A DNA stretch of 64,000 nucleotides from Candidatus Aenigmatarchaeota archaeon. Its GTDB lineage: Archaea; Aenigmatarchaeota; Aenigmatarchaeia; QMZP01; QMZT01. The DNA is taken from NCBI GenBank assembly GCA_041489155.1, contig JBGPQP010000002.1, positions 54,449 through 118,448 on the forward strand, written 5' to 3'. The position numbers were made by a program, and so were the translations under genes. Every line of letters starts with the position of its first letter. Position 1 is the first letter of the stretch. Positions 1 through 64,000 of the stretch are shown piece by piece. A model generated the notes under the pieces. That model saw only the letters and a program-made list of their open reading frames with translations, made no database searches and was not told the DNA's origin.

Positions 1-222
1 TTCCCACGCCAGCTTGTGTATCTTCTCGTTGCCCTTCCCGAGCGTGTGCGTCATCAGAATCGCGATGTCGTCGCCCGTGTAGCTGATGTAATAATCCTTG
101 AGCAGGCCCTTGCCGTATTCCCTTATATAATCGAGAACCGTCTCCATGAGCAGCCTGCTCGGCTTTATGTGGCCGCCTATGCTGCCCACATCGGCTTTTA
201 TGGCAGAAACAGTGATCTTCAT
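1..222 (-). CDS. fbp: Fructose-1,6-bisphosphate aldolase/phosphatase (class V FBPase), N-terminal part; runs off window
   Basis: Manual translation (not in ORF track): MKITVSAIKADVGSIGGHIKPS...SYTGDDIAILMTH...HKLAWE, matching the class V KADVGSxxGH and GDD motifs. GGAGGTG RBS at 229-235. Confidence 0.92.
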   Translation of the reverse strand, partial: MKITVSAIKADVGSIGGHIKPSRLLMETVLDYIREYGKGLLKDYYISYTGDDIAILMTHTLGKGNEKIHKLAWE

Positions 223-343
223 AACCAACACCTCCGCTCGCTTCTGAACGCATGCGTCAGAGCCTGTTAGTTAAATCTGCGCAGTACGCAATAAAAAGTT
301 TTCGGGAAGCTGGAAAACAGTCTTCCGCTGCTTTTAGAAGCCG

Positions 344-580
344 CTAGTCCTCTGTGTCGGTTTTCGAGGCAGTGAAGCTGGCGTAGCCGCATTTGCCGCA
401 ATACAAGCGATTTTTCTGCTTGGAAAGCCATACGCCACCTCCGCATCTGGGGCAGAAGTTGTTCTTTCTCGCGACGGTTTCGCCCTTGATTTCGTATTTC
501 TTCCATATCTTCACTGATTCGTGCTTTCTTCCCTTTCTTACGCGCTTGCCTTTTTTCCTTGTTTTCTTTTCCTTCGCCAT
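344..580 (-). CDS. rps27ae: 30S ribosomal protein S27ae (eS31)
   Basis: Basic protein with CPRCGGGVWL...RLYCGKCGY zinc ribbon. Confidence 0.93.
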   Translation of the reverse strand: MAKEKKTRKKGKRVRKGRKHESVKIWKKYEIKGETVARKNNFCPRCGGGVWLSKQKNRLYCGKCGYASFTASKTDTED

Positions 581-619
581 TTGTTCACCTTATAATCATC
601 TTAATTAATTGAGCCGGCT

Positions 620-904
620 TCATGTGAGCTCGAATTTCTTGACCCTGAAGCCTTTCTTCGTATGCATCTTGCCGCACTGTTTGCATATCAGGCGCAGGTC
701 AACCTTCTTGGTCGGCTTGCCCTCGCCGCTCGGCTTTGGCCTGGGGAAAGATCCGTAGCCCTCCATCTTCCGCTTGAACCTTCTCTGCGACTGGGACAAG
801 GGATGAGCTGACGAACGGCCTTTTCTCTTCGCCACCTTCACCGTATGCTCCGTGTGCTTCCTGCACGTCGGGCAGTAGGTGTTGATCATCTTCGGGAATT
901 TCAT
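620..904 (-). CDS. rpl44e: 50S ribosomal protein L44e (eL42)
   Basis: [18 protein letters not shown]...GYGSFPRP...[17 protein letters not shown]. Confidence 0.95.
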
Positions 905-1044
905 GTCCGCACCTGTTTCGTTTTTCGCTTAAGCCTTTTCCTAAAGGCTTATAACAAGTTTATTACGTCAAACAATTTATAAGCTTTTTAAGCAAACGCA
1001 ACAGCACAATATGGGTTTAAATTTTTTATAATTAACTACTAACT

Positions 1045-1473
1045 ATGCTTTCATTGCACTGGTTCAGGCACTGGGACAAGATATTCTGGACATTTTTCGC
1101 ACTCATTGGTTTGACTGTTGCGATAGGCGGTTTCGCAGGCCTGATGCCGGCCGAGTTCCTGATGCTTCTAGGGGCTTTCATAATCATAATAGGCGCCGGC
1201 AAGCTCGCCGAAGAGATAACGAAGCGCAAGCTCATGGGCTACCAGGACGACATCTACAGGAAGATGCACCAGATCTCACAGCATCTCGAAAAAACGTTCG
1301 ACATCGCCAGCATGAACAAGGACAAGACAGAGTTCCGAATTCAAAAGCTCGACCAGAAAAGGGGCGAGATGGAGAAGCAGATGAACAAGAACTACCGCGA
1401 GCTTGCCAGGAAGATAATAGAGCTTGAGAACAGGATGAACAAGCTGACCAAAGCGATGGAGAAGAGAAAATAA
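1045..1473 (+). CDS. Hypothetical protein, two N-terminal TM helices plus C-terminal coiled coil
   Basis: Hydrophobic aa ~13-53, then E/K-rich heptads. AT-rich promoter-like region upstream. Confidence 0.75.
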   Translation: MLSLHWFRHWDKIFWTFFALIGLTVAIGGFAGLMPAEFLMLLGAFIIIIGAGKLAEEITKRKLMGYQDDIYRKMHQISQHLEKTFDIASMNKDKTEFRIQKLDQKRGEMEKQMNKNYRELARKIIELENRMNKLTKAMEKRK

Positions 1474-1493
1474 TCTTATTATTCAATTTTAAT

Positions 1494-2795
1494 TCATTTC
1501 TCCCCGCCGATGAGCGATTTTTCCTTTATTATTATCGGCGAGCCGCCTGCGTGCCACGAGAAGCGCGGCCTGACCTGGATCTGGTAGATGCGCTCGGAGT
1601 TGTCGTCCAGCAGGATGGCAGAGCCTTTTGTTTTGGGAAGGTCGTTGAGGTAGTCTTGTATATCCTCAAGCATGTAGGTCTGCATTATCGAGCGCAGCGC
1701 CTCGATGTCCGCTTTCGAGGTCAGGCGGTGGGAGATTATGATGTCAGCCTGGGACAGCGCGTCTTCGTGGAGCTTGTTGGGCCGCTGCGTTATCAGCAGG
1801 ACCGAGATGCCCGGCTCCCTGCCCTCCTTGATGAGCGTGAGCAGCGGGCCTGTCGCCGCTGTCGTCTCGCCGTTGGGGACGAACTGGTGCGCCTCGTCCA
1901 TCATCACCCAGACCATGGGCAGCGTCTTTTTGATCTGCCCCGTTATCTGGCCGTACTCTTCGGCCTTTCTGGACATCAGGCGCTGTTCGAAAATTTTCCT
2001 GGAGATAAGGCCGACTACCATGGATCTTATCGACCACGACTCGGAAACGCGCATGTAATGGGAGACGTCGAGGATCGATATGACTCCGGGCTTCAGGAAG
2101 TCGTCTATCCTCGTGCCCTGCTCCTCGAAAAGGCCCCAGCTCTCGGCTGCGATGAACCTGTTCGCCAGGGCGTCTTTCACCTTCTTCTCAGTCGTCTTGT
2201 CCTTGTCTATCGCATCGATGATGTCCTGCAGCGAGAATTTGTCTCCAAACTTTTCGACGAGGTCCTCCATGATCTTTTCCAGCAGTATGCCGTGCTCGTC
2301 TATCATCGAGAAGCCGAACGTGACGGCCCAGTCCTCCGCTGTCAGCTCGCTGACCGAGATGGTGAAAGGCGCGTCCACCGCTATGCCTGTCTCCTTGTAC
2401 TCGGCCATGTAGCCCTTCGGCACGAAGAGCTTCACATTCATGCCTTCAGGCTTTATGTTCCATTCCTTCAGCATATCAATTTCCTTCTCGTTGGGCAGCT
2501 TCATGGACCAGTAGATGCCCATCGTGTCTATGAGGATGACAGCGAGATTCCTGCGCAGCTCGTCGGGCAGCTTGTATATCTCCTCGGCGATGACGCCTGC
2601 GGAATAGCTCTTACCCGTGCCGCGCTTGCCGCAGATCAGCACGATGTGCGGCCTTGTGATGTCCATGAGAATGGGATTCGTGAGATGAGACTCATCGCCC
2701 TTGCCGACTATGTGCCTGCCGATAAACGCCGTCCCCTTCTCGCCGAACTTTTTCAGGTCCTTCCAGTCCTTCCCTATGATTATCTTTTCGACCAT
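1494..2795 (-). CDS. HerA/FtsK-superfamily (DUF87-type) ATPase, pilus-locus associated
   Basis: Walker A GKRGTGKS, Walker B VMMDEAHQF, and KEGREPGISVLLITQRP (Arg finger and sensor Gln). Confidence 0.88.
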   Translation of the reverse strand: MVEKIIIGKDWKDLKKFGEKGTAFIGRHIVGKGDESHLTNPILMDITRPHIVLICGKRGTGKSYSAGVIAEEIYKLPDELRRNLAVILIDTMGIYWSMKLPNEKEIDMLKEWNIKPEGMNVKLFVPKGYMAEYKETGIAVDAPFTISVSELTAEDWAVTFGFSMIDEHGILLEKIMEDLVEKFGDKFSLQDIIDAIDKDKTTEKKVKDALANRFIAAESWGLFEEQGTRIDDFLKPGVISILDVSHYMRVSESWSIRSMVVGLISRKIFEQRLMSRKAEEYGQITGQIKKTLPMVWVMMDEAHQFVPNGETTAATGPLLTLIKEGREPGISVLLITQRPNKLHEDALSQADIIISHRLTSKADIEALRSIMQTYMLEDIQDYLNDLPKTKGSAILLDDNSERIYQIQVRPRFSWHAGGSPIIIKEKSLIGGEK

Positions 2796-2819
2796 ATTAT
2801 AGATTTGGCCAGCCTGTAT

Positions 2820-2905
2820 AAAAAAGATGAAACAAAAAACAGAAAAACATATTGATGCGAAGCAGAGCTAAAAATAAAAAAAGCAAAAAAGAGATGAAAA
2901 AAGAA
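2820..2905 (-). terminator. T-rich putative archaeal terminator region downstream of pilin gene
   Basis: Several oligo-A runs on the + strand (oligo-T on the - strand) just after the pilin stop codon. Confidence 0.45.
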
Positions 2906-2912
2906 AGTCTCT

Positions 2913-3371
2913 TTAGCTAACAACGCCAGTCACAGTCCCCGTGTCCGTGTGGTTGAGTCCGCCCGCGTTGTAAACTATTGCCAATTTGACAGAATAGCTC
3001 GAGCCTGTTGTTAGTAGTGGAAGTGTTGGGAATGTTATGCTTCCGGATGCTCCCGGGCCAAGTACCAAACTAGTCGGGTTGTAAGTACTAGCCGTTCCAC
3101 TTATCGTAGCGGTTATATTGAGTATAGTCACTGCTGTTGCCATTTTGTTGTTGGCAAGGTTCAGTGTAAGGTTACCTGCGGTCGTTAAATCCCAGTCTGT
3201 CGGCGCTCCCAACACCTGGAATCCCGTCGCTGTCCTTCCTGTAAATGTCGCTGGGTTGAATACGCCTAACGCGTATAACGCCGCTGCCACTATTATGACG
3301 ATCAGTATAGCCCAACCGTACGTCATCAGGTACTCCATCGCGGACTGTCCCTTTTTATTCGCAAATTTCAT
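2913..3371 (-). CDS. Archaeal type IV pilin (class III signal peptide), probable major pilin
   Basis: KKG|QSAMEYLMTYGWAILIVIIV with E at +5 and a hydrophobic helix, followed by a Thr/Gly-rich beta domain. Own TATA-like box at about 3404-3411. Confidence 0.9.
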   Translation of the reverse strand: MKFANKKGQSAMEYLMTYGWAILIVIIVAAALYALGVFNPATFTGRTATGFQVLGAPTDWDLTTAGNLTLNLANNKMATAVTILNITATISGTASTYNPTSLVLGPGASGSITFPTLPLLTTGSSYSVKLAIVYNAGGLNHTDTGTVTGVVS

Positions 3372-3449
3372 AAATGATCAATTTATAATTGGTTTAAACT
3401 GGTATATATAAGTTCTTCCATGCTTCGTTTTGTTTCCCGTCTGTTTGTT

Positions 3450-4403
3450 CTAATGCGGCATGAAACTGGAGAACATGCTGTTTATGACGAAATTCGCCCC
3501 GAAGAACACAATAAGGGCGATTATCATGAAGATGGGCACGTATTTTATCCCGCCCTTCTCCTTGCCCGTTTCTATCAGGCCGATTATCAGGCCGGAGAAG
3601 AAAGTGGTTATGATGATCGAGACGACCGAGAAGGCCATCAGGAAATCGGGCGAAATTGATATGCCGCCCTTGAACATCGGGACGCCCTTCGACATGACCT
3701 CGCTGCTCACCACGCTGGAGCCGGTGAGGGAGGTAAGCGTGGTTATGAGATAAAGCGACAGCGCATAGAGGACGGGCGCGCCCATCACGCCGGAGAAGAC
3801 AATGAATATCCCGTACATTATGATGTTGGCCTTTATCTCCTTCTTTATCGCCTGCTTCCTGCGGATGTCGACTGCGTTCTCATCCAGCAGAGAAACGAGC
3901 TGGCCGCCGAACTTCGAGCCCTCGTTTATCAGGTTTATCGCGCGCTGGAGGATGTCCGATTTTATGTAGCGCGGGATTTCGTTCAGGCCCTCGGCAAGCG
4001 ATTTGCCTGTCAGGATTTCCTTGCCCGACTTCTTTATCGCCTCCGCGAGCGGGCCGAACTCGCTGCGTGCGCTCAGTAACAAAGCCTTGCTGGGTATGTA
4101 GCCTGCGCGCATGTTGGCTGCCATAAGCTCTAGCGCATCCGGCAGGACATTCTCGACGAAAGTCTTTCTCTTCTCGACGGCAAGCGTGAGGTAGGCGTTG
4201 AACATCAGGAAAGCGCCCATGAAAACGCCTATGAAGATGTAAATGGCGTATGTTCTTACAACCACCGCCAGAACCGCTGCGAGTATGAGGCTTATAATGA
4301 ACGATTTGTTTATGTAGGACTCGCTGGTGGTGGTCATGCCGGCGAGCAGCAATTTCTCTCTTATGTGCTCCCGGTAATTCTGGGGGAAAAACCTGTATAT
4401 CAT
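3450..4403 (-). CDS. Type II/IV secretion system F-family (TadC/FlaJ-like) membrane platform protein
   Basis: ENVLPDALELMAANMRAG...EFGPLAEAI...GGQLVSLL plus several TM helices. Confidence 0.9.
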   Translation of the reverse strand: MIYRFFPQNYREHIREKLLLAGMTTTSESYINKSFIISLILAAVLAVVVRTYAIYIFIGVFMGAFLMFNAYLTLAVEKRKTFVENVLPDALELMAANMRAGYIPSKALLLSARSEFGPLAEAIKKSGKEILTGKSLAEGLNEIPRYIKSDILQRAINLINEGSKFGGQLVSLLDENAVDIRRKQAIKKEIKANIIMYGIFIVFSGVMGAPVLYALSLYLITTLTSLTGSSVVSSEVMSKGVPMFKGGISISPDFLMAFSVVSIIITTFFSGLIIGLIETGKEKGGIKYVPIFMIIALIVFFGANFVINSMFSSFMPH

Positions 4404-4413
4404 ATCAATCCCT

Positions 4414-5307
4414 TTAATCGATGCCTACCGGCCTCCTTGATTTTATAAGGCCTATGAACATGAACTGGAAAAGGACGAGGACGCCTAGTAGCCCGGCCAG
4501 CACGATTTGAAGGTTGAACTTCAGGCCGGTGAAGGATGCGAGGACGAGGAGGAAGGTGATGCCCAGCGTCGGGAATATCACGGCGAAAAGCATGTACATG
4601 AGGGCGAGAGGGTTCAGCTGCGCGCCGTATTTTTTGATAGCGACTCTCTGCTCGACCGCCAGGTTTTCTACTATCTCTTTCATCGTGTGTCCGATGTCGG
4701 CGCCGGATTTGAGCGCGTTTATGATCTGCCACATGACGCGGCGGAAGAAGAACGAAGGCGTCTCTCTCGTTATTTTTTCCAGCGCTTCCGCCTCGGACTT
4801 GCCCGTGTTTATCTCGTTTACCACGCGCCTCATCTCCTTTGAAAGCGTCCCGTAGTCGCCCCTCGCTATCGAGACGAGCGTGTCGTAAAGCGGCACGCCT
4901 GACCTTACCTGGACGAGGATGTGATGCAGAACGTACGGGAGATTCTTCTCTATGTCGCCTACCTTCTTCTGCGCGGAAAGCTTCGGGTAGAAGGAAAGGA
5001 ACATGAACGTCCCCGTCCCTATCGCCAGGCCGGCGAACGTCGCCACCGTCAGCGCCCTCTGCATCTCTATCCTGGCAACGAGCGTTATCAGGAACACGAG
5101 GCCGAACAGCAGCAGGAAGTAGAACATGAACGCGAACAGGGCGATGGACATCCAGCGGCGCGGCGAGATTTCGAAGCCTGACTGCTCGAGGTCAAATTCA
5201 AGGGAAGGGAACATTTTTGACAGGTTCTCCCCCAAGCCCAGAAAGTGCTCTGTTATCCCCCTTACTTTTTCATATGGCAGGGGCAAGAATGGAATTTTGT
5301 TTTTCAC
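4414..5307 (-). CDS. Type II/IV secretion system F-family (TadB/FlaJ-like) membrane platform protein
   Basis: IEKNLPYVLHHILVQVRSGVPL...DYGTLSKEM...EINTG...ALKSGADI plus TM helices. Confidence 0.9.
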   Translation of the reverse strand: MKNKIPFLPLPYEKVRGITEHFLGLGENLSKMFPSLEFDLEQSGFEISPRRWMSIALFAFMFYFLLLFGLVFLITLVARIEMQRALTVATFAGLAIGTGTFMFLSFYPKLSAQKKVGDIEKNLPYVLHHILVQVRSGVPLYDTLVSIARGDYGTLSKEMRRVVNEINTGKSEAEALEKITRETPSFFFRRVMWQIINALKSGADIGHTMKEIVENLAVEQRVAIKKYGAQLNPLALMYMLFAVIFPTLGITFLLVLASFTGLKFNLQIVLAGLLGVLVLFQFMFIGLIKSRRPVGID

Positions 5308-5337
5308 ATAAAATTATTGGAGAACTGAGTATATATT

Positions 5338-5997
5338 TCATGCGAGTTCTATTGTCAGCACGCCGTTCTTGAATGTCTGGTTGAAGATGCTGGTTTCAGG
5401 AGGCTTTGTGAGAATCTTGAAATACGCCTTTTCGCCTGCTATGGCTTTGACTTCGATGGAGTTCTCAAGCTTCTTCACCTCAATGTCATTCGCGTTCCTG
5501 ACGCCGGGCAGTTTTATCTCAACAAGTGTTTTGCTGCCTACCTTCTTCATGCAGGTCACAGGCTCTTCGGTGTGCTTTGCACTGTCAAAGCATATGCCCT
5601 GCGCTCCACTGCTTTCAGTTTTTTCAGGCCTTATTGCCTTGGATATGCGGTCTCCGAAGCCCATCTTGTCCGCTTCCTTCTCTATCGCCTTCTTCGGGAC
5701 GTCGCCGAAGGTCTGTATCGAAACCTTTGGCTTGTGGCCGGTGCCCTGCGTTATCTTTATGGAGAAGCCGCTGCCCCTCATGGGCTTGGTGTTTTTGGGG
5801 AACATTGGTATAAGGTCTGCGAACTCGAAATTCTTTTCCAGGGCCTTGTTCATCTCGCTCATTTCGCGTTCCATGCGCTCGAACACATCGCCGAATAAAG
5901 CGCGTTCTTTAATCTCCAGCTCCGCGCCGCAGCTGGGGCAGAACTTCCATCTCGCGTCCGTTTCTCTGCCGCAGTTGGCGCATCTCATATGTATCAT
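5338..5997 (-). CDS. Zinc-ribbon protein with C-terminal Hsp20/alpha-crystallin-like domain
   Basis: N-terminal CANCG...FCPSCG. C-terminal EIKLPGV...IEV...FKNGVLTIEL. Confidence 0.75.
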   Translation of the reverse strand: MIHMRCANCGRETDARWKFCPSCGAELEIKERALFGDVFERMEREMSEMNKALEKNFEFADLIPMFPKNTKPMRGSGFSIKITQGTGHKPKVSIQTFGDVPKKAIEKEADKMGFGDRISKAIRPEKTESSGAQGICFDSAKHTEEPVTCMKKVGSKTLVEIKLPGVRNANDIEVKKLENSIEVKAIAGEKAYFKILTKPPETSIFNQTFKNGVLTIELA

Positions 5998-6010
5998 GTT
6001 TTATTTGAAA

Positions 6011-8353
6011 TTATAAAAGTTTTCTGGCCATAGTCACGAGCCTCGGCTTTTTCATCAGGATCAGGGCGAGCCTCTTGAAGCCAGACGCTCTCGCGAAGCC
6101 GACGAGTTCGTCGCCATTAAGGTATTCGGCCAGCCAGTTGAGTTCGTCATCCTTCAGGTTTTCGACGACGTGCCTCAGCTTCAGGATTCTCTTCAACCTT
6201 TCCCCGCGTTCCTTCCACCATCTTCTCTCGTATTCGGCGAGCTTCGCCTTTGAATAATCATTCGCTTTTATCGCCTTTGCAATCGTTTCGCTTGCCATGC
6301 GACCTGCGACATACGCTTCAGCTATGCCGCCTCCGTGAATCGGGTTGACCTGATGCGCTGCATCGCCGACGACGACGAAATTGTCAGCCACCATGCTTCT
6401 GAGGAAGCCGCCGACAGGCACGCCGCCCGAGTTGGCTTCTATGGTCGATCCCTTGCGCAGGGCTTCGCGCTCCCTTATGAAATCCCTGAGGTATGATATC
6501 GCCGACCTTTTTGAGAAGGGCTTTCTCACGCCTATGCCGACATTCGCGCTGTCCTTCCCTTTCGGGAATATCCAACAATTATGCACAATAAAACCAGGGC
6601 AGAATGAACCGTTAGATTGGATATCATATACCTTTCCTGTATATTTTTCACGTCTTAGGCTTCTTACACCCATAAACAAAAATCCTTCTTTTACAAACGA
6701 CCTGCTGTTTTTCAATTCTCCATATTTGCATTCACCGAATATTGTATCTAGCTTTTTCAATTGTTTGCCATAAATTCGTAAACGATATGCATTTTTCTTT
6801 TTTATTCTTCCAACTGAACCAGCTATATTTATTGTTGATAAAAACATCCACAAGTCGTATAACATTCGTTTTGACGTTGTGGTAAGGTTTAAATGTTCAT
6901 CTTCACGTTTTGATTTTTTCTCTTTGTTCCCGTCACCTCTGAAAAGACCTTTTAAAAACGCTATCTTTAGCTCATCATCCAGACCAAAGAAAAAATGCGG
7001 TATATGTTTATTATGGCAACCTCTTCCGAATAAAGACTCGAATAATTGTTTTAAAATTTTGGAAGCAAAATGCACTTGCACGCATGTTTTTTCTCCTGAT
7101 GTTTTTTTATTTTTCCATAGGCTGGCCTCAAATCCGAATGTCTCCTCTCCTATTTCTTCCACTCTATTTATTATGTTTTTATCTGTATTGCTTATAATAA
7201 TGCCATTGGAGTTTGTGTTACCCTCTGACACATAATAACCAAAAAACTCCATCAATTTTTCTGTTATTTCTAGATTATTTTTTATGCCATGTTTATATGC
7301 AAATTCAGCCCCAAATTGATTTCTGCCTATAGGATATGTTTTACCATCTTTTACTATACCTTTCACGTAATCCTGAATTTTAATGTGTGTAATTCGTTTC
7401 TCTTTTGGGATGGGTAATATTAGGTAATCGCCATCTCTGTGATTACCCCTCCTTCCCTTTATTATTTCCTTTGCCTTTTTCCATGCAAATCCATCTTTTT
7501 TGTTCCATATATAGACTAGATGGCCCGGGGTTAGTCTAACTTCATTATTGAACATAAAGGGAGTTATGGTGATGATTTCTCCATCGTATTCCCTTATAGA
7601 GATAGCGGAAGCAGGGACCCATCCTTTCATCGTGAATACTTCTTCACCGATTTTAACATCAGAAATTGGTTTGAGCGTATTTTTAGTGATAATTTCTGTA
7701 TCAGGTGTCAGACAATATCCGCCAGGCGCGATAGCGTTGCCGAAGTAGAGCTCGATCCTGTCGGGATCTATGCTCACGTTCGTCATCTCGAACTGCGCGC
7801 AGGACGCAATCTCGGAAAGCGGGAGCGTGGTGTCTATGCCCATCATTCTCGGGAGCCTTGACTCGATGCCGTCGCAAGCGACAAGAATCTTGCACCCGAT
7901 TTCAAGGGTTTCGTTGCCAGACCTCAGTTTTACAGCGAGCCTGTTCCCGTTCCTTCTCGCTCCTATGACCTCGGTTTTGGTCAGGACCCTGGCGCCCGCC
8001 TGAACGGCGAGTTTCGCCAGGTACTTGTCAAGCATCTTCCTCTCGATTATCCATCCCTCAGGCCCGTCGAAATCGGCGGTTATCTTCTTGCCGTTGGGCG
8101 CGTAAATGCTCGCACCCTTTACGACTTTAGAAATCCACGAATTATCGACCTTTATTTCCATCCTTTCCGCGGCGGACCTCGAAAGGCCCTCGCCGCAGCG
8201 CTTCGGGCTGCCTATCTCCTGCCGCTTCTCGACTGCTAGGGTTTTCAGGCCTTTTTCAGCGCAGTGTCTCGCGACTGAAGAGCCAGCGGGCCCGACGCCG
8301 ACAACCAGCACATCATACTCCCTGTCAATATACTCGAACATAATATCACCCAA
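6011..8353 (-). CDS. Digeranylgeranylglycerophospholipid reductase (geranylgeranyl reductase), intein-containing
   Basis: GxGPAG FAD motif, RCGEGLS, ACDG, APGGY|CWIFP (PxxYxWxFP) and VGDAAHQVNPIHGGGI. About 400 aa after intein removal. Confidence 0.92.
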   Translation of the reverse strand: MGDIMFEYIDREYDVLVVGVGPAGSSVARHCAEKGLKTLAVEKRQEIGSPKRCGEGLSRSAAERMEIKVDNSWISKVVKGASIYAPNGKKITADFDGPEGWIIERKMLDKYLAKLAVQAGARVLTKTEVIGARRNGNRLAVKLRSGNETLEIGCKILVACDGIESRLPRMMGIDTTLPLSEIASCAQFEMTNVSIDPDRIELYFGNAIAPGGYCLTPDTEIITKNTLKPISDVKIGEEVFTMKGWVPASAISIREYDGEIITITPFMFNNEVRLTPGHLVYIWNKKDGFAWKKAKEIIKGRRGNHRDGDYLILPIPKEKRITHIKIQDYVKGIVKDGKTYPIGRNQFGAEFAYKHGIKNNLEITEKLMEFFGYYVSEGNTNSNGIIISNTDKNIINRVEEIGEETFGFEASLWKNKKTSGEKTCVQVHFASKILKQLFESLFGRGCHNKHIPHFFFGLDDELKIAFLKGLFRGDGNKEKKSKREDEHLNLTTTSKRMLYDLWMFLSTINIAGSVGRIKKKNAYRLRIYGKQLKKLDTIFGECKYGELKNSRSFVKEGFLFMGVRSLRREKYTGKVYDIQSNGSFCPGFIVHNCWIFPKGKDSANVGIGVRKPFSKRSAISYLRDFIREREALRKGSTIEANSGGVPVGGFLRSMVADNFVVVGDAAHQVNPIHGGGIAEAYVAGRMASETIAKAIKANDYSKAKLAEYERRWWKERGERLKRILKLRHVVENLKDDELNWLAEYLNGDELVGFARASGFKRLALILMKKPRLVTMARKLL
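6578..7714 (-). mobile_element. Intein (379 aa) with LAGLIDADG homing endonuclease inside GGR
   Basis: Starts CLTPDTEI, has block B LTPGHLVY, endonuclease motifs FFGYYVSEGN and FLKGLFRGDG, and ends VYDIQS...FIVHN followed by a +1 Cys. Visibly more AT-rich than the exteins. Confidence 0.95.
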
Positions 8354-8411
8354 TAAATCTTTTTAATAGCCTATTTATTTATAAAATAAGATATAAAAAG
8401 TTCGTTAAGAG

Positions 8412-8888
8412 TTGGTGGTGTTTGTGTCGTTTTTCGGTAAGAAGAGGGAAGGCATCAAGAGGAATGTTGCTCTGTTTGTGGACGGACCGAATATAATAAG
8501 AAGGGAATTCAGCATTGATCTGGACGAGCTTAGGAAGAACATAGAGAAGTACGGCAGAATCGTGACCGGAAAAGTCTTCCTTAACCAGCATGCCCCCGAC
8601 AAGCTGATCGAAGCCGTCGCCAATCAGGGCTTTGAGCCTAAAGTCGTGCTGGCCGGCGAGGCCGAAGCGGACGTTGACGTCAGCGTCGCGGTCGAAATAG
8701 TCAAGGCCGCTTACAACGATAAAATCGACGTGATCGCCCTCGCTTCTAGAGACGCTGATTATCTGCCTGCGATACAGCTTGCCAAGGAGAAGGACAAAAT
8801 CATCGTGATAATCGGCATAAACCCCGGCTTTTCCAGGGCCCTGCAGAACGTCGCGGACAGCGTTGAAATTCTGACCAAAAGGGTTTGA
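8412..8888 (+). CDS. NYN domain (LabA/DUF88, PIN-like) protein
   Basis: ALFVDGPN...DVDV...ALASRDADYLPAIQLAKE. Confidence 0.88.
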   Translation: MVVFVSFFGKKREGIKRNVALFVDGPNIIRREFSIDLDELRKNIEKYGRIVTGKVFLNQHAPDKLIEAVANQGFEPKVVLAGEAEADVDVSVAVEIVKAAYNDKIDVIALASRDADYLPAIQLAKEKDKIIVIIGINPGFSRALQNVADSVEILTKRV

Positions 8889-9554
8889 ATGAGAGTGAAA
8901 GAAAACCTATCGGCGGTTAGAAAGCAGATCGAACAGGCAGCGAAAAAATCGGGGAGATGTGCCGAAGACATAGTTCTCGTCGGCATTTCCAAGACCGCCA
9001 GCGTCGAGCTAGTGAAAGAAGCCGTAGGCTGCGGTCTTGCCGACATCGGGGAGAACCGCGTGCAGGAAGCCGAAAAGAAATTCCCCCTGCTTTCCGGCGT
9101 CAGGAAGCATTTCGTCGGTCACCTGCAGTCCAACAAGGTAAAAAAAGCGGTTGAAATATTTGATGTCATCCAGTCTGTCGATTCAATCGAGATCGCCAGG
9201 AAAATCGATGAGCAAGCGCTTCGGATGGGCAAGACCATGCCTGTCCTCATCCAGGTGCGCACGGATGAAATGAAGGAGTTCGGGATAAGGCCTGTCGAAA
9301 CCGAAAAATTTCTCAGGAAAGCGGCAAAGCTTGAAGGCACACGTATTCTGGGTTTAATGACAATCGGGCCGGCATTTGAAAATCCCGAAGATTCGCGTCA
9401 CGTATTCAGGGAAACGAAAAAGCTTTTCGACTCGCTAGCGCGAATACCGCACGTGGAAATGCGCTATCTCTCTATGGGCATGAGTTTCGATTTCAGAATA
9501 GCGATAGAAGAAGGCGCAAACATGGTGAGAGTGGGAAGGGCAATTTTTGACTAG
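8889..9554 (+). CDS. yggS: YggS/PLPBP pyridoxal phosphate homeostasis protein
   Basis: LVGISKT, IGENRVQEA, HFVGHLQSNK, GLMTIGP, LSMGMSFDF, GANMVRVGRAIF. Confidence 0.93.
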   Translation: MRVKENLSAVRKQIEQAAKKSGRCAEDIVLVGISKTASVELVKEAVGCGLADIGENRVQEAEKKFPLLSGVRKHFVGHLQSNKVKKAVEIFDVIQSVDSIEIARKIDEQALRMGKTMPVLIQVRTDEMKEFGIRPVETEKFLRKAAKLEGTRILGLMTIGPAFENPEDSRHVFRETKKLFDSLARIPHVEMRYLSMGMSFDFRIAIEEGANMVRVGRAIFD

Positions 9555-9811
9555 AATGCGGGCCCGTTTTTTGAAAATTGCAGATAAAAATAAAAATCAC
9601 AAAATCAAAATATTATATGCATGTTTTGAAGAAATATCAACTGTTTTTTCCGCATGCAAAACATCCTTGTTACCAGCCGGCGCCTGTATATTATTCTAAT
9701 ACATATTTTTCACGAAGTAACCCAAGGGATAAGGCGATAGAAACCTATTTCAGAAGAGGACAAATCCACCACAAATACCACAATTCAGGAAAACATTAAG
9801 CCACAAAAAGT

Positions 9812-10783
9812 TCACGCACCGGTCCTGAGCTCGCTTTTTATGCTGCTGACGAAATACGCTCCTATCAGGATGAGGACGCTACCTAAAAGCTGGATTACCG
9901 GCAGCGGTTCGCCGAAAAACATGATGCCGATCAATAGCGACACGACAGGCGCGAGCAGCAGCAACGCGGAGGCCTTCGAGACGTTTATGTAGCGTATGCT
10001 CCTGTACCAGAAGTAAACGTAGGCGAAGAGGAATATCACGGAAACGAATATGTTGTTCCACTGCTCCACGGTCAGGTAGAAAAGCATGTCGAGCCTGTTA
10101 ACGAACGCAGCGACGCCGAAAAGTATCACGCCTCCGAAGAACATCCTGGCGAACGAGACTACGAGGTGATTGCCTCCTTCAGTCATTACTTTTCTGGCAG
10201 CCACGTTTTCGACGGCCCACATTATTGCAGCGCCTATGATCAGCATATCACCCATCTGCGGGTTGCTCCACCATTCGGTTGGCTCGATCTGAGAGGCAAA
10301 AATGAAGAACGTCCCGGCCAGCATCAGGCCAAGCGCATAAACCTGTTTCCTGGGTATCCTTTCCTTAAGGAATATGAAGGCGAAGACAGCGATGTACAGG
10401 GGGAGGGTTTTTTGGAGGAACGCGGCCCTGCCTGCAGTCGTCAGGCTAAGGCCGGTGAAGAACATGAGGAAGGCGAAGGCTCCTCCTATTACCGCTATCA
10501 GTGCCAGGTATTTCCAGTGCTTTTTAAGCTCGTTCCTGTGGAGGCTGTGCGTCCCGAAGGAAAGCAGAAGGAATACGAAGCCTATTATTATCGCCCTGAC
10601 CGCGGTGAAAATTGTGGGATCGATGTCAACCACGAAAATCTTGTTGAGGGGGATGGAAATACCGCTTATGACCGCGGCGAACAGGGCGAAAACCGTCCCT
10701 ATGATTTCCCTGCTCCTGCCTGTCTTTTTCAAGGGTTTTGCAGGTTCTTTTTTCTTCTCTTTTGCGGTTCTGCCCTTTCTCAT
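9812..10783 (-). CDS. DMT/EamA family transporter
   Basis: About 10 TM helices in two EamA halves (FIFLKERI; GDMLIIGAAIMWA; FFGEPL). Confidence 0.88.
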   Translation of the reverse strand: MRKGRTAKEKKKEPAKPLKKTGRSREIIGTVFALFAAVISGISIPLNKIFVVDIDPTIFTAVRAIIIGFVFLLLSFGTHSLHRNELKKHWKYLALIAVIGGAFAFLMFFTGLSLTTAGRAAFLQKTLPLYIAVFAFIFLKERIPRKQVYALGLMLAGTFFIFASQIEPTEWWSNPQMGDMLIIGAAIMWAVENVAARKVMTEGGNHLVVSFARMFFGGVILFGVAAFVNRLDMLFYLTVEQWNNIFVSVIFLFAYVYFWYRSIRYINVSKASALLLLAPVVSLLIGIMFFGEPLPVIQLLGSVLILIGAYFVSSIKSELRTGA

Positions 10784-11295
10784 CTCTTCGACCCCTTCAT
10801 CCTCCCCGCATAAACAGGATTTATCTTCTCAGAAATATAATCGTAATGCACGCTTACCCAGTCCTTCGCTGCCAGCCCGTGGGCGAAATCGTTCCTGAAA
10901 AGCCTGTCGCCGAGAGGCGTCCTCACGAGGATGTTGCCTTCGTTTATTTTCAGAACCCTGCCGGGGTGAACTAGGCAATCCTCAAGCTTCAGCTCGGGCC
11001 GCACCTGCTGCCTCCATTTTATCGCGTTTTCATGCTCTACGAGGAAATATCTTCTGATTACCTCGGCGTCTATCTCATGCTTGCCCATCTGCTTTGCGAT
11101 TATCGTGCACATGCGTGCGGCGACATTGAAGACTTTTTCTATCGGTATTGCCGTTCCGCTTCCGTTCCTCACCGCTTCGTTGAGGCTGTCCAGCACTTCG
11201 CCTTTCAGCTCGCCCCTTTTCACCAGGAATTCCCCGCACGGGATCGCATAGCGTAAAAACAATTCCCTGTCCTTTATCGGCAGCACCTTGAACAT
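10780..11295 (-). CDS. Hypothetical protein with C-terminal HypC-like OB motif (DUF6390-like)
   Basis: N-terminal LFLRYAIPC. C-terminal CLVHPGRV...KDWVSVHYDYISEKI. Possible TTG start at 11304. Confidence 0.6.
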   Translation of the reverse strand: MFKVLPIKDRELFLRYAIPCGEFLVKRGELKGEVLDSLNEAVRNGSGTAIPIEKVFNVAARMCTIIAKQMGKHEIDAEVIRRYFLVEHENAIKWRQQVRPELKLEDCLVHPGRVLKINEGNILVRTPLGDRLFRNDFAHGLAAKDWVSVHYDYISEKINPVYAGRMKGSKR

Positions 11296-11320
11296 AATGA
11301 TCAATTAATCTCTCAATCTC

Positions 11321-11479
11321 TCAAAGCTTTTCTATCACGAAATCGTTGAACACGAGCACTTTGTCTCCCCTTCTCACCTTTATGAACTCGGCATTCGCCT
11401 TCCTTCGCACGCCGTCGAAGTCGACAAGCGCCTGTCCGCCCTCAACACCAACGACTTTCCCGGTCAACGCCAAACACAT
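11321..11479 (-). CDS. HypC/HupF-like small protein (52 aa)
   Basis: Manual translation, below the ORF-track cut-off: MCLALTGKVVGVEGGQALVDFDGVRRKANAEFIKVRRGDKVLVFNDFVIEKL. Confidence 0.8.
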   Translation of the reverse strand: MCLALTGKVVGVEGGQALVDFDGVRRKANAEFIKVRRGDKVLVFNDFVIEKL

Positions 11480-11527
11480 GTTACCTTTTCTTAATATGGA
11501 TTACGGCTAAATAAAAGTTTCAATTTG

Positions 11528-12439
11528 TCATATGCCCTTCAGCAGGTAAAGCATTATCGCTTTCTGTGCGTGAAGCCTGTTCTCGGCCTGGTCGAAAACA
11601 ACAGATTGCGGGCCGTCTATGACGTCATCGGTTATTTCATGTCCCCTGTGGGCAGGCAGGCAGTGCATAACTATTGCGTCATGTTTAGCATGCTGGAGGA
11701 GTTTTGCGTTGAGCTGGTAAGGCTTCAGGTCGGCGATTCTCTGGTCGGCGTTTTCCTGGCCCATCGACACCCACGCATCCGTGTGCACGACGTCAGCGTC
11801 CTTTATGCCTTTCACCGGGTCGTGCTCTATCTTTATGCTGCCCTTCGCGTGCTTCTTCGCGCGTTCCACGAGCGAAGGGTCGGGCATGTATTCCTTCTTC
11901 GGCGGGCAGACGCCGACGACGTTGGACCACATCTTGGAGAAGCCTATCATGGTCGAGTTGAACATGTTGAAGCCGCAGTCGCCGAGGAAGACGACCTTGA
12001 GATCCTCGAGCTTCCCTTTCTTTTCCATTACCGTCAGCATGTCGGCCATGGTCTGGCACGGGTGGAATTTTTCGCTCAGACCGTTTATAACAGGGATTTT
12101 CGAGACAGCGGCCATTTTTTCCAAATCGCTGTGCTTGTTGACCCTCGCCATTATGATGTCGCAGTATCTTTCAAGCGTCTTGGTGGTGTCTTCTATTGTC
12201 TCGCCGCGGCCAAGCTGCGTCGTTCGCATGTCTATGAAAATCGCATGGCCGGCGAGCTGGGTCATCCCTGTTTCGAACGACACGCGCGTCCTGGTCGAAG
12301 GCTTTTCGAATAGCATGGCAAGCGTCTTGCCGTCAAGCTTCTCGTTAAGTTCGCCTGCTTTTATTTTGAGGGCGAGATCAAGCATGTGTTTTATCTCCTT
12401 TTCAGAAAAATCCAGCAGAGTCAGGAAATGTCTTGCCAT
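11528..12439 (-). CDS. argF: Ornithine carbamoyltransferase
   Basis: FEKPSTRTRVSF, HPCQ, TDAWVSMGQE, MHCLPAHRG, QAENRLH. Confidence 0.95.
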   Translation of the reverse strand: MARHFLTLLDFSEKEIKHMLDLALKIKAGELNEKLDGKTLAMLFEKPSTRTRVSFETGMTQLAGHAIFIDMRTTQLGRGETIEDTTKTLERYCDIIMARVNKHSDLEKMAAVSKIPVINGLSEKFHPCQTMADMLTVMEKKGKLEDLKVVFLGDCGFNMFNSTMIGFSKMWSNVVGVCPPKKEYMPDPSLVERAKKHAKGSIKIEHDPVKGIKDADVVHTDAWVSMGQENADQRIADLKPYQLNAKLLQHAKHDAIVMHCLPAHRGHEITDDVIDGPQSVVFDQAENRLHAQKAIMLYLLKGI

Positions 12440-12487
12440 ACAACCACCTCAAGCCAAAATCGTTTTTTATAAATAACGCAACAGTCT

Positions 12488-13777
12488 TTAAAACCGTTTT
12501 CCATAATCCTTTGCCTTTTTCAGAACGAAAACCGCGTCTTCAACCGCGCTGTAGATGGGAAAGGTGTCGCCCAGGAAGAACTTCACTTTCTTATAATCCT
12601 CATCCCCCGGGGCGCAATCGACCACTATTTTTCCTGTCTTCAGCCGTTTCAGCAGTTCGAGCTCCTCGGGTTTGAGCAGGCAGGATTTCAGCTGATTTAT
12701 GATGAGGATGGCATCGACATTCCTGTCCTTCGCGACGATGTCCAGAACGAACTTGTATCTCTTTCCATCCGCATCAGCGGCCATGTCAATCGGATTCAGC
12801 ACTTTTATCCTTGGATATTTCTGCGCTATTTTTCTTCTGGTATCTTCCGATAACTGAGCCAGCTCCAGGCCCAACTTGTGGCAGAAATCCGATGCTACTA
12901 TTGATGAGCCCCCGGTGTTTGAAACTATTGCGATCCTGTTCATCGTCCTCCTCTCGTATCTTTCGAAGAGCTGGCCGCAGTTGAAAAGCTCGCGCACGCT
13001 TTCGACCTCCATCGCGCCCGTCTGCCTGAAGGCGGCTGAGTATATTTCAGCATCTGTTGAAAGCGAATCCGTATGCGTTAGCGCGCGCTCTTTTGATGCC
13101 TCCGATATCCCCGCTTTCAGGATTATGACTGGCTTGACCGAACGCCTGGCGACGGCCATGAATCTCCTCGGGTCCCTTATTGATTCGAGATACATGAGTA
13201 TGACCTTAGTCTGCCTGTCCGCTGCCAGATATTCGAGCAGGTCGCATTCATTTACGTCGACAGCATCGCCTATCCATGCGAATTTCGAAATCCCGGCGGA
13301 ATTCGATATCATGTAATCAAGCATCGTCACGCCTATCCCGCCTGATTGCGAAACGACCGATATCCTGCCGGGCCTCATTTTCATTTCTCCCTCGAACGTC
13401 GTGTTAAGCGAGTTCTGGGTATTCAAAAGGCCGCAAACCGAGTTTGGACCCAGTATGCGATACCTAGAAGCGAAGGCTTTCAGTTTCTTTCGCTGCTCGC
13501 TATTGAAACCGCCGGAAAGGATGAGCAGGCATCTGGTCTTGAGCTTCGGCAGGATTTCGAGGATTTTATCGGGCGGCAGCGTAACTACGGCAAGGTCGCA
13601 GGGAGGGAATTCGCCTTTTTCCCCGGTGTCGCAGACAAACAGCTTTCCGGAAAAGCCCCGCAGATTGATTCCGACCCTCCTGAATATTTCAGGCGTTACC
13701 ATCATGCCGGTTTCCTTCGCTTTCGATGAGCCTACCAAGAGAATGGACCTCGGGTTGAAAAAAGAAGCGATGTTCAT
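12488..13777 (-). CDS. acdA: ADP-forming acyl/acetate-CoA ligase, alpha subunit
   Basis: FFNPRSI, ILGPNS, SQSGGIG, THT phospho-His region, VSNTGG, NPID. Confidence 0.82.
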   Translation of the reverse strand: MNIASFFNPRSILLVGSSKAKETGMMVTPEIFRRVGINLRGFSGKLFVCDTGEKGEFPPCDLAVVTLPPDKILEILPKLKTRCLLILSGGFNSEQRKKLKAFASRYRILGPNSVCGLLNTQNSLNTTFEGEMKMRPGRISVVSQSGGIGVTMLDYMISNSAGISKFAWIGDAVDVNECDLLEYLAADRQTKVILMYLESIRDPRRFMAVARRSVKPVIILKAGISEASKERALTHTDSLSTDAEIYSAAFRQTGAMEVESVRELFNCGQLFERYERRTMNRIAIVSNTGGSSIVASDFCHKLGLELAQLSEDTRRKIAQKYPRIKVLNPIDMAADADGKRYKFVLDIVAKDRNVDAILIINQLKSCLLKPEELELLKRLKTGKIVVDCAPGDEDYKKVKFFLGDTFPIYSAVEDAVFVLKKAKDYGKRF

Positions 13778-13809
13778 ATATTAAATATGAATTGGGTAAA
13801 ATAATAATT

Positions 13810-14490
13810 ATGAAAAACAATGCAGGCAGCCAGGCAGAAAAAAGACTGACCGAATTCGAGGCCAAAAATTTTCTCGCGAAGCATGGAATTCCCATAACAA
13901 AGGAATTTCTTGCGAAGACGCTACAAGAAGCAAAGAGGTTCGCGAACAGGATAGGCTATCCCGTGGCAATGAAAATACAATCGCCAGACATACTGCACAA
14001 AACAGATGCAGGCGGGGTTGAGCTGAACCTGAAAAACGGCGATGATGTTGCAAAGGCGTTCGACAGGATAATCAAGAATGCGAAAGACTACAACAAAAAC
14101 GCCAAAATCCTCGGAGTCCTAGTGCAGGAAATGCTCACCGAAGGGCACCAGTGCATAATAGGCTCCAACAAGGACCCGCAGTTCGGGCCTGTGATCATGT
14201 TCGGCCTGGGCGGCATATTCGTCGAGGTGATGAAAGACGTTTCCTTCAGGATAATACCCATAAACAGGAAAGACGCAAAGGCGCTTATTTCTGAAATAAG
14301 GGCGTACGGCGTCCTTAAAGGCGTCCGCGGTTACAAGGCTGTAAATTTCAAGGCGCTTGAAGACACGCTTCTGAAAGTATCGAACATGATCTGGAAGGAA
14401 AGGAAAATAAAGGAACTGGACATAAACCCGCTGTTCGTCAGCCCGAAGGGCGTCAAGGCAGCGGATGCGAGGATCGTCCTGGAGATGTGA
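13810..14490 (+). CDS. acdB: ADP-forming acyl/acetate-CoA ligase, beta subunit (ATP-grasp)
   Basis: IGYPVAMKIQSPDILHKTDAGGV, DPQFGPVIMFGLGGIFVE, ELDINPL. Confidence 0.9.
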   Translation: MKNNAGSQAEKRLTEFEAKNFLAKHGIPITKEFLAKTLQEAKRFANRIGYPVAMKIQSPDILHKTDAGGVELNLKNGDDVAKAFDRIIKNAKDYNKNAKILGVLVQEMLTEGHQCIIGSNKDPQFGPVIMFGLGGIFVEVMKDVSFRIIPINRKDAKALISEIRAYGVLKGVRGYKAVNFKALEDTLLKVSNMIWKERKIKELDINPLFVSPKGVKAADARIVLEM

Positions 14491-14491
14491 G

Positions 14492-15100
14492 ATGAAATTC
14501 TTGATCGAGGGGGAAAGGTTAATCAAGAGATTTAGCCAGTCTAGGATGGTTCAATACAAACTTTATTTTGGTGCCGTCATTCTTTTTCTGGTGCCGGTAT
14601 TTTACAATTATTACAAGGTACAGCTCCCGGTACCGGATTTATACGTAATGATCGCGCCTGCCGCAATCGGCATCATACTGATCCTGATGGCGGAGCTGAA
14701 AACAAGGCTTGGCAACTATTACATAACCAACTACAGAATCGTAAGCTCAAGGGGCGCCCTGAAAAAAACAATAGATTCATGCACATACGACAAGATAGTC
14801 AATGTCAAGGTTATGCAGAGTTTCGTGCAGAGGATTTTTGGAATGGGAACAATAGACATAACCACTTATCAAAGGACTGAAATACTCCTCAGCTCGATTT
14901 CGAACCCCAGCGAGATAGAACGTTTGATATACGGCGCTATGGAAAAACTGGCCGGCCAGCAGCCGTCAAAACCGGAAAGACAAGGAACACAGCAGCCTTC
15001 GCAGCAACAAAGCCCTCCTCAGCAGCCGCCATCGCCGCCGCCTTACCAGCCACCGCCTGGGGAGCAGCCTTCCGAAAAATCGCGGTTCAGATCTTTTTGA
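14492..15100 (+). CDS. Membrane protein with bacterial PH (bPH_2) domain and Pro/Gln-rich tail
   Basis: Two TM helices, then YYITNYRIV...G...KIVNVKVMQSFVQRIFGMGTIDITT. Confidence 0.8.
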   Translation: MKFLIEGERLIKRFSQSRMVQYKLYFGAVILFLVPVFYNYYKVQLPVPDLYVMIAPAAIGIILILMAELKTRLGNYYITNYRIVSSRGALKKTIDSCTYDKIVNVKVMQSFVQRIFGMGTIDITTYQRTEILLSSISNPSEIERLIYGAMEKLAGQQPSKPERQGTQQPSQQQSPPQQPPSPPPYQPPPGEQPSEKSRFRSF

Positions 15101-15113
15101 GCGAGGTTCTGAT

Positions 15114-15572
15114 ATGGACTGGAAATCCCACATGCTAGTTCCGCTTCTGCTGTACATCGCAATAATATTGATTTTCCAGTTCCAGTTTTTGTATTCTGTC
15201 CAGGCGCTTTTCCTCGTAATATTTTCAGCCTTCCTTCCGGAGCTTGACCACCCGCGCTCAGTTGCCAGGAGAATATTTTTCGTGATTTTGTTTTACGCGA
15301 TGGTGTTCGCGATAACCATTGAAGTGTCGATGGAAATGTGGCTCAAGTTCGTTGTGATAACCATGCTGCTGGTGCTGGCGAGATACGCTTACAAAAAGCT
15401 TCCGATAAGGCACAGGGGCAAGCATTCGCTGCATCTGTGGCGCTACTGCCTCGTAATCCCGACTTTTTTCGTGTTTGTTTTCATGCTCGCAAACATAAAT
15501 ATCTCGCTGGCTTCATTTATAATTGTGGGATACGGCTCGCATCTTGCGCTAGACAAGATAAATAAATTTTAA
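15114..15572 (+). CDS. Membrane-bound metal-dependent hydrolase (YdjM-like)
   Basis: N-terminal H, LPELDHP, HRGKHSL and GYGSHLALD motifs with TM helices. Confidence 0.75.
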   Translation: MDWKSHMLVPLLLYIAIILIFQFQFLYSVQALFLVIFSAFLPELDHPRSVARRIFFVILFYAMVFAITIEVSMEMWLKFVVITMLLVLARYAYKKLPIRHRGKHSLHLWRYCLVIPTFFVFVFMLANINISLASFIIVGYGSHLALDKINKF

Positions 15573-15577
15573 GGGGG

Positions 15578-15889
15578 ATGGGAATGGAAAAGCAGGAAAC
15601 GCTAATCGCACGATATCAGGTGCTGGTCTCCGAGTGGAACACGGTTTCGATCGTCTGCGCGATCCTGTTCGCCTCGACGCTTGTTGGCCTTGTCTTCGGC
15701 CTCATTTACTTCAACATGTCAGTGGTTTTCATAACGCTTGTGCTGATGTTCTCCTTCGCCACATTTGAATACCGCTCGAGAACGATATACGTGGATGCAA
15801 AGCGGGAGCTTGAAGAAGAGATTTTCAAGTACAGCGGCCTCAAAAAGGCGAAAAGGAAAGACCTGGTAAACAAAGGCCTGATCTGGTAA
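15578..15889 (+). CDS. Hypothetical membrane protein
   Basis: Two TM helices, co-oriented with upstream genes, AGGGGG RBS. Confidence 0.65.
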   Translation: MGMEKQETLIARYQVLVSEWNTVSIVCAILFASTLVGLVFGLIYFNMSVVFITLVLMFSFATFEYRSRTIYVDAKRELEEEIFKYSGLKKAKRKDLVNKGLIW

Positions 15890-15951
15890 GAAGTTTGATA
15901 GGAACTGTGTGTGCTATCTTTCTTCTATTATATTTTATAAAACAGGCTAGA

Positions 15952-16401
15952 TTATACCTCGATCCTGAAATCCTCCTTCATGACATTGAGGGCAACGTGG
16001 GTATTGGTTCTCTCCACGTATCTCATGGCTAACAGCGATTTTATGAACGCGCTCATCTCACTTCTTTTCCTGAACCTTGCCAGTATCAGTGCATCCGTCG
16101 AACCTGTTATATCATAAACAGCGAAGACGTTTTGCATTGCAGCTATCTCTTTTTCGACTTCCAGCAGCTTGCCTTTGGAAACAACTATTTCTATCACCGC
16201 AGTGAGGTCGTATCCAACCATTTCAGGATCCACTATTGCGGCGTACCCTTTCAGCAGGCCGGATTTCTCCATGGCAGAGATCCTGGTGGAAAGTGTTGTT
16301 ATAGAGATTCCAAGCCTTCTGGACATCTTGCGCAGCGAGCGTCTCGCATCATGTGAGAGTTCCTTTATTATGCGCCTGTCAAGCTCATCCAAGGTTTTCA
16401 T
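15952..16401 (-). CDS. Lrp/AsnC family transcriptional regulator
   Basis: LDELDRRIIKELSHDAR HTH and VYDITGSTD RAM domain. GGTGA RBS before ATG 16401. Divergent from glnA. Confidence 0.92.
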   Translation of the reverse strand: MKTLDELDRRIIKELSHDARRSLRKMSRRLGISITTLSTRISAMEKSGLLKGYAAIVDPEMVGYDLTAVIEIVVSKGKLLEVEKEIAAMQNVFAVYDITGSTDALILARFRKRSEMSAFIKSLLAMRYVERTNTHVALNVMKEDFRIEV

Positions 16402-16493
16402 ATGATCACCAATTCCTAATTTTTGTGCATTTTTATAGATATTTGTCAATCATATTTAAAAATATTGTTTCATTCGTCCAATAAAATGTGTAA

Positions 16494-17864
16494 ATGATTT
16501 ATATTTTTAGGATGAACAAAAATATTATGTCAACTGCGGACAAAAAAATCATCGTTGCGGCAGGGAAAAACGGCGTGAAATTCATAAATCTGCAGTTCAC
16601 TGACATAATAGGCAACGTAAAAAACGTGACCATACCTGTGAAGCACCTGCCAAACGCCCTGGAGAAGGGAGTGTGGTTTGACGGCTCATCAGTCGAGGGC
16701 TTCGCCAGGATACACGAAAGTGACATGTTTCTGAAGCCGGATATTGCAACATACAGAGTGATACCATGGTACAAGGGCGAGGAAAAAACTGCAAGACTGA
16801 TATGTGATGTGTATACCCCTGACGGAAAGCCGTTCGAGAGCGATCCCCGATACGTTCTGAAAAAGACCCTGGAAGAAGCGAGAAAGATGGGCTTTGTGTT
16901 CAATACCGGGCCGGAACTGGAATTTTTCCTTTTCAAGAAGGACAACGGCGACATAAAACCACTTCCGCATGACAAGGGAGGGTATTTTGATTTGTCAATG
17001 GACCTCGCTTTCGAGGTAAGGAAGGATATGGTGCTTGCCCTTGAAAAAATGGGGATAGACGCAGAAGCATCGCATCACGAATGTTCTCACGCGCAACATG
17101 AAATAGATTTCCGTTATGACAATGCCTTGGCTACCGCAGATAATGCCATAACATTCAAGGCGACACTGAAGGCAATAGCCCAAAAACACGAACTGCACGC
17201 GACCTTCATGCCAAAGCCCATATTCGGCATAAACGGTTCGGGTATGCATGTACACCAGAGCCTTTTCGATACGAAAGGCGGGAGGAATCATTTCTACGAC
17301 CCGACAGACAAATACAAACTGTCGAAAACAGCATATCATTACGTCGCAGGTCAGCTCGAGCATGTGAAAGGTATGGCGGCGATATTGGCGCCGCTCGTCA
17401 ATTCATACAAAAGGCTCGTGCCTGGTTACGAGGCACCTGTCTACATATGCTGGGCCCAGATAAACCGTTCAGCCCTCATACGCATACCTAGGGTTTCAGA
17501 GGGCAGTGAAAAATCGGTGAGATGCGAACTCCGCTGTCCTGACCCAAGCTGCAACCCTTACCTCGCGTTTGCAGTCATGCTCAAGGCAGGCCTTGACGGC
17601 ATAAGAAGGAAGCTTGTTGCGCCTCCGCCGGTGGAGGAAAACGTTTACGATTTTGACGATTCAAAACTGAAGCGTCTTAACATCGATGTCCTGCCTCACT
17701 CTTTGTGGGAAGCCATAAGAGAGATGAAAAAGAGCAGAATAGTGCAGGAAGCGCTTGGCAGGAGGCTTTTCGAGAAATATATCGAGGCCAAAACCTCAGA
17801 GTGGGACGATTTCAGAACACATGTCACAGAATGGGAGATTAAAAGATATCTGGAAAACACATAA
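16494..17864 (+). CDS. glnA: Glutamine synthetase type I (true start may be 16512 or 16527)
   Basis: FDGSSVEGF, GPELEFF, HHEC..AQHEIDF, FMPKP..GINGSGMH, NSYKRLVPGYEAP, ELRCPDPSCNPYL. Confidence 0.96.
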   Translation: MIYIFRMNKNIMSTADKKIIVAAGKNGVKFINLQFTDIIGNVKNVTIPVKHLPNALEKGVWFDGSSVEGFARIHESDMFLKPDIATYRVIPWYKGEEKTARLICDVYTPDGKPFESDPRYVLKKTLEEARKMGFVFNTGPELEFFLFKKDNGDIKPLPHDKGGYFDLSMDLAFEVRKDMVLALEKMGIDAEASHHECSHAQHEIDFRYDNALATADNAITFKATLKAIAQKHELHATFMPKPIFGINGSGMHVHQSLFDTKGGRNHFYDPTDKYKLSKTAYHYVAGQLEHVKGMAAILAPLVNSYKRLVPGYEAPVYICWAQINRSALIRIPRVSEGSEKSVRCELRCPDPSCNPYLAFAVMLKAGLDGIRRKLVAPPPVEENVYDFDDSKLKRLNIDVLPHSLWEAIREMKKSRIVQEALGRRLFEKYIEAKTSEWDDFRTHVTEWEIKRYLENT

Positions 17865-17884
17865 TTTTCCGGCCAGGCCGTTCA

Positions 17885-18832
17885 TCATTCAAACTCTATT
17901 GTGCCTGGCGGCTTGTTGGTTATATCGTAAACCACGCGGTTCACTTTCTTTCCCAGGGAATTGGTTATTCTTACCGAAATTTTGTCCAGAATTTCGTGGG
18001 GAATTTTCGAATAGGATGCGCTCATGCCGTCGATGCTCTCGACAGAGCGCAAGGCAATCATGTAACCATAGTTCCTGACATCGCCGTGGACGCCTACGCT
18101 TTTCACCGGCAGCAGGACTGCGAAATACTGCCACGGTTTCGAAACCTTGTTCTCCGCGAACGCCTTCTGCATCTCCTCCTCCATTATCGCATTAGCTTCT
18201 CTCGCTATTTCGACATTCTCCCTAGTGAGCTTGCCTACGACCCTCACAGCAAGGCCGGGCCCAGGGAACGGCTGGCGTTCATGGACTTCGATATTTAGGT
18301 ATTTGGCAATCTTCCTGACCTCGTCCTTGTAGATATCGCGCAGCGGTTCTACGATTTCAAGCTCCATCTCTTCCGGTAGCCCGCCGACGTTGTGATGCGA
18401 CTTTATCCTGTCCCTCGCTCCGCCTCCGGACTCTATCCAGTCCGGCGCTATAGTGCCCTGAATGAGATACTTGGCCTTTTCGCTTTCCGCTATGCGTTCG
18501 AAGATGCGTATGAACTTCTCGCCGATTATCTTGCGCTTCGTTTCAGGTTCGGTCACGTCTTTTAGCGCGGCAAAGAACTCATCCTCGGCTTTCACGAAAT
18601 GCAAGTTCAGGCCGATTTTCTCCAGCATGCGCTTCACGCTCTCCGTCTCGCCCTTGCGCATGAAGCCTGTGTCGACGAAGACCGCAACAAGGTTTTTTCC
18701 TATCGCCTCTTTAGCAAGCGCGGCCGCGACCGTCGAATCCACTCCGCCCGAGCAGGCGATTATAGCTTTCCCGTGCAAGCATTTCCTAAGGCGGTCTGTT
18801 TCCCTTTTCACGAACTTCGCTGCATCGAACAT
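17885..18832 (-). CDS. guaAB: GMP synthase subunit B (ATP pyrophosphatase)
   Basis: SGGVDS, IKSHHNVGGLP, RQPFPGPGLAVR, KPPGTIEFE. Confidence 0.95.
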   Translation of the reverse strand: MFDAAKFVKRETDRLRKCLHGKAIIACSGGVDSTVAAALAKEAIGKNLVAVFVDTGFMRKGETESVKRMLEKIGLNLHFVKAEDEFFAALKDVTEPETKRKIIGEKFIRIFERIAESEKAKYLIQGTIAPDWIESGGGARDRIKSHHNVGGLPEEMELEIVEPLRDIYKDEVRKIAKYLNIEVHERQPFPGPGLAVRVVGKLTRENVEIAREANAIMEEEMQKAFAENKVSKPWQYFAVLLPVKSVGVHGDVRNYGYMIALRSVESIDGMSASYSKIPHEILDKISVRITNSLGKKVNRVVYDITNKPPGTIEFE

Positions 18833-18841
18833 GACATCACA

Positions 18842-19426
18842 TTACTTTTTGGCTTTTTTAAACTCCCTGCATATCTCGACAAAATTACTGAATATCTCGG
18901 TTCCGAACTGCGTATCCTCCACTTCAGGATGGAACTGGAGGCCGAATAAAGGCTTTTTCTTGTGCTGAATCGCCTGCGTGCTGCAGCTCGGCGACGAAGC
19001 CACTATCTCGAACTGCTCCGGAAGGTTTTTTATCTCGTCGTTGTGGGATTCCCAAACTATGAATTTTTTCGGCAGGCCGCTGAAAAGCGGCGAATTCCTG
19101 CGGATCTCAATCTGCATCTTGCCGAATTCAGGCGTTTCCGCAGGCCCGGCCGAGCCGCCGTAATGCATGGCCATGAACTGGTGGGCGAGGCACATGCCGA
19201 GTATGGGGAACTTCGCCTTGTCAAGATACTCACCCACGTTGCCGAGCTTGCTCGATTCCCACGCTATTCGCGCCGCGCCTCCTGAAAGGACGAGTCCGTC
19301 GAGATCCTTTATTTCCTCGAAGGGTGTGTCGTTCGGTATTATCTTCGTTTCCACGCCAATATCCCTAAGCACGCGCCACTCCCTGTGCGTCCACTGGCCG
19401 CCGTTGTCCACAACGTAAATCTTCAT
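18842..19426 (-). CDS. guaAA: GMP synthase subunit A (glutamine amidotransferase)
   Basis: DNGGQWTH, PILGMCLAHQ, SHND, QFHPE. Confidence 0.94.
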   Translation of the reverse strand: MKIYVVDNGGQWTHREWRVLRDIGVETKIIPNDTPFEEIKDLDGLVLSGGAARIAWESSKLGNVGEYLDKAKFPILGMCLAHQFMAMHYGGSAGPAETPEFGKMQIEIRRNSPLFSGLPKKFIVWESHNDEIKNLPEQFEIVASSPSCSTQAIQHKKKPLFGLQFHPEVEDTQFGTEIFSNFVEICREFKKAKK

Positions 19427-19506
19427 GTTTCAAATTCGCTTTTGTTAAATAAATGTTTTAGCGCATTTCTGGTAAAGTTTTTAAATCTCTGCCTTGAAAG
19501 ATTATT

Positions 19507-21111
19507 ATGCCGAAGAAAACCCAGTACATCGTTGTAACCGGCGGAGTGATATCCGGTCTTGGCAAGGGGATATTCACTGCTTCTCTAGGAAAACTGCTCC
19601 AGTCAAGGGGTTTCAAGGTCGTTCCCATCAAGATCGATCCTTACATGAACGTCGATGCAGGAACGATGAACCCGATAGAACACGGAGAGGTCTTCGTCCT
19701 CGATGACGGCAGCGAGGTCGACATGGATCTGGGAACATATGAACGCTTCCTCGACATCAACCTGAAAAGCGAAAACAACATAACGACCGGAAAAATCTAC
19801 CAGAAAGTCATCGAAAAGGAAAGGGAAGGCAAATACCTCGGCAAGACTGTCCAGATAATACCGCACATAACAGACGAGATACAGAACTGGTTCAAAAAAG
19901 TCGCTGAGGATTACAAAGCAGAAATAATCATGATAGAAATAGGCGGAACGGTAGGAGACATAGAGAACCTAGTCTTCCTCGAGGCATGCAGGCAGTTATC
20001 TTTGAAAGAGGATGTGATATTCGTACACTGCACCCTTGTTCCGGTGATGAGCGTGGTGGGCGAGCAGAAAACGAAACCCACACAACAAAGCGTGCAGAAG
20101 CTCAGGGAGATAGGCATAATGCCTCACTTCCTTTTCTGCAGAGCCCATGAACAGATAAAACCAAAAATAAAGGAAAAACTTTCTCTCTTCTGCGGCCTGC
20201 CGGAGGAAAACGTCATATCAGGCCCTGACCTGGACAGCATATACAAGCTGCCACTAATCCTCGAGAAGCAGGGTGTGACAAAAAAGGTTCTTGAAAAACT
20301 GGGCCTTGTCCCCAAGAAAAAGGACATGAAAGATTGGGAGCAGGCAGTAAGGAACATGGTGAATGCAAAGAAGATCGTAAACATTGCCATCACTGGCAAA
20401 TACACGGAGTTGCACGATTCTTACGTCTCTATAATGGAGTCGCTTAAAGCTTCATGCGGAAAGCTTGGAGTGAAAATAAAGATAAAATGGATAGAAACGA
20501 CTGACATTGAAAACAAAAAAGTAAAGGTTGCTGATGCCCTGAAGAACATAGACGGTATAATAGTGCCTGGCGGTTTTGGCCCAAGAGGAACTGAAGGCAA
20601 GATAGAATGCATACGCTATGCCAGAGAGAGGAAAATACCCTTCCTCGGCTTGTGTTATGGTTTCCAGCTGGCGACCATCGAGTTCTCAAGGAACGTGTGC
20701 GGCCTCAAAAACGCGAACTCTACGGAAATCGACCCGAATAGCCCCCATCCGGTAATTGATCTGCTGCCAGAGCAGAGAAAAATTTACAAAAAAGGCGGAA
20801 CTATGCGCCTTGGAGGCCACGACGTGATAATCAGGAAGGGCACGCTGGCCAGCAGGGTTTACGGCTCGCTGAGCACGAGAGAAAGATTCCGCCACCGCTG
20901 GGAGTTCGTCCCAAAATACAGGGAAAAGGTTGAATGTAAGGGTTTTGTCTTTTCCGGCCATGACAAATCCGGCAATATAATGCAGATACTGGAACTAAAC
21001 GGGCATCCTTTCTTCATGGCGTCGCAGTTCCATCCGGAATTCACAACGCGAGTTCTCAAACCGAATCCGCTGTTCCTGAACTTCATCAGGGCAGCATCCA
21101 AGAACGCTTAA
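19507..21111 (+). CDS. pyrG: CTP synthase
   Basis: [45 protein letters not shown]. Confidence 0.96.
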
Positions 21112-21156
21112 AATCATCGCATACAATATGAGGATATCTATCAAAAAGGTGGGATT

Positions 21157-22611
21157 TTGAAAAAAGACTGGTCCAAGAAGGAAGCTTGTGGTGTTTTTGG
21201 TATACGTGCCCTTGACGGCCGGGACGTATCGAAAATGATATTCAATGGCCTCATCACCCTCCAGCACAGAGGCCAGGAAGCAAGCGGCATATCGACTTTG
21301 AACGAGAACCATATACACCTCAGGAAATCCCTTGGCCTAGTAAACGCTTCTTATTCAGAAAAAACTTTAGGCAATCTGAAAGGTTCGATGGGCATAGGCC
21401 ACGTGAGGTATTCGACGGTCGGCTCTTCAACCATCACCGACGCCCAGCCCTTCAAAAGGGATTACCCGCGCAAAGGCCTGGTTGTGGCTCACAACGGAAA
21501 CCTAGTCAATTATATCGACATGAGGAACATTCTCATGAAGGAAGGAAGGAACTTCGAATCAACGTGCGACGCTGAAATAATAGCCAATAAGTTAGCCGAC
21601 GAACTCGTGAAGACGAAGGACATCGAGAAATCGATTTACAATTACATGGAAGCAGCAGAGGGTTCGTATTCGGCTGGCATGTTCACCGGGGAAAGGGAGC
21701 TGATCGCCTTCCGCGATCCGAACGGCATAAGACCGTTCAGCTTCGGCGTCAACGACAAACTGGCGATATTCGCTTCTGAAAGCGTAGCGCTGAACATAAA
21801 CGGCATTGACGAGACGCATGACGTAAAGCCGGGGGAGATGGTATTGTTCGGCGAGGATGGGAAAATTGAAAGGAAAGTACTGATGAAAGGCGAGAGGAAA
21901 CACTGTATGTTCGAGTACGTTTACTTTTCGAGGCCTGACAGCGTGATAGAGGGGAAATGGGTCTACGACGTCAGGATAGAGCTCGGCAGAAGCCTCGCAA
22001 AAACCTATTCATCCGAAGCCGACGTTATAGTTCCCATACCGGACACGTCGAGATCCGCCGCCGAAGGAATAGCAAGGGAGACAGGGATACATGTCGCCGA
22101 GGGGTTGATGAAGAACCGTTACATATACAGGACATTCATTATGCCAGAGCAGCGCACCAGAGCGCTTTCGGTGGACATGAAGCTCAACCCGGTGAAATCG
22201 GTTCTGAAGGACAAGCACGTACTTCTTGTTGACGATTCTATCGTGAGAGGCACGACCACGAGAAAAATAGCCGAAATGGTAAGGAAAGCCGGAGCGAAGA
22301 AGATAGACCTGTGGATAACATGCCCGCCCGTGGTTTCTCCATGCTTTTACGGCATTGACATAGCAACCCACAACGAGCTGATAGCCTTCAAACACAAGGT
22401 GGAGGAAATACAGAAGATTACCAATGTTGACAGGCTCTGTTACCAGACCATCGACGGCCTTGTTAAATCAATCGGCCTTGGAGAAAACATATGCAAGGCC
22501 TGCCTCACCGGCGAATATCCGACCTGCATGGCACAGAAGATCGCCGACAGGATGAAGACGCAGAAAAATCTAGAACAGAAAAGATACTACGAGATAGCGC
22601 ACAAATGCTGA
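21157..22611 (+). CDS. purF: Amidophosphoribosyltransferase (propeptide and Fe-S type)
   Basis: Short propeptide then CGVFG, LQHRGQ, GHVRYST, HNGN, VDDSIVRGTT. Cys ligands in HCMFEY, SPCFYGID and CKAC. Confidence 0.95.
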   Translation: MKKDWSKKEACGVFGIRALDGRDVSKMIFNGLITLQHRGQEASGISTLNENHIHLRKSLGLVNASYSEKTLGNLKGSMGIGHVRYSTVGSSTITDAQPFKRDYPRKGLVVAHNGNLVNYIDMRNILMKEGRNFESTCDAEIIANKLADELVKTKDIEKSIYNYMEAAEGSYSAGMFTGERELIAFRDPNGIRPFSFGVNDKLAIFASESVALNINGIDETHDVKPGEMVLFGEDGKIERKVLMKGERKHCMFEYVYFSRPDSVIEGKWVYDVRIELGRSLAKTYSSEADVIVPIPDTSRSAAEGIARETGIHVAEGLMKNRYIYRTFIMPEQRTRALSVDMKLNPVKSVLKDKHVLLVDDSIVRGTTTRKIAEMVRKAGAKKIDLWITCPPVVSPCFYGIDIATHNELIAFKHKVEEIQKITNVDRLCYQTIDGLVKSIGLGENICKACLTGEYPTCMAQKIADRMKTQKNLEQKRYYEIAHKC

Positions 22612-22612
22612 T

Positions 22613-23290
22613 CTACTTGTTTGCTTCTTTTTCATACTCCTGGTTAAGCAAATCCCATATCTTCTTTGCCTTTATCTTGCCTATGCCGTCGACCTTCATT
22701 AATCTCTCAGGCTTCGCTGAGAAAACGCTTTTTGGCGTCCTGAATTTCTTGAGCAGATTTTTGCTGAGTTTCGTGTTTATGTCCGGCAATCCCGCTATCA
22801 GGAATTCCTGCTGGCCGCGGACGCTTTTCTTTTTGGCGGGGCAGCGGATGGCGACGCTTCTCTTGCCTCCGATTTGCTCCCTGTAAGCGATCCAGTAAAG
22901 CTGTTGCGCCGTCTCTTTCGCGCTCCTCGTCCAGATTATGGGGATGCGGTAATCTATCGCGATCGACGCGAGTGCCCCGCGGATCGCGTTGGGATGGACG
23001 TTCCTCTCCATAAACAGCAGGTCAGGGTCCCCCTCTATGATCAGCACAGGCCTCTCGAAGCATTCCTGCATTTTGGAAACCTGCTCGAAAATCCTGCGGT
23101 CCAGCAGCGACTGGACGAAATCGGCGACGGTCTTCCTCTCGACAGCGACCCTGTCCGAACAGATGTAGTCGCCAGTCTTCAGCTGCTCGCGCACGAGTTC
23201 GGAATCCGTGTCCTTGAGGTGCATGAAAACGTGGTTCTTCGCTTCCCTGTGGTCCACAACTATTTTAACTTTTGCCTGCATTTCTGCCAT
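22613..23290 (-). CDS. ERCC4/XPF-family structure-specific nuclease (short form, nuclease plus HhH2)
   Basis: VVDHRE, GDY, VERKTVADF, C-terminal HhH (VDGIGKIKA). Confidence 0.9.
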   Translation of the reverse strand: MAEMQAKVKIVVDHREAKNHVFMHLKDTDSELVREQLKTGDYICSDRVAVERKTVADFVQSLLDRRIFEQVSKMQECFERPVLIIEGDPDLLFMERNVHPNAIRGALASIAIDYRIPIIWTRSAKETAQQLYWIAYREQIGGKRSVAIRCPAKKKSVRGQQEFLIAGLPDINTKLSKNLLKKFRTPKSVFSAKPERLMKVDGIGKIKAKKIWDLLNQEYEKEANK

Positions 23291-23396
23291 AGAGAATTAT
23301 TGTGACGCGAATGTTTTTATTTTAAAAGGTCACCGGAAGCGAACTGACCGCAACATTTGCTCAACTTTTTATACGGGCGGACCGGAATTATATAAT

Positions 23397-24005
23397 ATGA
23401 ACGCGAAGAAAGCGGAAACAGGGAAGAAGGGTGCAATAGAACTGAGCCTTGGGTTCATAGTGATGATCGTTTTCGCGGTCGTGCTTCTCAGCCTTGCAAT
23501 AGTATGGCTCAGGGGCATGATGGAAAACATTACAGGACTGACAGATACCCAGATATCCAGCGCCAATGCAGAACTTGACGAGGTCTTCCAGAGGCAGCTT
23601 ACGTTTTTCGCCCTTTCGAAGAATCTTATAAACAATCCTCCGGCGCAGAGGAGCAAAGCCTACCCGATAAGTGTTGGCTTCAAAAACAATCTCGACACCA
23701 GCAAGCTCGATGCAGATGGCTATGCCTATTTCGCGGTTGACGTCGAAGCCGTCGGAGGCCCTGACGACACCAAGCTTAGCGTCTACCAGGAATGGATAAA
23801 GTGCAGCCCCAAAAGCATATGGGTCCAGAAAGGCGATACGATAGGCAGGATAATGTGCTCCTTTGTTGCAGATGCATCAGCAGATGCCGGAACTTACTCA
23901 TATCTCTTCTCCGGCTGCACGGCAACCACTGAAATAACCGACGGCTGCACTGGCAAGGAGAAATTCGGCGGTACGCAGCTGACCTTGCAGGTTGTCGTAA
24001 AGTAG
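23397..24005 (+). CDS. Pilin-like protein with class III signal peptide
   Basis: MNAKKAETGKKG|AIELSLGFIVMIVFAVVLLSLAIVWL. ATG 23397 preferred over the overlapping 23208 start. Confidence 0.82.
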   Translation: MNAKKAETGKKGAIELSLGFIVMIVFAVVLLSLAIVWLRGMMENITGLTDTQISSANAELDEVFQRQLTFFALSKNLINNPPAQRSKAYPISVGFKNNLDTSKLDADGYAYFAVDVEAVGGPDDTKLSVYQEWIKCSPKSIWVQKGDTIGRIMCSFVADASADAGTYSYLFSGCTATTEITDGCTGKEKFGGTQLTLQVVVK

Positions 24006-24113
24006 GATGCCTGAAGCGTCAAGAAACCCCTTTTATTTTTAGTATTTTCTATACTAATGTTTTTTCAATCTTTATTTGATTGCTTTTTATTTGAGCCATG
24101 ACATGATTTTAAT

Positions 24114-24578
24114 ATGGATGTCGGCTTGATTTTCGGGATAATATTTGCGTCCATTTTAATAGGCTTTCTGATGTTTTTTGGCATTAAATATATCGGAGAG
24201 ATGCAGGATATGAGCTGCCGCTCGCAGCTGGGGCAGCAGATAGATAGCCTGAAAACCAGCACGAAGTACGTACTCAGCCTTTCTATGGGGTCTTCGCAGA
24301 GCTTTACTTTCATGGTCCCTGGCTGCGCAAAAAAAGTGTGCTTCGTCAACGCAGATTCTCCGGAGGAGAACAAGGAACTCGACTGGGACCCGCAAACCGT
24401 CGAGAGGATGCTGGTGGTAAACGAGAAGTACAATGTTCTCATTTATAATCCCGACGGTTCCATCAGTGGTCACAAATTGGATAAGCTGAGGCCACTGGTT
24501 AATTTCTGCATCAGAAAGACCGAGGACATCAGGCTGAAAAATATCGGAACCCTAGTTGAACTGTCGCCGCCGGCTTAG
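24114..24578 (+). CDS. Pilin-like secreted/membrane protein
   Basis: N-terminal hydrophobic helix followed by a Cys-containing globular domain, inside the pilin cluster. Confidence 0.65.
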   Translation: MDVGLIFGIIFASILIGFLMFFGIKYIGEMQDMSCRSQLGQQIDSLKTSTKYVLSLSMGSSQSFTFMVPGCAKKVCFVNADSPEENKELDWDPQTVERMLVVNEKYNVLIYNPDGSISGHKLDKLRPLVNFCIRKTEDIRLKNIGTLVELSPPA

Positions 24579-25668
24579 CTGCAAAGGTACGAGTATGTTA
24601 AACGTATTCGATATTTTCAAGATAATTCTCGGGATAATAATTTCCATCTTCGTCCTCTTCATACTGCTGAGATTTGCGGGTTCTTACATGCAGATAGGCG
24701 AATCCAGCAGGCAGGTCTCGATAATGGTCAATTTCAAAAAAACCCTGGAAAACGTATACACGACAGGAGTATCGGACGATTTCGAGTTCGCGGGCACCGA
24801 AGTGATAACGAATTACGCGCCGCCATTCCTGATGACAACCTTTTCATCGTCAGTCGACATGGAGCCAATACCGCTTTTGCTCGTGCTAGGCAAAAAGCTT
24901 TCCGTATACAGGAACGAGTATGATGTAGGCTGGTGGAAGTTCTATTTCATAGAAGCTCTGCCCGACACGAAAATTCTATTTGTCCCGAAAGGCGATGCGG
25001 ACAAGACCATACCAGTCATCAGAAGCGTAGCGCTTATGCTGCCTTCAACCGAAAATACTGCAACAAAGACGAATTTTTACGTAGGATGCGATGACGATGC
25101 GACAGGCCACTATGACATGAGGGAAAGGTACAAGTTTCTGGAAGAAAAGATTTACCTGTTAATGACCAAAATGGAATCCGGTTACGAGCCAGCCCTGTGC
25201 GATGAGGAATATTTCAAGGAAAAAAACTACAGCGTAATAACGATATCAGAAAAGATGGAGGAAGTCGACTTTCTTGTAAAGCCTGTTGAAAACGGGATGG
25301 GCTACGTTTACATAAAGAGCAAGGATGGATACGAGGAATATGTTTACAAAAACGGGTTTGACGTTGTCGCCCTGCTTCTTGGAGGGAAGGGCATGTATGA
25401 ATACGCGAATGAGAAGTTTTTCAGGGAGATGGACGTCGCTATCAGCCTTTCAATAAACGAAGCAGGGATACTGATGTCGAATCCTAGTACGAACAAAAGA
25501 TGCGGAAACCAGCTTAACGAATTCATATCCGTACTGAGTTCGATAAAGGAAAACACGCCGAAAATAAGAAGCCAGAACCCGAAACAGGAAGACGTGGCTG
25601 AGTTCATTTCGCTGATGGACCAGTCGGCAGAAAAATACAGGGAACTGGACAGTTTGGGGTGCGGATGA
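24556..25668 (+). CDS. Large pilin-like/membrane-anchored protein (start 24556 TTG or 24595 ATG)
   Basis: Possible ...SCKG| cleavage site, then a hydrophobic helix IILGIIISIFVLFILL. Overlaps neighbouring genes. Confidence 0.65.
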   Translation: MNCRRRLSCKGTSMLNVFDIFKIILGIIISIFVLFILLRFAGSYMQIGESSRQVSIMVNFKKTLENVYTTGVSDDFEFAGTEVITNYAPPFLMTTFSSSVDMEPIPLLLVLGKKLSVYRNEYDVGWWKFYFIEALPDTKILFVPKGDADKTIPVIRSVALMLPSTENTATKTNFYVGCDDDATGHYDMRERYKFLEEKIYLLMTKMESGYEPALCDEEYFKEKNYSVITISEKMEEVDFLVKPVENGMGYVYIKSKDGYEEYVYKNGFDVVALLLGGKGMYEYANEKFFREMDVAISLSINEAGILMSNPSTNKRCGNQLNEFISVLSSIKENTPKIRSQNPKQEDVAEFISLMDQSAEKYRELDSLGCG

Positions 25669-26159
25669 TGAAAGGGCAGGCTCACTTGATGGAATACGTG
25701 CTGCTAAGCTTTTTCGTACTCCTTGTAATAGTCATGTTCACATTTTTGCTTACAGGATGGCAGATGAGCACGATAGGCTCCGAAAGGGAAAGGTTGAAAT
25801 ATTCAAAGGCCGAGTTTCTGTTCCGTGCCTTCACCAACTCGCCGTACATAAACAAGAACACATACAAAGAGGGTTCAATGTTTGAGGATTCCAAACTGAC
25901 GGCCATAACTTGCGAGGAACTACAGCAGCTTTACGGAACCGGATGGTATGCTGAAGTCGAGTGGATAGAGCCGGTGGACACGTATCTGGAATTCAAGGAC
26001 ATCACCTGTACACTGGACACGTATCCAGAATGCGGCAAATGGAGCTATTGCAAAACAGAAGGCGATGCGAGGATTTACGAACTCCCGATAAACATACACA
26101 GGAAGACAACAGGGAAGATAGGCATGGGCATGCTAAGGGTGGGCCTTTACGAAAGCTGA
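25665..26159 (+). CDS. Pilin-like protein with class III signal peptide
   Basis: MMKG|QAHLMEYVLLSFFVLLVIVMF. ATGA overlap with the upstream stop. Confidence 0.8.
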   Translation: MMKGQAHLMEYVLLSFFVLLVIVMFTFLLTGWQMSTIGSERERLKYSKAEFLFRAFTNSPYINKNTYKEGSMFEDSKLTAITCEELQQLYGTGWYAEVEWIEPVDTYLEFKDITCTLDTYPECGKWSYCKTEGDARIYELPINIHRKTTGKIGMGMLRVGLYES

Positions 26160-26166
26160 GAGGCGT

Positions 26167-26658
26167 ATGATGGGAAAGAAAATCTCCGGTCAGACGAGCA
26201 TGATACTCATAGTACTGGTAATAGTGATATTCATAGCGCTGAGCATATTTTTGCTGATATCCTCCCTCAAACCAGTCCACGACGATTATTACAACCTTTA
26301 TGCCCATAACCTTCTGCTGTCGGTCCTCAGGTGGGACACTGGTTTGGGCGGAGACTGCGATACCATATCCTCGACGATATCCTGCGCCTACATGACGCCT
26401 TACACAAGATGCGGCATAACTGACTGCAGGACCCTTGCTCAGGAAGTTGTGCCTCAGGTTGTAGCCAGCATTGTAAAAACGACTTTCGATTACTGCATTA
26501 TAGTCGAACCGGAAAACAAGACCTCGTATGAAGAGACGATGATCTACGGTCCGAGGTGTGATGTGGCGCAGTCGAAATCAACGAGATGGACGGCGAACGA
26601 GAAAATCCTGCAGTACGAGGCGAACATCGACATAAAGATGATAATAGCAGAGAGCTAA
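26167..26658 (+). CDS. Pilin-like protein with class III signal peptide
   Basis: MMGKKISG|QTSMILIVLVIVIFIALSIFLL, then a Cys-rich domain. Confidence 0.78.
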   Translation: MMGKKISGQTSMILIVLVIVIFIALSIFLLISSLKPVHDDYYNLYAHNLLLSVLRWDTGLGGDCDTISSTISCAYMTPYTRCGITDCRTLAQEVVPQVVASIVKTTFDYCIIVEPENKTSYEETMIYGPRCDVAQSKSTRWTANEKILQYEANIDIKMIIAES

Positions 26659-26720
26659 AATAATGCTTATTGGGCTCAATGCACGGATAAAAAACTTCTG
26701 AATAATCTTTATTTGTTAAC

Positions 26721-27629
26721 ATGAAAAAATATGTACCGGACCTGGTTACACGCTCTGATGCAGCTAAATATTTAGATATCTCAGGGGAGCAGGTAGACAA
26801 ATATCTAAGGCCGGTAATGCGGGATGGAAAGCCCCATAAGAAGGGAAGAGAGTTCGCATATTTTAGAGTCGATTTGATACAAGCAAAAATTGAAAAGGAC
26901 AAAGCCGAAAAAAGAGCTAGAATGACGACACTTGGGCCGGAAAATCTTGATCCATCTGAGAAAGAGAAACTGGATGGAAGCTCATTAATTTATGAGGCAT
27001 GGTGTGCCTTGGGCGACAGAATAGGTGAACTTTCCGAACCTCAGAGAAAGATAATAGAAGGGATATTGGGTAAAAATGAGACATACACTGGGGATAAAAT
27101 TATAAAAAGCATTTCTTATGGCTGGTCAACGAAGATCAAGCTCAAACCTAGCATCATATCAAAATACGTCGACCCTTCGGTGCTTGAAAGAGAAGGTGTG
27201 ATAGAAACCGGTTATAATGAGAAAGTATGGATGGAGGGTGGGCGGGAAATCATCAGAGATCAGCTGTATGCCGTGCTCCAGAAATTTGAAAAAATATGCA
27301 AAAGAGGGAAAGTGGATGTTACTACAATGAACCAAAAGGCTTTCAATGGATTTGTAACTGATTTTTCAAAAAAATATGGCGTTGAAATACCTCCAAGCAT
27401 TTTGAAGAGAATGCTGACTGATTATAAAAACCAGAATCTAACAGACGACAAACTAGGAAATTACGCAAGAAATCTTTTCACAAGAACCGTATCTAAAAAA
27501 CTTAAAACCAGAAATCTTAGGATAACCATGGCTGACAAGCAGCTCATAGAGCAGATAGCTCGAGGTAGGGCAGAAAAATTGGATTTCCCAGAGTTACAGC
27601 ACGTTTTAAACTTGCTGCTTGGCGAGTGA
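26721..27629 (+). CDS. Hypothetical protein, AT-rich, possible N-terminal HTH
   Basis: 302-aa ORF. LVTRSDAAKYLDISGEQVDKYL resembles a MerR/excisionase-type HTH. Confidence 0.65.
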   Translation: MKKYVPDLVTRSDAAKYLDISGEQVDKYLRPVMRDGKPHKKGREFAYFRVDLIQAKIEKDKAEKRARMTTLGPENLDPSEKEKLDGSSLIYEAWCALGDRIGELSEPQRKIIEGILGKNETYTGDKIIKSISYGWSTKIKLKPSIISKYVDPSVLEREGVIETGYNEKVWMEGGREIIRDQLYAVLQKFEKICKRGKVDVTTMNQKAFNGFVTDFSKKYGVEIPPSILKRMLTDYKNQNLTDDKLGNYARNLFTRTVSKKLKTRNLRITMADKQLIEQIARGRAEKLDFPELQHVLNLLLGE

Positions 27630-27658
27630 TTTTTAAACCAAAGCCGTTATTTCTCATT

Positions 27659-28909
27659 ATGAAACGCGTTTACATGGAGACATACGGCTGTTCTGCAAAT
27701 CAGGCGCATGCCGAGACAATGCAAGGCGTCCTGGCAGACAACGGCTTCAGCATCGTGAAAAATTCAGAAAAGGCGGACGTGCTTCTCATAAACACATGCA
27801 TCGTCAAAAGCCAGACGGAAAACAAGATAAGACACAGGCTCATGTATCTGGCGGAAAAATATCCCCGAAAGAAAATGCTCATAGCCGGCTGCGCTGCTGA
27901 CGTTGGTTTGTTCAGGAACATCGCCAAGAATGCAGCCTTCCTGTCCTCGCTTAAGCCTGAAGATGCGGCTAGGTTGCTGAAAAACCAGACAAAAGAAAGC
28001 AAGAGGAAGGCCAGAAGAAACCCGCTCGTGGGCATAACCGAGATTGCAAGCGGCTGCCTAGGCAACTGCGCTTACTGCATAGTCAGGCTGGCGAAAGGCG
28101 ACCTGAAATCAAGAAGCCCGGAGGCAATTGTGCAAGAAGTTGAAAACGCGATAAAAGAAGGCTGTGAAGAGATATGGGTAACATCGCAGGACTGCGGCTG
28201 TTACGGCCTTGACAAAAAAACCGATCTTGCAGAACTTCTGGAAAAAATCGTTGGAATAAAGGGAAATTTCAGAATACGCATTGGCATGATGAACCCGGTA
28301 CACATAGAACCAATTACTGATGCTCTGATTGACATTTACAAGAACCCGAAGATATACAAATTTGTCCACATTCCGGTGCAGTCCGGCTCTGACAGAATTC
28401 TGAGACTTATGAAAAGAGGATACGGGGCCGGTGATTTTGAGAAAATTGTTGAACGTTTCAGGGGAGCAGTAGGGAACATGACCCTGTCAACGGACATAAT
28501 AGTCGGCTTCCCTGGAGAAACAGAACAAGATTTCTGCAAAACGCTTGAGATGATAAAAAGAGTTAAACCTGACATAGTCAATTTATCTAAATTCGGCCCG
28601 AGGCCAGGAACTGAAGCAGCCAAAATGAAGCAGGTTGAAAACAGAATAATAAAGGAGAGATCATCAAAAATTGCGAGGCTTCTGAAGGAAATCGAAACGG
28701 GGAAAAATATGGAATGGATCGGGAAGGAATGCGAGATAGTTATAACCGAAAGAGGAAAGAAGGCTAATCAGTTCATGGGAAGGAACGAAAGCTACAAGCC
28801 TGTTGTTGTTGAAAGTAAAAAGAACTTGATGGGCAAAGTCTTGAGGGTAAGGATTTCGGATGCCGACCAGACATATCTTAGCGCCGAAATCATTCAAAAG
28901 TCGGCATGA
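27659..28909 (+). CDS. MiaB-like tRNA methylthiotransferase (archaeal MtaB/CDKAL1 type)
   Basis: ETYGCSAN and NTC (UPF0004 domain), radical SAM GCLGNCAYC, DIIVGFPGETE, C-terminal TRAM. Confidence 0.92.
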   Translation: MKRVYMETYGCSANQAHAETMQGVLADNGFSIVKNSEKADVLLINTCIVKSQTENKIRHRLMYLAEKYPRKKMLIAGCAADVGLFRNIAKNAAFLSSLKPEDAARLLKNQTKESKRKARRNPLVGITEIASGCLGNCAYCIVRLAKGDLKSRSPEAIVQEVENAIKEGCEEIWVTSQDCGCYGLDKKTDLAELLEKIVGIKGNFRIRIGMMNPVHIEPITDALIDIYKNPKIYKFVHIPVQSGSDRILRLMKRGYGAGDFEKIVERFRGAVGNMTLSTDIIVGFPGETEQDFCKTLEMIKRVKPDIVNLSKFGPRPGTEAAKMKQVENRIIKERSSKIARLLKEIETGKNMEWIGKECEIVITERGKKANQFMGRNESYKPVVVESKKNLMGKVLRVRISDADQTYLSAEIIQKSA

Positions 28910-29318
28910 AACCGCTTGCCATCCCGATAAGCATGGGCACAAGGAAGATACTCAATGCGAAACCTATTATGCCTGTAATTATCGCGTGCGAGAACTTCAT
29001 TTCCTTGAAGAACATTTTTATCAGTATTACCCATATCAGAATCGGCAAGACCCATGTTATCATCGGTATGAACGAGACATAAGGCGATATGAGTGCCACT
29101 ACGCCAAGAAGGTTGATGATGTTTATTATGAGAACCACTAGAAACGCGTTCACCGGGTGAATCTTTTCCTTGAATTTCTTGCCGAATATTTCCACGATTA
29201 CGAGAAGCACGATGCCTCCTATAAGCGTGGACAATATCAGGTTCATTGCCAGCGTTATCGGGTGCGCGAAATCGACGCCGAGATTTGTGACCAGATTGGT
29301 CAATGCGTCTCCTGCCAT
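28890..29318 (-). CDS. Hypothetical membrane protein (4 TM)
   Basis: Four hydrophobic segments, directly downstream of glmS. Confidence 0.7.
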   Translation of the reverse strand: MAGDALTNLVTNLGVDFAHPITLAMNLILSTLIGGIVLLVIVEIFGKKFKEKIHPVNAFLVVLIINIINLLGVVALISPYVSFIPMITWVLPILIWVILIKMFFKEMKFSHAIITGIIGFALSIFLVPMLIGMASGFMPTFE

Positions 29319-29349
29319 ATTAATAATTTGTCTGCTGCCGCTTTTAAAT

Positions 29350-31107
29350 CTACTTTACTGTTACCGATTTTGCCAGATTCCTCGGTGTATCTATTTCACA
29401 TCCTCTCTGCAGGCCGAGGTGATAGGCCAGCAGCTGGATCGGGATTATGTTCACAAGCGGCGAAGCGAGACCGACATCCGGCGTCTTTATCCAGAAATCG
29501 AAAACGTCATATTTCTTCGGCCCGACTCCGATTATGTAACCGCCCCGCGCCTTGATTTCCATGGCGTTGCTTATCGTGTCATGGTCAGCGCCGCCTCCGG
29601 TCAGAACTATGCAGGGCGTGTTTTTTTCTATAAGCGCGATAGGCCCGTGCTTCAGCTCGCCTCCGGCGAAACCATGGGCGTGTATGTAGCTGACCTCCAT
29701 TATCTTAAGGGCGGATTCCAAGGCGACCGGATAGTTGAGGGACCGTCCTATCACATAGATGTTCCTTTTCCTGCATATCTGCTTAGCCAAGTTCTTTATC
29801 CTTTCATCGTATCTGGGATTAAGCATGTCATTTATTTTACCGGCGGCGTCAAGCAGAAGCCATTTGCCTTCATCCATCTTGCCTTTGCATGCATATGCAA
29901 TAAGATATATTATTGCAAGCTGTGCGGTCGTGGCTTTCGTAGAAGCTACTGCTTTTTCCGGGCCTGCATTTATGAAAAAGGTGAAATCTGACATGCGGTC
30001 TAGTGATGAACCTTTAACGTTTATCAGCGATATTACCTTTACGCCTTTTGTCTTGGCCGCCTTCACGGCTTCCAAGACATCCGCAGTCTCCCCGCTCTGG
30101 GAAACGGTTATCAGCAGGGTTTTCTTTGTGAGAAAATCCGTGTAATTCGGGAATTCGGAAGAAACTATGTAATTGACATGCTTGTTGGCAATGGCAGAAA
30201 ATATGTACTCGCCGGTATGGCATACGTTTCCGGCAGTTCCGCATCCTGTAAGGAAAACGCCGTAAGCCTTGTTTATCTCTTTTGCTACCTTCTCTATTTC
30301 CCTGTCGTTCTGGTTTATCGCCCTGATGATGGTTTCCTTCTGCTCCATTATTTCTTTTATCATGAAATGTTCGTAGTCGCCTTTCTCTGCCTGCCTCGCA
30401 TCCCAGTCTATCCTTATTATCCTTTTTTCGATGTTCTTGCCGCTTTCTATGCTCAGGAATACTGGTTTTTTGTATCTTTCAAGAACGACCATTTCCCCGT
30501 CATCAAGATACATGACATTGTTTGTTCTCTTCAGAAACGCGGGAACGTCCGATGCAATGAAGTATTCATTGCTGCCTACCCCGAGAATAAGAGGCGAGCC
30601 GTTCCTTGCGGCAACGATGCCGTCAAAATCATCTTTTATGGCCAGAACAGCAGACCTGCCCTTCAATAATCTCATGGTCCTTCTCAAAGCTTCCGGCAGG
30701 CCGAGCTCGATGTTGTCTTCTATGAGATGCGCTACAATCTCGCTGTCGGTTTCTGATCTGAACACGTGCCCTTTCTTTGCCAGACTCTTCCTGATTGCCT
30801 CGAAGTTCTCTATTATACCGTTATGGATTATTGCTATGCGCTTTTCGCAGTCAAGATGTGGGTGCGCATTCGCCTTGGAAGCCTTGCCATGCGTTGCCCA
30901 TCTGGTATGCGCAATCCCAAGGGAACCAGGAAGTTTTTCGAAGCCTGCCTCGCTTACCTTTCCCTTGCTCTTTCTTACCCATATCTTTCCGTTTTCAAGC
31001 GTTGCGAAGCCATAGGAATCATAACCACGGTATTCGAGCTTCCGCAGACCATCAAAAAGCAGGGGTGTCGCGTCGCTTTTTCCTATGTAGCCTATTATGC
31101 CGCACAT
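29350..31107 (-). CDS. glmS: Glutamine--fructose-6-phosphate aminotransferase
   Basis: MCGIIG, LEYRGYDS, AHTRWATHG, HNGIIEN, SQSGETAD, ELKHGP, PRNLAKSVTV. Confidence 0.97.
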   Translation of the reverse strand: MCGIIGYIGKSDATPLLFDGLRKLEYRGYDSYGFATLENGKIWVRKSKGKVSEAGFEKLPGSLGIAHTRWATHGKASKANAHPHLDCEKRIAIIHNGIIENFEAIRKSLAKKGHVFRSETDSEIVAHLIEDNIELGLPEALRRTMRLLKGRSAVLAIKDDFDGIVAARNGSPLILGVGSNEYFIASDVPAFLKRTNNVMYLDDGEMVVLERYKKPVFLSIESGKNIEKRIIRIDWDARQAEKGDYEHFMIKEIMEQKETIIRAINQNDREIEKVAKEINKAYGVFLTGCGTAGNVCHTGEYIFSAIANKHVNYIVSSEFPNYTDFLTKKTLLITVSQSGETADVLEAVKAAKTKGVKVISLINVKGSSLDRMSDFTFFINAGPEKAVASTKATTAQLAIIYLIAYACKGKMDEGKWLLLDAAGKINDMLNPRYDERIKNLAKQICRKRNIYVIGRSLNYPVALESALKIMEVSYIHAHGFAGGELKHGPIALIEKNTPCIVLTGGGADHDTISNAMEIKARGGYIIGVGPKKYDVFDFWIKTPDVGLASPLVNIIPIQLLAYHLGLQRGCEIDTPRNLAKSVTVK

Positions 31108-31138
31108 GAGAATTCATTCTCCTTCGTTATATAAACGC

Positions 31139-31240
31139 TTTATTGAAAAATTTTTCATAATATTACGCTTCCTTGAGCAGCATGTTTATATAACTTTGTT
31201 ATGATAAAGTTTTAAATATTATAAAAAAATTTATAATATT
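31139..31240. promoter_or_regulatory. Divergent promoter region with two related AT-rich inverted repeats (candidate operators)
   Basis: TGAAAAATTTTTCA at 31144-31157 and AATATTATAAA-N4-TTTATAATATT at 31215-31240. TATA-like boxes at about 31128-31135 (- strand) and 31211-31218 (+ strand). Confidence 0.6.
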
Positions 31241-32167
31241 ATGAAAGAGAAATACTACATCCTAAGAACCGGGAAAGCAAACGAAATCTCGAATGCGAAG
31301 GTTTTTGAAAGACCCGAGGTCATGAAATCCATGACCAGCCCTCTAGGCATCAGAATACTGCAAGCGCTTTCTTCGCCGAAATGCCCGATGGATATAGCCA
31401 GAAAACTCGGCGAGCATGAGCAGAAAATCTATTATTATATAAACAAGTTCAGGAAACACGGCCTTATAGAAGAAATCAGAACGGAAAAAAGGAAAGGGAC
31501 GCTGGCTAAATTCTACCAGATAACCAGCAACGCATTCATAGTCAGAATAGGCGAAACCAGATGGGAAAAATTTGACTCTTCCTCGCCACACCAGAAAAAA
31601 TCGCTCGAACCTTTCATAAAGAATGGGAAAATTGATTTTACCATAATTATCGGCTCCCCTGATCCTCACGGCCCATGGAAGGAGCGCGCGCTGGATTCGC
31701 CGGCAGCGATTGACCTCGCCCTTTTCCTGGGATCTTTTGCAAAGGAAAAGATTTCGCCCAATTACAAATTGGATATAGAGATTCGCGAAAAGGATCTGAA
31801 AAACAATCTGATACTGATAGGAGGGCCCGTCGTCAACATGGTAACCAAAAGGCTGAACAAATCAATGCCCGTGAACTTCGATTTCAAGGGCAGGGACATA
31901 ATGTCCGGCATTTCAAAAAACGTCTACAAGGACGACCAGTTCGGCATCATAAACCTGATCGAAAACCCATGGAACCGCTCGAAAAAGATTCTGGTTTTCG
32001 CTGGCAAGCGCTTTCCAGGGACGAGAGCGGCGATACTTGCCTTCATGAGCGATCCAGAGCGTATACTCAGAGGCAACCGCTTCGACCATTCGAAAATATC
32101 GAAGGTCGTCAGAGGATATGACATGGACGGCGACGGCATCATAGACAAGGCGGAGATACTGGAATAA
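31241..32167 (+). CDS. ArsR-like HTH transcriptional regulator with C-terminal S-layer-like/effector domain
   Basis: RILQALS..K.PMDIARKLGEHEQKIYYYINKF HTH. C-terminal GSPDPHGP, NLILIGGPVVN, AGKRFPGTRAA. Confidence 0.75.
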   Translation: MKEKYYILRTGKANEISNAKVFERPEVMKSMTSPLGIRILQALSSPKCPMDIARKLGEHEQKIYYYINKFRKHGLIEEIRTEKRKGTLAKFYQITSNAFIVRIGETRWEKFDSSSPHQKKSLEPFIKNGKIDFTIIIGSPDPHGPWKERALDSPAAIDLALFLGSFAKEKISPNYKLDIEIREKDLKNNLILIGGPVVNMVTKRLNKSMPVNFDFKGRDIMSGISKNVYKDDQFGIINLIENPWNRSKKILVFAGKRFPGTRAAILAFMSDPERILRGNRFDHSKISKVVRGYDMDGDGIIDKAEILE

Positions 32168-32178
32168 AAAGTCCTGTT

Positions 32179-33252
32179 TTATTTTAATTTAACAGTCCAA
32201 TATGACGGATCTGGTTTAGCTCCCATTTCCCTCTTAAAATCATCCAGACTTTTGAGTTCGGACCCTCCAAGGAGAACTTCTTCAATACCATTTGATTTCA
32301 AATCTTCAAACAGTGTGAGATAAGCTCCTATTGGCATCGCGGTTAAACCTCTTTTCCTTTCTGGTTCATTTCCGAGAATTTCATCGACATTCCTTATCGT
32401 AAATGGTGTATATAACGCGACTCTTCTGTCAGAAACCTTTTCGCCAACAAACAATGAGACGGGCACGCAGTCATCCAAAAAACCGAGATATGAAAATACC
32501 GAATTCAATTTTGTCAAGTTCGGATCTATGGAGTTATAATGGTCTTCTGGAACCGAACTGATTTGTCTACCCATTTTCCTGAGCATCTCAAAATGTTTTC
32601 TTATAATTAGTTTTGCAGTATCATGATCTTCTTTTCCGTGATAACGCCTAAGATTATACTCCAAACCATTTCTTTTCAAGAAATTATCGAACCTGTTGGA
32701 TGCCAGCCTTAATTTTCTATTGGTAATATCGTTTAGAGTTATCAAAGAATGTGAAAAGGTCTCGTCTTCTCTGGGAGCAGACTGATGCCATGGATTATTG
32801 GATTCATCGACGGATACGAAACCCTCATAAAGCAATTCATCTTGTTGCTTTCTTGCCAAAAAGCGCACATAAACTCCTTTGCAGAGTATTTTGCAATCAC
32901 TTATTGCAACATCAGTAAATTTCATGATTTTCTTTGTCGCGTTTTTACCTCTTGGTGCAACCACAAAAAGATAACCATCAGACTCTTCTGGTTCCAACTC
33001 TTTCCTATAATAGCCGATGGAAAATAAGGTTTCCCCATCTTCAAAAACCATCCCGTAGGGATACCTTGAACTTCTTCCCCTAGGATTAAGGCCGTTTGAA
33101 TAAAGAGCGAAAGCTAAATTACTTAGTCCATAGCTACCGTCTTTATACTTTTCGATTATTCCACTTTCTTTTGGAGTATAGGGTCTGACTACCCCCTTAA
33201 ACTTGTTTAACAAAATGCTTTCTGCGATATCTCTCCTGGTACCTATAGTCAT
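32179..33252 (-). CDS. Hypothetical protein, AT-rich, possibly GNAT/DUF2156-like
   Basis: 357-aa ORF. C-terminal GIEEVLLGGSELKSLDDFK resembles the end of Fem/DUF2156-type GNAT folds. Confidence 0.55.
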   Translation of the reverse strand: MTIGTRRDIAESILLNKFKGVVRPYTPKESGIIEKYKDGSYGLSNLAFALYSNGLNPRGRSSRYPYGMVFEDGETLFSIGYYRKELEPEESDGYLFVVAPRGKNATKKIMKFTDVAISDCKILCKGVYVRFLARKQQDELLYEGFVSVDESNNPWHQSAPREDETFSHSLITLNDITNRKLRLASNRFDNFLKRNGLEYNLRRYHGKEDHDTAKLIIRKHFEMLRKMGRQISSVPEDHYNSIDPNLTKLNSVFSYLGFLDDCVPVSLFVGEKVSDRRVALYTPFTIRNVDEILGNEPERKRGLTAMPIGAYLTLFEDLKSNGIEEVLLGGSELKSLDDFKREMGAKPDPSYWTVKLK

Positions 33253-33346
33253 TTTATCACTAAATGATAGTTATTACTAGACTATATTAAATATTGTAGT
33301 AAAAACTTTTACGAAAATATTTAAATATGGAAGGCAATCTAATTTT

Positions 33347-34072
33347 ATGAAAGAAGTGCTGAAAGAGCTTGGCCTCACGAACAACGAGATTGAGGTGTAT
33401 CTAACGCTCCTGAGAAAGGGGTCGATATCGGTCAATGAGATTGCGCAGCGATCAGGCCTTCACAGGCAGGCCGTTTACGACGCGCTGGAGCGGCTTCTCG
33501 AGAAAGGGTTCGTCAGCTTCGTCATAAAAAACGGCAAGAAATATTTCCAAGGAATTGCTCCCGGAAAAATACTGGGCTACCTCAAGGAAAGGGAAGATAG
33601 ATTCAGGTCGATATTGCCTGAACTGATAGGTATGACCAAACTCCCGATGGAAGACACGACGGTCGAGGTTTTCAAGGGCAGAAGAATCGTAAAAACAATC
33701 TACAGGGACATAATAAATGAATTCCAGAAAAAACCCGGGGAAATCTTTATTTCAGGGGTCGATGAGAGGAGATTTGTGGATGAGGATAAAATCGCCCTGT
33801 ACCAGCACTTGAAGAGGCTTCAAAAATTAGATTGCTCCGAGAGGATACTGGTAAAGGAAGGTGATACTTATTTTGTCAAAGGTACCCAGACTGAATACAG
33901 ATGGATTCCTAAGGAATCGTTTAACCCGACTCCGATTTATGTATATGGCAACAAGCTCACAATAGTTATCTGGGGCAGTCCAAATTACGCGATAATAATC
34001 GAGAATAGAAATCTAGCCGATTCGTACAGGAAGCAGTTCAATCTGCTTTGGAAGATTTCCAAAAGGGTGTGA
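33347..34072 (+). CDS. TrmB family transcriptional regulator
   Basis: LKELGLTNNEIEVYLTLL...IAQRSGLHRQAVYDALERLLEKGFVS, with a C-terminal PLD-like effector domain. Confidence 0.9.
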   Translation: MKEVLKELGLTNNEIEVYLTLLRKGSISVNEIAQRSGLHRQAVYDALERLLEKGFVSFVIKNGKKYFQGIAPGKILGYLKEREDRFRSILPELIGMTKLPMEDTTVEVFKGRRIVKTIYRDIINEFQKKPGEIFISGVDERRFVDEDKIALYQHLKRLQKLDCSERILVKEGDTYFVKGTQTEYRWIPKESFNPTPIYVYGNKLTIVIWGSPNYAIIIENRNLADSYRKQFNLLWKISKRV

Positions 34073-34113
34073 TGACACATCCTTTATTTAAAATTTTAAG
34101 GGAAATAATCAAC

Positions 34114-34341
34114 ATGAAAACTGGAGAAAAAGGCAAGGACCGGGATTTGCCGGTCATACTTTACGGCTTTATTATAGTAATCATAGCAGTGCTTGGAATA
34201 CTGGCCTTGAATTTAGGTGCGAGCCGCATAACGGGAGGTATCGCTTCCCTTTCCCAGTCACCTGAAATAATGCTTGCCATGGTGTTTTTTGCAGTGGTTC
34301 TAATCGGCGGGTTTTATCTGTTCAAGAACAAGGAAGTATGA
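34114..34341 (+). CDS. Small membrane protein (2 TM)
   Basis: Two hydrophobic helices. ATG at 34114. Confidence 0.6.
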   Translation: MKTGEKGKDRDLPVILYGFIIVIIAVLGILALNLGASRITGGIASLSQSPEIMLAMVFFAVVLIGGFYLFKNKEV

Positions 34342-34351
34342 TCAAAAAACA

Positions 34352-35545
34352 TTATTCGAAAATCATTGCTCTCGGCTGTTTCGAGCGCTCTGTCTCCCGC
34401 TCCTCGAACATTCCGATTGCCTGATCTATATCGGTTTTCATCTTCTCAAAGCGCTGCTCGTAGTTATTGACGAAGTCGTTTATGAACTGCGTCATGTGGG
34501 CGCGGAATACCTTTATCTCCTCTGACTTCTTGGCGAGGTCCGACGAGGTTTTCGCCTCGCCCAGCGAGAGACGTGCAATTATTTTGTCGCTTGCCTCGTT
34601 AAGCTTTGCGACGAGATTCTCCTTGAAGATCTTGTTTTCCTCGGCGAATTTCGCGAAATTCTCCTCGCTGATTTTCTTAAGGTTTTCAAGGCCGAGTTCT
34701 ACGTTCTTCAGCCTGTGGTCGAAATAGGAATCCTTTTCCTTCATGGAATCCAAGCGCCCTGCAACGTTCTTGAACTCGTTCATGAGCGAGCCGAAGTCCC
34801 TCTTGAGATTCTCCTTTTTCACGCTGAACATGTCGAGCTTGCCTGCAACGCTCATTTCGAACTCCTCTATTTTTGCTTTCTGCTCGTCAGCGAATTTCTC
34901 GAAGTCCTTTACGTCCTTCGTCAGCCTAGCTTCAAGGGCTTTTGCCTTCGCGACCTCTGACATCAGCTCTTTTTCGACTAAATTCATCCTCTCGTTTATT
35001 CCGCTTTTCAATGCATCCTGCCTTCCCGAGAGCTCTGAAATGGATTTGTTCAGTAAATTCACATCATTACAAAGCTTAGCGATGTTTTTGGCGTATTCCT
35101 CGTTTCTTTCGATGGTTTTTCGTATGCTTTCCTTCAAAGCCTGTGTATCTTTGAGGTTTTTGTCCATCGTGTCCTTTAACTGAGAAGAAAGGGTGGCGCT
35201 TATCGCTTTCGACCTTTCAGTAAGCTGTGCATTTATCTCCCTTCCTATGAGCTTTATGTCCTCCTCTGACTTATTTTTCAGGGCAATCTGCTTGCTCTCG
35301 ACAGAAGCGATTGCCTTTTCAAGCGAGCTCATGAAAGAGCGGATATTCGTAAGCGTGTCGTCTTTTCTCTCGAGCTTTTCCTGCGCGATTTGCAGTTCGC
35401 CCTTGAGAAGCCCGATTTCCTGCGAGTTTTTGTCGCCCGTTTTTTTCACCTGTTCAATTATGTAGTCGTGTTTCTGGCGAAGCTCTTCTTTCTCTTTCTT
35501 TATCTCGTTTATTCTTTCCTTTATCCTGTCAATTTTTTCGCTCAT
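34352..35545 (-). CDS. Long coiled-coil protein (397 aa)
   Basis: E/K/L-rich and helical throughout. ATGA overlap with the upstream gene. Confidence 0.8.
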   Translation of the reverse strand: MSEKIDRIKERINEIKKEKEELRQKHDYIIEQVKKTGDKNSQEIGLLKGELQIAQEKLERKDDTLTNIRSFMSSLEKAIASVESKQIALKNKSEEDIKLIGREINAQLTERSKAISATLSSQLKDTMDKNLKDTQALKESIRKTIERNEEYAKNIAKLCNDVNLLNKSISELSGRQDALKSGINERMNLVEKELMSEVAKAKALEARLTKDVKDFEKFADEQKAKIEEFEMSVAGKLDMFSVKKENLKRDFGSLMNEFKNVAGRLDSMKEKDSYFDHRLKNVELGLENLKKISEENFAKFAEENKIFKENLVAKLNEASDKIIARLSLGEAKTSSDLAKKSEEIKVFRAHMTQFINDFVNNYEQRFEKMKTDIDQAIGMFEERETERSKQPRAMIFE

Positions 35546-38500
35546 GATTCCACGTGCCTGAGAAGTTCTTCAAGCTCCTCTTCCTTCTCCTTTTTGGTTT
35601 TCGTGATGCTCTCAGCAACAGAATCGATTTTCTTTTCCGTTTCTCCAATTCTGATATTAAGCACGGACTCCTGTGTTTTCATGCGCTTTTCAAGATCCTT
35701 CATGAAGTCCCTCAGCTTAAGGTCAACATTGTCTTCTACTGCCCTGTTTATCGATTTAACATTCTCTATGACTAGGGTTCTCGCCTTTTTGACGGTGTAA
35801 ACATCATCCCTTACGGCTTCGATCTTGCCGCCAAGCCTTTCAATCTTCTCGCTCAACTTTTCAAGAACCATTTGCAGCTCTACCACCTCGGTCCTCAATG
35901 ATTTTTTGGTTTCAGAGATGTCGCCTTTTTTGTCCTTTGAGAACGCCAGAAGTTTGTTGTCGATAAGCGAGGTGCTTTCCTTCATAACTTCGTTCTTTAT
36001 GGAATCCTTTATATCGTAAAACTTCTTGGTCTCCCCATCCAGGTCATTGAGCCTCCTGCCGATCTCGCCCTTGACTGCCATGAGTTCCTTGAGGGATTTG
36101 TTGGTTTCGATCCATCTCTCTCTTTCGCCTGCTTGGAATTTGACCTTGAGGCTTTCGATGAGCGCATCGGTGTCTTTCTTTGCCTTTTCTGTTTTTTCGA
36201 GTCTTCTTGCCTCGCTCGTGTCGAAGTCCTTCTTGATGGACGAGAGTCTCTTTTCAAACTCTGCCTTCGCGAAGGAAAGGTCCGACTTTATCATGTCAAG
36301 ATTATCCGAGATGTCTGAGATGGTCGCCTTGACCCTTTGTTCAACGTCAGCCTTCAGCTTTTCAACGACCTTGTCCACCTCTCCGGTCTTTTTGCCGGTG
36401 GCCTTGTCCACGTCGCTCGTAAGCTTCCCGATCGTTTTCCCGAGCTCAACCTTGAATTGTGAGAGGTTCGCTTCGACCTCCCTTACTCTCATGTCAACGG
36501 TTTTCATAAGCTCGTTTATCTTGGTGTCGGTGTCGTCCCTTGCGTTTTCGAATCTCTCCCCTATTCCTTCCACGATGTCCTTTACTCTTTCATTCACGCC
36601 CGAAAGGCTTTCCTTGTAAATCTCCTTCTTAAGCTCTTTCCTCATTTCGGATAATTCGGCTATTTTTATGTCGATTTGCTTCAGCTTCTCGTCTATCTTG
36701 CCTTTCTCCGCAATGAATTCCTTGAGGGTCTTGTCGACCTCTGTGCGCTTCTGGACTTCTGTTTTCTGTATCTCCTTTTTGAAGTCGCTTATGGCAATAT
36801 TTATTTCCCTTTCTTTTGCCTTGGCGTCGGCTGACACAGCGCTGACCATCGTTTCGAAGTCCCTGGATTTCTCCTTTATTATAGAGTCGAATTTCTGGCT
36901 CAGATTAACAGTGAAACTGTCAACCTCCTTTCTAAGGGAAGTGGTTTCGGCTGCAATCTGCTTTATCTGTGTGCTGGTGTTGGCTGCAAGTGCGGAAAAT
37001 CTGCCATCGATGTCTTTTTGGAGAGTTTTTGAAAGCAGGTCTGCATTCTTGTCCATAGCTAGGTCGCGCTTTTCGAACTCCTTCCTAAGGGTTTCCATTT
37101 TCTTTTCGATATCTGCCTTTATGGAGGCGGTAATGCCCTGGAAGCTTGCGTTGAGATCGTCAACGTCGCTTTCCATGGCAGAAATCTTGTCAACCATGCT
37201 GTCCTCGACGACTTCGAACTTCTTCTCCAGTTCGTCGATTATCATCTTAAGCTTTTCCTGCACTCCGGCCAGGCTTTCCTTGGTTATCTGCTTGCGCAGG
37301 GTTTCGGAAGCATGAGAGAACTTTTCCAGTTCTGCTGAAACCTCGTTTATCTTCTCGTCGACCTGGCCTTTCACGGCCATGAATTCCTTTATTATCCCGC
37401 TGATCTCCGCCTTCCTCTTGGTTTCGCCTGTTTCGGCGGATCTGTTAAGCATATCGATTGATTTCGCAAGGTTCGCTTTCAGGCCATCGATGTCCTCGTT
37501 TATGCCCGTTATCTGTTCGTAAAGCTTTTCAGCCTCTGCTTCAAGCCTCTTGCCGAGGGATGCGTTTATGCGGGTAAGGGACGCATCAAGCTTCTTCTCT
37601 CTTCTTTCCTCCCCTGCCTCGACCTTCCTGTTTATGGTCGCTACCAGTTTTTCGACTTCTTCCTTGGTGGTTATGAGGTCGGTTCTCAGCGAGCCGAGGT
37701 TCTTGTCCCAGACATTAGCTGAATCAAGGACCTGCTTGTCTACCTTGTCCTTCATGCCGGCAAGGACAGCGTCAAATTCCTTTGATTTCGAAACCATGAA
37801 ATCGCGCGTGTCCACCTTTGCTTTGCCCAGCGTTTTCTCAAGTTCGACCCTGAATCTGGTCAGCTCGCTTTCCGCGTCCATTATCTTCTTGCCAAGGTTC
37901 GCCTTGAGCTCTTCGACATCGCCGCTTACCTCGGCAACATGAGCATATATGTCGTCAGTCGTGTTTTCCAGCTTCTTGTTCAGCGCGCTGTTTAGCCTCG
38001 CCATTTCACTGTCTATTCTTTTCTCCCTTCTTTCCTCGCCTATCTCGACCTTCCTGTTTATGGTCGCTATCAGCTTTTCGACATCGCTTTTAAGGGCAAC
38101 GATTTCGGTTCTGAGGGAGCCGAGCTTCTTGTCCCACTCGCTCGCTGACGCCTGAAGCTGGGCATTCATTTTCTCTTTCAGTTCAGCCAGAAGGGTGTCG
38201 AATTCCTTGGACTTGGTTGCGACAAAGTCGCGCGTGTCCACTTTGGCCTTGCTTAGCGTTTTCTCAAGCTCGACCCTGAACCTGTTAAGATGCTCCTCGG
38301 CCACAATAACCTTTTTGTCGACGTCCGCGGCAAGGCTGCTGAACTTGTCTTCCAGATTGGCAGAAAGCGTTTCAAGCGCCTGGTTCATCTCCTTCGTTTT
38401 CTTTACGTCAAGCCTCTCGACGATTCCTTCCATAGATGCGATGGCTTTTGAGAAATCGACCTTGGTTTTGTCGAGCTCCTCTGTCACGTGCGCCAGAGCC

Positions 38501-39147
38501 TCGCCCAGCTCCTTCGCTTTCTTTATGTCCACCTTTTCCATTTCGTTGCGCAAGGCGTTCGCTTGGCGCTCAAATTCCTTCTTGAAGTTGTCTATCGAAT
38601 TCCCTACGCCTATTTTCAGGACGCTGAACTGGTCCTCAATCTTCCTGACGTCCTCGCCGAATTTCGCCTTTATCTCCTCTACCTTCTCGGCGAGCTCTTC
38701 GGAGCCGAACGTCTGGACGGTGGAGATGCGCTTTGCCATGTCTGCGACGGCCTTCTTGAATTCGCCCATGGTCGCCATCATGGCTGCCTGCTTCTCGCTG
38801 TTCTTGACCATCTCGTTCTTGAAATTACCGACTATGACGTTGAAATCATCAACTTTTTTGAGGGCGGAATTTATTGAAACGTCGTATTCCTTTATCTTAT
38901 GCAACCTCACCTCGAACTCGTCGAGCTTCGCCCTTACAGGCTTTATGTTCTGGTCGACGAAGTCAATAAGACGCCTCCCTGACTCCTCGTAAAGGATGCC
39001 TGCCTGCTTGAGCTTCTCGATGAGGTACCTGTTCCTCTCTTCAAGATAATTCTTCTCGTTCTCGAGTTCCGTAAGAAGGCGCTTCTTCTCTTGGTTATCC
39101 TTCTTGAGATTCCTCAGGCCTTCCTCGAGTTCCTTGAGTTCGGTCAT
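35542..39147 (-). CDS. Very long coiled-coil protein (1201 aa) with internal repeats
   Basis: Almost proline-free, E/K/A/L-rich, with a 142-aa tandem duplication and no ATPase motifs. TAATG overlap with the upstream gene. Confidence 0.85.
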   Translation of the reverse strand: MTELKELEEGLRNLKKDNQEKKRLLTELENEKNYLEERNRYLIEKLKQAGILYEESGRRLIDFVDQNIKPVRAKLDEFEVRLHKIKEYDVSINSALKKVDDFNVIVGNFKNEMVKNSEKQAAMMATMGEFKKAVADMAKRISTVQTFGSEELAEKVEEIKAKFGEDVRKIEDQFSVLKIGVGNSIDNFKKEFERQANALRNEMEKVDIKKAKELGEALAHVTEELDKTKVDFSKAIASMEGIVERLDVKKTKEMNQALETLSANLEDKFSSLAADVDKKVIVAEEHLNRFRVELEKTLSKAKVDTRDFVATKSKEFDTLLAELKEKMNAQLQASASEWDKKLGSLRTEIVALKSDVEKLIATINRKVEIGEERREKRIDSEMARLNSALNKKLENTTDDIYAHVAEVSGDVEELKANLGKKIMDAESELTRFRVELEKTLGKAKVDTRDFMVSKSKEFDAVLAGMKDKVDKQVLDSANVWDKNLGSLRTDLITTKEEVEKLVATINRKVEAGEERREKKLDASLTRINASLGKRLEAEAEKLYEQITGINEDIDGLKANLAKSIDMLNRSAETGETKRKAEISGIIKEFMAVKGQVDEKINEVSAELEKFSHASETLRKQITKESLAGVQEKLKMIIDELEKKFEVVEDSMVDKISAMESDVDDLNASFQGITASIKADIEKKMETLRKEFEKRDLAMDKNADLLSKTLQKDIDGRFSALAANTSTQIKQIAAETTSLRKEVDSFTVNLSQKFDSIIKEKSRDFETMVSAVSADAKAKEREINIAISDFKKEIQKTEVQKRTEVDKTLKEFIAEKGKIDEKLKQIDIKIAELSEMRKELKKEIYKESLSGVNERVKDIVEGIGERFENARDDTDTKINELMKTVDMRVREVEANLSQFKVELGKTIGKLTSDVDKATGKKTGEVDKVVEKLKADVEQRVKATISDISDNLDMIKSDLSFAKAEFEKRLSSIKKDFDTSEARRLEKTEKAKKDTDALIESLKVKFQAGERERWIETNKSLKELMAVKGEIGRRLNDLDGETKKFYDIKDSIKNEVMKESTSLIDNKLLAFSKDKKGDISETKKSLRTEVVELQMVLEKLSEKIERLGGKIEAVRDDVYTVKKARTLVIENVKSINRAVEDNVDLKLRDFMKDLEKRMKTQESVLNIRIGETEKKIDSVAESITKTKKEKEEELEELLRHVES

Positions 39148-41060
39148 TAACTCTTCAACTCTTTAAGAAGTATATTTATTTTGTCCCTCTGCCTGTGGGA
39201 CTCTTCCTCGAATTTCCTTTTGTCAGCAAGTGTCTGTTTTACAATAGTGTCAAATTCCTTTGACACCTCGTTCAGCCTGCTCTCCAACACCAGGAACCTC
39301 TTTTCGCTCTCCTTGTTTCTCAGCTCGTTGGCCTTGACCCATTCCCACACGGAAGCGATAGATTTCTCGACTTCGGCGATTTCCTTCAGCGATTCCCTCA
39401 TCTGGGTCTGGCCTTCCTTGAGCTTCTCGGTTCTCGTGTCAAGCTTGGATATGTCGTTTTTCAGAAGATTGAGCGTCGGGTTGACGACGTTCTGGAACTG
39501 GACGAATTCGGCTTCGGAATCCTCCAGCCTGCCGCTGACGTCTTTAGTGAACTTCGCGACATCGGCCCTTATGTTCTTAAGGTCCGGACCGGCGATGTCT
39601 GTGAAAAGGCCTTTCGCCTTCTCCTCGAGCTCGTTCTGGAATTCGGCCTGGTTAACCTTGATTTTCTCTGTTCTAGTGCCCATCTTCTCAAGCTCTTCTT
39701 TTATCATGGAAAGCGTCGGGTTGACGACGTTCTGGAACTGGACGAACTTGGAAACCATGTCGTTGACCTTCGCCCTTGCCACGGCGAGGTTCTTCTCCGT
39801 CCTGTCCTCCAGCTCGAGGAACTTCGACTCTGTCATGTCGTCGAAGAACTCCTTTGTTTTGGTCTCTATCTTGCCGGTGAAGGCCTTGTCGAACTTCAGT
39901 ATCTGGTCGTTAAGCAGATCGGTCCTCTTCTTGAGAAGCGCCTCGAGCCTGTTGGCCATTGCGATGAGATTCGCTTCCTTCTCCTTTATCCTGTCGTATA
40001 TCTTGTCCTTCTCCGTCTGCAGGTCGGAGATGTAATCCCCCATCTTGTAAAGCGTCTTTATCTCGCCCTTGAAGTAGTTCACCTCGTTGAAAAGCGTTTT
40101 TATGTTTTCGCTCAGTTTCTCCACGTCGCTTCTGACGCCTTTTATGTCGTTGAAGACGGGCGTCATCTCCTTGCCCATCTTCTTCTCTATTTCGTTGGGT
40201 ATTATCTCGCCGGTTATCTCGTCGGCTGAAAATATGAACTTCTTGAGCTTCTCGACGTTGCCCGGGCTCATGCGCTCTATGAGGCCTTCAAGCTTTTCCT
40301 CGAAAGTCGGGAAGCGTTCAAGAATTTTTATCTGCTCCTTTATCCTCGTGATTCTAGTGTCCATTTCATCCTTTAGCTCGCGGATGCTCTTCTCCTGGTC
40401 CTTCAGCGAGCTCTTTATCTCGAGCATGTCGTTTTTAATGTCCACCCGGCCGCCGAAGACGGCTAGGCCTTTCGAAACCTCCTCCTCCTTCCTCGGCTGC
40501 TCCATGCGCTCGACCATCTTCCTTATCTCTTCCTGCAGGTCGGCAATCTTCTTCGAGGTGTCCGCCTGGACCTGGTCCACCATGTCACGCAGCTTGCTAC
40601 TCGCCTTTTCCGGCTTCTCGGCTTTGGCGACCTCCTCTATCTTGGTGCTCATGGCTGTGAGCGCTGCCTGGACATTCTTCATCTGCGATTGCATCTGTTC
40701 GCCCATCTTGCTCTCCGCGGCCCTGACCCTGGAATCAACATCAACAGAACGTGCTTCCTTCTCCTGTTCGTTCGCTTCGCTTTCATCGCCAGAAGTGGAT
40801 ACCTTCTCTATTATTTCGGCGAGGCTCTTGGATTTTTCCCGTTCCCTCTCCAGCTCATCCTTGAGGGATTCGACGTCCCCTTCAGAAGCCTTGGCCTTTT
40901 TCTTTGCCTTCCCTTCTTCGCCCTTTTCCTTTTCTTCCGGTTTCGTGGCATCAAAATTCTCTATGTCTTTTATCATGTCTTCGGTCGACTCCTCAGCTTC
41001 GTCGACGCCCTTGCCGAGATCGCCCATTTTCTCAAATTCGCCTTTTTTCTTCGCCATCAA
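39147..41060 (-). CDS. Long coiled-coil protein (637 aa) with 80-aa internal repeat
   Basis: Acidic/charged N-terminus. FVQFQNVVNPTL occurs twice. Confidence 0.82.
   Translation of the reverse strand: MMAKKKGEFEKMGDLGKGVDEAEESTEDMIKDIENFDATKPEEKEKGEEGKAKKKAKASEGDVESLKDELEREREKSKSLAEIIEKVSTSGDESEANEQEKEARSVDVDSRVRAAESKMGEQMQSQMKNVQAALTAMSTKIEEVAKAEKPEKASSKLRDMVDQVQADTSKKIADLQEEIRKMVERMEQPRKEEEVSKGLAVFGGRVDIKNDMLEIKSSLKDQEKSIRELKDEMDTRITRIKEQIKILERFPTFEEKLEGLIERMSPGNVEKLKKFIFSADEITGEIIPNEIEKKMGKEMTPVFNDIKGVRSDVEKLSENIKTLFNEVNYFKGEIKTLYKMGDYISDLQTEKDKIYDRIKEKEANLIAMANRLEALLKKRTDLLNDQILKFDKAFTGKIETKTKEFFDDMTESKFLELEDRTEKNLAVARAKVNDMVSKFVQFQNVVNPTLSMIKEELEKMGTRTEKIKVNQAEFQNELEEKAKGLFTDIAGPDLKNIRADVAKFTKDVSGRLEDSEAEFVQFQNVVNPTLNLLKNDISKLDTRTEKLKEGQTQMRESLKEIAEVEKSIASVWEWVKANELRNKESEKRFLVLESRLNEVSKEFDTIVKQTLADKRKFEEESHRQRDKINILLKELKS
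39472..39746. repeat. 35-bp identical direct repeat (39472-39506 and 39712-39746), 240 bp apart, in frame
   Basis: agcgtcgggttgacgacgttctggaactggacgaa appears twice. Confidence 0.9.
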
Positions 41061-41072
41061 GACACCCCAACC

Positions 41073-41339
41073 CTAACCAAGTTCTTCAATAAGCTTTTCA
41101 ACGACTTTCTCATTCCTTTCTATCCGCTTTTCCAAGTCTGAAATTCTGCCGCCAATGTCCCTGAACCTCATCACGGTTTCTTTGCCTTTGTCCTCATCGA
41201 GATCCATCAAATCCATCTTAAGATTCCGAGGTATAAAATCGCTTTTACCCTTGCCCTCTGTATATTTTAATCTATATAACTTGTATAATAAAAAGCAAAT
41301 CACCGCAAGCAGCGCTATTATCGCCAACTCGTACATCAT
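41073..41339 (-). CDS. Small N-terminally membrane-anchored coiled-coil protein
   Basis: ELAIIALLAVICFLLY TM helix, then C-terminal ISDLEKRIERNEKVVEKL. Confidence 0.72.
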   Translation of the reverse strand: MMYELAIIALLAVICFLLYKLYRLKYTEGKGKSDFIPRNLKMDLMDLDEDKGKETVMRFRDIGGRISDLEKRIERNEKVVEKLIEELG

Positions 41340-41367
41340 ATAAATAATTTTGGCAGGACCCTATAAA

Positions 41368-42141
41368 TTACTTCTTAATCCCTAATAGTTTCATAAAGTT
41401 GGAAAGCAGGCTTTCGGGCTTCTTTTCCTCCTCGCCCAGAATCTTGGCAGCGAGCCTCAGGAACTCCCTGCTGGAGGGGGAATTCGGGGAGAAAAGCACG
41501 ACAGGCATCTTGAGCGCAAGGCTGCGCAAAACGTTCTTGTCCATGGGTATGCTTGAAATGACGGATAGCTCTATGAGCTCCTCGACTTCTTTCGGCGTCA
41601 GCTCGTATTTCTCATTGCCCACCATGTTGAGCACTACGCCCAGAGGCTTGACGCCCATTTCATTCGCCACCTGGTGGCATTTGATTATGTCCATCGTTGA
41701 CGGGACGAAAGGCGTGTTTACGAATATGACCTCGTCCGACGCCCGCACTGTCGCCATCGCCTCCCTTCCAAGGCCGGGCGCGGCGTCAAGCAAAACGATG
41801 TCCGCCTTCCCGAAGAGTTTTTTAATCACGTTCTTCAGTCTCGCAATGTCGACGCCCTTCAGATCGCTGTAGGAAAGCGACGCCGGTATGACACGCAGGC
41901 CGCTTATGTGGTACTGGTATATCGCGTCTTCTATCTTCGCCTCCCCTGTAAGGACCTGATTAAGCGTAACGGGCGTGTAATACATACCAAGGTAAAGACC
42001 CAGATGCGAAGTCGATACGTTGCAGTCGATGACTATGACTTCCTTTTTGAATTTCTGCGCCATGACAGAGCCGAGGTTAGCGACAAGCGTGGTTTTTCCG
42101 ACGCCGCCCTTCCCCGAGATTATCCCTATTACCCTCGTCAT
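41368..42141 (-). CDS. minD: MinD/ParA family ATPase
   Basis: Deviant Walker A SGKGGVGKTT, DAAPGLGRE, LGVVLN, C-terminal amphipathic LLSNFMKLLGIKK. Confidence 0.88.
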   Translation of the reverse strand: MTRVIGIISGKGGVGKTTLVANLGSVMAQKFKKEVIVIDCNVSTSHLGLYLGMYYTPVTLNQVLTGEAKIEDAIYQYHISGLRVIPASLSYSDLKGVDIARLKNVIKKLFGKADIVLLDAAPGLGREAMATVRASDEVIFVNTPFVPSTMDIIKCHQVANEMGVKPLGVVLNMVGNEKYELTPKEVEELIELSVISSIPMDKNVLRSLALKMPVVLFSPNSPSSREFLRLAAKILGEEEKKPESLLSNFMKLLGIKK

Positions 42142-42175
42142 ACCCTACCATATGTTGTTTTGGAGTTTTATATTT

Positions 42176-42847
42176 CTACCATTTAAGCGCGCAAAGTATC
42201 CTCGACAGCTCGTTTTCGTCCTTCACGAGCACTGGGAAATCTACCACGTTCCTCAGCTTCGAGTCCGCCATGCGCATGTAATTCAGCAAATCCCTCTCAG
42301 CCGAGAGGGAGATCATGGTCGCTATCATGCGCAAAACAACGTCCGCTTCGTATTTCCTGCAGAATAGCCTGAGGTTCGAAAACAGGACGTAAAGGAAAAC
42401 GTCCGCGAATATGTGCGGGCCGTATTTCCCGAGAACCTCCTTGTCGTTTTTGTAAAGTATTTTCAGGTTCTTTTTGTCGAATAGCACGGCATGGTATTTT
42501 TCCATGAATTTCTGCACCGCCGGCCATCTCGTGCGGAGCAGGAAATCAGGAACCCAGTTTTCCGCGGTTTCCTTGGCAAAATACCTCTCTCGTACGTAAG
42601 CGGGAATCCATGCGTACTCGGCTCTCAGGCGTTTGCCTTCTTTAGTTATGTAGTTTTCCCTTATCATGCAACGGAAGAGGGGACTTTTCAGGCCGACCTC
42701 GTTGTGATAAAGGTAGTTGGTCTTGACGTCCCACGTGGTCTGTATCTCAAAAAGCGAAATCCCTCTGTCGCCGCCAGCCGAGTTTATCCATATCAGCCAG
42801 AAGTTCTTGTAATCCGTGATCTTCTCCTTGATGCGCATGGTTCTCAC
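42176..42847 (-). CDS. Hypothetical protein
   Basis: 223-aa soluble ORF co-oriented with and just upstream of minD. Confidence 0.7.
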   Translation of the reverse strand: MRTMRIKEKITDYKNFWLIWINSAGGDRGISLFEIQTTWDVKTNYLYHNEVGLKSPLFRCMIRENYITKEGKRLRAEYAWIPAYVRERYFAKETAENWVPDFLLRTRWPAVQKFMEKYHAVLFDKKNLKILYKNDKEVLGKYGPHIFADVFLYVLFSNLRLFCRKYEADVVLRMIATMISLSAERDLLNYMRMADSKLRNVVDFPVLVKDENELSRILCALKW

Positions 42848-42990
42848 TTATATAAATATACTATTCTGAAGGGGCATATAAAATACCACCCCCCGTCCTG
42901 GAACATTAACCGTTTGTTAAACCGAAGAAAAAAATTGTGGTAATTTTATATGAATATACTATTTATTCCATGAGAACCGACAGGCGCTTT

Positions 42991-45900
42991 CTATTTGACA
43001 GCGGACTTTATCTGCTCGATTTTCGCGAGCTTTTCCTCGTTCCTAGTTTTAAGGCTCATGTACGCGTTTTCTGTTATGAGGCCCTCTTTAAACTGCCTCT
43101 CGAGGAGATTAAGGACTCTTCTGATGTTCATTTCCTCCTTTTCAAGCGTCTCCCTTTCCTTCATCCTTTCGACGACGACAGTCGTCTTCATCGCGCCCTG
43201 GGCTCCGCCGGGGGCCTGTAGCCTGAAAATCCTGTCGAAAACGCCCCTCATCTTCCTGACTAAGACCAGCAATATCGCTATTACCACGACCAGAACGAGG
43301 AGTATCGCTATCAGCCACGGCGGGAAGATGGTTTCAATCAGTATCTGGACAAACGGCGCCTGGGAAAGGAGGTAAATCGCCTTTTCCAGCGCACTCCACC
43401 CAGAATGGACCTCGCTCAGCGAATCATCGTACATCTTTTTCTCCAGATAATCTTCAGCCAGCCTTATGTGCTCTTTTATCTGGTCGATGTAAGGCAGAAC
43501 TTCCTTCGTGTCCTTGCCTGCCTTTTTGGCGTTTTCGACATCCACCTGGAATTCCTGGAATGCCTTCTTTAGCCTGTCTATCTCCCATCTTATGAGCTGG
43601 GCCCTGCTCGAGAAAACGGTGAGTGTAAAGCTCTTCTCATCCCTTGTGACATTCGCGTCCGCTATTATCTGGCCAATGTACTCCTTTGCTTCAGCGGTCG
43701 AGGGGATTTTAAGGGTTAGGGTGAAGATAGAACTGTTGCCTACGGCGAGTTCTGGTATGATTTTTGGCGAGATGTCCTGTATCCAAGGCGAAGGGATGCC
43801 TGTTACGCGAAGGATTACGTTGTAAAGCTTCGAGCCGCCTGTGTTCTTGACTTCAACAGTCGGGTATTTAACCACGTCCATCTCCATTCCCAGCTCAGGA
43901 GAATATTTTATTATCTCAATTTTTGCAGGCTGCGAGGGAGCGGCTCCTGCGCCTCCGGCTGCGCCGCCACCGCCTGGCGACGGCGGCTGGGGAGGAGCGC
44001 CGCCTTCAACGACAAAAAATGTCCGTTCAGCTGTAGCCGGTTCTATGTTAGGATCATACGTTACCTTAACGTTCAGGGTATACTGACCAAGAGGTTGGAA
44101 TGAGTATACGAACAAACTTCTCAAAAGCGTCCTGTTAGCATGTGCATTCACTTGGATGGAAGCGTTGCCATAATCCCAAGTTTGGTTCGCTCCTGATATC
44201 CAGTATTCGACTTTAACATCCTGCTGGGATATATCGCCCCTGTTCTCGATTAGCATCTCGAAATCGAGATAATCATTTCTCGGGACTTCATTTTCTATCG
44301 ATGTAACCTCAACATCGTAAGGGCCACCTTTTGCTATACTGAAAGAATATACCGTATCACTTGCATGTTTCCCGTGGCGTGTAACACTCAAGATAGCCCG
44401 ATAAGTTCCGCTTGCTGTTGTATTTTCACTTAGTATTTCTGATGGATAACTATAGGAGCCAGGATATATTTCTGTGAAATCGCTTTTACTTAAATGTCCC
44501 CATGGGCGGGTAACTTCCAGCCATCCGTATGGAGTTTGATATTCAATAGTGAGGTTTATCGAGTCTGGTTCAACCGATATGCCATGATCTTTAATCTCAA
44601 CACCAATTTGCATACTTCGCGAAATATAAAAGTATTGACCTTCATCTATACCAATTTTGGCTTCTAGTTCACCGGCCTCTTCGACCTCAAACGTATAAGA
44701 ACTTGTGTTATAGATTATTGTGTTAACACTAGTTTCATAGTAAGACGAATTCGCCGAAAAGGTGTAATTTCCGAGTATGGCATTTGGTGGTATGTTGTAA
44801 AGACTGCCCGCATCACCATTTGAATTTGTAACAAAATATTTGTCAACGTCATCTATCAAGTAATCAGCATTTCTTCCATATGGGTCTGTGAGTGTTAGAT
44901 TGACATTAGCTCCACCCAAAGGCGTGACAACGGCATCACGCGACTTTATCCATATTACTTTTCCAAGTTGTCCTTGATACGCATATTTGTCAGTATCCAA
45001 GTCGACGAACAGCTTGTAATATATGTAAAAGTAGCTGGTGTTGACGGTATTGTTCTTTCCCTGGTTATCCAGAGCAAAGACGGTAATGTTGTAATAGCCT
45101 TTATTGGTCGTGTTGCCCCACGCCACTCCTTGGTAAGGTTCGTCACTATAAACGTAATATCTGGCCCTCCATCTTGACGTGCCCCCTGTTTTCGACCCGC
45201 CGTAGAAAAACATTACCATTGTGTCGTTCGAGCCGTCCGGCCTCCTGACCGTAACCGTGACGTTGCCGTCATTTACTCCTGCACCTCCCTGATCCGTAAC
45301 ATTCGCGTATACCCACACATATTCAGTCTGCTCAGTCATATTGGGCGAAATCTGGACAGATATACCGGGCTTAATGTAAGGATTTAGTATAACCTGTAGA
45401 ATCACATAATCCGGGTTTGAGCCGCTCTCCACGGCGTTGATTGTGTAGTTGGCGTAATAGAATTTTATGGTCTGGTTAGTCACGTTGTAATAAATTGATA
45501 AAACCAGCGACTGCCCCTTGTTCAGAAGTAAGCCATTTACACTGGTCCACGTGTGATTGAACTGGCTTGATACATTAGCCACAGGCGTTATGGTGAAATT
45601 TATCTGGGTGTTGCCGGTGTTGTTTATGAACACGTCGCAGGCCGTCCCCTCTTCGGGTGATTCGACCTTTTCGCAGTAGGTTGTGTTGGTAGTCCATGTC
45701 CTGTTTGTCGGGATTTCGATTGTGAGATTTATCTCTTTGTAGCCGTCATTCGATGTCGTTACGTTGAGTATGCCGGTGTAGATGCCGGGTGCCTGGCCAT
45801 ATGCAACGGAAAGGTTTATCTTGACGCCCTGCGGATATTCGCCGCCAAGGCTAGGGACGTTAGGAGGCATGATTTCGAAATAGAAGCTTGAGCTGAAGTT

Positions 45901-48900
45901 ATAAACGGTGAAGATTATGTTCTCGACGGGATCGTTACCGGTCGAGTTGAGTGACAACGTTCCTATTTCCTTCTCTGTACCATGCGTAACATTGTTTGAA
46001 ATGGCGTTTTGAAGTATGGTGAAGTTGATCCGGGAAAGTACTGTTATGTTTATCAGGGTCGAGTTAAAATTCGTGCCTTTTTCCGGGTCCTCCCACTGCA
46101 CGCTCAGGTTAGCGGTGTAGTTGCCCGAATGTGTCTGGGCCAGTATGGTTATAAGGAATGACGTATTGCAGCTCTCCCACTTGGGTACGTTGCCGCAATA
46201 AAAGGACGATACGTTTGAAGTTATACCTGCAGAGGAAAAATTCAAATTGATGCTCACGTTGTAGGCAGTCGAATTGCCTATGTTTACAGTGCTGACGAAA
46301 ACAGGAAAGGACTGATTCTGGTACCATGTGACATTGCCGGCAGTGAAATTGTACACGTCGCTATCGATGGTTATGTTGGTACCTGAAACCGAAACTGTTA
46401 GGTTGATAGTTTTGAAGCCGTCATTCGCCGTCGTTACATTTATTGTCCCGTTGTATTCGCCGGGCGGGGTGTCAAGAGTTGCGTTGACCCACAGCTGGAC
46501 CATCTGCGAATTGCCCCACCACAGAGCAGGTATGCTGGACGGGACCAAGCTGAAGGTGAAATTGCCGGAGAAGCCCTGAATAGTCATGTTAAGTGTATAC
46601 AGGGGTTCGTTGCCTATCGAGTATACCGTGAAATTCTTTACGTTCCTCAGGGGCTTGTCTGCCGCTATTATGCCCAAGACGAAGGTGTCAGAAACGTTAA
46701 GCTGCGGGTTTGGCAGGACCGTCACGTTAATGAGCGTGCTGTTGTAGCCTGGCACGGATGCGTTTGAATTCCTCCAGGCTGCGCTTATGTTTACAGAATA
46801 GTTGCCTGCAGGCGTGGCGTTGAGGACTATTATCTGGAAATGCTTCGTGCAGTTCTTGGATATGAGAACATTGCCGCAGGCTTCAAGCGTGATGTTTGCG
46901 GTTATGTTCGAGGCCGAGAAATTAAGCGTTATGTTCATGCCATAGGCTGTCCCGTTTGCTGTGTTCTCTGTAAAAACGGTTATGTTGAAAGTCTGGTTTG
47001 AGGATGATGTAACGTTCTGCGCTGTAAGGTTTGGGGGCGTTGGCGTTACGCTTATGTTGGTGAAGTAGGTTTCGCATGTGAACTCGTCGCTTCCGATGCC
47101 TGTGTTATTGTTTTTTGTGGCGTTGCACGCCAGAGTGAACAGGCCTGCGTATGGCGGCGCCCTGAACCACACATAATATGTGCCGTCGCCGTTGTCAGAA
47201 ATGTTTTGCTGAGGTACCGGGGTGGATTCAAACAAACAGCTAAGCGTTGCGCCCGATATCAGCCTGTCCTTCCTGAAATTCCTCACGTAAACGGTTGTAT
47301 TAACAATTCTGTCGGTGAAGCCCGTCGGGTTAGATATGTTGAGTGTTAAATTGTAAACATTGGTGACGTTGAAGGTGTACCAGCTGGTGTTCAGGAGCGT
47401 TCCGCTATCATTATATACCTTGAAAGTGGTGTTCCAGACGCCCGGCGAGGCCGCATCGGAGATGTTGTATGAGTTGGCGTAGAGGTTGTCATTCGCCTGC
47501 CCGTCCCCATGAGCACCATCATCATAAAGAGTGATATTGAGTTCACCCGTGCCGCCGAGGTTAAGGCTCGCATTTACCTTCTCAGAAAGATTGTAGAGAT
47601 CGGTGACATTCGCCGTGATTATGACGGTTTCGTTTCTGTTGAATATCACGGCTTCGTTGGTGTAATTCATGTAGAATTTTCCCGTTGCAACGACGGTCCA
47701 GGCTTCGGATGCGTGTGTGGTTATATTCACGGGTGTGTTGCTCTGGTTGACGAAATTCAGGAAATAATCCTCCTGCCCTGGCTCGCCGCTGCCGTTGAAC
47801 TGAATTGCGGCGATGTGGCTTATTGTGCTTCCTGCTGGTATCGTGGTCTGGTTGAGCTGGACGCCGATCCTTCCCGCCTGGCCGTCCTCAAGGGCAAAGA
47901 AATTCGTGGTTCCGTTTTCGTATATGTTCGTTATGCCCAGCCACCAGTTTCCGGTTTCCTGCGCAGCCCAGCCGTACGAACCCGGGTCTACCGGGTTTGT
48001 CATGTTCGGGTAGAATTCGTTGCCGCCCGGCAGGCTGAATGAGTAGCTTACGTTTATGCCGAGCGCGCCTGCCGTAGTCGAGTTCCTCGTTATGCTGTAG
48101 CTGGCATTGTTGACGAATATCTGCTCTATCTTCATCCAGTCGGTGTAGCGGTAGAAGATGTAGCGCTTTATCATGTAGCCCTCGTTTGTCTTGTTGCCCG
48201 GCTGGCTCCATAAAATTTCCTGGCCTATCTGCTCCACAACAAGTCTCACGGGTCCGGAATACTTCAGCGTGGCGTTGTTCCTGAAGTCGAAGCCGAACCT
48301 GCTGCTTGCATTGGAGAATTCGGAGTACTCGACGGTCATGTTGGTGGTATCATCGACCCTCAGCAGATCGTTTTCGTAGGCAACGTCCTGAACATGGTAA
48401 ATGCCGGATGTGTTTTCTCCTCGCTCGGTGTCAATCTTCCAGCGGAACAGACTGTTGTTGACGTAGAATTCCGCGACGTTCCCTGTGTAGTTATAGGACA
48501 AATCCGTAGGATAGCTTGGCTTGGTTTTGTTGCCATTCTGGATTATGTCGAAGTAAATGTAGAAGTAGCGCTTCTGATTCGCAGCGGTGGTGCCGTTCAT
48601 GGTGAAGGCTATTACGCCGGCTGCGTTGCTTATTGAATTATAGTTGTCGCCCATGTCGAACTGCGACGGGATTTCGTGCAGTATTGAGCCGCTTGAATTG
48701 TATTCTATCACTCTCGTTGAATTCTCATCAAACGCCCCCGTTACACTCATGTTCTGGAGAAGCTGCGTGAAATTCACAGGATACTCGATGGTCCAGTTGG
48801 TTCGGTTATAACCCGTGTTGTTGATTTCGAGCCCGACTCTGTAATGCCACTTGATGTCCCACCATCTGTAATCGTATGTCTGCGAAAAGATGCTGGAGAG

Positions 48901-48969
48901 GTTGACCAGCATCATGACAGCCAAAATTGCAATAGCTAAAATCAATTTTCCATGCCGGATTTTGGTCAC
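42991..48969 (-). CDS. Large cell-surface glycoprotein (1992 aa): signal peptide, Ig-like/CARDB-like modules, C-terminal TM, SHOCT-like tail
   Basis: N-terminal signal helix, DUF2341-like WW.IKWHYR...YFYIYFD region, LYDDGAHGD motif, many NxS/T sequons, P/G/A linker, TM WLIAILLVLVVVIAILLVLV. Confidence 0.88.
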   Translation of the reverse strand: MTKIRHGKLILAIAILAVMMLVNLSSIFSQTYDYRWWDIKWHYRVGLEINNTGYNRTNWTIEYPVNFTQLLQNMSVTGAFDENSTRVIEYNSSGSILHEIPSQFDMGDNYNSISNAAGVIAFTMNGTTAANQKRYFYIYFDIIQNGNKTKPSYPTDLSYNYTGNVAEFYVNNSLFRWKIDTERGENTSGIYHVQDVAYENDLLRVDDTTNMTVEYSEFSNASSRFGFDFRNNATLKYSGPVRLVVEQIGQEILWSQPGNKTNEGYMIKRYIFYRYTDWMKIEQIFVNNASYSITRNSTTAGALGINVSYSFSLPGGNEFYPNMTNPVDPGSYGWAAQETGNWWLGITNIYENGTTNFFALEDGQAGRIGVQLNQTTIPAGSTISHIAAIQFNGSGEPGQEDYFLNFVNQSNTPVNITTHASEAWTVVATGKFYMNYTNEAVIFNRNETVIITANVTDLYNLSEKVNASLNLGGTGELNITLYDDGAHGDGQANDNLYANSYNISDAASPGVWNTTFKVYNDSGTLLNTSWYTFNVTNVYNLTLNISNPTGFTDRIVNTTVYVRNFRKDRLISGATLSCLFESTPVPQQNISDNGDGTYYVWFRAPPYAGLFTLACNATKNNNTGIGSDEFTCETYFTNISVTPTPPNLTAQNVTSSSNQTFNITVFTENTANGTAYGMNITLNFSASNITANITLEACGNVLISKNCTKHFQIIVLNATPAGNYSVNISAAWRNSNASVPGYNSTLINVTVLPNPQLNVSDTFVLGIIAADKPLRNVKNFTVYSIGNEPLYTLNMTIQGFSGNFTFSLVPSSIPALWWGNSQMVQLWVNATLDTPPGEYNGTINVTTANDGFKTINLTVSVSGTNITIDSDVYNFTAGNVTWYQNQSFPVFVSTVNIGNSTAYNVSINLNFSSAGITSNVSSFYCGNVPKWESCNTSFLITILAQTHSGNYTANLSVQWEDPEKGTNFNSTLINITVLSRINFTILQNAISNNVTHGTEKEIGTLSLNSTGNDPVENIIFTVYNFSSSFYFEIMPPNVPSLGGEYPQGVKINLSVAYGQAPGIYTGILNVTTSNDGYKEINLTIEIPTNRTWTTNTTYCEKVESPEEGTACDVFINNTGNTQINFTITPVANVSSQFNHTWTSVNGLLLNKGQSLVLSIYYNVTNQTIKFYYANYTINAVESGSNPDYVILQVILNPYIKPGISVQISPNMTEQTEYVWVYANVTDQGGAGVNDGNVTVTVRRPDGSNDTMVMFFYGGSKTGGTSRWRARYYVYSDEPYQGVAWGNTTNKGYYNITVFALDNQGKNNTVNTSYFYIYYKLFVDLDTDKYAYQGQLGKVIWIKSRDAVVTPLGGANVNLTLTDPYGRNADYLIDDVDKYFVTNSNGDAGSLYNIPPNAILGNYTFSANSSYYETSVNTIIYNTSSYTFEVEEAGELEAKIGIDEGQYFYISRSMQIGVEIKDHGISVEPDSINLTIEYQTPYGWLEVTRPWGHLSKSDFTEIYPGSYSYPSEILSENTTASGTYRAILSVTRHGKHASDTVYSFSIAKGGPYDVEVTSIENEVPRNDYLDFEMLIENRGDISQQDVKVEYWISGANQTWDYGNASIQVNAHANRTLLRSLFVYSFQPLGQYTLNVKVTYDPNIEPATAERTFFVVEGGAPPQPPSPGGGGAAGGAGAAPSQPAKIEIIKYSPELGMEMDVVKYPTVEVKNTGGSKLYNVILRVTGIPSPWIQDISPKIIPELAVGNSSIFTLTLKIPSTAEAKEYIGQIIADANVTRDEKSFTLTVFSSRAQLIRWEIDRLKKAFQEFQVDVENAKKAGKDTKEVLPYIDQIKEHIRLAEDYLEKKMYDDSLSEVHSGWSALEKAIYLLSQAPFVQILIETIFPPWLIAILLVLVVVIAILLVLVRKMRGVFDRIFRLQAPGGAQGAMKTTVVVERMKERETLEKEEMNIRRVLNLLERQFKEGLITENAYMSLKTRNEEKLAKIEQIKSAVK

Positions 48970-51900
48970 CCTTACTTTTTGCCCAGAATCACTTTTCTCG
49001 TTTTTTCATAAGCTTCCTTGCTTATGAAACCTTTCTTGTAAGTTTCTTCCAAATCTTTCAGCAGCATTTCATTCCTTGACTTTGCTTCTTTCGGAACTTC
49101 TGGTTTCCTTTCCTTCGCTGCCGGTTTTTTGGGCGGTGCAGGCTCTTCCTCGGTCATTCTGGGCGGGGGCGCTGCCTTTCCGCCGCCTTTCATCTTGCTT
49201 TCTATTTCCCTGATTTTCGCAAGGTTGGCGTTCCTCATTTTCTCGTATTCTTCCTTGGAAATCGATTTGTTCTTGTACTCGTCCTCAAGGGTCTTGAGAA
49301 GCATTTCAATTTCCTCTTTCTGGGAATCAAGGCTGTAAGATTCAACCGTCGAAACTGGCTGCGCCGCCATGGTCGTCTGTATCGCAGACCTGAATGATTC
49401 GAGGTCGTCCTTGGTTATAAAGTAGGCGCTTTTAGTGCTGAGGTCGTTCAGGTTCTTCATTACCTCATTTAACAAATCCTCAACCCTTTCCTGTTTGGCG
49501 CGGTAGAGCATGAACTCCTCCATCCTCTTGCTGAGCTCGGCATAGATGCCCTGGATTTTGTCTCGCATCTTTGTGTTTACTCTCTGTATGTCGCCCATCT
49601 CCATCAGCTTCTCTGATGCATCGTTGCTTATGCTAAGCACGTGCTCGAGGCTGCCTATGTTGCGCAAAAGGGTTTCGATCCTCTTCAGCATTTCGCCGAA
49701 TTCCTTCGTAGTCTCCTCAAGCTTGCTCAGGCGGAGGCCGAGGTTGCCTATCTCCTTGTCCCTCCTTCCCATGTCCATAAGTATTTTATCGGGCTCTATC
49801 CTGCCCATCACGTCCATTACCTTTTCGAACTTTATTTCCTGCTCTTTCACCGATGCCTCCCTTCCGTAGACCATCGTCCTTATCTCGGCAACGCCTTCGG
49901 CGACGTGCTGTATCTTTTCCTCATCGATTCTTTTGCCTTCCTTCACAGCCTCGACCTGGGCCTTCATCTTGTCAATTTCTGCCTCGAATTTGGCAAAGCT
50001 GTTCTTCATCTCGAGCAGGTCTTTTTCAGTGACTTTCGTCCCTATGTCCTCTACCATTTCCTTTATCTTCTCTGCGAGATCGATTTCCAGTTTTTCTATG
50101 TCATCTTCGCTTATTCCTGCAACTGTTTTCTCTCCCTTCGCCTTGCCCCTTTTCTCCTTCTTCTCTTCAGGTTTTTCCTCTGCCTCTTCGGCTTCTTCTT
50201 CGAAGGTCGGTATGGCGACAGGAAGCCTCGGAAGCCTTGTGGGTGCCGGCGCCCTGATAGGCTCAATCGCTGCAACAGGTTGCCTCTTCGAGAGTGAATC
50301 TATCTTCCTGTTTATTTCCTGAAGCTTCTTCTCGTTCTTCTCCTTTATGTCGTTATAATCGTCCTCAAGAATCGCGGCCTCGCTGTAGGCGTCTTCAAGC
50401 GAGGAAAGCAGCGCCTCGATTTCCTCCTTCTGGTGCATAAGCTGCTCGAGGCTTTCCGCAGGAAGCGGTTCGGTTTTGGCGGCTTTACGAGAAGCTGGAG
50501 TCTTTTTTGTTACGCTCTTCCTTACCCTATCCTTTTTCACCCTTTTCCCCATAATAATTAATTAAGTGCAATAAAATAAATAGGAGTACTTCGTTCTCGT
50601 TTTATGCCTTGAGCCTTGCTTTAAGCGATTCTATGTAGCTTTCCGCCATCGAGAACTGGCCGGCCTTCATCTTGTCCTTAGCTAGGTTGACCTCTATCTC
50701 CATGTCTGTCGTGTCGATCTTCCTAGTCTTCAGCGCCTCTATCTGCTTGTCTATTTTTTCGATTTCCTGCTGGACTTTCACGTATTTCTCGATCTCCTCG
50801 TCGGTCAGCCTGCCCGTGTCGTGCAGCAGCGGGCGGAAGGAGATAAAGTATGGCTTGCCGTCGTTGTAGGCCGGGTTCTGGACGAGCGCCGTGCCTGTCG
50901 TCAGCTTCACGACTTTCGATGCGTAATCCATGCCGTACTTCGTCTTAACCCTGCCGATGTCGCCTTCGTACTTCGTCCTCAGCTGTAGCTCTGTCGCTAT
51001 GTTGGCGCGTATCGCTCCCCTGAAGTCCATGAGAACTTGAGATATCATGAACACACCGATGCCCCACTTTCTGAACTCTCTGCATGCGCGCTCAAGCGCT
51101 ATGTAACCGCCCTTGCCGCCGTACTTCGGAAGAAGGCGATGGACCTCGTCGTATATGAGCAGGAGCCTCAGCTCCTTCTCTTCTCCCAGCGCTGCCTTGA
51201 AGACTGACGTGACGGTCTTCCTGACAAAGTTGTCCAAATGCTCGGGCTCCAGCTTGTTCATGACGAACACTGTCATTTCGCCCGGTTTCCTGTACTTCTG
51301 CACGTCGACCTCCATGTTCGGATCGGTGACAAGCACGATGTTGACCTTGAATGCCATCGCTTCATCCGGCTTCATGCCGAACGCCGGGTACAGGTCGAAC
51401 ATCCTCTTGTCCTTGCACGCCTTCATGAAGCCCGTCCACTGGGCGGTCGGGTCGAACACTATTATCGGCATGCCGCGTTTCAGCAGCTCTTCGGCGCATA
51501 TCATCGCGGACACGGACTTGCCGGAGCCCGTCGCACCCGCGGCCAGCGAGTGCATCATCAGCGCCTTCGTATCTATGTAGGCTTTCACGTCTGTCTCCGC
51601 GATCTTGCCCACGGGTATGGTATCAGGCCCTGGCTTCGGCAGCTTGTTGAAGTCAAGCGGGAAAATGTATTTCCTCGCCTTCTTTTTCTTATCCCTCCAC
51701 ATCATGTAAAGCCTCCTGCCGAAGTAAACGCCAGGTATGGCGCCGAAGGCGATGGCGTATGTTATCCAGTGCATGAACACCGCGCGCAAAAGAGCTAGGG
51801 GCGCGGGCAAAACGAAGACATCGAAAGAATCGACTGCGTAAGCGGACTTCTTGCCGTACCAGTATGTAACGTTGACCTCTACGACATATCTGTCTTGCGG

Positions 51901-52542
51901 CGTATCCTCTGGGATGGCAATGGTCTTCGTGAAGCTCTTGACGTTCTCGACTGCGAGGGTCTCGCTGTTCCTCGTTATGACCCTTTCAGTCTCCAGCCCC
52001 TTTACCACATAGCTGACCACGATGTCCTCTATCTTCGCCGTCTGGCCCATGTTGAGCAGCGTGACCTCGAACTTCAGGCTGCCGCCTGGCTCTACCGTCT
52101 TGCTCAGCGTCTTCACGGTTACGTCAAGCAGCGGTTCCGGCGGAAGCTCGACCTTTATGGTCACAGGCGTAATGTGCGTTATGTTCTTGCTCCTGATCTT
52201 CGAAACTATGTCGCCTGTGTATATGCCCGCTTGGGTCGTCGGCAAGGCAAAAAGCTTGATCTTGAGAACGCCTGTCGACCTGCCCGGGACCGTCATTACA
52301 GGCTTTTCTATCTGCACAAGCTCCCATGCATTCCCCGTCACGCTGGTTTCGACTTCCACGCTCTCCCCGAGGTTGTTAAGCACATCTATTGAGTGTATTT
52401 CATGCTCGCCCGGACGAAGAGTGACAAATATAAGAGTGGACTTTATCTCGACGGGCACAGGCGGCACGCCCTGCTGGCCACCGGCTGCTCCGGCAGCTGC
52501 TCCTGCGCCTGCTCCTGCGCCTCCGGCTGCGCCGCCACCGCC
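43943..52542. repeat. 32-bp identical repeat at 43943-43974 and 52511-52542 (Gly/Ala linkers of both surface proteins)
   Basis: gctcctgcgcctccggctgcgccgccaccgcc appears in both genes and encodes GGGGAAGGAG. Confidence 0.85.
48972..50552 (-). CDS. Cytoplasmic coiled-coil protein (526 aa) with three SHOCT-like helical hairpins
   Basis: LEDAYSEAAILEDDY, LEDEYKNKSISKEEY and LEETYKKGFISKEAY. No TM helix. Confidence 0.82.
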   Translation of the reverse strand: MGKRVKKDRVRKSVTKKTPASRKAAKTEPLPAESLEQLMHQKEEIEALLSSLEDAYSEAAILEDDYNDIKEKNEKKLQEINRKIDSLSKRQPVAAIEPIRAPAPTRLPRLPVAIPTFEEEAEEAEEKPEEKKEKRGKAKGEKTVAGISEDDIEKLEIDLAEKIKEMVEDIGTKVTEKDLLEMKNSFAKFEAEIDKMKAQVEAVKEGKRIDEEKIQHVAEGVAEIRTMVYGREASVKEQEIKFEKVMDVMGRIEPDKILMDMGRRDKEIGNLGLRLSKLEETTKEFGEMLKRIETLLRNIGSLEHVLSISNDASEKLMEMGDIQRVNTKMRDKIQGIYAELSKRMEEFMLYRAKQERVEDLLNEVMKNLNDLSTKSAYFITKDDLESFRSAIQTTMAAQPVSTVESYSLDSQKEEIEMLLKTLEDEYKNKSISKEEYEKMRNANLAKIREIESKMKGGGKAAPPPRMTEEEPAPPKKPAAKERKPEVPKEAKSRNEMLLKDLEETYKKGFISKEAYEKTRKVILGKK

Positions 52543-55500
52543 AGGCGGCGTCGGAGGCTGCGGCGGCAACGCGCAGTCAGACGAGCATGTGGCAACGGAT
52601 TCGCCATATGTTGTTGAACACTGGCCATCCCCGCATATGTAATCTGCGATGGCGAAAAGGCCAGTAAGATTAGTGCTGTTAACCATTAGCGTGCTTGCCG
52701 TGGCATTCAGCACAGATGTCAGCCTTGTCCATCCCAACGAGCAGTTAAGAAGGTTGAATGAAGAACATTGATATACCCCTACGGTTGCGATGTTAACGAT
52801 ATCTGCAATATCAGAGTAGTTCAGCGTTATGGTGCCGAGCGAATATGTGAGCGAGTTGTTTATCATAATGTTCCTGTAGACGCCGGCGCCTCCTGTTGGA
52901 ACGACCTTCGAAACATTGCCGAACTGCACGGGATTGTGAACGTTCTGCAGAAGCGGAACCGAGGTTAATGAAAGAGCATTGTTCCAGAACTGAACGGTGA
53001 GGTCATATGTTCTGGCGTCTATGCTCTCGTTGTAGTAACCGCTCGTCTTGTTGTGGGTGAAGTTCAGCAGCAGATTGCCGATGTTGTCATAGAACCAGAA
53101 ACTCTGGTTCACGACAGGGTGGTCCGATCTCCATATGTCCGTCGCATAACCTGAGAACCATATGCCTATGAATATCTCGAAGCTCTTGGTGCTCGAGTTG
53201 CAGTTGCCTGTCTTGTCGCAGCCAGTCACGTTGACTGAATACATGCCGGTCTGTGAGGTGTTGGCGTAGTAATACCTGTAGACATACGTGTCCGCGTCTT
53301 TGTAGACAAAGGTCATGTTGCCGTAATTAGCGGTGCCGTTCGGGTCGTATACTACTATGCTCGCATTGTTGACTCCGCCCGGGTCAGTGACATTTGCATA
53401 GATGGTTGCAACCGTACCCGCCGGAACCCTTGGAGGCACTGATATCAGTATGCTTGGAGGCACCTCGTCCTTGTAGATGAAGGCCTTGTATTCGATGTCG
53501 TAATAGCTCAGGTTAAGGCTGGACGTTCTGGCGTAGATCACCGTCACGTTCAAATCGTATCCCTTCTGCAGCGCCAGGTCGGGGGCGCTGAAGTTGATGT
53601 GCCACAGGCCTTCTGTTGCGTTGTAACTTGCTGAAGTGAGGGTTACGTATGAGCGCATGGTGCTGTTAAACAGCGAGACGTTGAAGGTCACGTTGGCGCC
53701 AAGCGGTAATGTGCCGTATATGACGCTCATTATGACCTCAAGGTTGTCCGCAGGCGACACGTTAAGCTTCGGGCTCGTTTCCGTCGGCGAGGTTATGTTT
53801 ACGAAGTACGGATGGACTGTCATATTAAGGAGGGTTTCATGGTAACTTGGGTCGTAGCTCATGTTGTAGGTCCACAATATGCCATAATAGTTGGTTACCG
53901 ATGTTGTTACAGGGGCGCTGTAGTTTATGCTTATGTATTCCGTTTCGCCAACATCGAGCGAAAGATGGGTAGGCACAAAGGATATTCTGCTCCAGATGTC
54001 ACCGGTGAAAGCATAGACATCAACGCCTGCATAAACGTTGCCGTTGTTCCTGACTGTTATAGTTCCGAAGTTCCCGCTCGTTCCTTGTATAACATCCCTG
54101 GTGATGTTGTTCGGCTCCTGCGTCCATGAGATGTTCTCCGGGATGTTTACGTATATGTAGGCCCAGTCGCTCGTGCCATCGCCTGTCGCTACAAGCGTGC
54201 CGTTGTAATGACCTGCCGGGTATTCATCAGGAATTGAAAGCGTGATGTTTACGAATTCAGTGGTATTGTAGGCCAGCAACGAGATGTTTTGCGGTGTGAA
54301 ATAATTGGTGAAATTGTAGCATACTATTCCCGAGGTACAGTTGAAGGTGACGTTCGTAACATTGACGTTGCCCACTGAACTTATGTTAAAGGTGACGTTC
54401 CTTATCGAACCTGACATTATGACATTCTCGCCGGCTATGGGTATCCTGTTTTGCAGGTCAAGCAAGGGATTGGCTGTGATGTTGAATATTATCGAGGTCG
54501 TGTTGCTGCCGAGGTAGGACTGGTTGATATTAGTCCAGTTGGCAGTGAAATTGACGGCATATTCGCCGGGCAGGGTGAAGGCAGGGATGCTTACGATCGT
54601 GGAGTTCGATGATACATTAGTGCTGTAAAGCGTACCGAAATAGAAAAGTTCAGGGGCAGCTGCCCAGTTTTGCAGATAGCTGACATTGACCGTGACAGTG
54701 TAGGCCCTTGCATAGCCGATGTTGGTTATGTTAAAATCAACTGGTATCTGTGCTCCCTGATACAGAGTAATATTGGTGACATTGATGACTGTCATGTTGG
54801 GTTTCACATAAAGACTCGTGTTGCCGGCGACAGTGAGGTAAATGATTGAAGTACAGCCTGTTCTTGATGACGTGTCGTTGGCACATATCCTAAGTTCGTG
54901 GTTGCCGCTTATGTTTGAAGCGTAAGTGGTGTTGAAGAAGCTGCCGTTTCTGCTCATGGCCCCCATGTAATGATTCTCTGCCCTTACGGTGTAGTTTATC
55001 CAGGAAGTGTAAATAGTCGTTATAACCTGCCCGCCTGAGTTAAGTATCGTGACGTTCACCGTCTGGTTGCCAGGCAGGGTGAAATTCGCGCCTGCGACGA
55101 CGGCGTCGACGGTGAGGTTAGACATGGTCTGTATCTGCTGACCGACTGCGACCGGGAAACCGTTGACTGTTATGTTCACGTAAACGGTAGTTTCGTTCTG
55201 GTTTAAAATTGTGACGTTGAAATGCTCCATGGTACCTGTGTATGTTACCTCCTCTGTGTAATTGTACCCCGAGTCCTGGAAGTAGGGATGAGTTTCTTCA
55301 AATGTGTTGTAGTAATTAAACTGCCCCGGAACCTTAACGTCTATCCAGCCACTATTCACGCCGAAATTGTCTGTTATGGTCGCGTTGATGGTCGTGCTGC
55401 CGAATATCATCTCGAAGGCTGTCGGGTATACGCTGTAGCTGGTTATGTTCGGTGGCATGTCAGTGACGTTGAGCCACATCGTGATCGTCTGCTCGACCGG

Positions 55501-58500
55501 GTCGGCCGGCAGGGTGTCGTTCCTTATCGCCACCACGCCCTGATATAGGCCTTCGGGATATGACGAGGGGACAGTGTATGAAATGTTGATGGTCCTTGTC
55601 GAGAGAGGCAGCGACGCAAAGCTTTCAGGTGTAACAGTAAGCAAGGGTCCGGCTGCTTCCCTTCTTATCGTCATGAAGTATATCTCGACGTTGCCGTCGT
55701 TTACGACTTCAACCTGGCCTATCAGTTTGCTCGTGTTTGGCTGGGCTATGATGGTCGCAAATGACGGTGGCGTTCGGCTCCACGAGGAGTTCATAGGCAC
55801 GCTCAAGTTCATCAGATATATGTCCGACCCGCCGTTAGTGGAGTTCGCGGTTATGTACGTCCAGTATAGGCCAGGAGCCTTGCCTTTGGGTATGGTGACC
55901 CAGATGTCTGACGTGAAATTGTATCCTGCGGCCAGGTCTCCCTGATAGTCAGGAACGATATCAAGGGTGCAGTCGTAGCAGTCGTAGTCGAAGTTGCCGC
56001 CCTGGTTCCTGATGTATATGTTACTTACTCTGTCGTTGCCGCTCGAGTAAACAGTGATGTTGTCGATGTACGTCGTCTTATCATGCGGCGTCGTCCTGTT
56101 CATGCCTGTCTCAAGTATCTCTACGATGGGGTTGGAGGCGACGGTGACGTATGTGATATTTGTGTAAGAAGTATAAGTCTTGTCAGGCTCCATCCACGTA
56201 GCATTGCCGAATACGTTTATGCCGGTTGGCGGTGTGGCCGGCAGTATCGTAACCGCTACCGTCCAAATACACTCGGAAGAGACTGTCATGTTGCCGCAGA
56301 AGTGCGATGTTTCATTGTAAGAAACGTAGCCTGACGAATCGTCATATATGGTGAGGTTGACGTAGTATGCGTTGGGCGGACCAAGATTTGTGTAGTTGAT
56401 GGTGAGATTGAACTTGAAGTCGTTGGTTTGTGTTATGCCGCCAGCGTAGACTGTGACATTCTGCCTTACGCTTCCGGTCGCCTTGCCCCATACCGTGAAA
56501 TAATATACAGCAGACATGTTCACGTTGAATTCAGGGCCTGTGTCCTTCGCGAATATGGTGATGTTATACGTACCGTTGAGTTTGGGCACATAGGTAACCC
56601 TATACGTAGCGAAAGTTATATTGGACATTGTCCTGTTCTCATAGCTGCCGTTGGGAAGGCCTATGTAAGCCCATACGCTATCAATCTTGTAATCATCGGC
56701 CACAACAGCCGAGATATTTGTATAATTGAGATACGCTTCTATGCTGGCATTTGGCAGGACGGAAACATTCGTGATGTTCGGCGCGATTTCGTCCCTGACC
56801 CATATTATCGCGCTCGCGCTATCTATCCTTGCCGTATACTGTAGCGTGGAGTTGGGGCCTATGGAGCAGTTGAAAGTTACGTTGCCTTTGTCGAGCGGGG
56901 TCCAGCTTGCATTGGCCTGCCCGCTGGAGTTGGTCAGGTATGTGCCGTTGTAGACCCACTGCCCAGAGGTTGAATTCCAGAATGAAATGTTAACCGGATA
57001 GTTGGGGACGCCTGTGCCTGAAATGTAGTCAATTACCGTGCATATCCTCTGGAATTCGAACGGGTACCTAACGCTTGAAAGGTGCGGTGGATAGGTCCAG
57101 TAAACATCTGCCCAGCCTGTCATCTGGACTACGACGCTTTCGTTCTGCGAGTAATAATGCGCCAAGCTGGGCTGGGTTCTTGCGGTGAAGTTCCTGAAAC
57201 CCGGATCCTGCGTGGAGGAATCGAACATGGTCTGCTCGCCTGAAAGCGTGGTGTAAATGTTGTTGCCCGTGTCGTTGTACCAGTAAACCTCGATTGTCCC
57301 TATTACCCAATTCCAGTTCTCATCCCTTATGCTGGCGTTGAAAGGAATGAGCGCGCCTTTGCCGTATTGCGTTTCGCCGCTCTTTTTGCCGGGCGAGGTG
57401 ATGTTGGCAATGTAAACGCCCATGACCTCTATGATTGTGCTGTTTGTGCTTGAATTGTCGTTGTTCGTTTCCTTGGTGGCATTAATATATATCATATAGT
57501 AAGTAGGCATCAGCGTGTCTTCAGGATTCCATGAAACGGACTGGTTACACCAGCCTGAAGAGTTGGTCGTGCAGTTGCCTATGTAGCCTAGCGAGTTGTT
57601 GTAGAACCACACCGTGGCGTTTTCGGCACCTTCTCCTGCGAGATCGGCATCCCTTACATGGACTGTCACGTTGACCTCGTGCGGCGCATAAGAATCATTC
57701 CTGTATATCATGCCGTTTGATGGAATTCTCGCTATCTGGTCTATGACGAGGGGCCTTGTCAGGTCTATCTCGTGGGTTATGTTTTCCGTCGAAACGTTGT
57801 AATATCTGCTGGCGTTGCCTGTTATCGAGCAGGTGAGGTTGTACCAGCCCGGCGGCCTGTTCGTGCTGAAATAGAACGTCGCATTGCCCTCCTCTCCTGT
57901 TTCGTTGCTCGTAAGCTTCGACTCCTGATAAGTGCCGTTGATGTAGAAGCTGACGTTGTAGTAGTAAAGGTTTTCATATGTGTTGGTGTCCCTCACGTGG
58001 CATTTTATGGTCTTGGTGGTGCCGGCGATGTAGACTGTTCCGTTGGATGGGCTCATATCATTGGGTTCTGCCCAGCCGAATACGTAAACATCGGTCGAGT
58101 TGGTGTTGTTGTCATAGTATATCCTGCTGGTGTTCGCCCTTATTACGTCCGGGCCAAGCGAGTAATTGAAGGGAATGAACCATGTAGTGTTGTATCCGGA
58201 CGCTAGCGCATTCCAGCTCTCGTTGTACCAGGTTACGTTGGAATCGTTAAGGTAAAGACTGCATTCGTCATTCACGGTTGCGTTCAAAACCACGGTCGTA
58301 TTCCTGTTGAGTATTACGTATGAGCCGGGGTTAACGATGGATACGTAAAGCTGGCCGATTACTTGAAGCGTGGTATTGGTGGAGTTCTCATACTCGTAGC
58401 AGGTATCGTTAGTCGCGCCTTTCCAATACTGTACGCCTACCAACGATGTGGAGCAGTTGGGGTCGTAATTTACCTGGCAGTGGCCGCTGCTGGTGTTGCA

Positions 58501-61500
58501 AAACCTTACATTCGTGTAGTTCTGGCCGTTGTCTGTTATCCATATCAGACCGGAAACGCCTGTCGGGTAATAGCTACCATTCGGGTTCATGTAACTCATG
58601 TCGTCGTCCCTTATCCTGAACTTGAGCAGGGCGCTGGCGCTGCTGTTCCTTCTCACAGTTGTGTTGCTGACGGTTGTGTTGAGGGCAAGGGTGACGCTGT
58701 CCTCGGTTATGTTGAAATTTTGTGGGTTGGTCTGGGCAGTGAAGTTGTACGGGTCAGTAGTGTTAAACTTGTAATAATTAAGCCTTCCGGGCGCCTGCTG
58801 CGAATCGCTGCATGCGAATCTCTCATAGAAAGACAATGTTGTTCCAGACGAGCTTTTCGTCTGGGAATCTACATAGTTCCAACTCTGATTGTCAAAGCTC
58901 TTCCACAGCGTTATGTTATTGACGTCGGAATCAGCGTCGGCGAAATAGACGCTGAAGGTGTATCTGTAGCCCCATCCTTCAGACGCTGGGCTGACCGCTG
59001 GGCTGGTCAGGACAGGTGAGGTTCCAAGGTGGAACGCGTAACCCTCCATGGTCGAGTTAGAAGCGTAATAGCTCTTGGCCACGCTCATGGTAATGTTCCA
59101 TCTGACCCTGAGCTGGCCTGTCGAATCCCAGGTGCAGTTGTAGTAGCCGCCGCCTTCCTGCCAGTTGGATGTGCAGTAACGTGTCGGCGTTCCCGACTCG
59201 CCGACCAGCACGTATCTCGGCGGGGGATTGCCTACCGACACGCCTTGCACGCCTCCGTCGGCAAACCTGTACGAACAGTCGTCTTCGACGTAACCGCTTA
59301 CGTTAATGATGTCTCCCTGAAGGAAACCTTTCGCTCCGATCGGATTTCTTACATCCGGTCTGAGCTCGCCCCAGATGGTCAGGTTATATGTGCTCGAGTT
59401 TGCTGTTTTGTAACACGTGTCCGCGTAAAGGCCGCCTGTTCCTGCCACCCATTCTTGAACGCCGACCGTGTAGTTGCATTCGTGCATGGGCATCTCTCCG
59501 TCTTCGAGGAAGTTGTAATTTATGTGGCCGCTGCCGTTTATGTCTATGAACTTCCCAACGTCCCAGGAGTTCGGGTCAGAAGCGTTTCTGGTGACCCATA
59601 TAGTTGCGTTGCCAGAACCTGCATAGTCGTTGTTATCGCTGTCCTGAACTCTTACGCTTAAGAATGTATATTCGGTGCCATTCCTCCAGACGTTCGGGTT
59701 CGTATGGCCTGACTCCGGCGCGAATATCACATCGTCCTTCTCGACGCTGAAGTTCTTTTCAGATGTCGAATCCTGATAGTCGTGGGGGATGTCGGTGGCG
59801 TTGAACCTGAAGGTCCAGTTGCCTATGGTCGGGCAGCCTATGCCATAAAAGTCATCGCTAAGATTAAGTACGACTGTCTGGTTTACTGGCGCAATAAGCA
59901 GAACCTCGTCGTCAAGGTGCCAGTTCTGATATGTCGGGTCGCATGAACCAGTAGTTGCCTGCAGGCATTTCACGTAAAGCTGCAATGTCACATTGTCGAG
60001 ATCGTCGTCGTTTACCGTGACGCTGAAGCTCCTGTTCTCACCCCAACCAGCCGGTTCCTTTATAACCGAGTCATTGAAAATGCTCGGGAAGGTTTTTATG
60101 AAGAAATGATCCTCTAGCAGGCTCGAGTTGCTGTTGTAAAGTTCTCTTGAGGCATTGGTGGTCGTGTTGTACCATCTTGCCTTCATGTCGGTCGTGTTCC
60201 TCATGCACTCATAGAAGCCGTCGGAGATTATCCTGTAAACATTAGCGCAATTGTACGAGTTTCCGCCTTCGTTCACGAAGTAGATCGAAACGTTCGCATC
60301 GTTCACGTAATCTCCAGCGCAGTCGCTGTCCACGTAAACCTGCTGCGTGACATTTTCGCCTCTCAGGATTTCATCGCCTATGTTTGGCGAGGGCGGAAGA
60401 ATGTATATTATTTGTGGCACAAGAGTTCCGCGTATCGTGAGCTTAAGCTCTTCGCTAGTATTCAGTTTTTGGTAGCATTTATCGGTTGTCCCTGCCTTCC
60501 ATGAATGGTTGCCGATCGTGTAGAAGGGGTCACATTCCGGGTTGAAGGTCACGTTCGCGAGACCTGAAGAGTTTGTTTTTGTGAGGTTGCCCGCATCCCA
60601 GCTTGACGGATTGGAAGCATTGAGCGTGACCCAGAAAGTCACATTGACATTCGACGGCGCAGACTCGTTCCTGTCTGTGTCGTTGACGAAGACCATGAGA
60701 AGAGCTGAATGTTCAGGTTCTGTGTCTGACCTGTTGAGCAAAGAAAGGTTGCCATAGTGATACGTTATGCTAGCGCTGTCTGCAGTTATGTTGGGAGCGG
60801 AGACGTTTGTTGTGTTAAGTATGTTTGTGCCGTCGTATAATTCGAACATGAAGGTGTTCACGCTGTTGTTGCCTATGTCATCACAGTCGAAGTCATCCAC
60901 AATCAGCGAGCACTTGCTTCTGCCCCCTACTACCAGCGTCGAGTTCTTCAGTACCCACTTGTTGCCGTATTTGTTGGTCTTCACGAAGAGGCTGCATGTC
61001 ACGTTGTCCGTCTGCATATCCCAGACATCAACGCTGTAATTGAAAACCACACCCCACCCGTCCTCGCCCGGCGTCACGGACAGGTTGCCGTAGTCGGGTA
61101 TGGTGTTGTTGAGATAAATATGGTTCACAAGGACGGTACTGTTGCTGGTATAGTTCATCTTGGAGGTGTTAAGCTCGATTGTCCAGTTTCCTCCCTGATG
61201 CAGGAACGTGTTCCATGTGCAGTTGTAGTAGCCGTTGCCGTCATCGAAAACGTACTGCGTCGAGTTGCAATGTTCCCATACACCTGAAGGCGACCTGAGC
61301 CTTATGGTGGCGTTGGAAAGGCCTGTCTGCAGACCTTCGTTGCTGCAGTCCGTCGAAACGTTGAACCTTATGGTGACGTTGTTGCCTACTGGCACGACTG
61401 GCTGTCCGCTAGTCCAGTTCGGCTGCTGGATACTGTTCTTGAGCTGGCCATATACTAGCACCCTGCTGCCCCAGTAGAATAAATCATCATCATAGCAACT

Positions 61501-63999
61501 GTCGTTGTACGAACCGGCGTACCATTTTAGTAGGCCGACGCTGAAGGTGCAGTTGGGGTCGAAGGTGTGTGAAAGGTTCCCGTCAGCATCGGTCGTTGTC
61601 GTGTTTATGAATATGAAAGCGCCTGGATAGGTGTCATTGCTCAGGTTGGTCATCATTCTGAAGGCACCCTTTATGCCTGCACCAAGGCCTATGTCGTTCC
61701 TGTCGCTGTCGTTTATCCTAATCTTCAACAGCCTTGAGCCTGAACCTTCCCTGTATATCGGGGCTGTCGTGCTGGAGCCTTCTATGTAATATGACTGAGT
61801 GTCATCCCTGAGCAGGGTGAAAGGTTGCACGTCCTCGTCCCTGTAGCTCCACTCGTCTATCGCGGTTATGTTGTATTGTTTCTGGCTCGAGGTCTGACCG
61901 AGAAGGTCGGAACAGCTGAAGTTGTGGCCGGTGAAGCTGAGGGATGACGTCGCGGTCGTGTTGGTGCTGTTAAGATATACCCAGCTTCCCGTGAGATTGG
62001 CCCACAAGGAGACGTTCATCACTCCTCCATCAAGATCCTGGAGGTTGTTCACAAGGAAGCTCCATGACTCTCCCCAGCCTCCGGTGGAGCCTGACATTGC
62101 CTGGGCTGATGTGCTTCCTATTATCGGTACCGTTGCAAGGTAGAATGAATTGTTCTTCTTGTATGTGGTGCCGTTGTAGTAGGTTTTGCTTACCACCGCA
62201 GTTGCATTATACCAACCAGTGTTCCAAGACGCATGCACCCCTCCGGCGATGGTGCAGTTGTATATGCCATTCCCCTCATAAAGAGTTCCGGAACATGTTT
62301 CCTTTATGGTCTCGCTTCCCTGCTGGAGAACATTGAAGGTTACCACTGCATTAGGCAGTGCGCCACAATCGTCAGTTACGTTGCCTCTGAACACTATGCT
62401 GTCGGTGCCTCTTACCCTAGAGATGCCGTCAGGGTCGAGCAGCACAGCAGTGATGTTCTGCGTCTTCATGGTCCAGTTGGCTATTGATGAGTTTGTAGGC
62501 TTGTATATGTCACTCGTGATTATGCCTGCTTTCCAGTATTGCGGTCCTATCGCAAAGGAACAATCATAGAACTCTGCTTCGGGATCCTCGTCTCTGAACC
62601 TTATGATACCTGCGCTAGCGCCGCCGCTCGTGGTTTTAACTTCAGACTGATACCATATACTATTAGAGACGTTCTTTGTGTAGTAAAACAGACCTTCTGT
62701 ACCAGGATATACTTCCTCGTCTGGATCGAGATCGGTGTCGTATATCTTTACCTCCCACAGGAAGTCCGGGCTGGTCCTGTCGATGACGCTGTTGTTGCCC
62801 AGCGTGATATTGACAAACACGTCATCTCCTATTAATGTGAACGGCGTGACTGGCGTCTGATCGGAATATTCAACGCCGCCGGAATACGGGTCATTTTCGT
62901 TATCGGTGACGTTAAATTTGTACTCAGCCGGCCCTATGTCACCGCTGTGGAAGTAGGTGTCGCTGGTTTTTATGAATATGACAGTCTGGTTTAAACCGAT
63001 GACGGTCTGGTTGCAGCCCGCGTTGCCCCACGTGTTGCTCTTGTTCACGTAGACGCAAACCTCCATCATGTCCATATCCTCATCGCTGGCGTTCACCGTG
63101 AACGTGTATGCCTCCCCCCAGCCGCCGTCTCCAGATGGTGTCAGCGACCACCCTGTAAGAACCGGTCTGGTGTCTATGAAAAAGGCGAAATTCGCCGTGT
63201 CATTGTCAGGGTTGTAGAAACTCCTGTTTGAATAAATGTTTATGTGGTAGAACCTTGCAGGCATGCCTGACGTGTTGAAGGTGCAGTTGTAGGTGCCGTT
63301 GCCTTCCTCAAGTATCGTGGTGCAGTTGAACTGCTGACCTGTGTCGTTGTGTATCATGGTAAGATTAATGTTGGAAGCAGAGCCAGTGATATTGTTGCCG
63401 CAGAAGTCCCTGAGCCTTACCCTTATTGTCACATTTGAGCCGCGAATGTATTGCGAAGACGCTCCCATAGAGCTTATGGGAGAAATGAAGGTGTTGTTCA
63501 GGTCGCCTATAACGCGTAGAGTCAGGTTGCCTGTGTAATTTTTCTCATCATAATAGCTGTCAACAGTTCCTCCTTTCCACTCCCTTATGCCTGGCTTATA
63601 GCTGCAGTTCGGGTTAAAAGTGTAGTTTATGTAACCGTTTGCTGTTTGGGAGCGGTTGCCCGCGTCCCATGCAGTCTCGTTGAACATGACCCATATGGTA
63701 GAATTGACGCCCGAGGGATAGGATATGTTGTCTGTGTCATTCACCCTTAACACAAGCAGGATCGAGCTGTCAGGATTCGAGTCGCTTATGTTGACGTTTG
63801 AGTTGTTGCCTGCCACGTAGAGTATCGTGACATTCGACCTCTCGAGGTAAGGGCCGTATGCGACGCTGGTGTAATGCTCGTTCGCTGTTTCTCCGTCCTT
63901 GATGAGGAAGCGGAACGAGTTGTTGCCGATGTCGTCGCCGGTGAAGTCATGGACGGTGACGGAGCAGTTCCTGTTGACTATGCCGGTTGTGTTGTAGAG
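50602..63999 (-). CDS. Giant surface protein (>4465 aa, 5' end beyond window) fused via one TM helix to a C-terminal HerA/FtsK-type ATPase
   Basis: The frame stays open from 63816 to the window edge (LYNTTGIVNRNC...). It has ~340-357-aa repeats, a TM near 51700-51790, Walker A GATGSGKS, Walker B LIYDEVHR and CREFRKWGIGVFMISQ. Confidence 0.92.
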   Translation of the reverse strand, partial: LYNTTGIVNRNCSVTVHDFTGDDIGNNSFRFLIKDGETANEHYTSVAYGPYLERSNVTILYVAGNNSNVNISDSNPDSSILLVLRVNDTDNISYPSGVNSTIWVMFNETAWDAGNRSQTANGYINYTFNPNCSYKPGIREWKGGTVDSYYDEKNYTGNLTLRVIGDLNNTFISPISSMGASSQYIRGSNVTIRVRLRDFCGNNITGSASNINLTMIHNDTGQQFNCTTILEEGNGTYNCTFNTSGMPARFYHINIYSNRSFYNPDNDTANFAFFIDTRPVLTGWSLTPSGDGGWGEAYTFTVNASDEDMDMMEVCVYVNKSNTWGNAGCNQTVIGLNQTVIFIKTSDTYFHSGDIGPAEYKFNVTDNENDPYSGGVEYSDQTPVTPFTLIGDDVFVNITLGNNSVIDRTSPDFLWEVKIYDTDLDPDEEVYPGTEGLFYYTKNVSNSIWYQSEVKTTSGGASAGIIRFRDEDPEAEFYDCSFAIGPQYWKAGIITSDIYKPTNSSIANWTMKTQNITAVLLDPDGISRVRGTDSIVFRGNVTDDCGALPNAVVTFNVLQQGSETIKETCSGTLYEGNGIYNCTIAGGVHASWNTGWYNATAVVSKTYYNGTTYKKNNSFYLATVPIIGSTSAQAMSGSTGGWGESWSFLVNNLQDLDGGVMNVSLWANLTGSWVYLNSTNTTATSSLSFTGHNFSCSDLLGQTSSQKQYNITAIDEWSYRDEDVQPFTLLRDDTQSYYIEGSSTTAPIYREGSGSRLLKIRINDSDRNDIGLGAGIKGAFRMMTNLSNDTYPGAFIFINTTTTDADGNLSHTFDPNCTFSVGLLKWYAGSYNDSCYDDDLFYWGSRVLVYGQLKNSIQQPNWTSGQPVVPVGNNVTIRFNVSTDCSNEGLQTGLSNATIRLRSPSGVWEHCNSTQYVFDDGNGYYNCTWNTFLHQGGNWTIELNTSKMNYTSNSTVLVNHIYLNNTIPDYGNLSVTPGEDGWGVVFNYSVDVWDMQTDNVTCSLFVKTNKYGNKWVLKNSTLVVGGRSKCSLIVDDFDCDDIGNNSVNTFMFELYDGTNILNTTNVSAPNITADSASITYHYGNLSLLNRSDTEPEHSALLMVFVNDTDRNESAPSNVNVTFWVTLNASNPSSWDAGNLTKTNSSGLANVTFNPECDPFYTIGNHSWKAGTTDKCYQKLNTSEELKLTIRGTLVPQIIYILPPSPNIGDEILRGENVTQQVYVDSDCAGDYVNDANVSIYFVNEGGNSYNCANVYRIISDGFYECMRNTTDMKARWYNTTTNASRELYNSNSSLLEDHFFIKTFPSIFNDSVIKEPAGWGENRSFSVTVNDDDLDNVTLQLYVKCLQATTGSCDPTYQNWHLDDEVLLIAPVNQTVVLNLSDDFYGIGCPTIGNWTFRFNATDIPHDYQDSTSEKNFSVEKDDVIFAPESGHTNPNVWRNGTEYTFLSVRVQDSDNNDYAGSGNATIWVTRNASDPNSWDVGKFIDINGSGHINYNFLEDGEMPMHECNYTVGVQEWVAGTGGLYADTCYKTANSSTYNLTIWGELRPDVRNPIGAKGFLQGDIINVSGYVEDDCSYRFADGGVQGVSVGNPPPRYVLVGESGTPTRYCTSNWQEGGGYYNCTWDSTGQLRVRWNITMSVAKSYYASNSTMEGYAFHLGTSPVLTSPAVSPASEGWGYRYTFSVYFADADSDVNNITLWKSFDNQSWNYVDSQTKSSSGTTLSFYERFACSDSQQAPGRLNYYKFNTTDPYNFTAQTNPQNFNITEDSVTLALNTTVSNTTVRRNSSASALLKFRIRDDDMSYMNPNGSYYPTGVSGLIWITDNGQNYTNVRFCNTSSGHCQVNYDPNCSTSLVGVQYWKGATNDTCYEYENSTNTTLQVIGQLYVSIVNPGSYVILNRNTTVVLNATVNDECSLYLNDSNVTWYNESWNALASGYNTTWFIPFNYSLGPDVIRANTSRIYYDNNTNSTDVYVFGWAEPNDMSPSNGTVYIAGTTKTIKCHVRDTNTYENLYYYNVSFYINGTYQESKLTSNETGEEGNATFYFSTNRPPGWYNLTCSITGNASRYYNVSTENITHEIDLTRPLVIDQIARIPSNGMIYRNDSYAPHEVNVTVHVRDADLAGEGAENATVWFYNNSLGYIGNCTTNSSGWCNQSVSWNPEDTLMPTYYMIYINATKETNNDNSSTNSTIIEVMGVYIANITSPGKKSGETQYGKGALIPFNASIRDENWNWVIGTIEVYWYNDTGNNIYTTLSGEQTMFDSSTQDPGFRNFTARTQPSLAHYYSQNESVVVQMTGWADVYWTYPPHLSSVRYPFEFQRICTVIDYISGTGVPNYPVNISFWNSTSGQWVYNGTYLTNSSGQANASWTPLDKGNVTFNCSIGPNSTLQYTARIDSASAIIWVRDEIAPNITNVSVLPNASIEAYLNYTNISAVVADDYKIDSVWAYIGLPNGSYENRTMSNITFATYRVTYVPKLNGTYNITIFAKDTGPEFNVNMSAVYYFTVWGKATGSVRQNVTVYAGGITQTNDFKFNLTINYTNLGPPNAYYVNLTIYDDSSGYVSYNETSHFCGNMTVSSECIWTVAVTILPATPPTGINVFGNATWMEPDKTYTSYTNITYVTVASNPIVEILETGMNRTTPHDKTTYIDNITVYSSGNDRVSNIYIRNQGGNFDYDCYDCTLDIVPDYQGDLAAGYNFTSDIWVTIPKGKAPGLYWTYITANSTNGGSDIYLMNLSVPMNSSWSRTPPSFATIIAQPNTSKLIGQVEVVNDGNVEIYFMTIRREAAGPLLTVTPESFASLPLSTRTINISYTVPSSYPEGLYQGVVAIRNDTLPADPVEQTITMWLNVTDMPPNITSYSVYPTAFEMIFGSTTINATITDNFGVNSGWIDVKVPGQFNYYNTFEETHPYFQDSGYNYTEEVTYTGTMEHFNVTILNQNETTVYVNITVNGFPVAVGQQIQTMSNLTVDAVVAGANFTLPGNQTVNVTILNSGGQVITTIYTSWINYTVRAENHYMGAMSRNGSFFNTTYASNISGNHELRICANDTSSRTGCTSIIYLTVAGNTSLYVKPNMTVINVTNITLYQGAQIPVDFNITNIGYARAYTVTVNVSYLQNWAAAPELFYFGTLYSTNVSSNSTIVSIPAFTLPGEYAVNFTANWTNINQSYLGSNTTSIIFNITANPLLDLQNRIPIAGENVIMSGSIRNVTFNISSVGNVNVTNVTFNCTSGIVCYNFTNYFTPQNISLLAYNTTEFVNITLSIPDEYPAGHYNGTLVATGDGTSDWAYIYVNIPENISWTQEPNNITRDVIQGTSGNFGTITVRNNGNVYAGVDVYAFTGDIWSRISFVPTHLSLDVGETEYISINYSAPVTTSVTNYYGILWTYNMSYDPSYHETLLNMTVHPYFVNITSPTETSPKLNVSPADNLEVIMSVIYGTLPLGANVTFNVSLFNSTMRSYVTLTSASYNATEGLWHINFSAPDLALQKGYDLNVTVIYARTSSLNLSYYDIEYKAFIYKDEVPPSILISVPPRVPAGTVATIYANVTDPGGVNNASIVVYDPNGTANYGNMTFVYKDADTYVYRYYYANTSQTGMYSVNVTGCDKTGNCNSSTKSFEIFIGIWFSGYATDIWRSDHPVVNQSFWFYDNIGNLLLNFTHNKTSGYYNESIDARTYDLTVQFWNNALSLTSVPLLQNVHNPVQFGNVSKVVPTGGAGVYRNIMINNSLTYSLGTITLNYSDIADIVNIATVGVYQCSSFNLLNCSLGWTRLTSVLNATASTLMVNSTNLTGLFAIADYICGDGQCSTTYGESVATCSSDCALPPQPPTPPGGGGAAGGAGAGAGAAAGAAGGQQGVPPVPVEIKSTLIFVTLRPGEHEIHSIDVLNNLGESVEVETSVTGNAWELVQIEKPVMTVPGRSTGVLKIKLFALPTTQAGIYTGDIVSKIRSKNITHITPVTIKVELPPEPLLDVTVKTLSKTVEPGGSLKFEVTLLNMGQTAKIEDIVVSYVVKGLETERVITRNSETLAVENVKSFTKTIAIPEDTPQDRYVVEVNVTYWYGKKSAYAVDSFDVFVLPAPLALLRAVFMHWITYAIAFGAIPGVYFGRRLYMMWRDKKKKARKYIFPLDFNKLPKPGPDTIPVGKIAETDVKAYIDTKALMMHSLAAGATGSGKSVSAMICAEELLKRGMPIIVFDPTAQWTGFMKACKDKRMFDLYPAFGMKPDEAMAFKVNIVLVTDPNMEVDVQKYRKPGEMTVFVMNKLEPEHLDNFVRKTVTSVFKAALGEEKELRLLLIYDEVHRLLPKYGGKGGYIALERACREFRKWGIGVFMISQVLMDFRGAIRANIATELQLRTKYEGDIGRVKTKYGMDYASKVVKLTTGTALVQNPAYNDGKPYFISFRPLLHDTGRLTDEEIEKYVKVQQEIEKIDKQIEALKTRKIDTTDMEIEVNLAKDKMKAGQFSMAESYIESLKARLKA

Positions 64000-64000
64000 G

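Follow-up and report, generated by a model that had tools for sequence, protein, structure and literature searches.

The DNA considered here is a window of 64,000 nucleotides forming the last 64 kb of contig C2 in an archaeal genome of 1.13 Mb (39 contigs, 89.65% complete). The DPANN-type source suggested by the initial annotation was borne out as Aenigmatarchaeota, a label carried by four of ten records of relatives with 77-94% identity in the ATPase; 'uncultured archaeon' is given in the other six. From position 34352 to 63999, the window holds nine co-oriented minus-strand genes, and all nine of the proposed open reading frames, G1 to G9, were confirmed. The features are as follows.

50602..63999, minus strand: G1, a giant membrane protein of the SPEARE family, represented by its C-terminal 4,465 codons, 5' end open
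50602..51750, minus strand: cytoplasmic tail of G1, with HerA-fold ATPase motifs
48972..50552, minus strand: G2, a 526-aa cytoplasmic helical protein, the constant downstream partner of G1-family genes
42991..48969, minus strand: G3, a 1,992-aa type I membrane glycoprotein
42848..42962, minus strand: a multicopy intergenic element of about 115 bp
42176..42847, minus strand: G4, a conserved soluble protein of 220-223 aa
41368..42141, minus strand: G5, an archaeal MinD of 257 aa from a G1-linked subfamily
41073..41339, minus strand: G6, 88 aa, with a membrane helix at the N-terminus and a short coil at the C-terminus
39147..41060, minus strand: G7, a coiled-coil protein of 636-637 aa with a conserved core, the marker of an optional scaffold block
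35542..39147, minus strand: G8, a coiled-coil protein of 1,201 aa in which 142 aa are duplicated internally
34352..35545, minus strand: G9, a 397-aa coiled-coil protein

The junctions are as originally described, with a TAATG overlap at G7/G8, ATGA at G8/G9 and a 2-bp gap between G2 and G3. The largest gap separates G3 from G4 and measures 143 bp, or 152 bp if G4 starts at the ATG at 42838, which fits the G4 orthologues. Two proteins had been called sequon-rich giants, and against composition G1 carries 268 sequons where 79 are expected and G3 carries 116 where 34 are expected; the remaining seven are at or close to expectation. The coiled coil put at about 2200 aa comes to 2,235 aa over G7, G8 and G9, with a 3.5-residue periodicity that exceeds shuffled sequences by z-scores of 14.5, 21.7 and 11.7, respectively. 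G8 differs in length among relatives and matches to G9 are confined to the closest of them. Contigs from two runs from which this DNA may derive cover most of 44001-64000 without a single difference. Read depth triples across the final 140 bases of the window, pointing to a collapsed repeat at the contig break. Since contig C2 ends together with the window, G1 is open at its 5' end.

A giant protein is present as claimed; of its gene of about 13,000 codons, the window includes just the final third. The first two-thirds of the gene are spread over contigs C13, C25, C29 and C32, and open-ended pieces carrying G1 repeats occur on these four and on C39. Mapped on the gene of a same-genus genome, G159, the pieces are collinear in the order C13, C25, C29, C32 and C2, the C39 piece covering the same stretch as C32. 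The G159 gene spans about 39 kb and G1 would therefore be about 13,000 aa long. One same-family genome contains an unbroken copy of 14,525 aa, and the length of the ectodomain in G1 proteins ranges from about 2,000 to 14,500 aa. Within the window the extracellular part comprises 4,060 residues, arranged as units of about 345 aa over the first 1,900 residues, a Pro/Gly linker and then NEW3/Ig-like domains. The last sequon (4043) sits just ahead of the hydrophobic segment that forms the single transmembrane (TM) helix (~4061-4095), and this is followed by the ATPase (~4110-4400) and a three-helix bundle. Scans of the window part and the C13 part found neither laminin-G, protease or propeller domains, the kinds named for SPEARE ectodomains by Hamm 2019, nor any other known adhesin domain.

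The C13 piece opens with an in-frame winged helix-turn-helix (HTH), matching Pfam HTH_IclR at an E-value of 4e-4, under the cut-off; in the G1 copy of genome G151 the match is over the cut-off (1.3e-7), and the frameshifted G159 copy carries the HTH as well. After the HTH come a G-Q motif and a hydrophobic helix. Among 15 closed G1 N-termini, the HTH is found in three and the G-Q motif in nine. The motif is common to G1 and to pilin-like ORFs of the same genome, in which two A24 peptidases are encoded. Beyond the G1 helix there is also an A-x-A sequence that ordinary signal peptidase could cut, and two copies have an internal methionine ahead of the G-Q. The N-terminus may be read as pilin-like, with a putative class III (prepilin) signal, and the cleavage site is a candidate either way. 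Two relatives have pilin-like genes downstream of a b-type G1-G2 pair.

The HerA/FtsK-type ATPase assigned to the tail of G1 is supported by profile, fold match and motifs. The tail matches the HerA profile at an E-value of 2.3e-13, and its model is confident (pLDDT 89.5, pTM 0.87). The top fold match is Sulfolobus HerA (PDB 4d2i; Z 26.0, rmsd 2.8, 252 aligned residues), followed by VirB4 (Z 23.6), TrwB (19.9), FtsK (18.5) and STIV2 B204 (17.1). Four elements are invariant in all 54 aligned tails: Walker A (GATGSGKS), Walker B (DE), the segment REFRKWG with the arginine finger, and the Q sensor (SQ). G1 shares its RecA-type fold and motifs with HerA and differs in carrying a giant ectodomain ahead of the ATPase, the two joined through a membrane helix, in a segment between the Walker motifs about 70 aa shorter, and in the extra C-terminal three-helix bundle. 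Its scores are far below the HerA equivalog cut-offs, and neither nurA, mre11 or rad50 nor a HAS barrel occurs among the nine genes. The tail was found in 93 of 201 genomes of the phylum, the longest frame having 14,526 codons, and it matches 420 clusters of a representative library at E-values up to 1e-30. In a quick tree of 71 tails, G1 falls within the Aenigmatarchaeota 'a' clade, separate from the nanohaloarchaeal rows. Rows labelled Thermococcus, Heimdallarchaeaceae, Thorarchaeota and Nanopusillaceae fall among Aenigmatarchaeota in that tree, so these labels may be mis-binned, and such rows were kept out of the evidence on range.

The initial annotation could match the locus to no named system. 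That claim is not upheld, because G1 is a member of the published SPEARE family, whose proteins have already been proposed as a host-contact or secretion device. In the accessible text of Hamm 2019 (PMC6642349), SPEARE proteins are described in Nanohaloarchaeota, one is shown to be made, and similar tails are noted in Aenigmarchaeota, Woesearchaeota, Micrarchaeota and Altiarchaeales. Reva 2023 (PMC10266531), in the portion available, reread the family as Ig repeats, a TM helix, a VirB4/TraG-like ATPase and a coiled coil, proposed a secretion straw and rejected Hamm's protease claim. With these proteins G1 shares the giant ectodomain, the single TM helix, the HerA/VirB4-like cytoplasmic ATPase and the terminal helical bundle. 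Its alignment with P0140, a protein that bears the label Ca. Nanohalobium sp., runs over 1,209 columns of ectodomain, TM helix and ATPase (28% identity, E 4e-130), and its tail is 43-47% identical to P0127, P0136 and P0140, all labelled Nanohaloarchaeota. Ca. Nanohalobium is, in the consulted part of Hamm 2019 (PMC6642349), a lineage of host-attached cells making this type of protein. The differences are that G1 belongs to another subclade, reaches about 13,000 aa and begins with the winged helix and G-Q motif where the nanohaloarchaeal proteins have a plain Sec signal and propellers. Directly downstream of G1 is G2 and not a second ATPase, the trait of Reva's locus; a tandem second ATPase was seen in four halophile-type loci (L151-L154) and in L175. 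G2, G3, G4, the MinD subfamily and the coiled-coil block go unmentioned in the available parts of Hamm 2019 and Reva 2023, and the locus is undescribed in those of 10.1101/2023.11.21.568195, PMC11329633, PMC9563170 and PMC13705601. In the largely open-access literature searched, neither the partner genes nor the DNA-binding-type front end with its N-terminal HTH and G-Q signal is described.

G2 has a conserved coiled-coil core (~150-395) and helical hairpins at 35-87, 408-456 and 495-520. Its earlier label as a SHOCT adaptor holds for the hairpin repeats, which are real, and is weak for SHOCT itself, with Pfam E-values of 0.013-0.049 below cut-off (13.8 against 27 bits for PF09851 and 16.1 against 24 bits for PF20612). 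The hairpins may at most be called SHOCT-like or GvpG-like, and the monomer model (pTM 0.23) was kept out of the fold comparison. Forty stretches downstream of ATPase matches were picked by hand for long contigs and spread across families. A G2 homologue lies one or two genes downstream of the ATPase in all 40, once as a 74-aa piece at a contig end. Among metagenome loci, G2 occurs within 6 kb downstream in 63 of the 72 that could be assessed (76 fetched, four too short). Among these 63 are L153-L155, loci of the halophile type in which the ATPase falls with nanohaloarchaeal rows or the second ATPase is present in tandem. Weak matches to the G2 profile (17 genomes, best E above 1e-30) were excluded before counting; in ten of their neighbourhoods, nine lie beside topoisomerase I and XPF-like genes, one (G162) lies elsewhere and none is beside G1. 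Outside Aenigmatarchaeota, protein searches with G2 gave only close relatives. As a lead only, Nanobdellota/Woesearchaeota clusters in the Atlas resemble G2 at 0.88-0.90. Fusion of G2 to the ATPase was considered and rejected, as 68 C-terminal extensions were seen across 246 ATPase-bearing proteins and not one resembled the G2 core.

G3 begins with a signal peptide and continues with an ectodomain partly paralogous to that of G1, a NEW3 domain, a helical stalk, a TM helix (1886-1904) and a cytoplasmic hairpin. The paralogy with G1 proposed for it is upheld by ectodomain segments 25-27% identical to G1 (E 2e-14), and the Pro/Gly linkers of the two genes are 93% identical across 44 nt. The tail hairpin of G3 matches the G2 hairpin profile (E 5e-11). 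In 29 of the 40 hand-picked loci, a G3 homologue with an E-value no worse than 1e-60 occurs at most 20 kb away.

Turning to the genes beyond the largest gap, G4 gave no Pfam, NCBIfam or PDB sequence match, and its Atlas scores stay below 0.9; winged-helix look-alikes at 0.81-0.85 are a weak lead only. G5 was correctly predicted to be a MinD with a membrane-targeting helix. It exceeds the cut-off of TIGR01969 (238.8 against 201.75) and shares with archaeal MinD proteins such as Archaeoglobus MinD-1 (PDB 1hyq) the deviant Walker A motif and the amphipathic C-terminal helix. The second switch-I aspartate (DxD), needed for hydrolysis in E. coli MinD, is replaced by asparagine in G5, in all 43 subfamily sequences and in 16 of 21 other MinDs examined. 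Because this substitution is common in DPANN MinDs, ATP hydrolysis by G5 may be slow or differently triggered. Haloferax MinD proteins position the motility machinery, according to the part of the literature available; the partners of G5 are uncharacterised proteins, and no archaellin (PF01917) was found in this genome at 89.65% completeness.

The gap between G3 and G4 contains a T-run and TATA-like boxes, and two separate transcripts are likely on that account. It also contains the 115-bp element, in which two AT-rich boxes of 16-17 bp surround a palindromic core, with a G-run. Four copies are present in this genome, four in each of three same-genus genomes and three in G105, and the element is not locus-specific since G105 is without the locus. 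Two of the four copies here sit between convergent genes. In G159, all four face away from cdc6, an arrangement with a chance of 1 in 8. The element has no Rfam match; a cdc6 origin box was ruled out by comparison, and the spacing of its arms does not fit the geometry of a dif site.

The initial annotation staked its reading of a joint locus on homologues travelling together in other genomes. A gene-neighbourhood survey was run and, because co-occurrence and clustering are conserved, that reading stands to this extent. Counts were taken over 201 genomes of the phylum, where kin are not independent, using strong G2, full-length G3 and MinD-subfamily matches (E up to 2e-85) with thresholds set after the scores were seen. 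Against a base rate of 93/201, G1 is present in 87 of 88 genomes with G2, 61 of 63 with G3, 36 of 40 with G4, 51 of 57 with the MinD subfamily and 31 of 34 with G7. All six occur together in 30 genomes, and all six are jointly absent from G105, a same-genus genome that is 90% complete in 40 contigs. An a-type ATPase and the MinD subfamily share a contig in 30 of the 46 genomes that have both, always within 28 kb and 27 times on the same strand. Gene order is kept in all six same-family loci (in two of them G6 is uncalled and G9 unmatched) and in one f3 locus. The proposal of one fixed nine-gene organelle is not supported, G7 being found in only 31 of 60 genomes with a-type G1. Since the coiled-coil block is absent from about half of the a-type genomes and the G4-MinD pair is inverted in family f4, the locus is not a fixed operon; it consists of two modules, G1-G3 and G4-G9.

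From the genes, topology, fold, motifs, co-occurrence and clustering described above, we infer an oligomeric state, binding, host contact and positioning for a SPEARE-type, ATP-driven apparatus of host capture or attachment (G1-G2-G3), joined by an optional MinD-positioned scaffold. We give this reading an even chance of being correct. As judged from the fold, the HerA-type tails of G1 would form a ring beneath the membrane, gathering a number of the giant glycosylated ectodomains into one long tether; on a rough estimate, about 130 Ig-sized domains, if extended, could reach up to ~0.5 micrometre. G2 would be the cytoplasmic coiled-coil partner of the ring, and its hairpins, together with the homologous hairpin in the tail of G3, could link it to the shorter stalks of G3. 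ATP turnover most likely serves to assemble, tension or release the tether and not to pump cargo through a dedicated channel. In that part of the lineage with the accessory module G4-G9, MinD may attach to the membrane through its tail helix and build, together with the G6 anchor and the coiled coils G7-G9, a scaffold that fixes the position of the apparatus. G1 is not a universal attachment device, since 108 of the 201 genomes of this putatively symbiotic phylum, which are incomplete, have no G1 match and Ca. Nanohalobium constans is without a giant protein in the available text of Reva 2023 (PMC10266531).

The ring might instead be a true translocase that pulls nucleic acid or polypeptide through a pore of G1 membrane helices after docking, a reading we consider unlikely, if a serious contender. 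The same judgement applies to the use of such a pump, whether to supply the symbiont with nucleotides or to deliver effectors, an idea put forward for the nanohaloarchaeal proteins in the accessible part of Reva 2023 (PMC10266531). The fold of the tail is common to the DNA pumps HerA, TrwB and FtsK and to VirB4, its minimal insert recalls compact packaging ATPases such as STIV2 B204, and the motor is membrane-linked, as coupling proteins are. Yet a shared fold says nothing of substrate, and the ~70 aa missing from the HerA insert count against a pump. The top NCBIfam match of the tail is the DNA-import ATPase CedD, at 38.5 against a cut-off of 600 bits, and none of the ten scanned proteins reaches the cut-off of a type IV secretion system (T4SS), Ced, pilus or nuclease family. 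All T4SS matches, weak TraC/TraD matches included, are below 20 bits against cut-offs of 366-567. Nor do the nine genes encode a multi-pass membrane protein, a PilB/FlaI ATPase, a platform protein or pilins. The macromolecule transfer once suggested for this locus is thus unsupported, no secretion-channel gene having been found at the locus.

The remaining genes, G4-G9, could form a separate system in which a MinD/ParA, G4 as its DNA-binding partner and the long coiled coils organise the chromosome or a cell pole; it would adjoin G1-G3 solely through a shared place among envelope genes. Surface genes do cluster in these genomes, so linkage is possible without a shared complex. The G3-G4 gap, with its T-run, TATA-like boxes and multicopy element, would mark the boundary, but the element also occurs in G105, which is without G4. 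In f4, G4-MinD is inverted relative to G6-G8 in all seven loci with both, or displaced, and in two genomes the block lies 20-28 kb from G1; MinD homologues of any kind are found in 200 of 201 genomes, and the winged-helix look-alikes of G4 could hint at DNA. Against this, G7 (31/34) and G4 (36/40) are nested in G1-positive genomes. All 31 G7 cases have a-type G1, and in two of the three exceptions a contig end lies beside the block. Outside the order, a G3-like membrane protein of ~420 aa precedes the MinD subfamily in 13 of 20 loci, which ties this subfamily to surface stalks and not to DNA; coiled coils follow it in three of the 20. A wholly separate system is on balance rather improbable.

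The attachment reading can also be extended to a DPANN-wide contact machine, a scheme that is quite improbable as a whole. The G1 ring and an obligate G2 would drive a tether as long as 14,500 residues, which either has its two ends anchored in the membrane or passes into a type IV filament by means of the pilin-like N-terminus. If the G-Q is cut as in prepilins, the winged-helix domain would be freed as a transcription signal that reports on assembly. MinD, G6 and the coiled coils would keep the machine at a single pole, and there it would draw host nucleic acid or deliver effectors.

Poorer prospects still attach to the idea that G1 and G3 are parts of the cell's own coat or spacer layer, in the form of stalks resembling S-layer anchors or of a shield against viruses and predators, with the ATPase and G2 devoted to assembly or shedding and no contact with a host. 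The dense N-glycosylation sites, the highly variable ectodomain length and the lack of any known adhesin domain in the parts searched would suit a coat. So would the end of G3, where an Ig domain, a helical stalk and a TM helix follow the layout of S-layer anchor proteins. However, a protein of 13,000 aa is costly in a 1.1-Mb genome and a positioning ATPase suggests a localised structure. The family, moreover, is reported from host-dependent DPANN in the accessible text of Hamm 2019 (PMC6642349). Finally, a canonical type IV secretion system, conjugation system, type IV pilus or archaellum is very unlikely indeed, for despite VirB4 among the fold matches, the weak TraC/TraD matches, the pilin-like G-Q start of G1 and the b-type pair near pilin-like genes in two relatives, T4SS scores are far under their cut-offs, PilB/FlaI-type ATPases (PF00437) are matched on other contigs (C1, C4, C5 and C19) and no archaellin was found.

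Nor does the locus probably encode the cone-shaped organelle of Nanobdellota, given that SPEARE tails were not found in Nanoarchaeota or Parvarchaeota in the available portion of Hamm 2019 (PMC6642349). In YN1, YN4 and Nanobdella aerobiophila, that organelle is a single large envelope-spanning structure of host contact, of a kind that a locus like this one might build, to which the parts consulted of PMC11420986, PMC11104419 and bioRxiv 2026.06.04.730037 assign no proteins. No gene in those parts links it to the present locus.

With an attachment apparatus as the favored reading, the locus offers a candidate parts list for how DPANN archaea find and hold their hosts. SPEARE proteins, described earlier as lone giants, with a second ATPase, in the accessible parts of the literature, now appear with a near-invariant G2, a second stalk in G3 whose tail matches G2, a linked MinD subfamily and a scaffold that is optional. 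Its small cytoplasmic components lend themselves to expression and assay with no need to grow the organism. Since G2 homologues follow the ATPase in halophile-type loci, the claim could be checked in existing nanohaloarchaeal co-cultures. The fused winged-helix domain, in turn, suggests how a cell with a 1.1-Mb genome might regulate a gene of about 39 kb.

In the source genome, the gene for G1, the giant SPEARE-family surface glycoprotein with a HerA-fold ATPase tail, reaches its 5' end on contig C13, which supplies the following piece:

G000:C13:1-11604 (L267/L268), minus strand, 5' part of the G1 gene

Within this piece, a winged helix-turn-helix lies in frame with the G-Q signal helix and 3,800 residues of ectodomain. 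Upstream is a divergent gene for a 155-residue HTH_24 regulator, which is conserved in two further Aenigmatarchaeota genomes, G096 and G159 (the latter of the same genus). The helix-turn-helix family of the G1 N-terminus recurs in the source genome, fused to another glycoprotein of 1,736 codons (G000:C4:62630-67837) and in two small stand-alone genes located near surface-protein genes (G000:C17:6246-6491 and 12312-12578).

Among 246 homologues of the ATPase tail, 68, within P0149-P0279, have a charged extension at the C-terminus, which in many of them contains a small domain in repeated copies; where labelled, these belong to a Woesearchaeota-like branch. In halophile-type loci (L151-L154), the giant ATPase-tailed gene is followed by a 625-residue paralogue that is anchored in the membrane and whose ATPase is almost the same, and in L153 and L154 this paralogue precedes G2, the cytoplasmic helical partner. 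Pilin-like genes sit directly downstream of the b-type G1-G2 pair in G033 (L065) and G136 (L069); in G033, they lead into genes whose products, judged by reading the sequences, resemble two platform proteins and the ATPase of a pilus.

The MinD protein of the locus, G5 (window 41368-42141), has a DxD motif in which the second Asp is replaced by Asn, a feature of 59 of the 64 MinDs examined, including the other MinD of the same genome. In four families of the phylum (f12, f13, f16 and f25; L131-L150), a G5-type MinD is preceded by a 420-residue membrane protein similar to the glycoprotein G3 and by a conserved basic protein of 85-95 residues and unknown family, for example:

L141:16167-17745, G3-like protein and basic protein before a G5-type MinD

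The gap between G3 and G4 contains one of four copies of a 115-bp intergenic element:

window 42848-42962, copy in the G3-G4 gap
C2:10696, second copy
C4:9498, third copy
C11:3343, fourth copy

The element consists of a palindromic core and a G-run flanked by two boxes. It is genus-wide and syntenic from genome to genome; two of the four copies lie between convergent genes, and in G159 the copies point away from cdc6.

Elsewhere in the window, the gene at 31241-32167 encodes a protein that combines a helix-turn-helix with a domain hitting Pfam S_layer_C at E 5.5e-13; the nine-gene locus ends 2 kb away. The region 1494-5997 holds a second DUF87/AAA-like ATPase, of 433 residues, whose gene has a zinc-ribbon gene and a pair of T2SSF platform genes upstream of it, and a geranylgeranyl reductase-like gene at 6011-8353 contains a LAGLIDADG domain that is probably an intein.

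Returning to G1, contigs C32 and C39 of the source genome both represent one stretch of the gene and share 83% DNA identity there, a pattern that points to variants from different strains or to a segment that varies.
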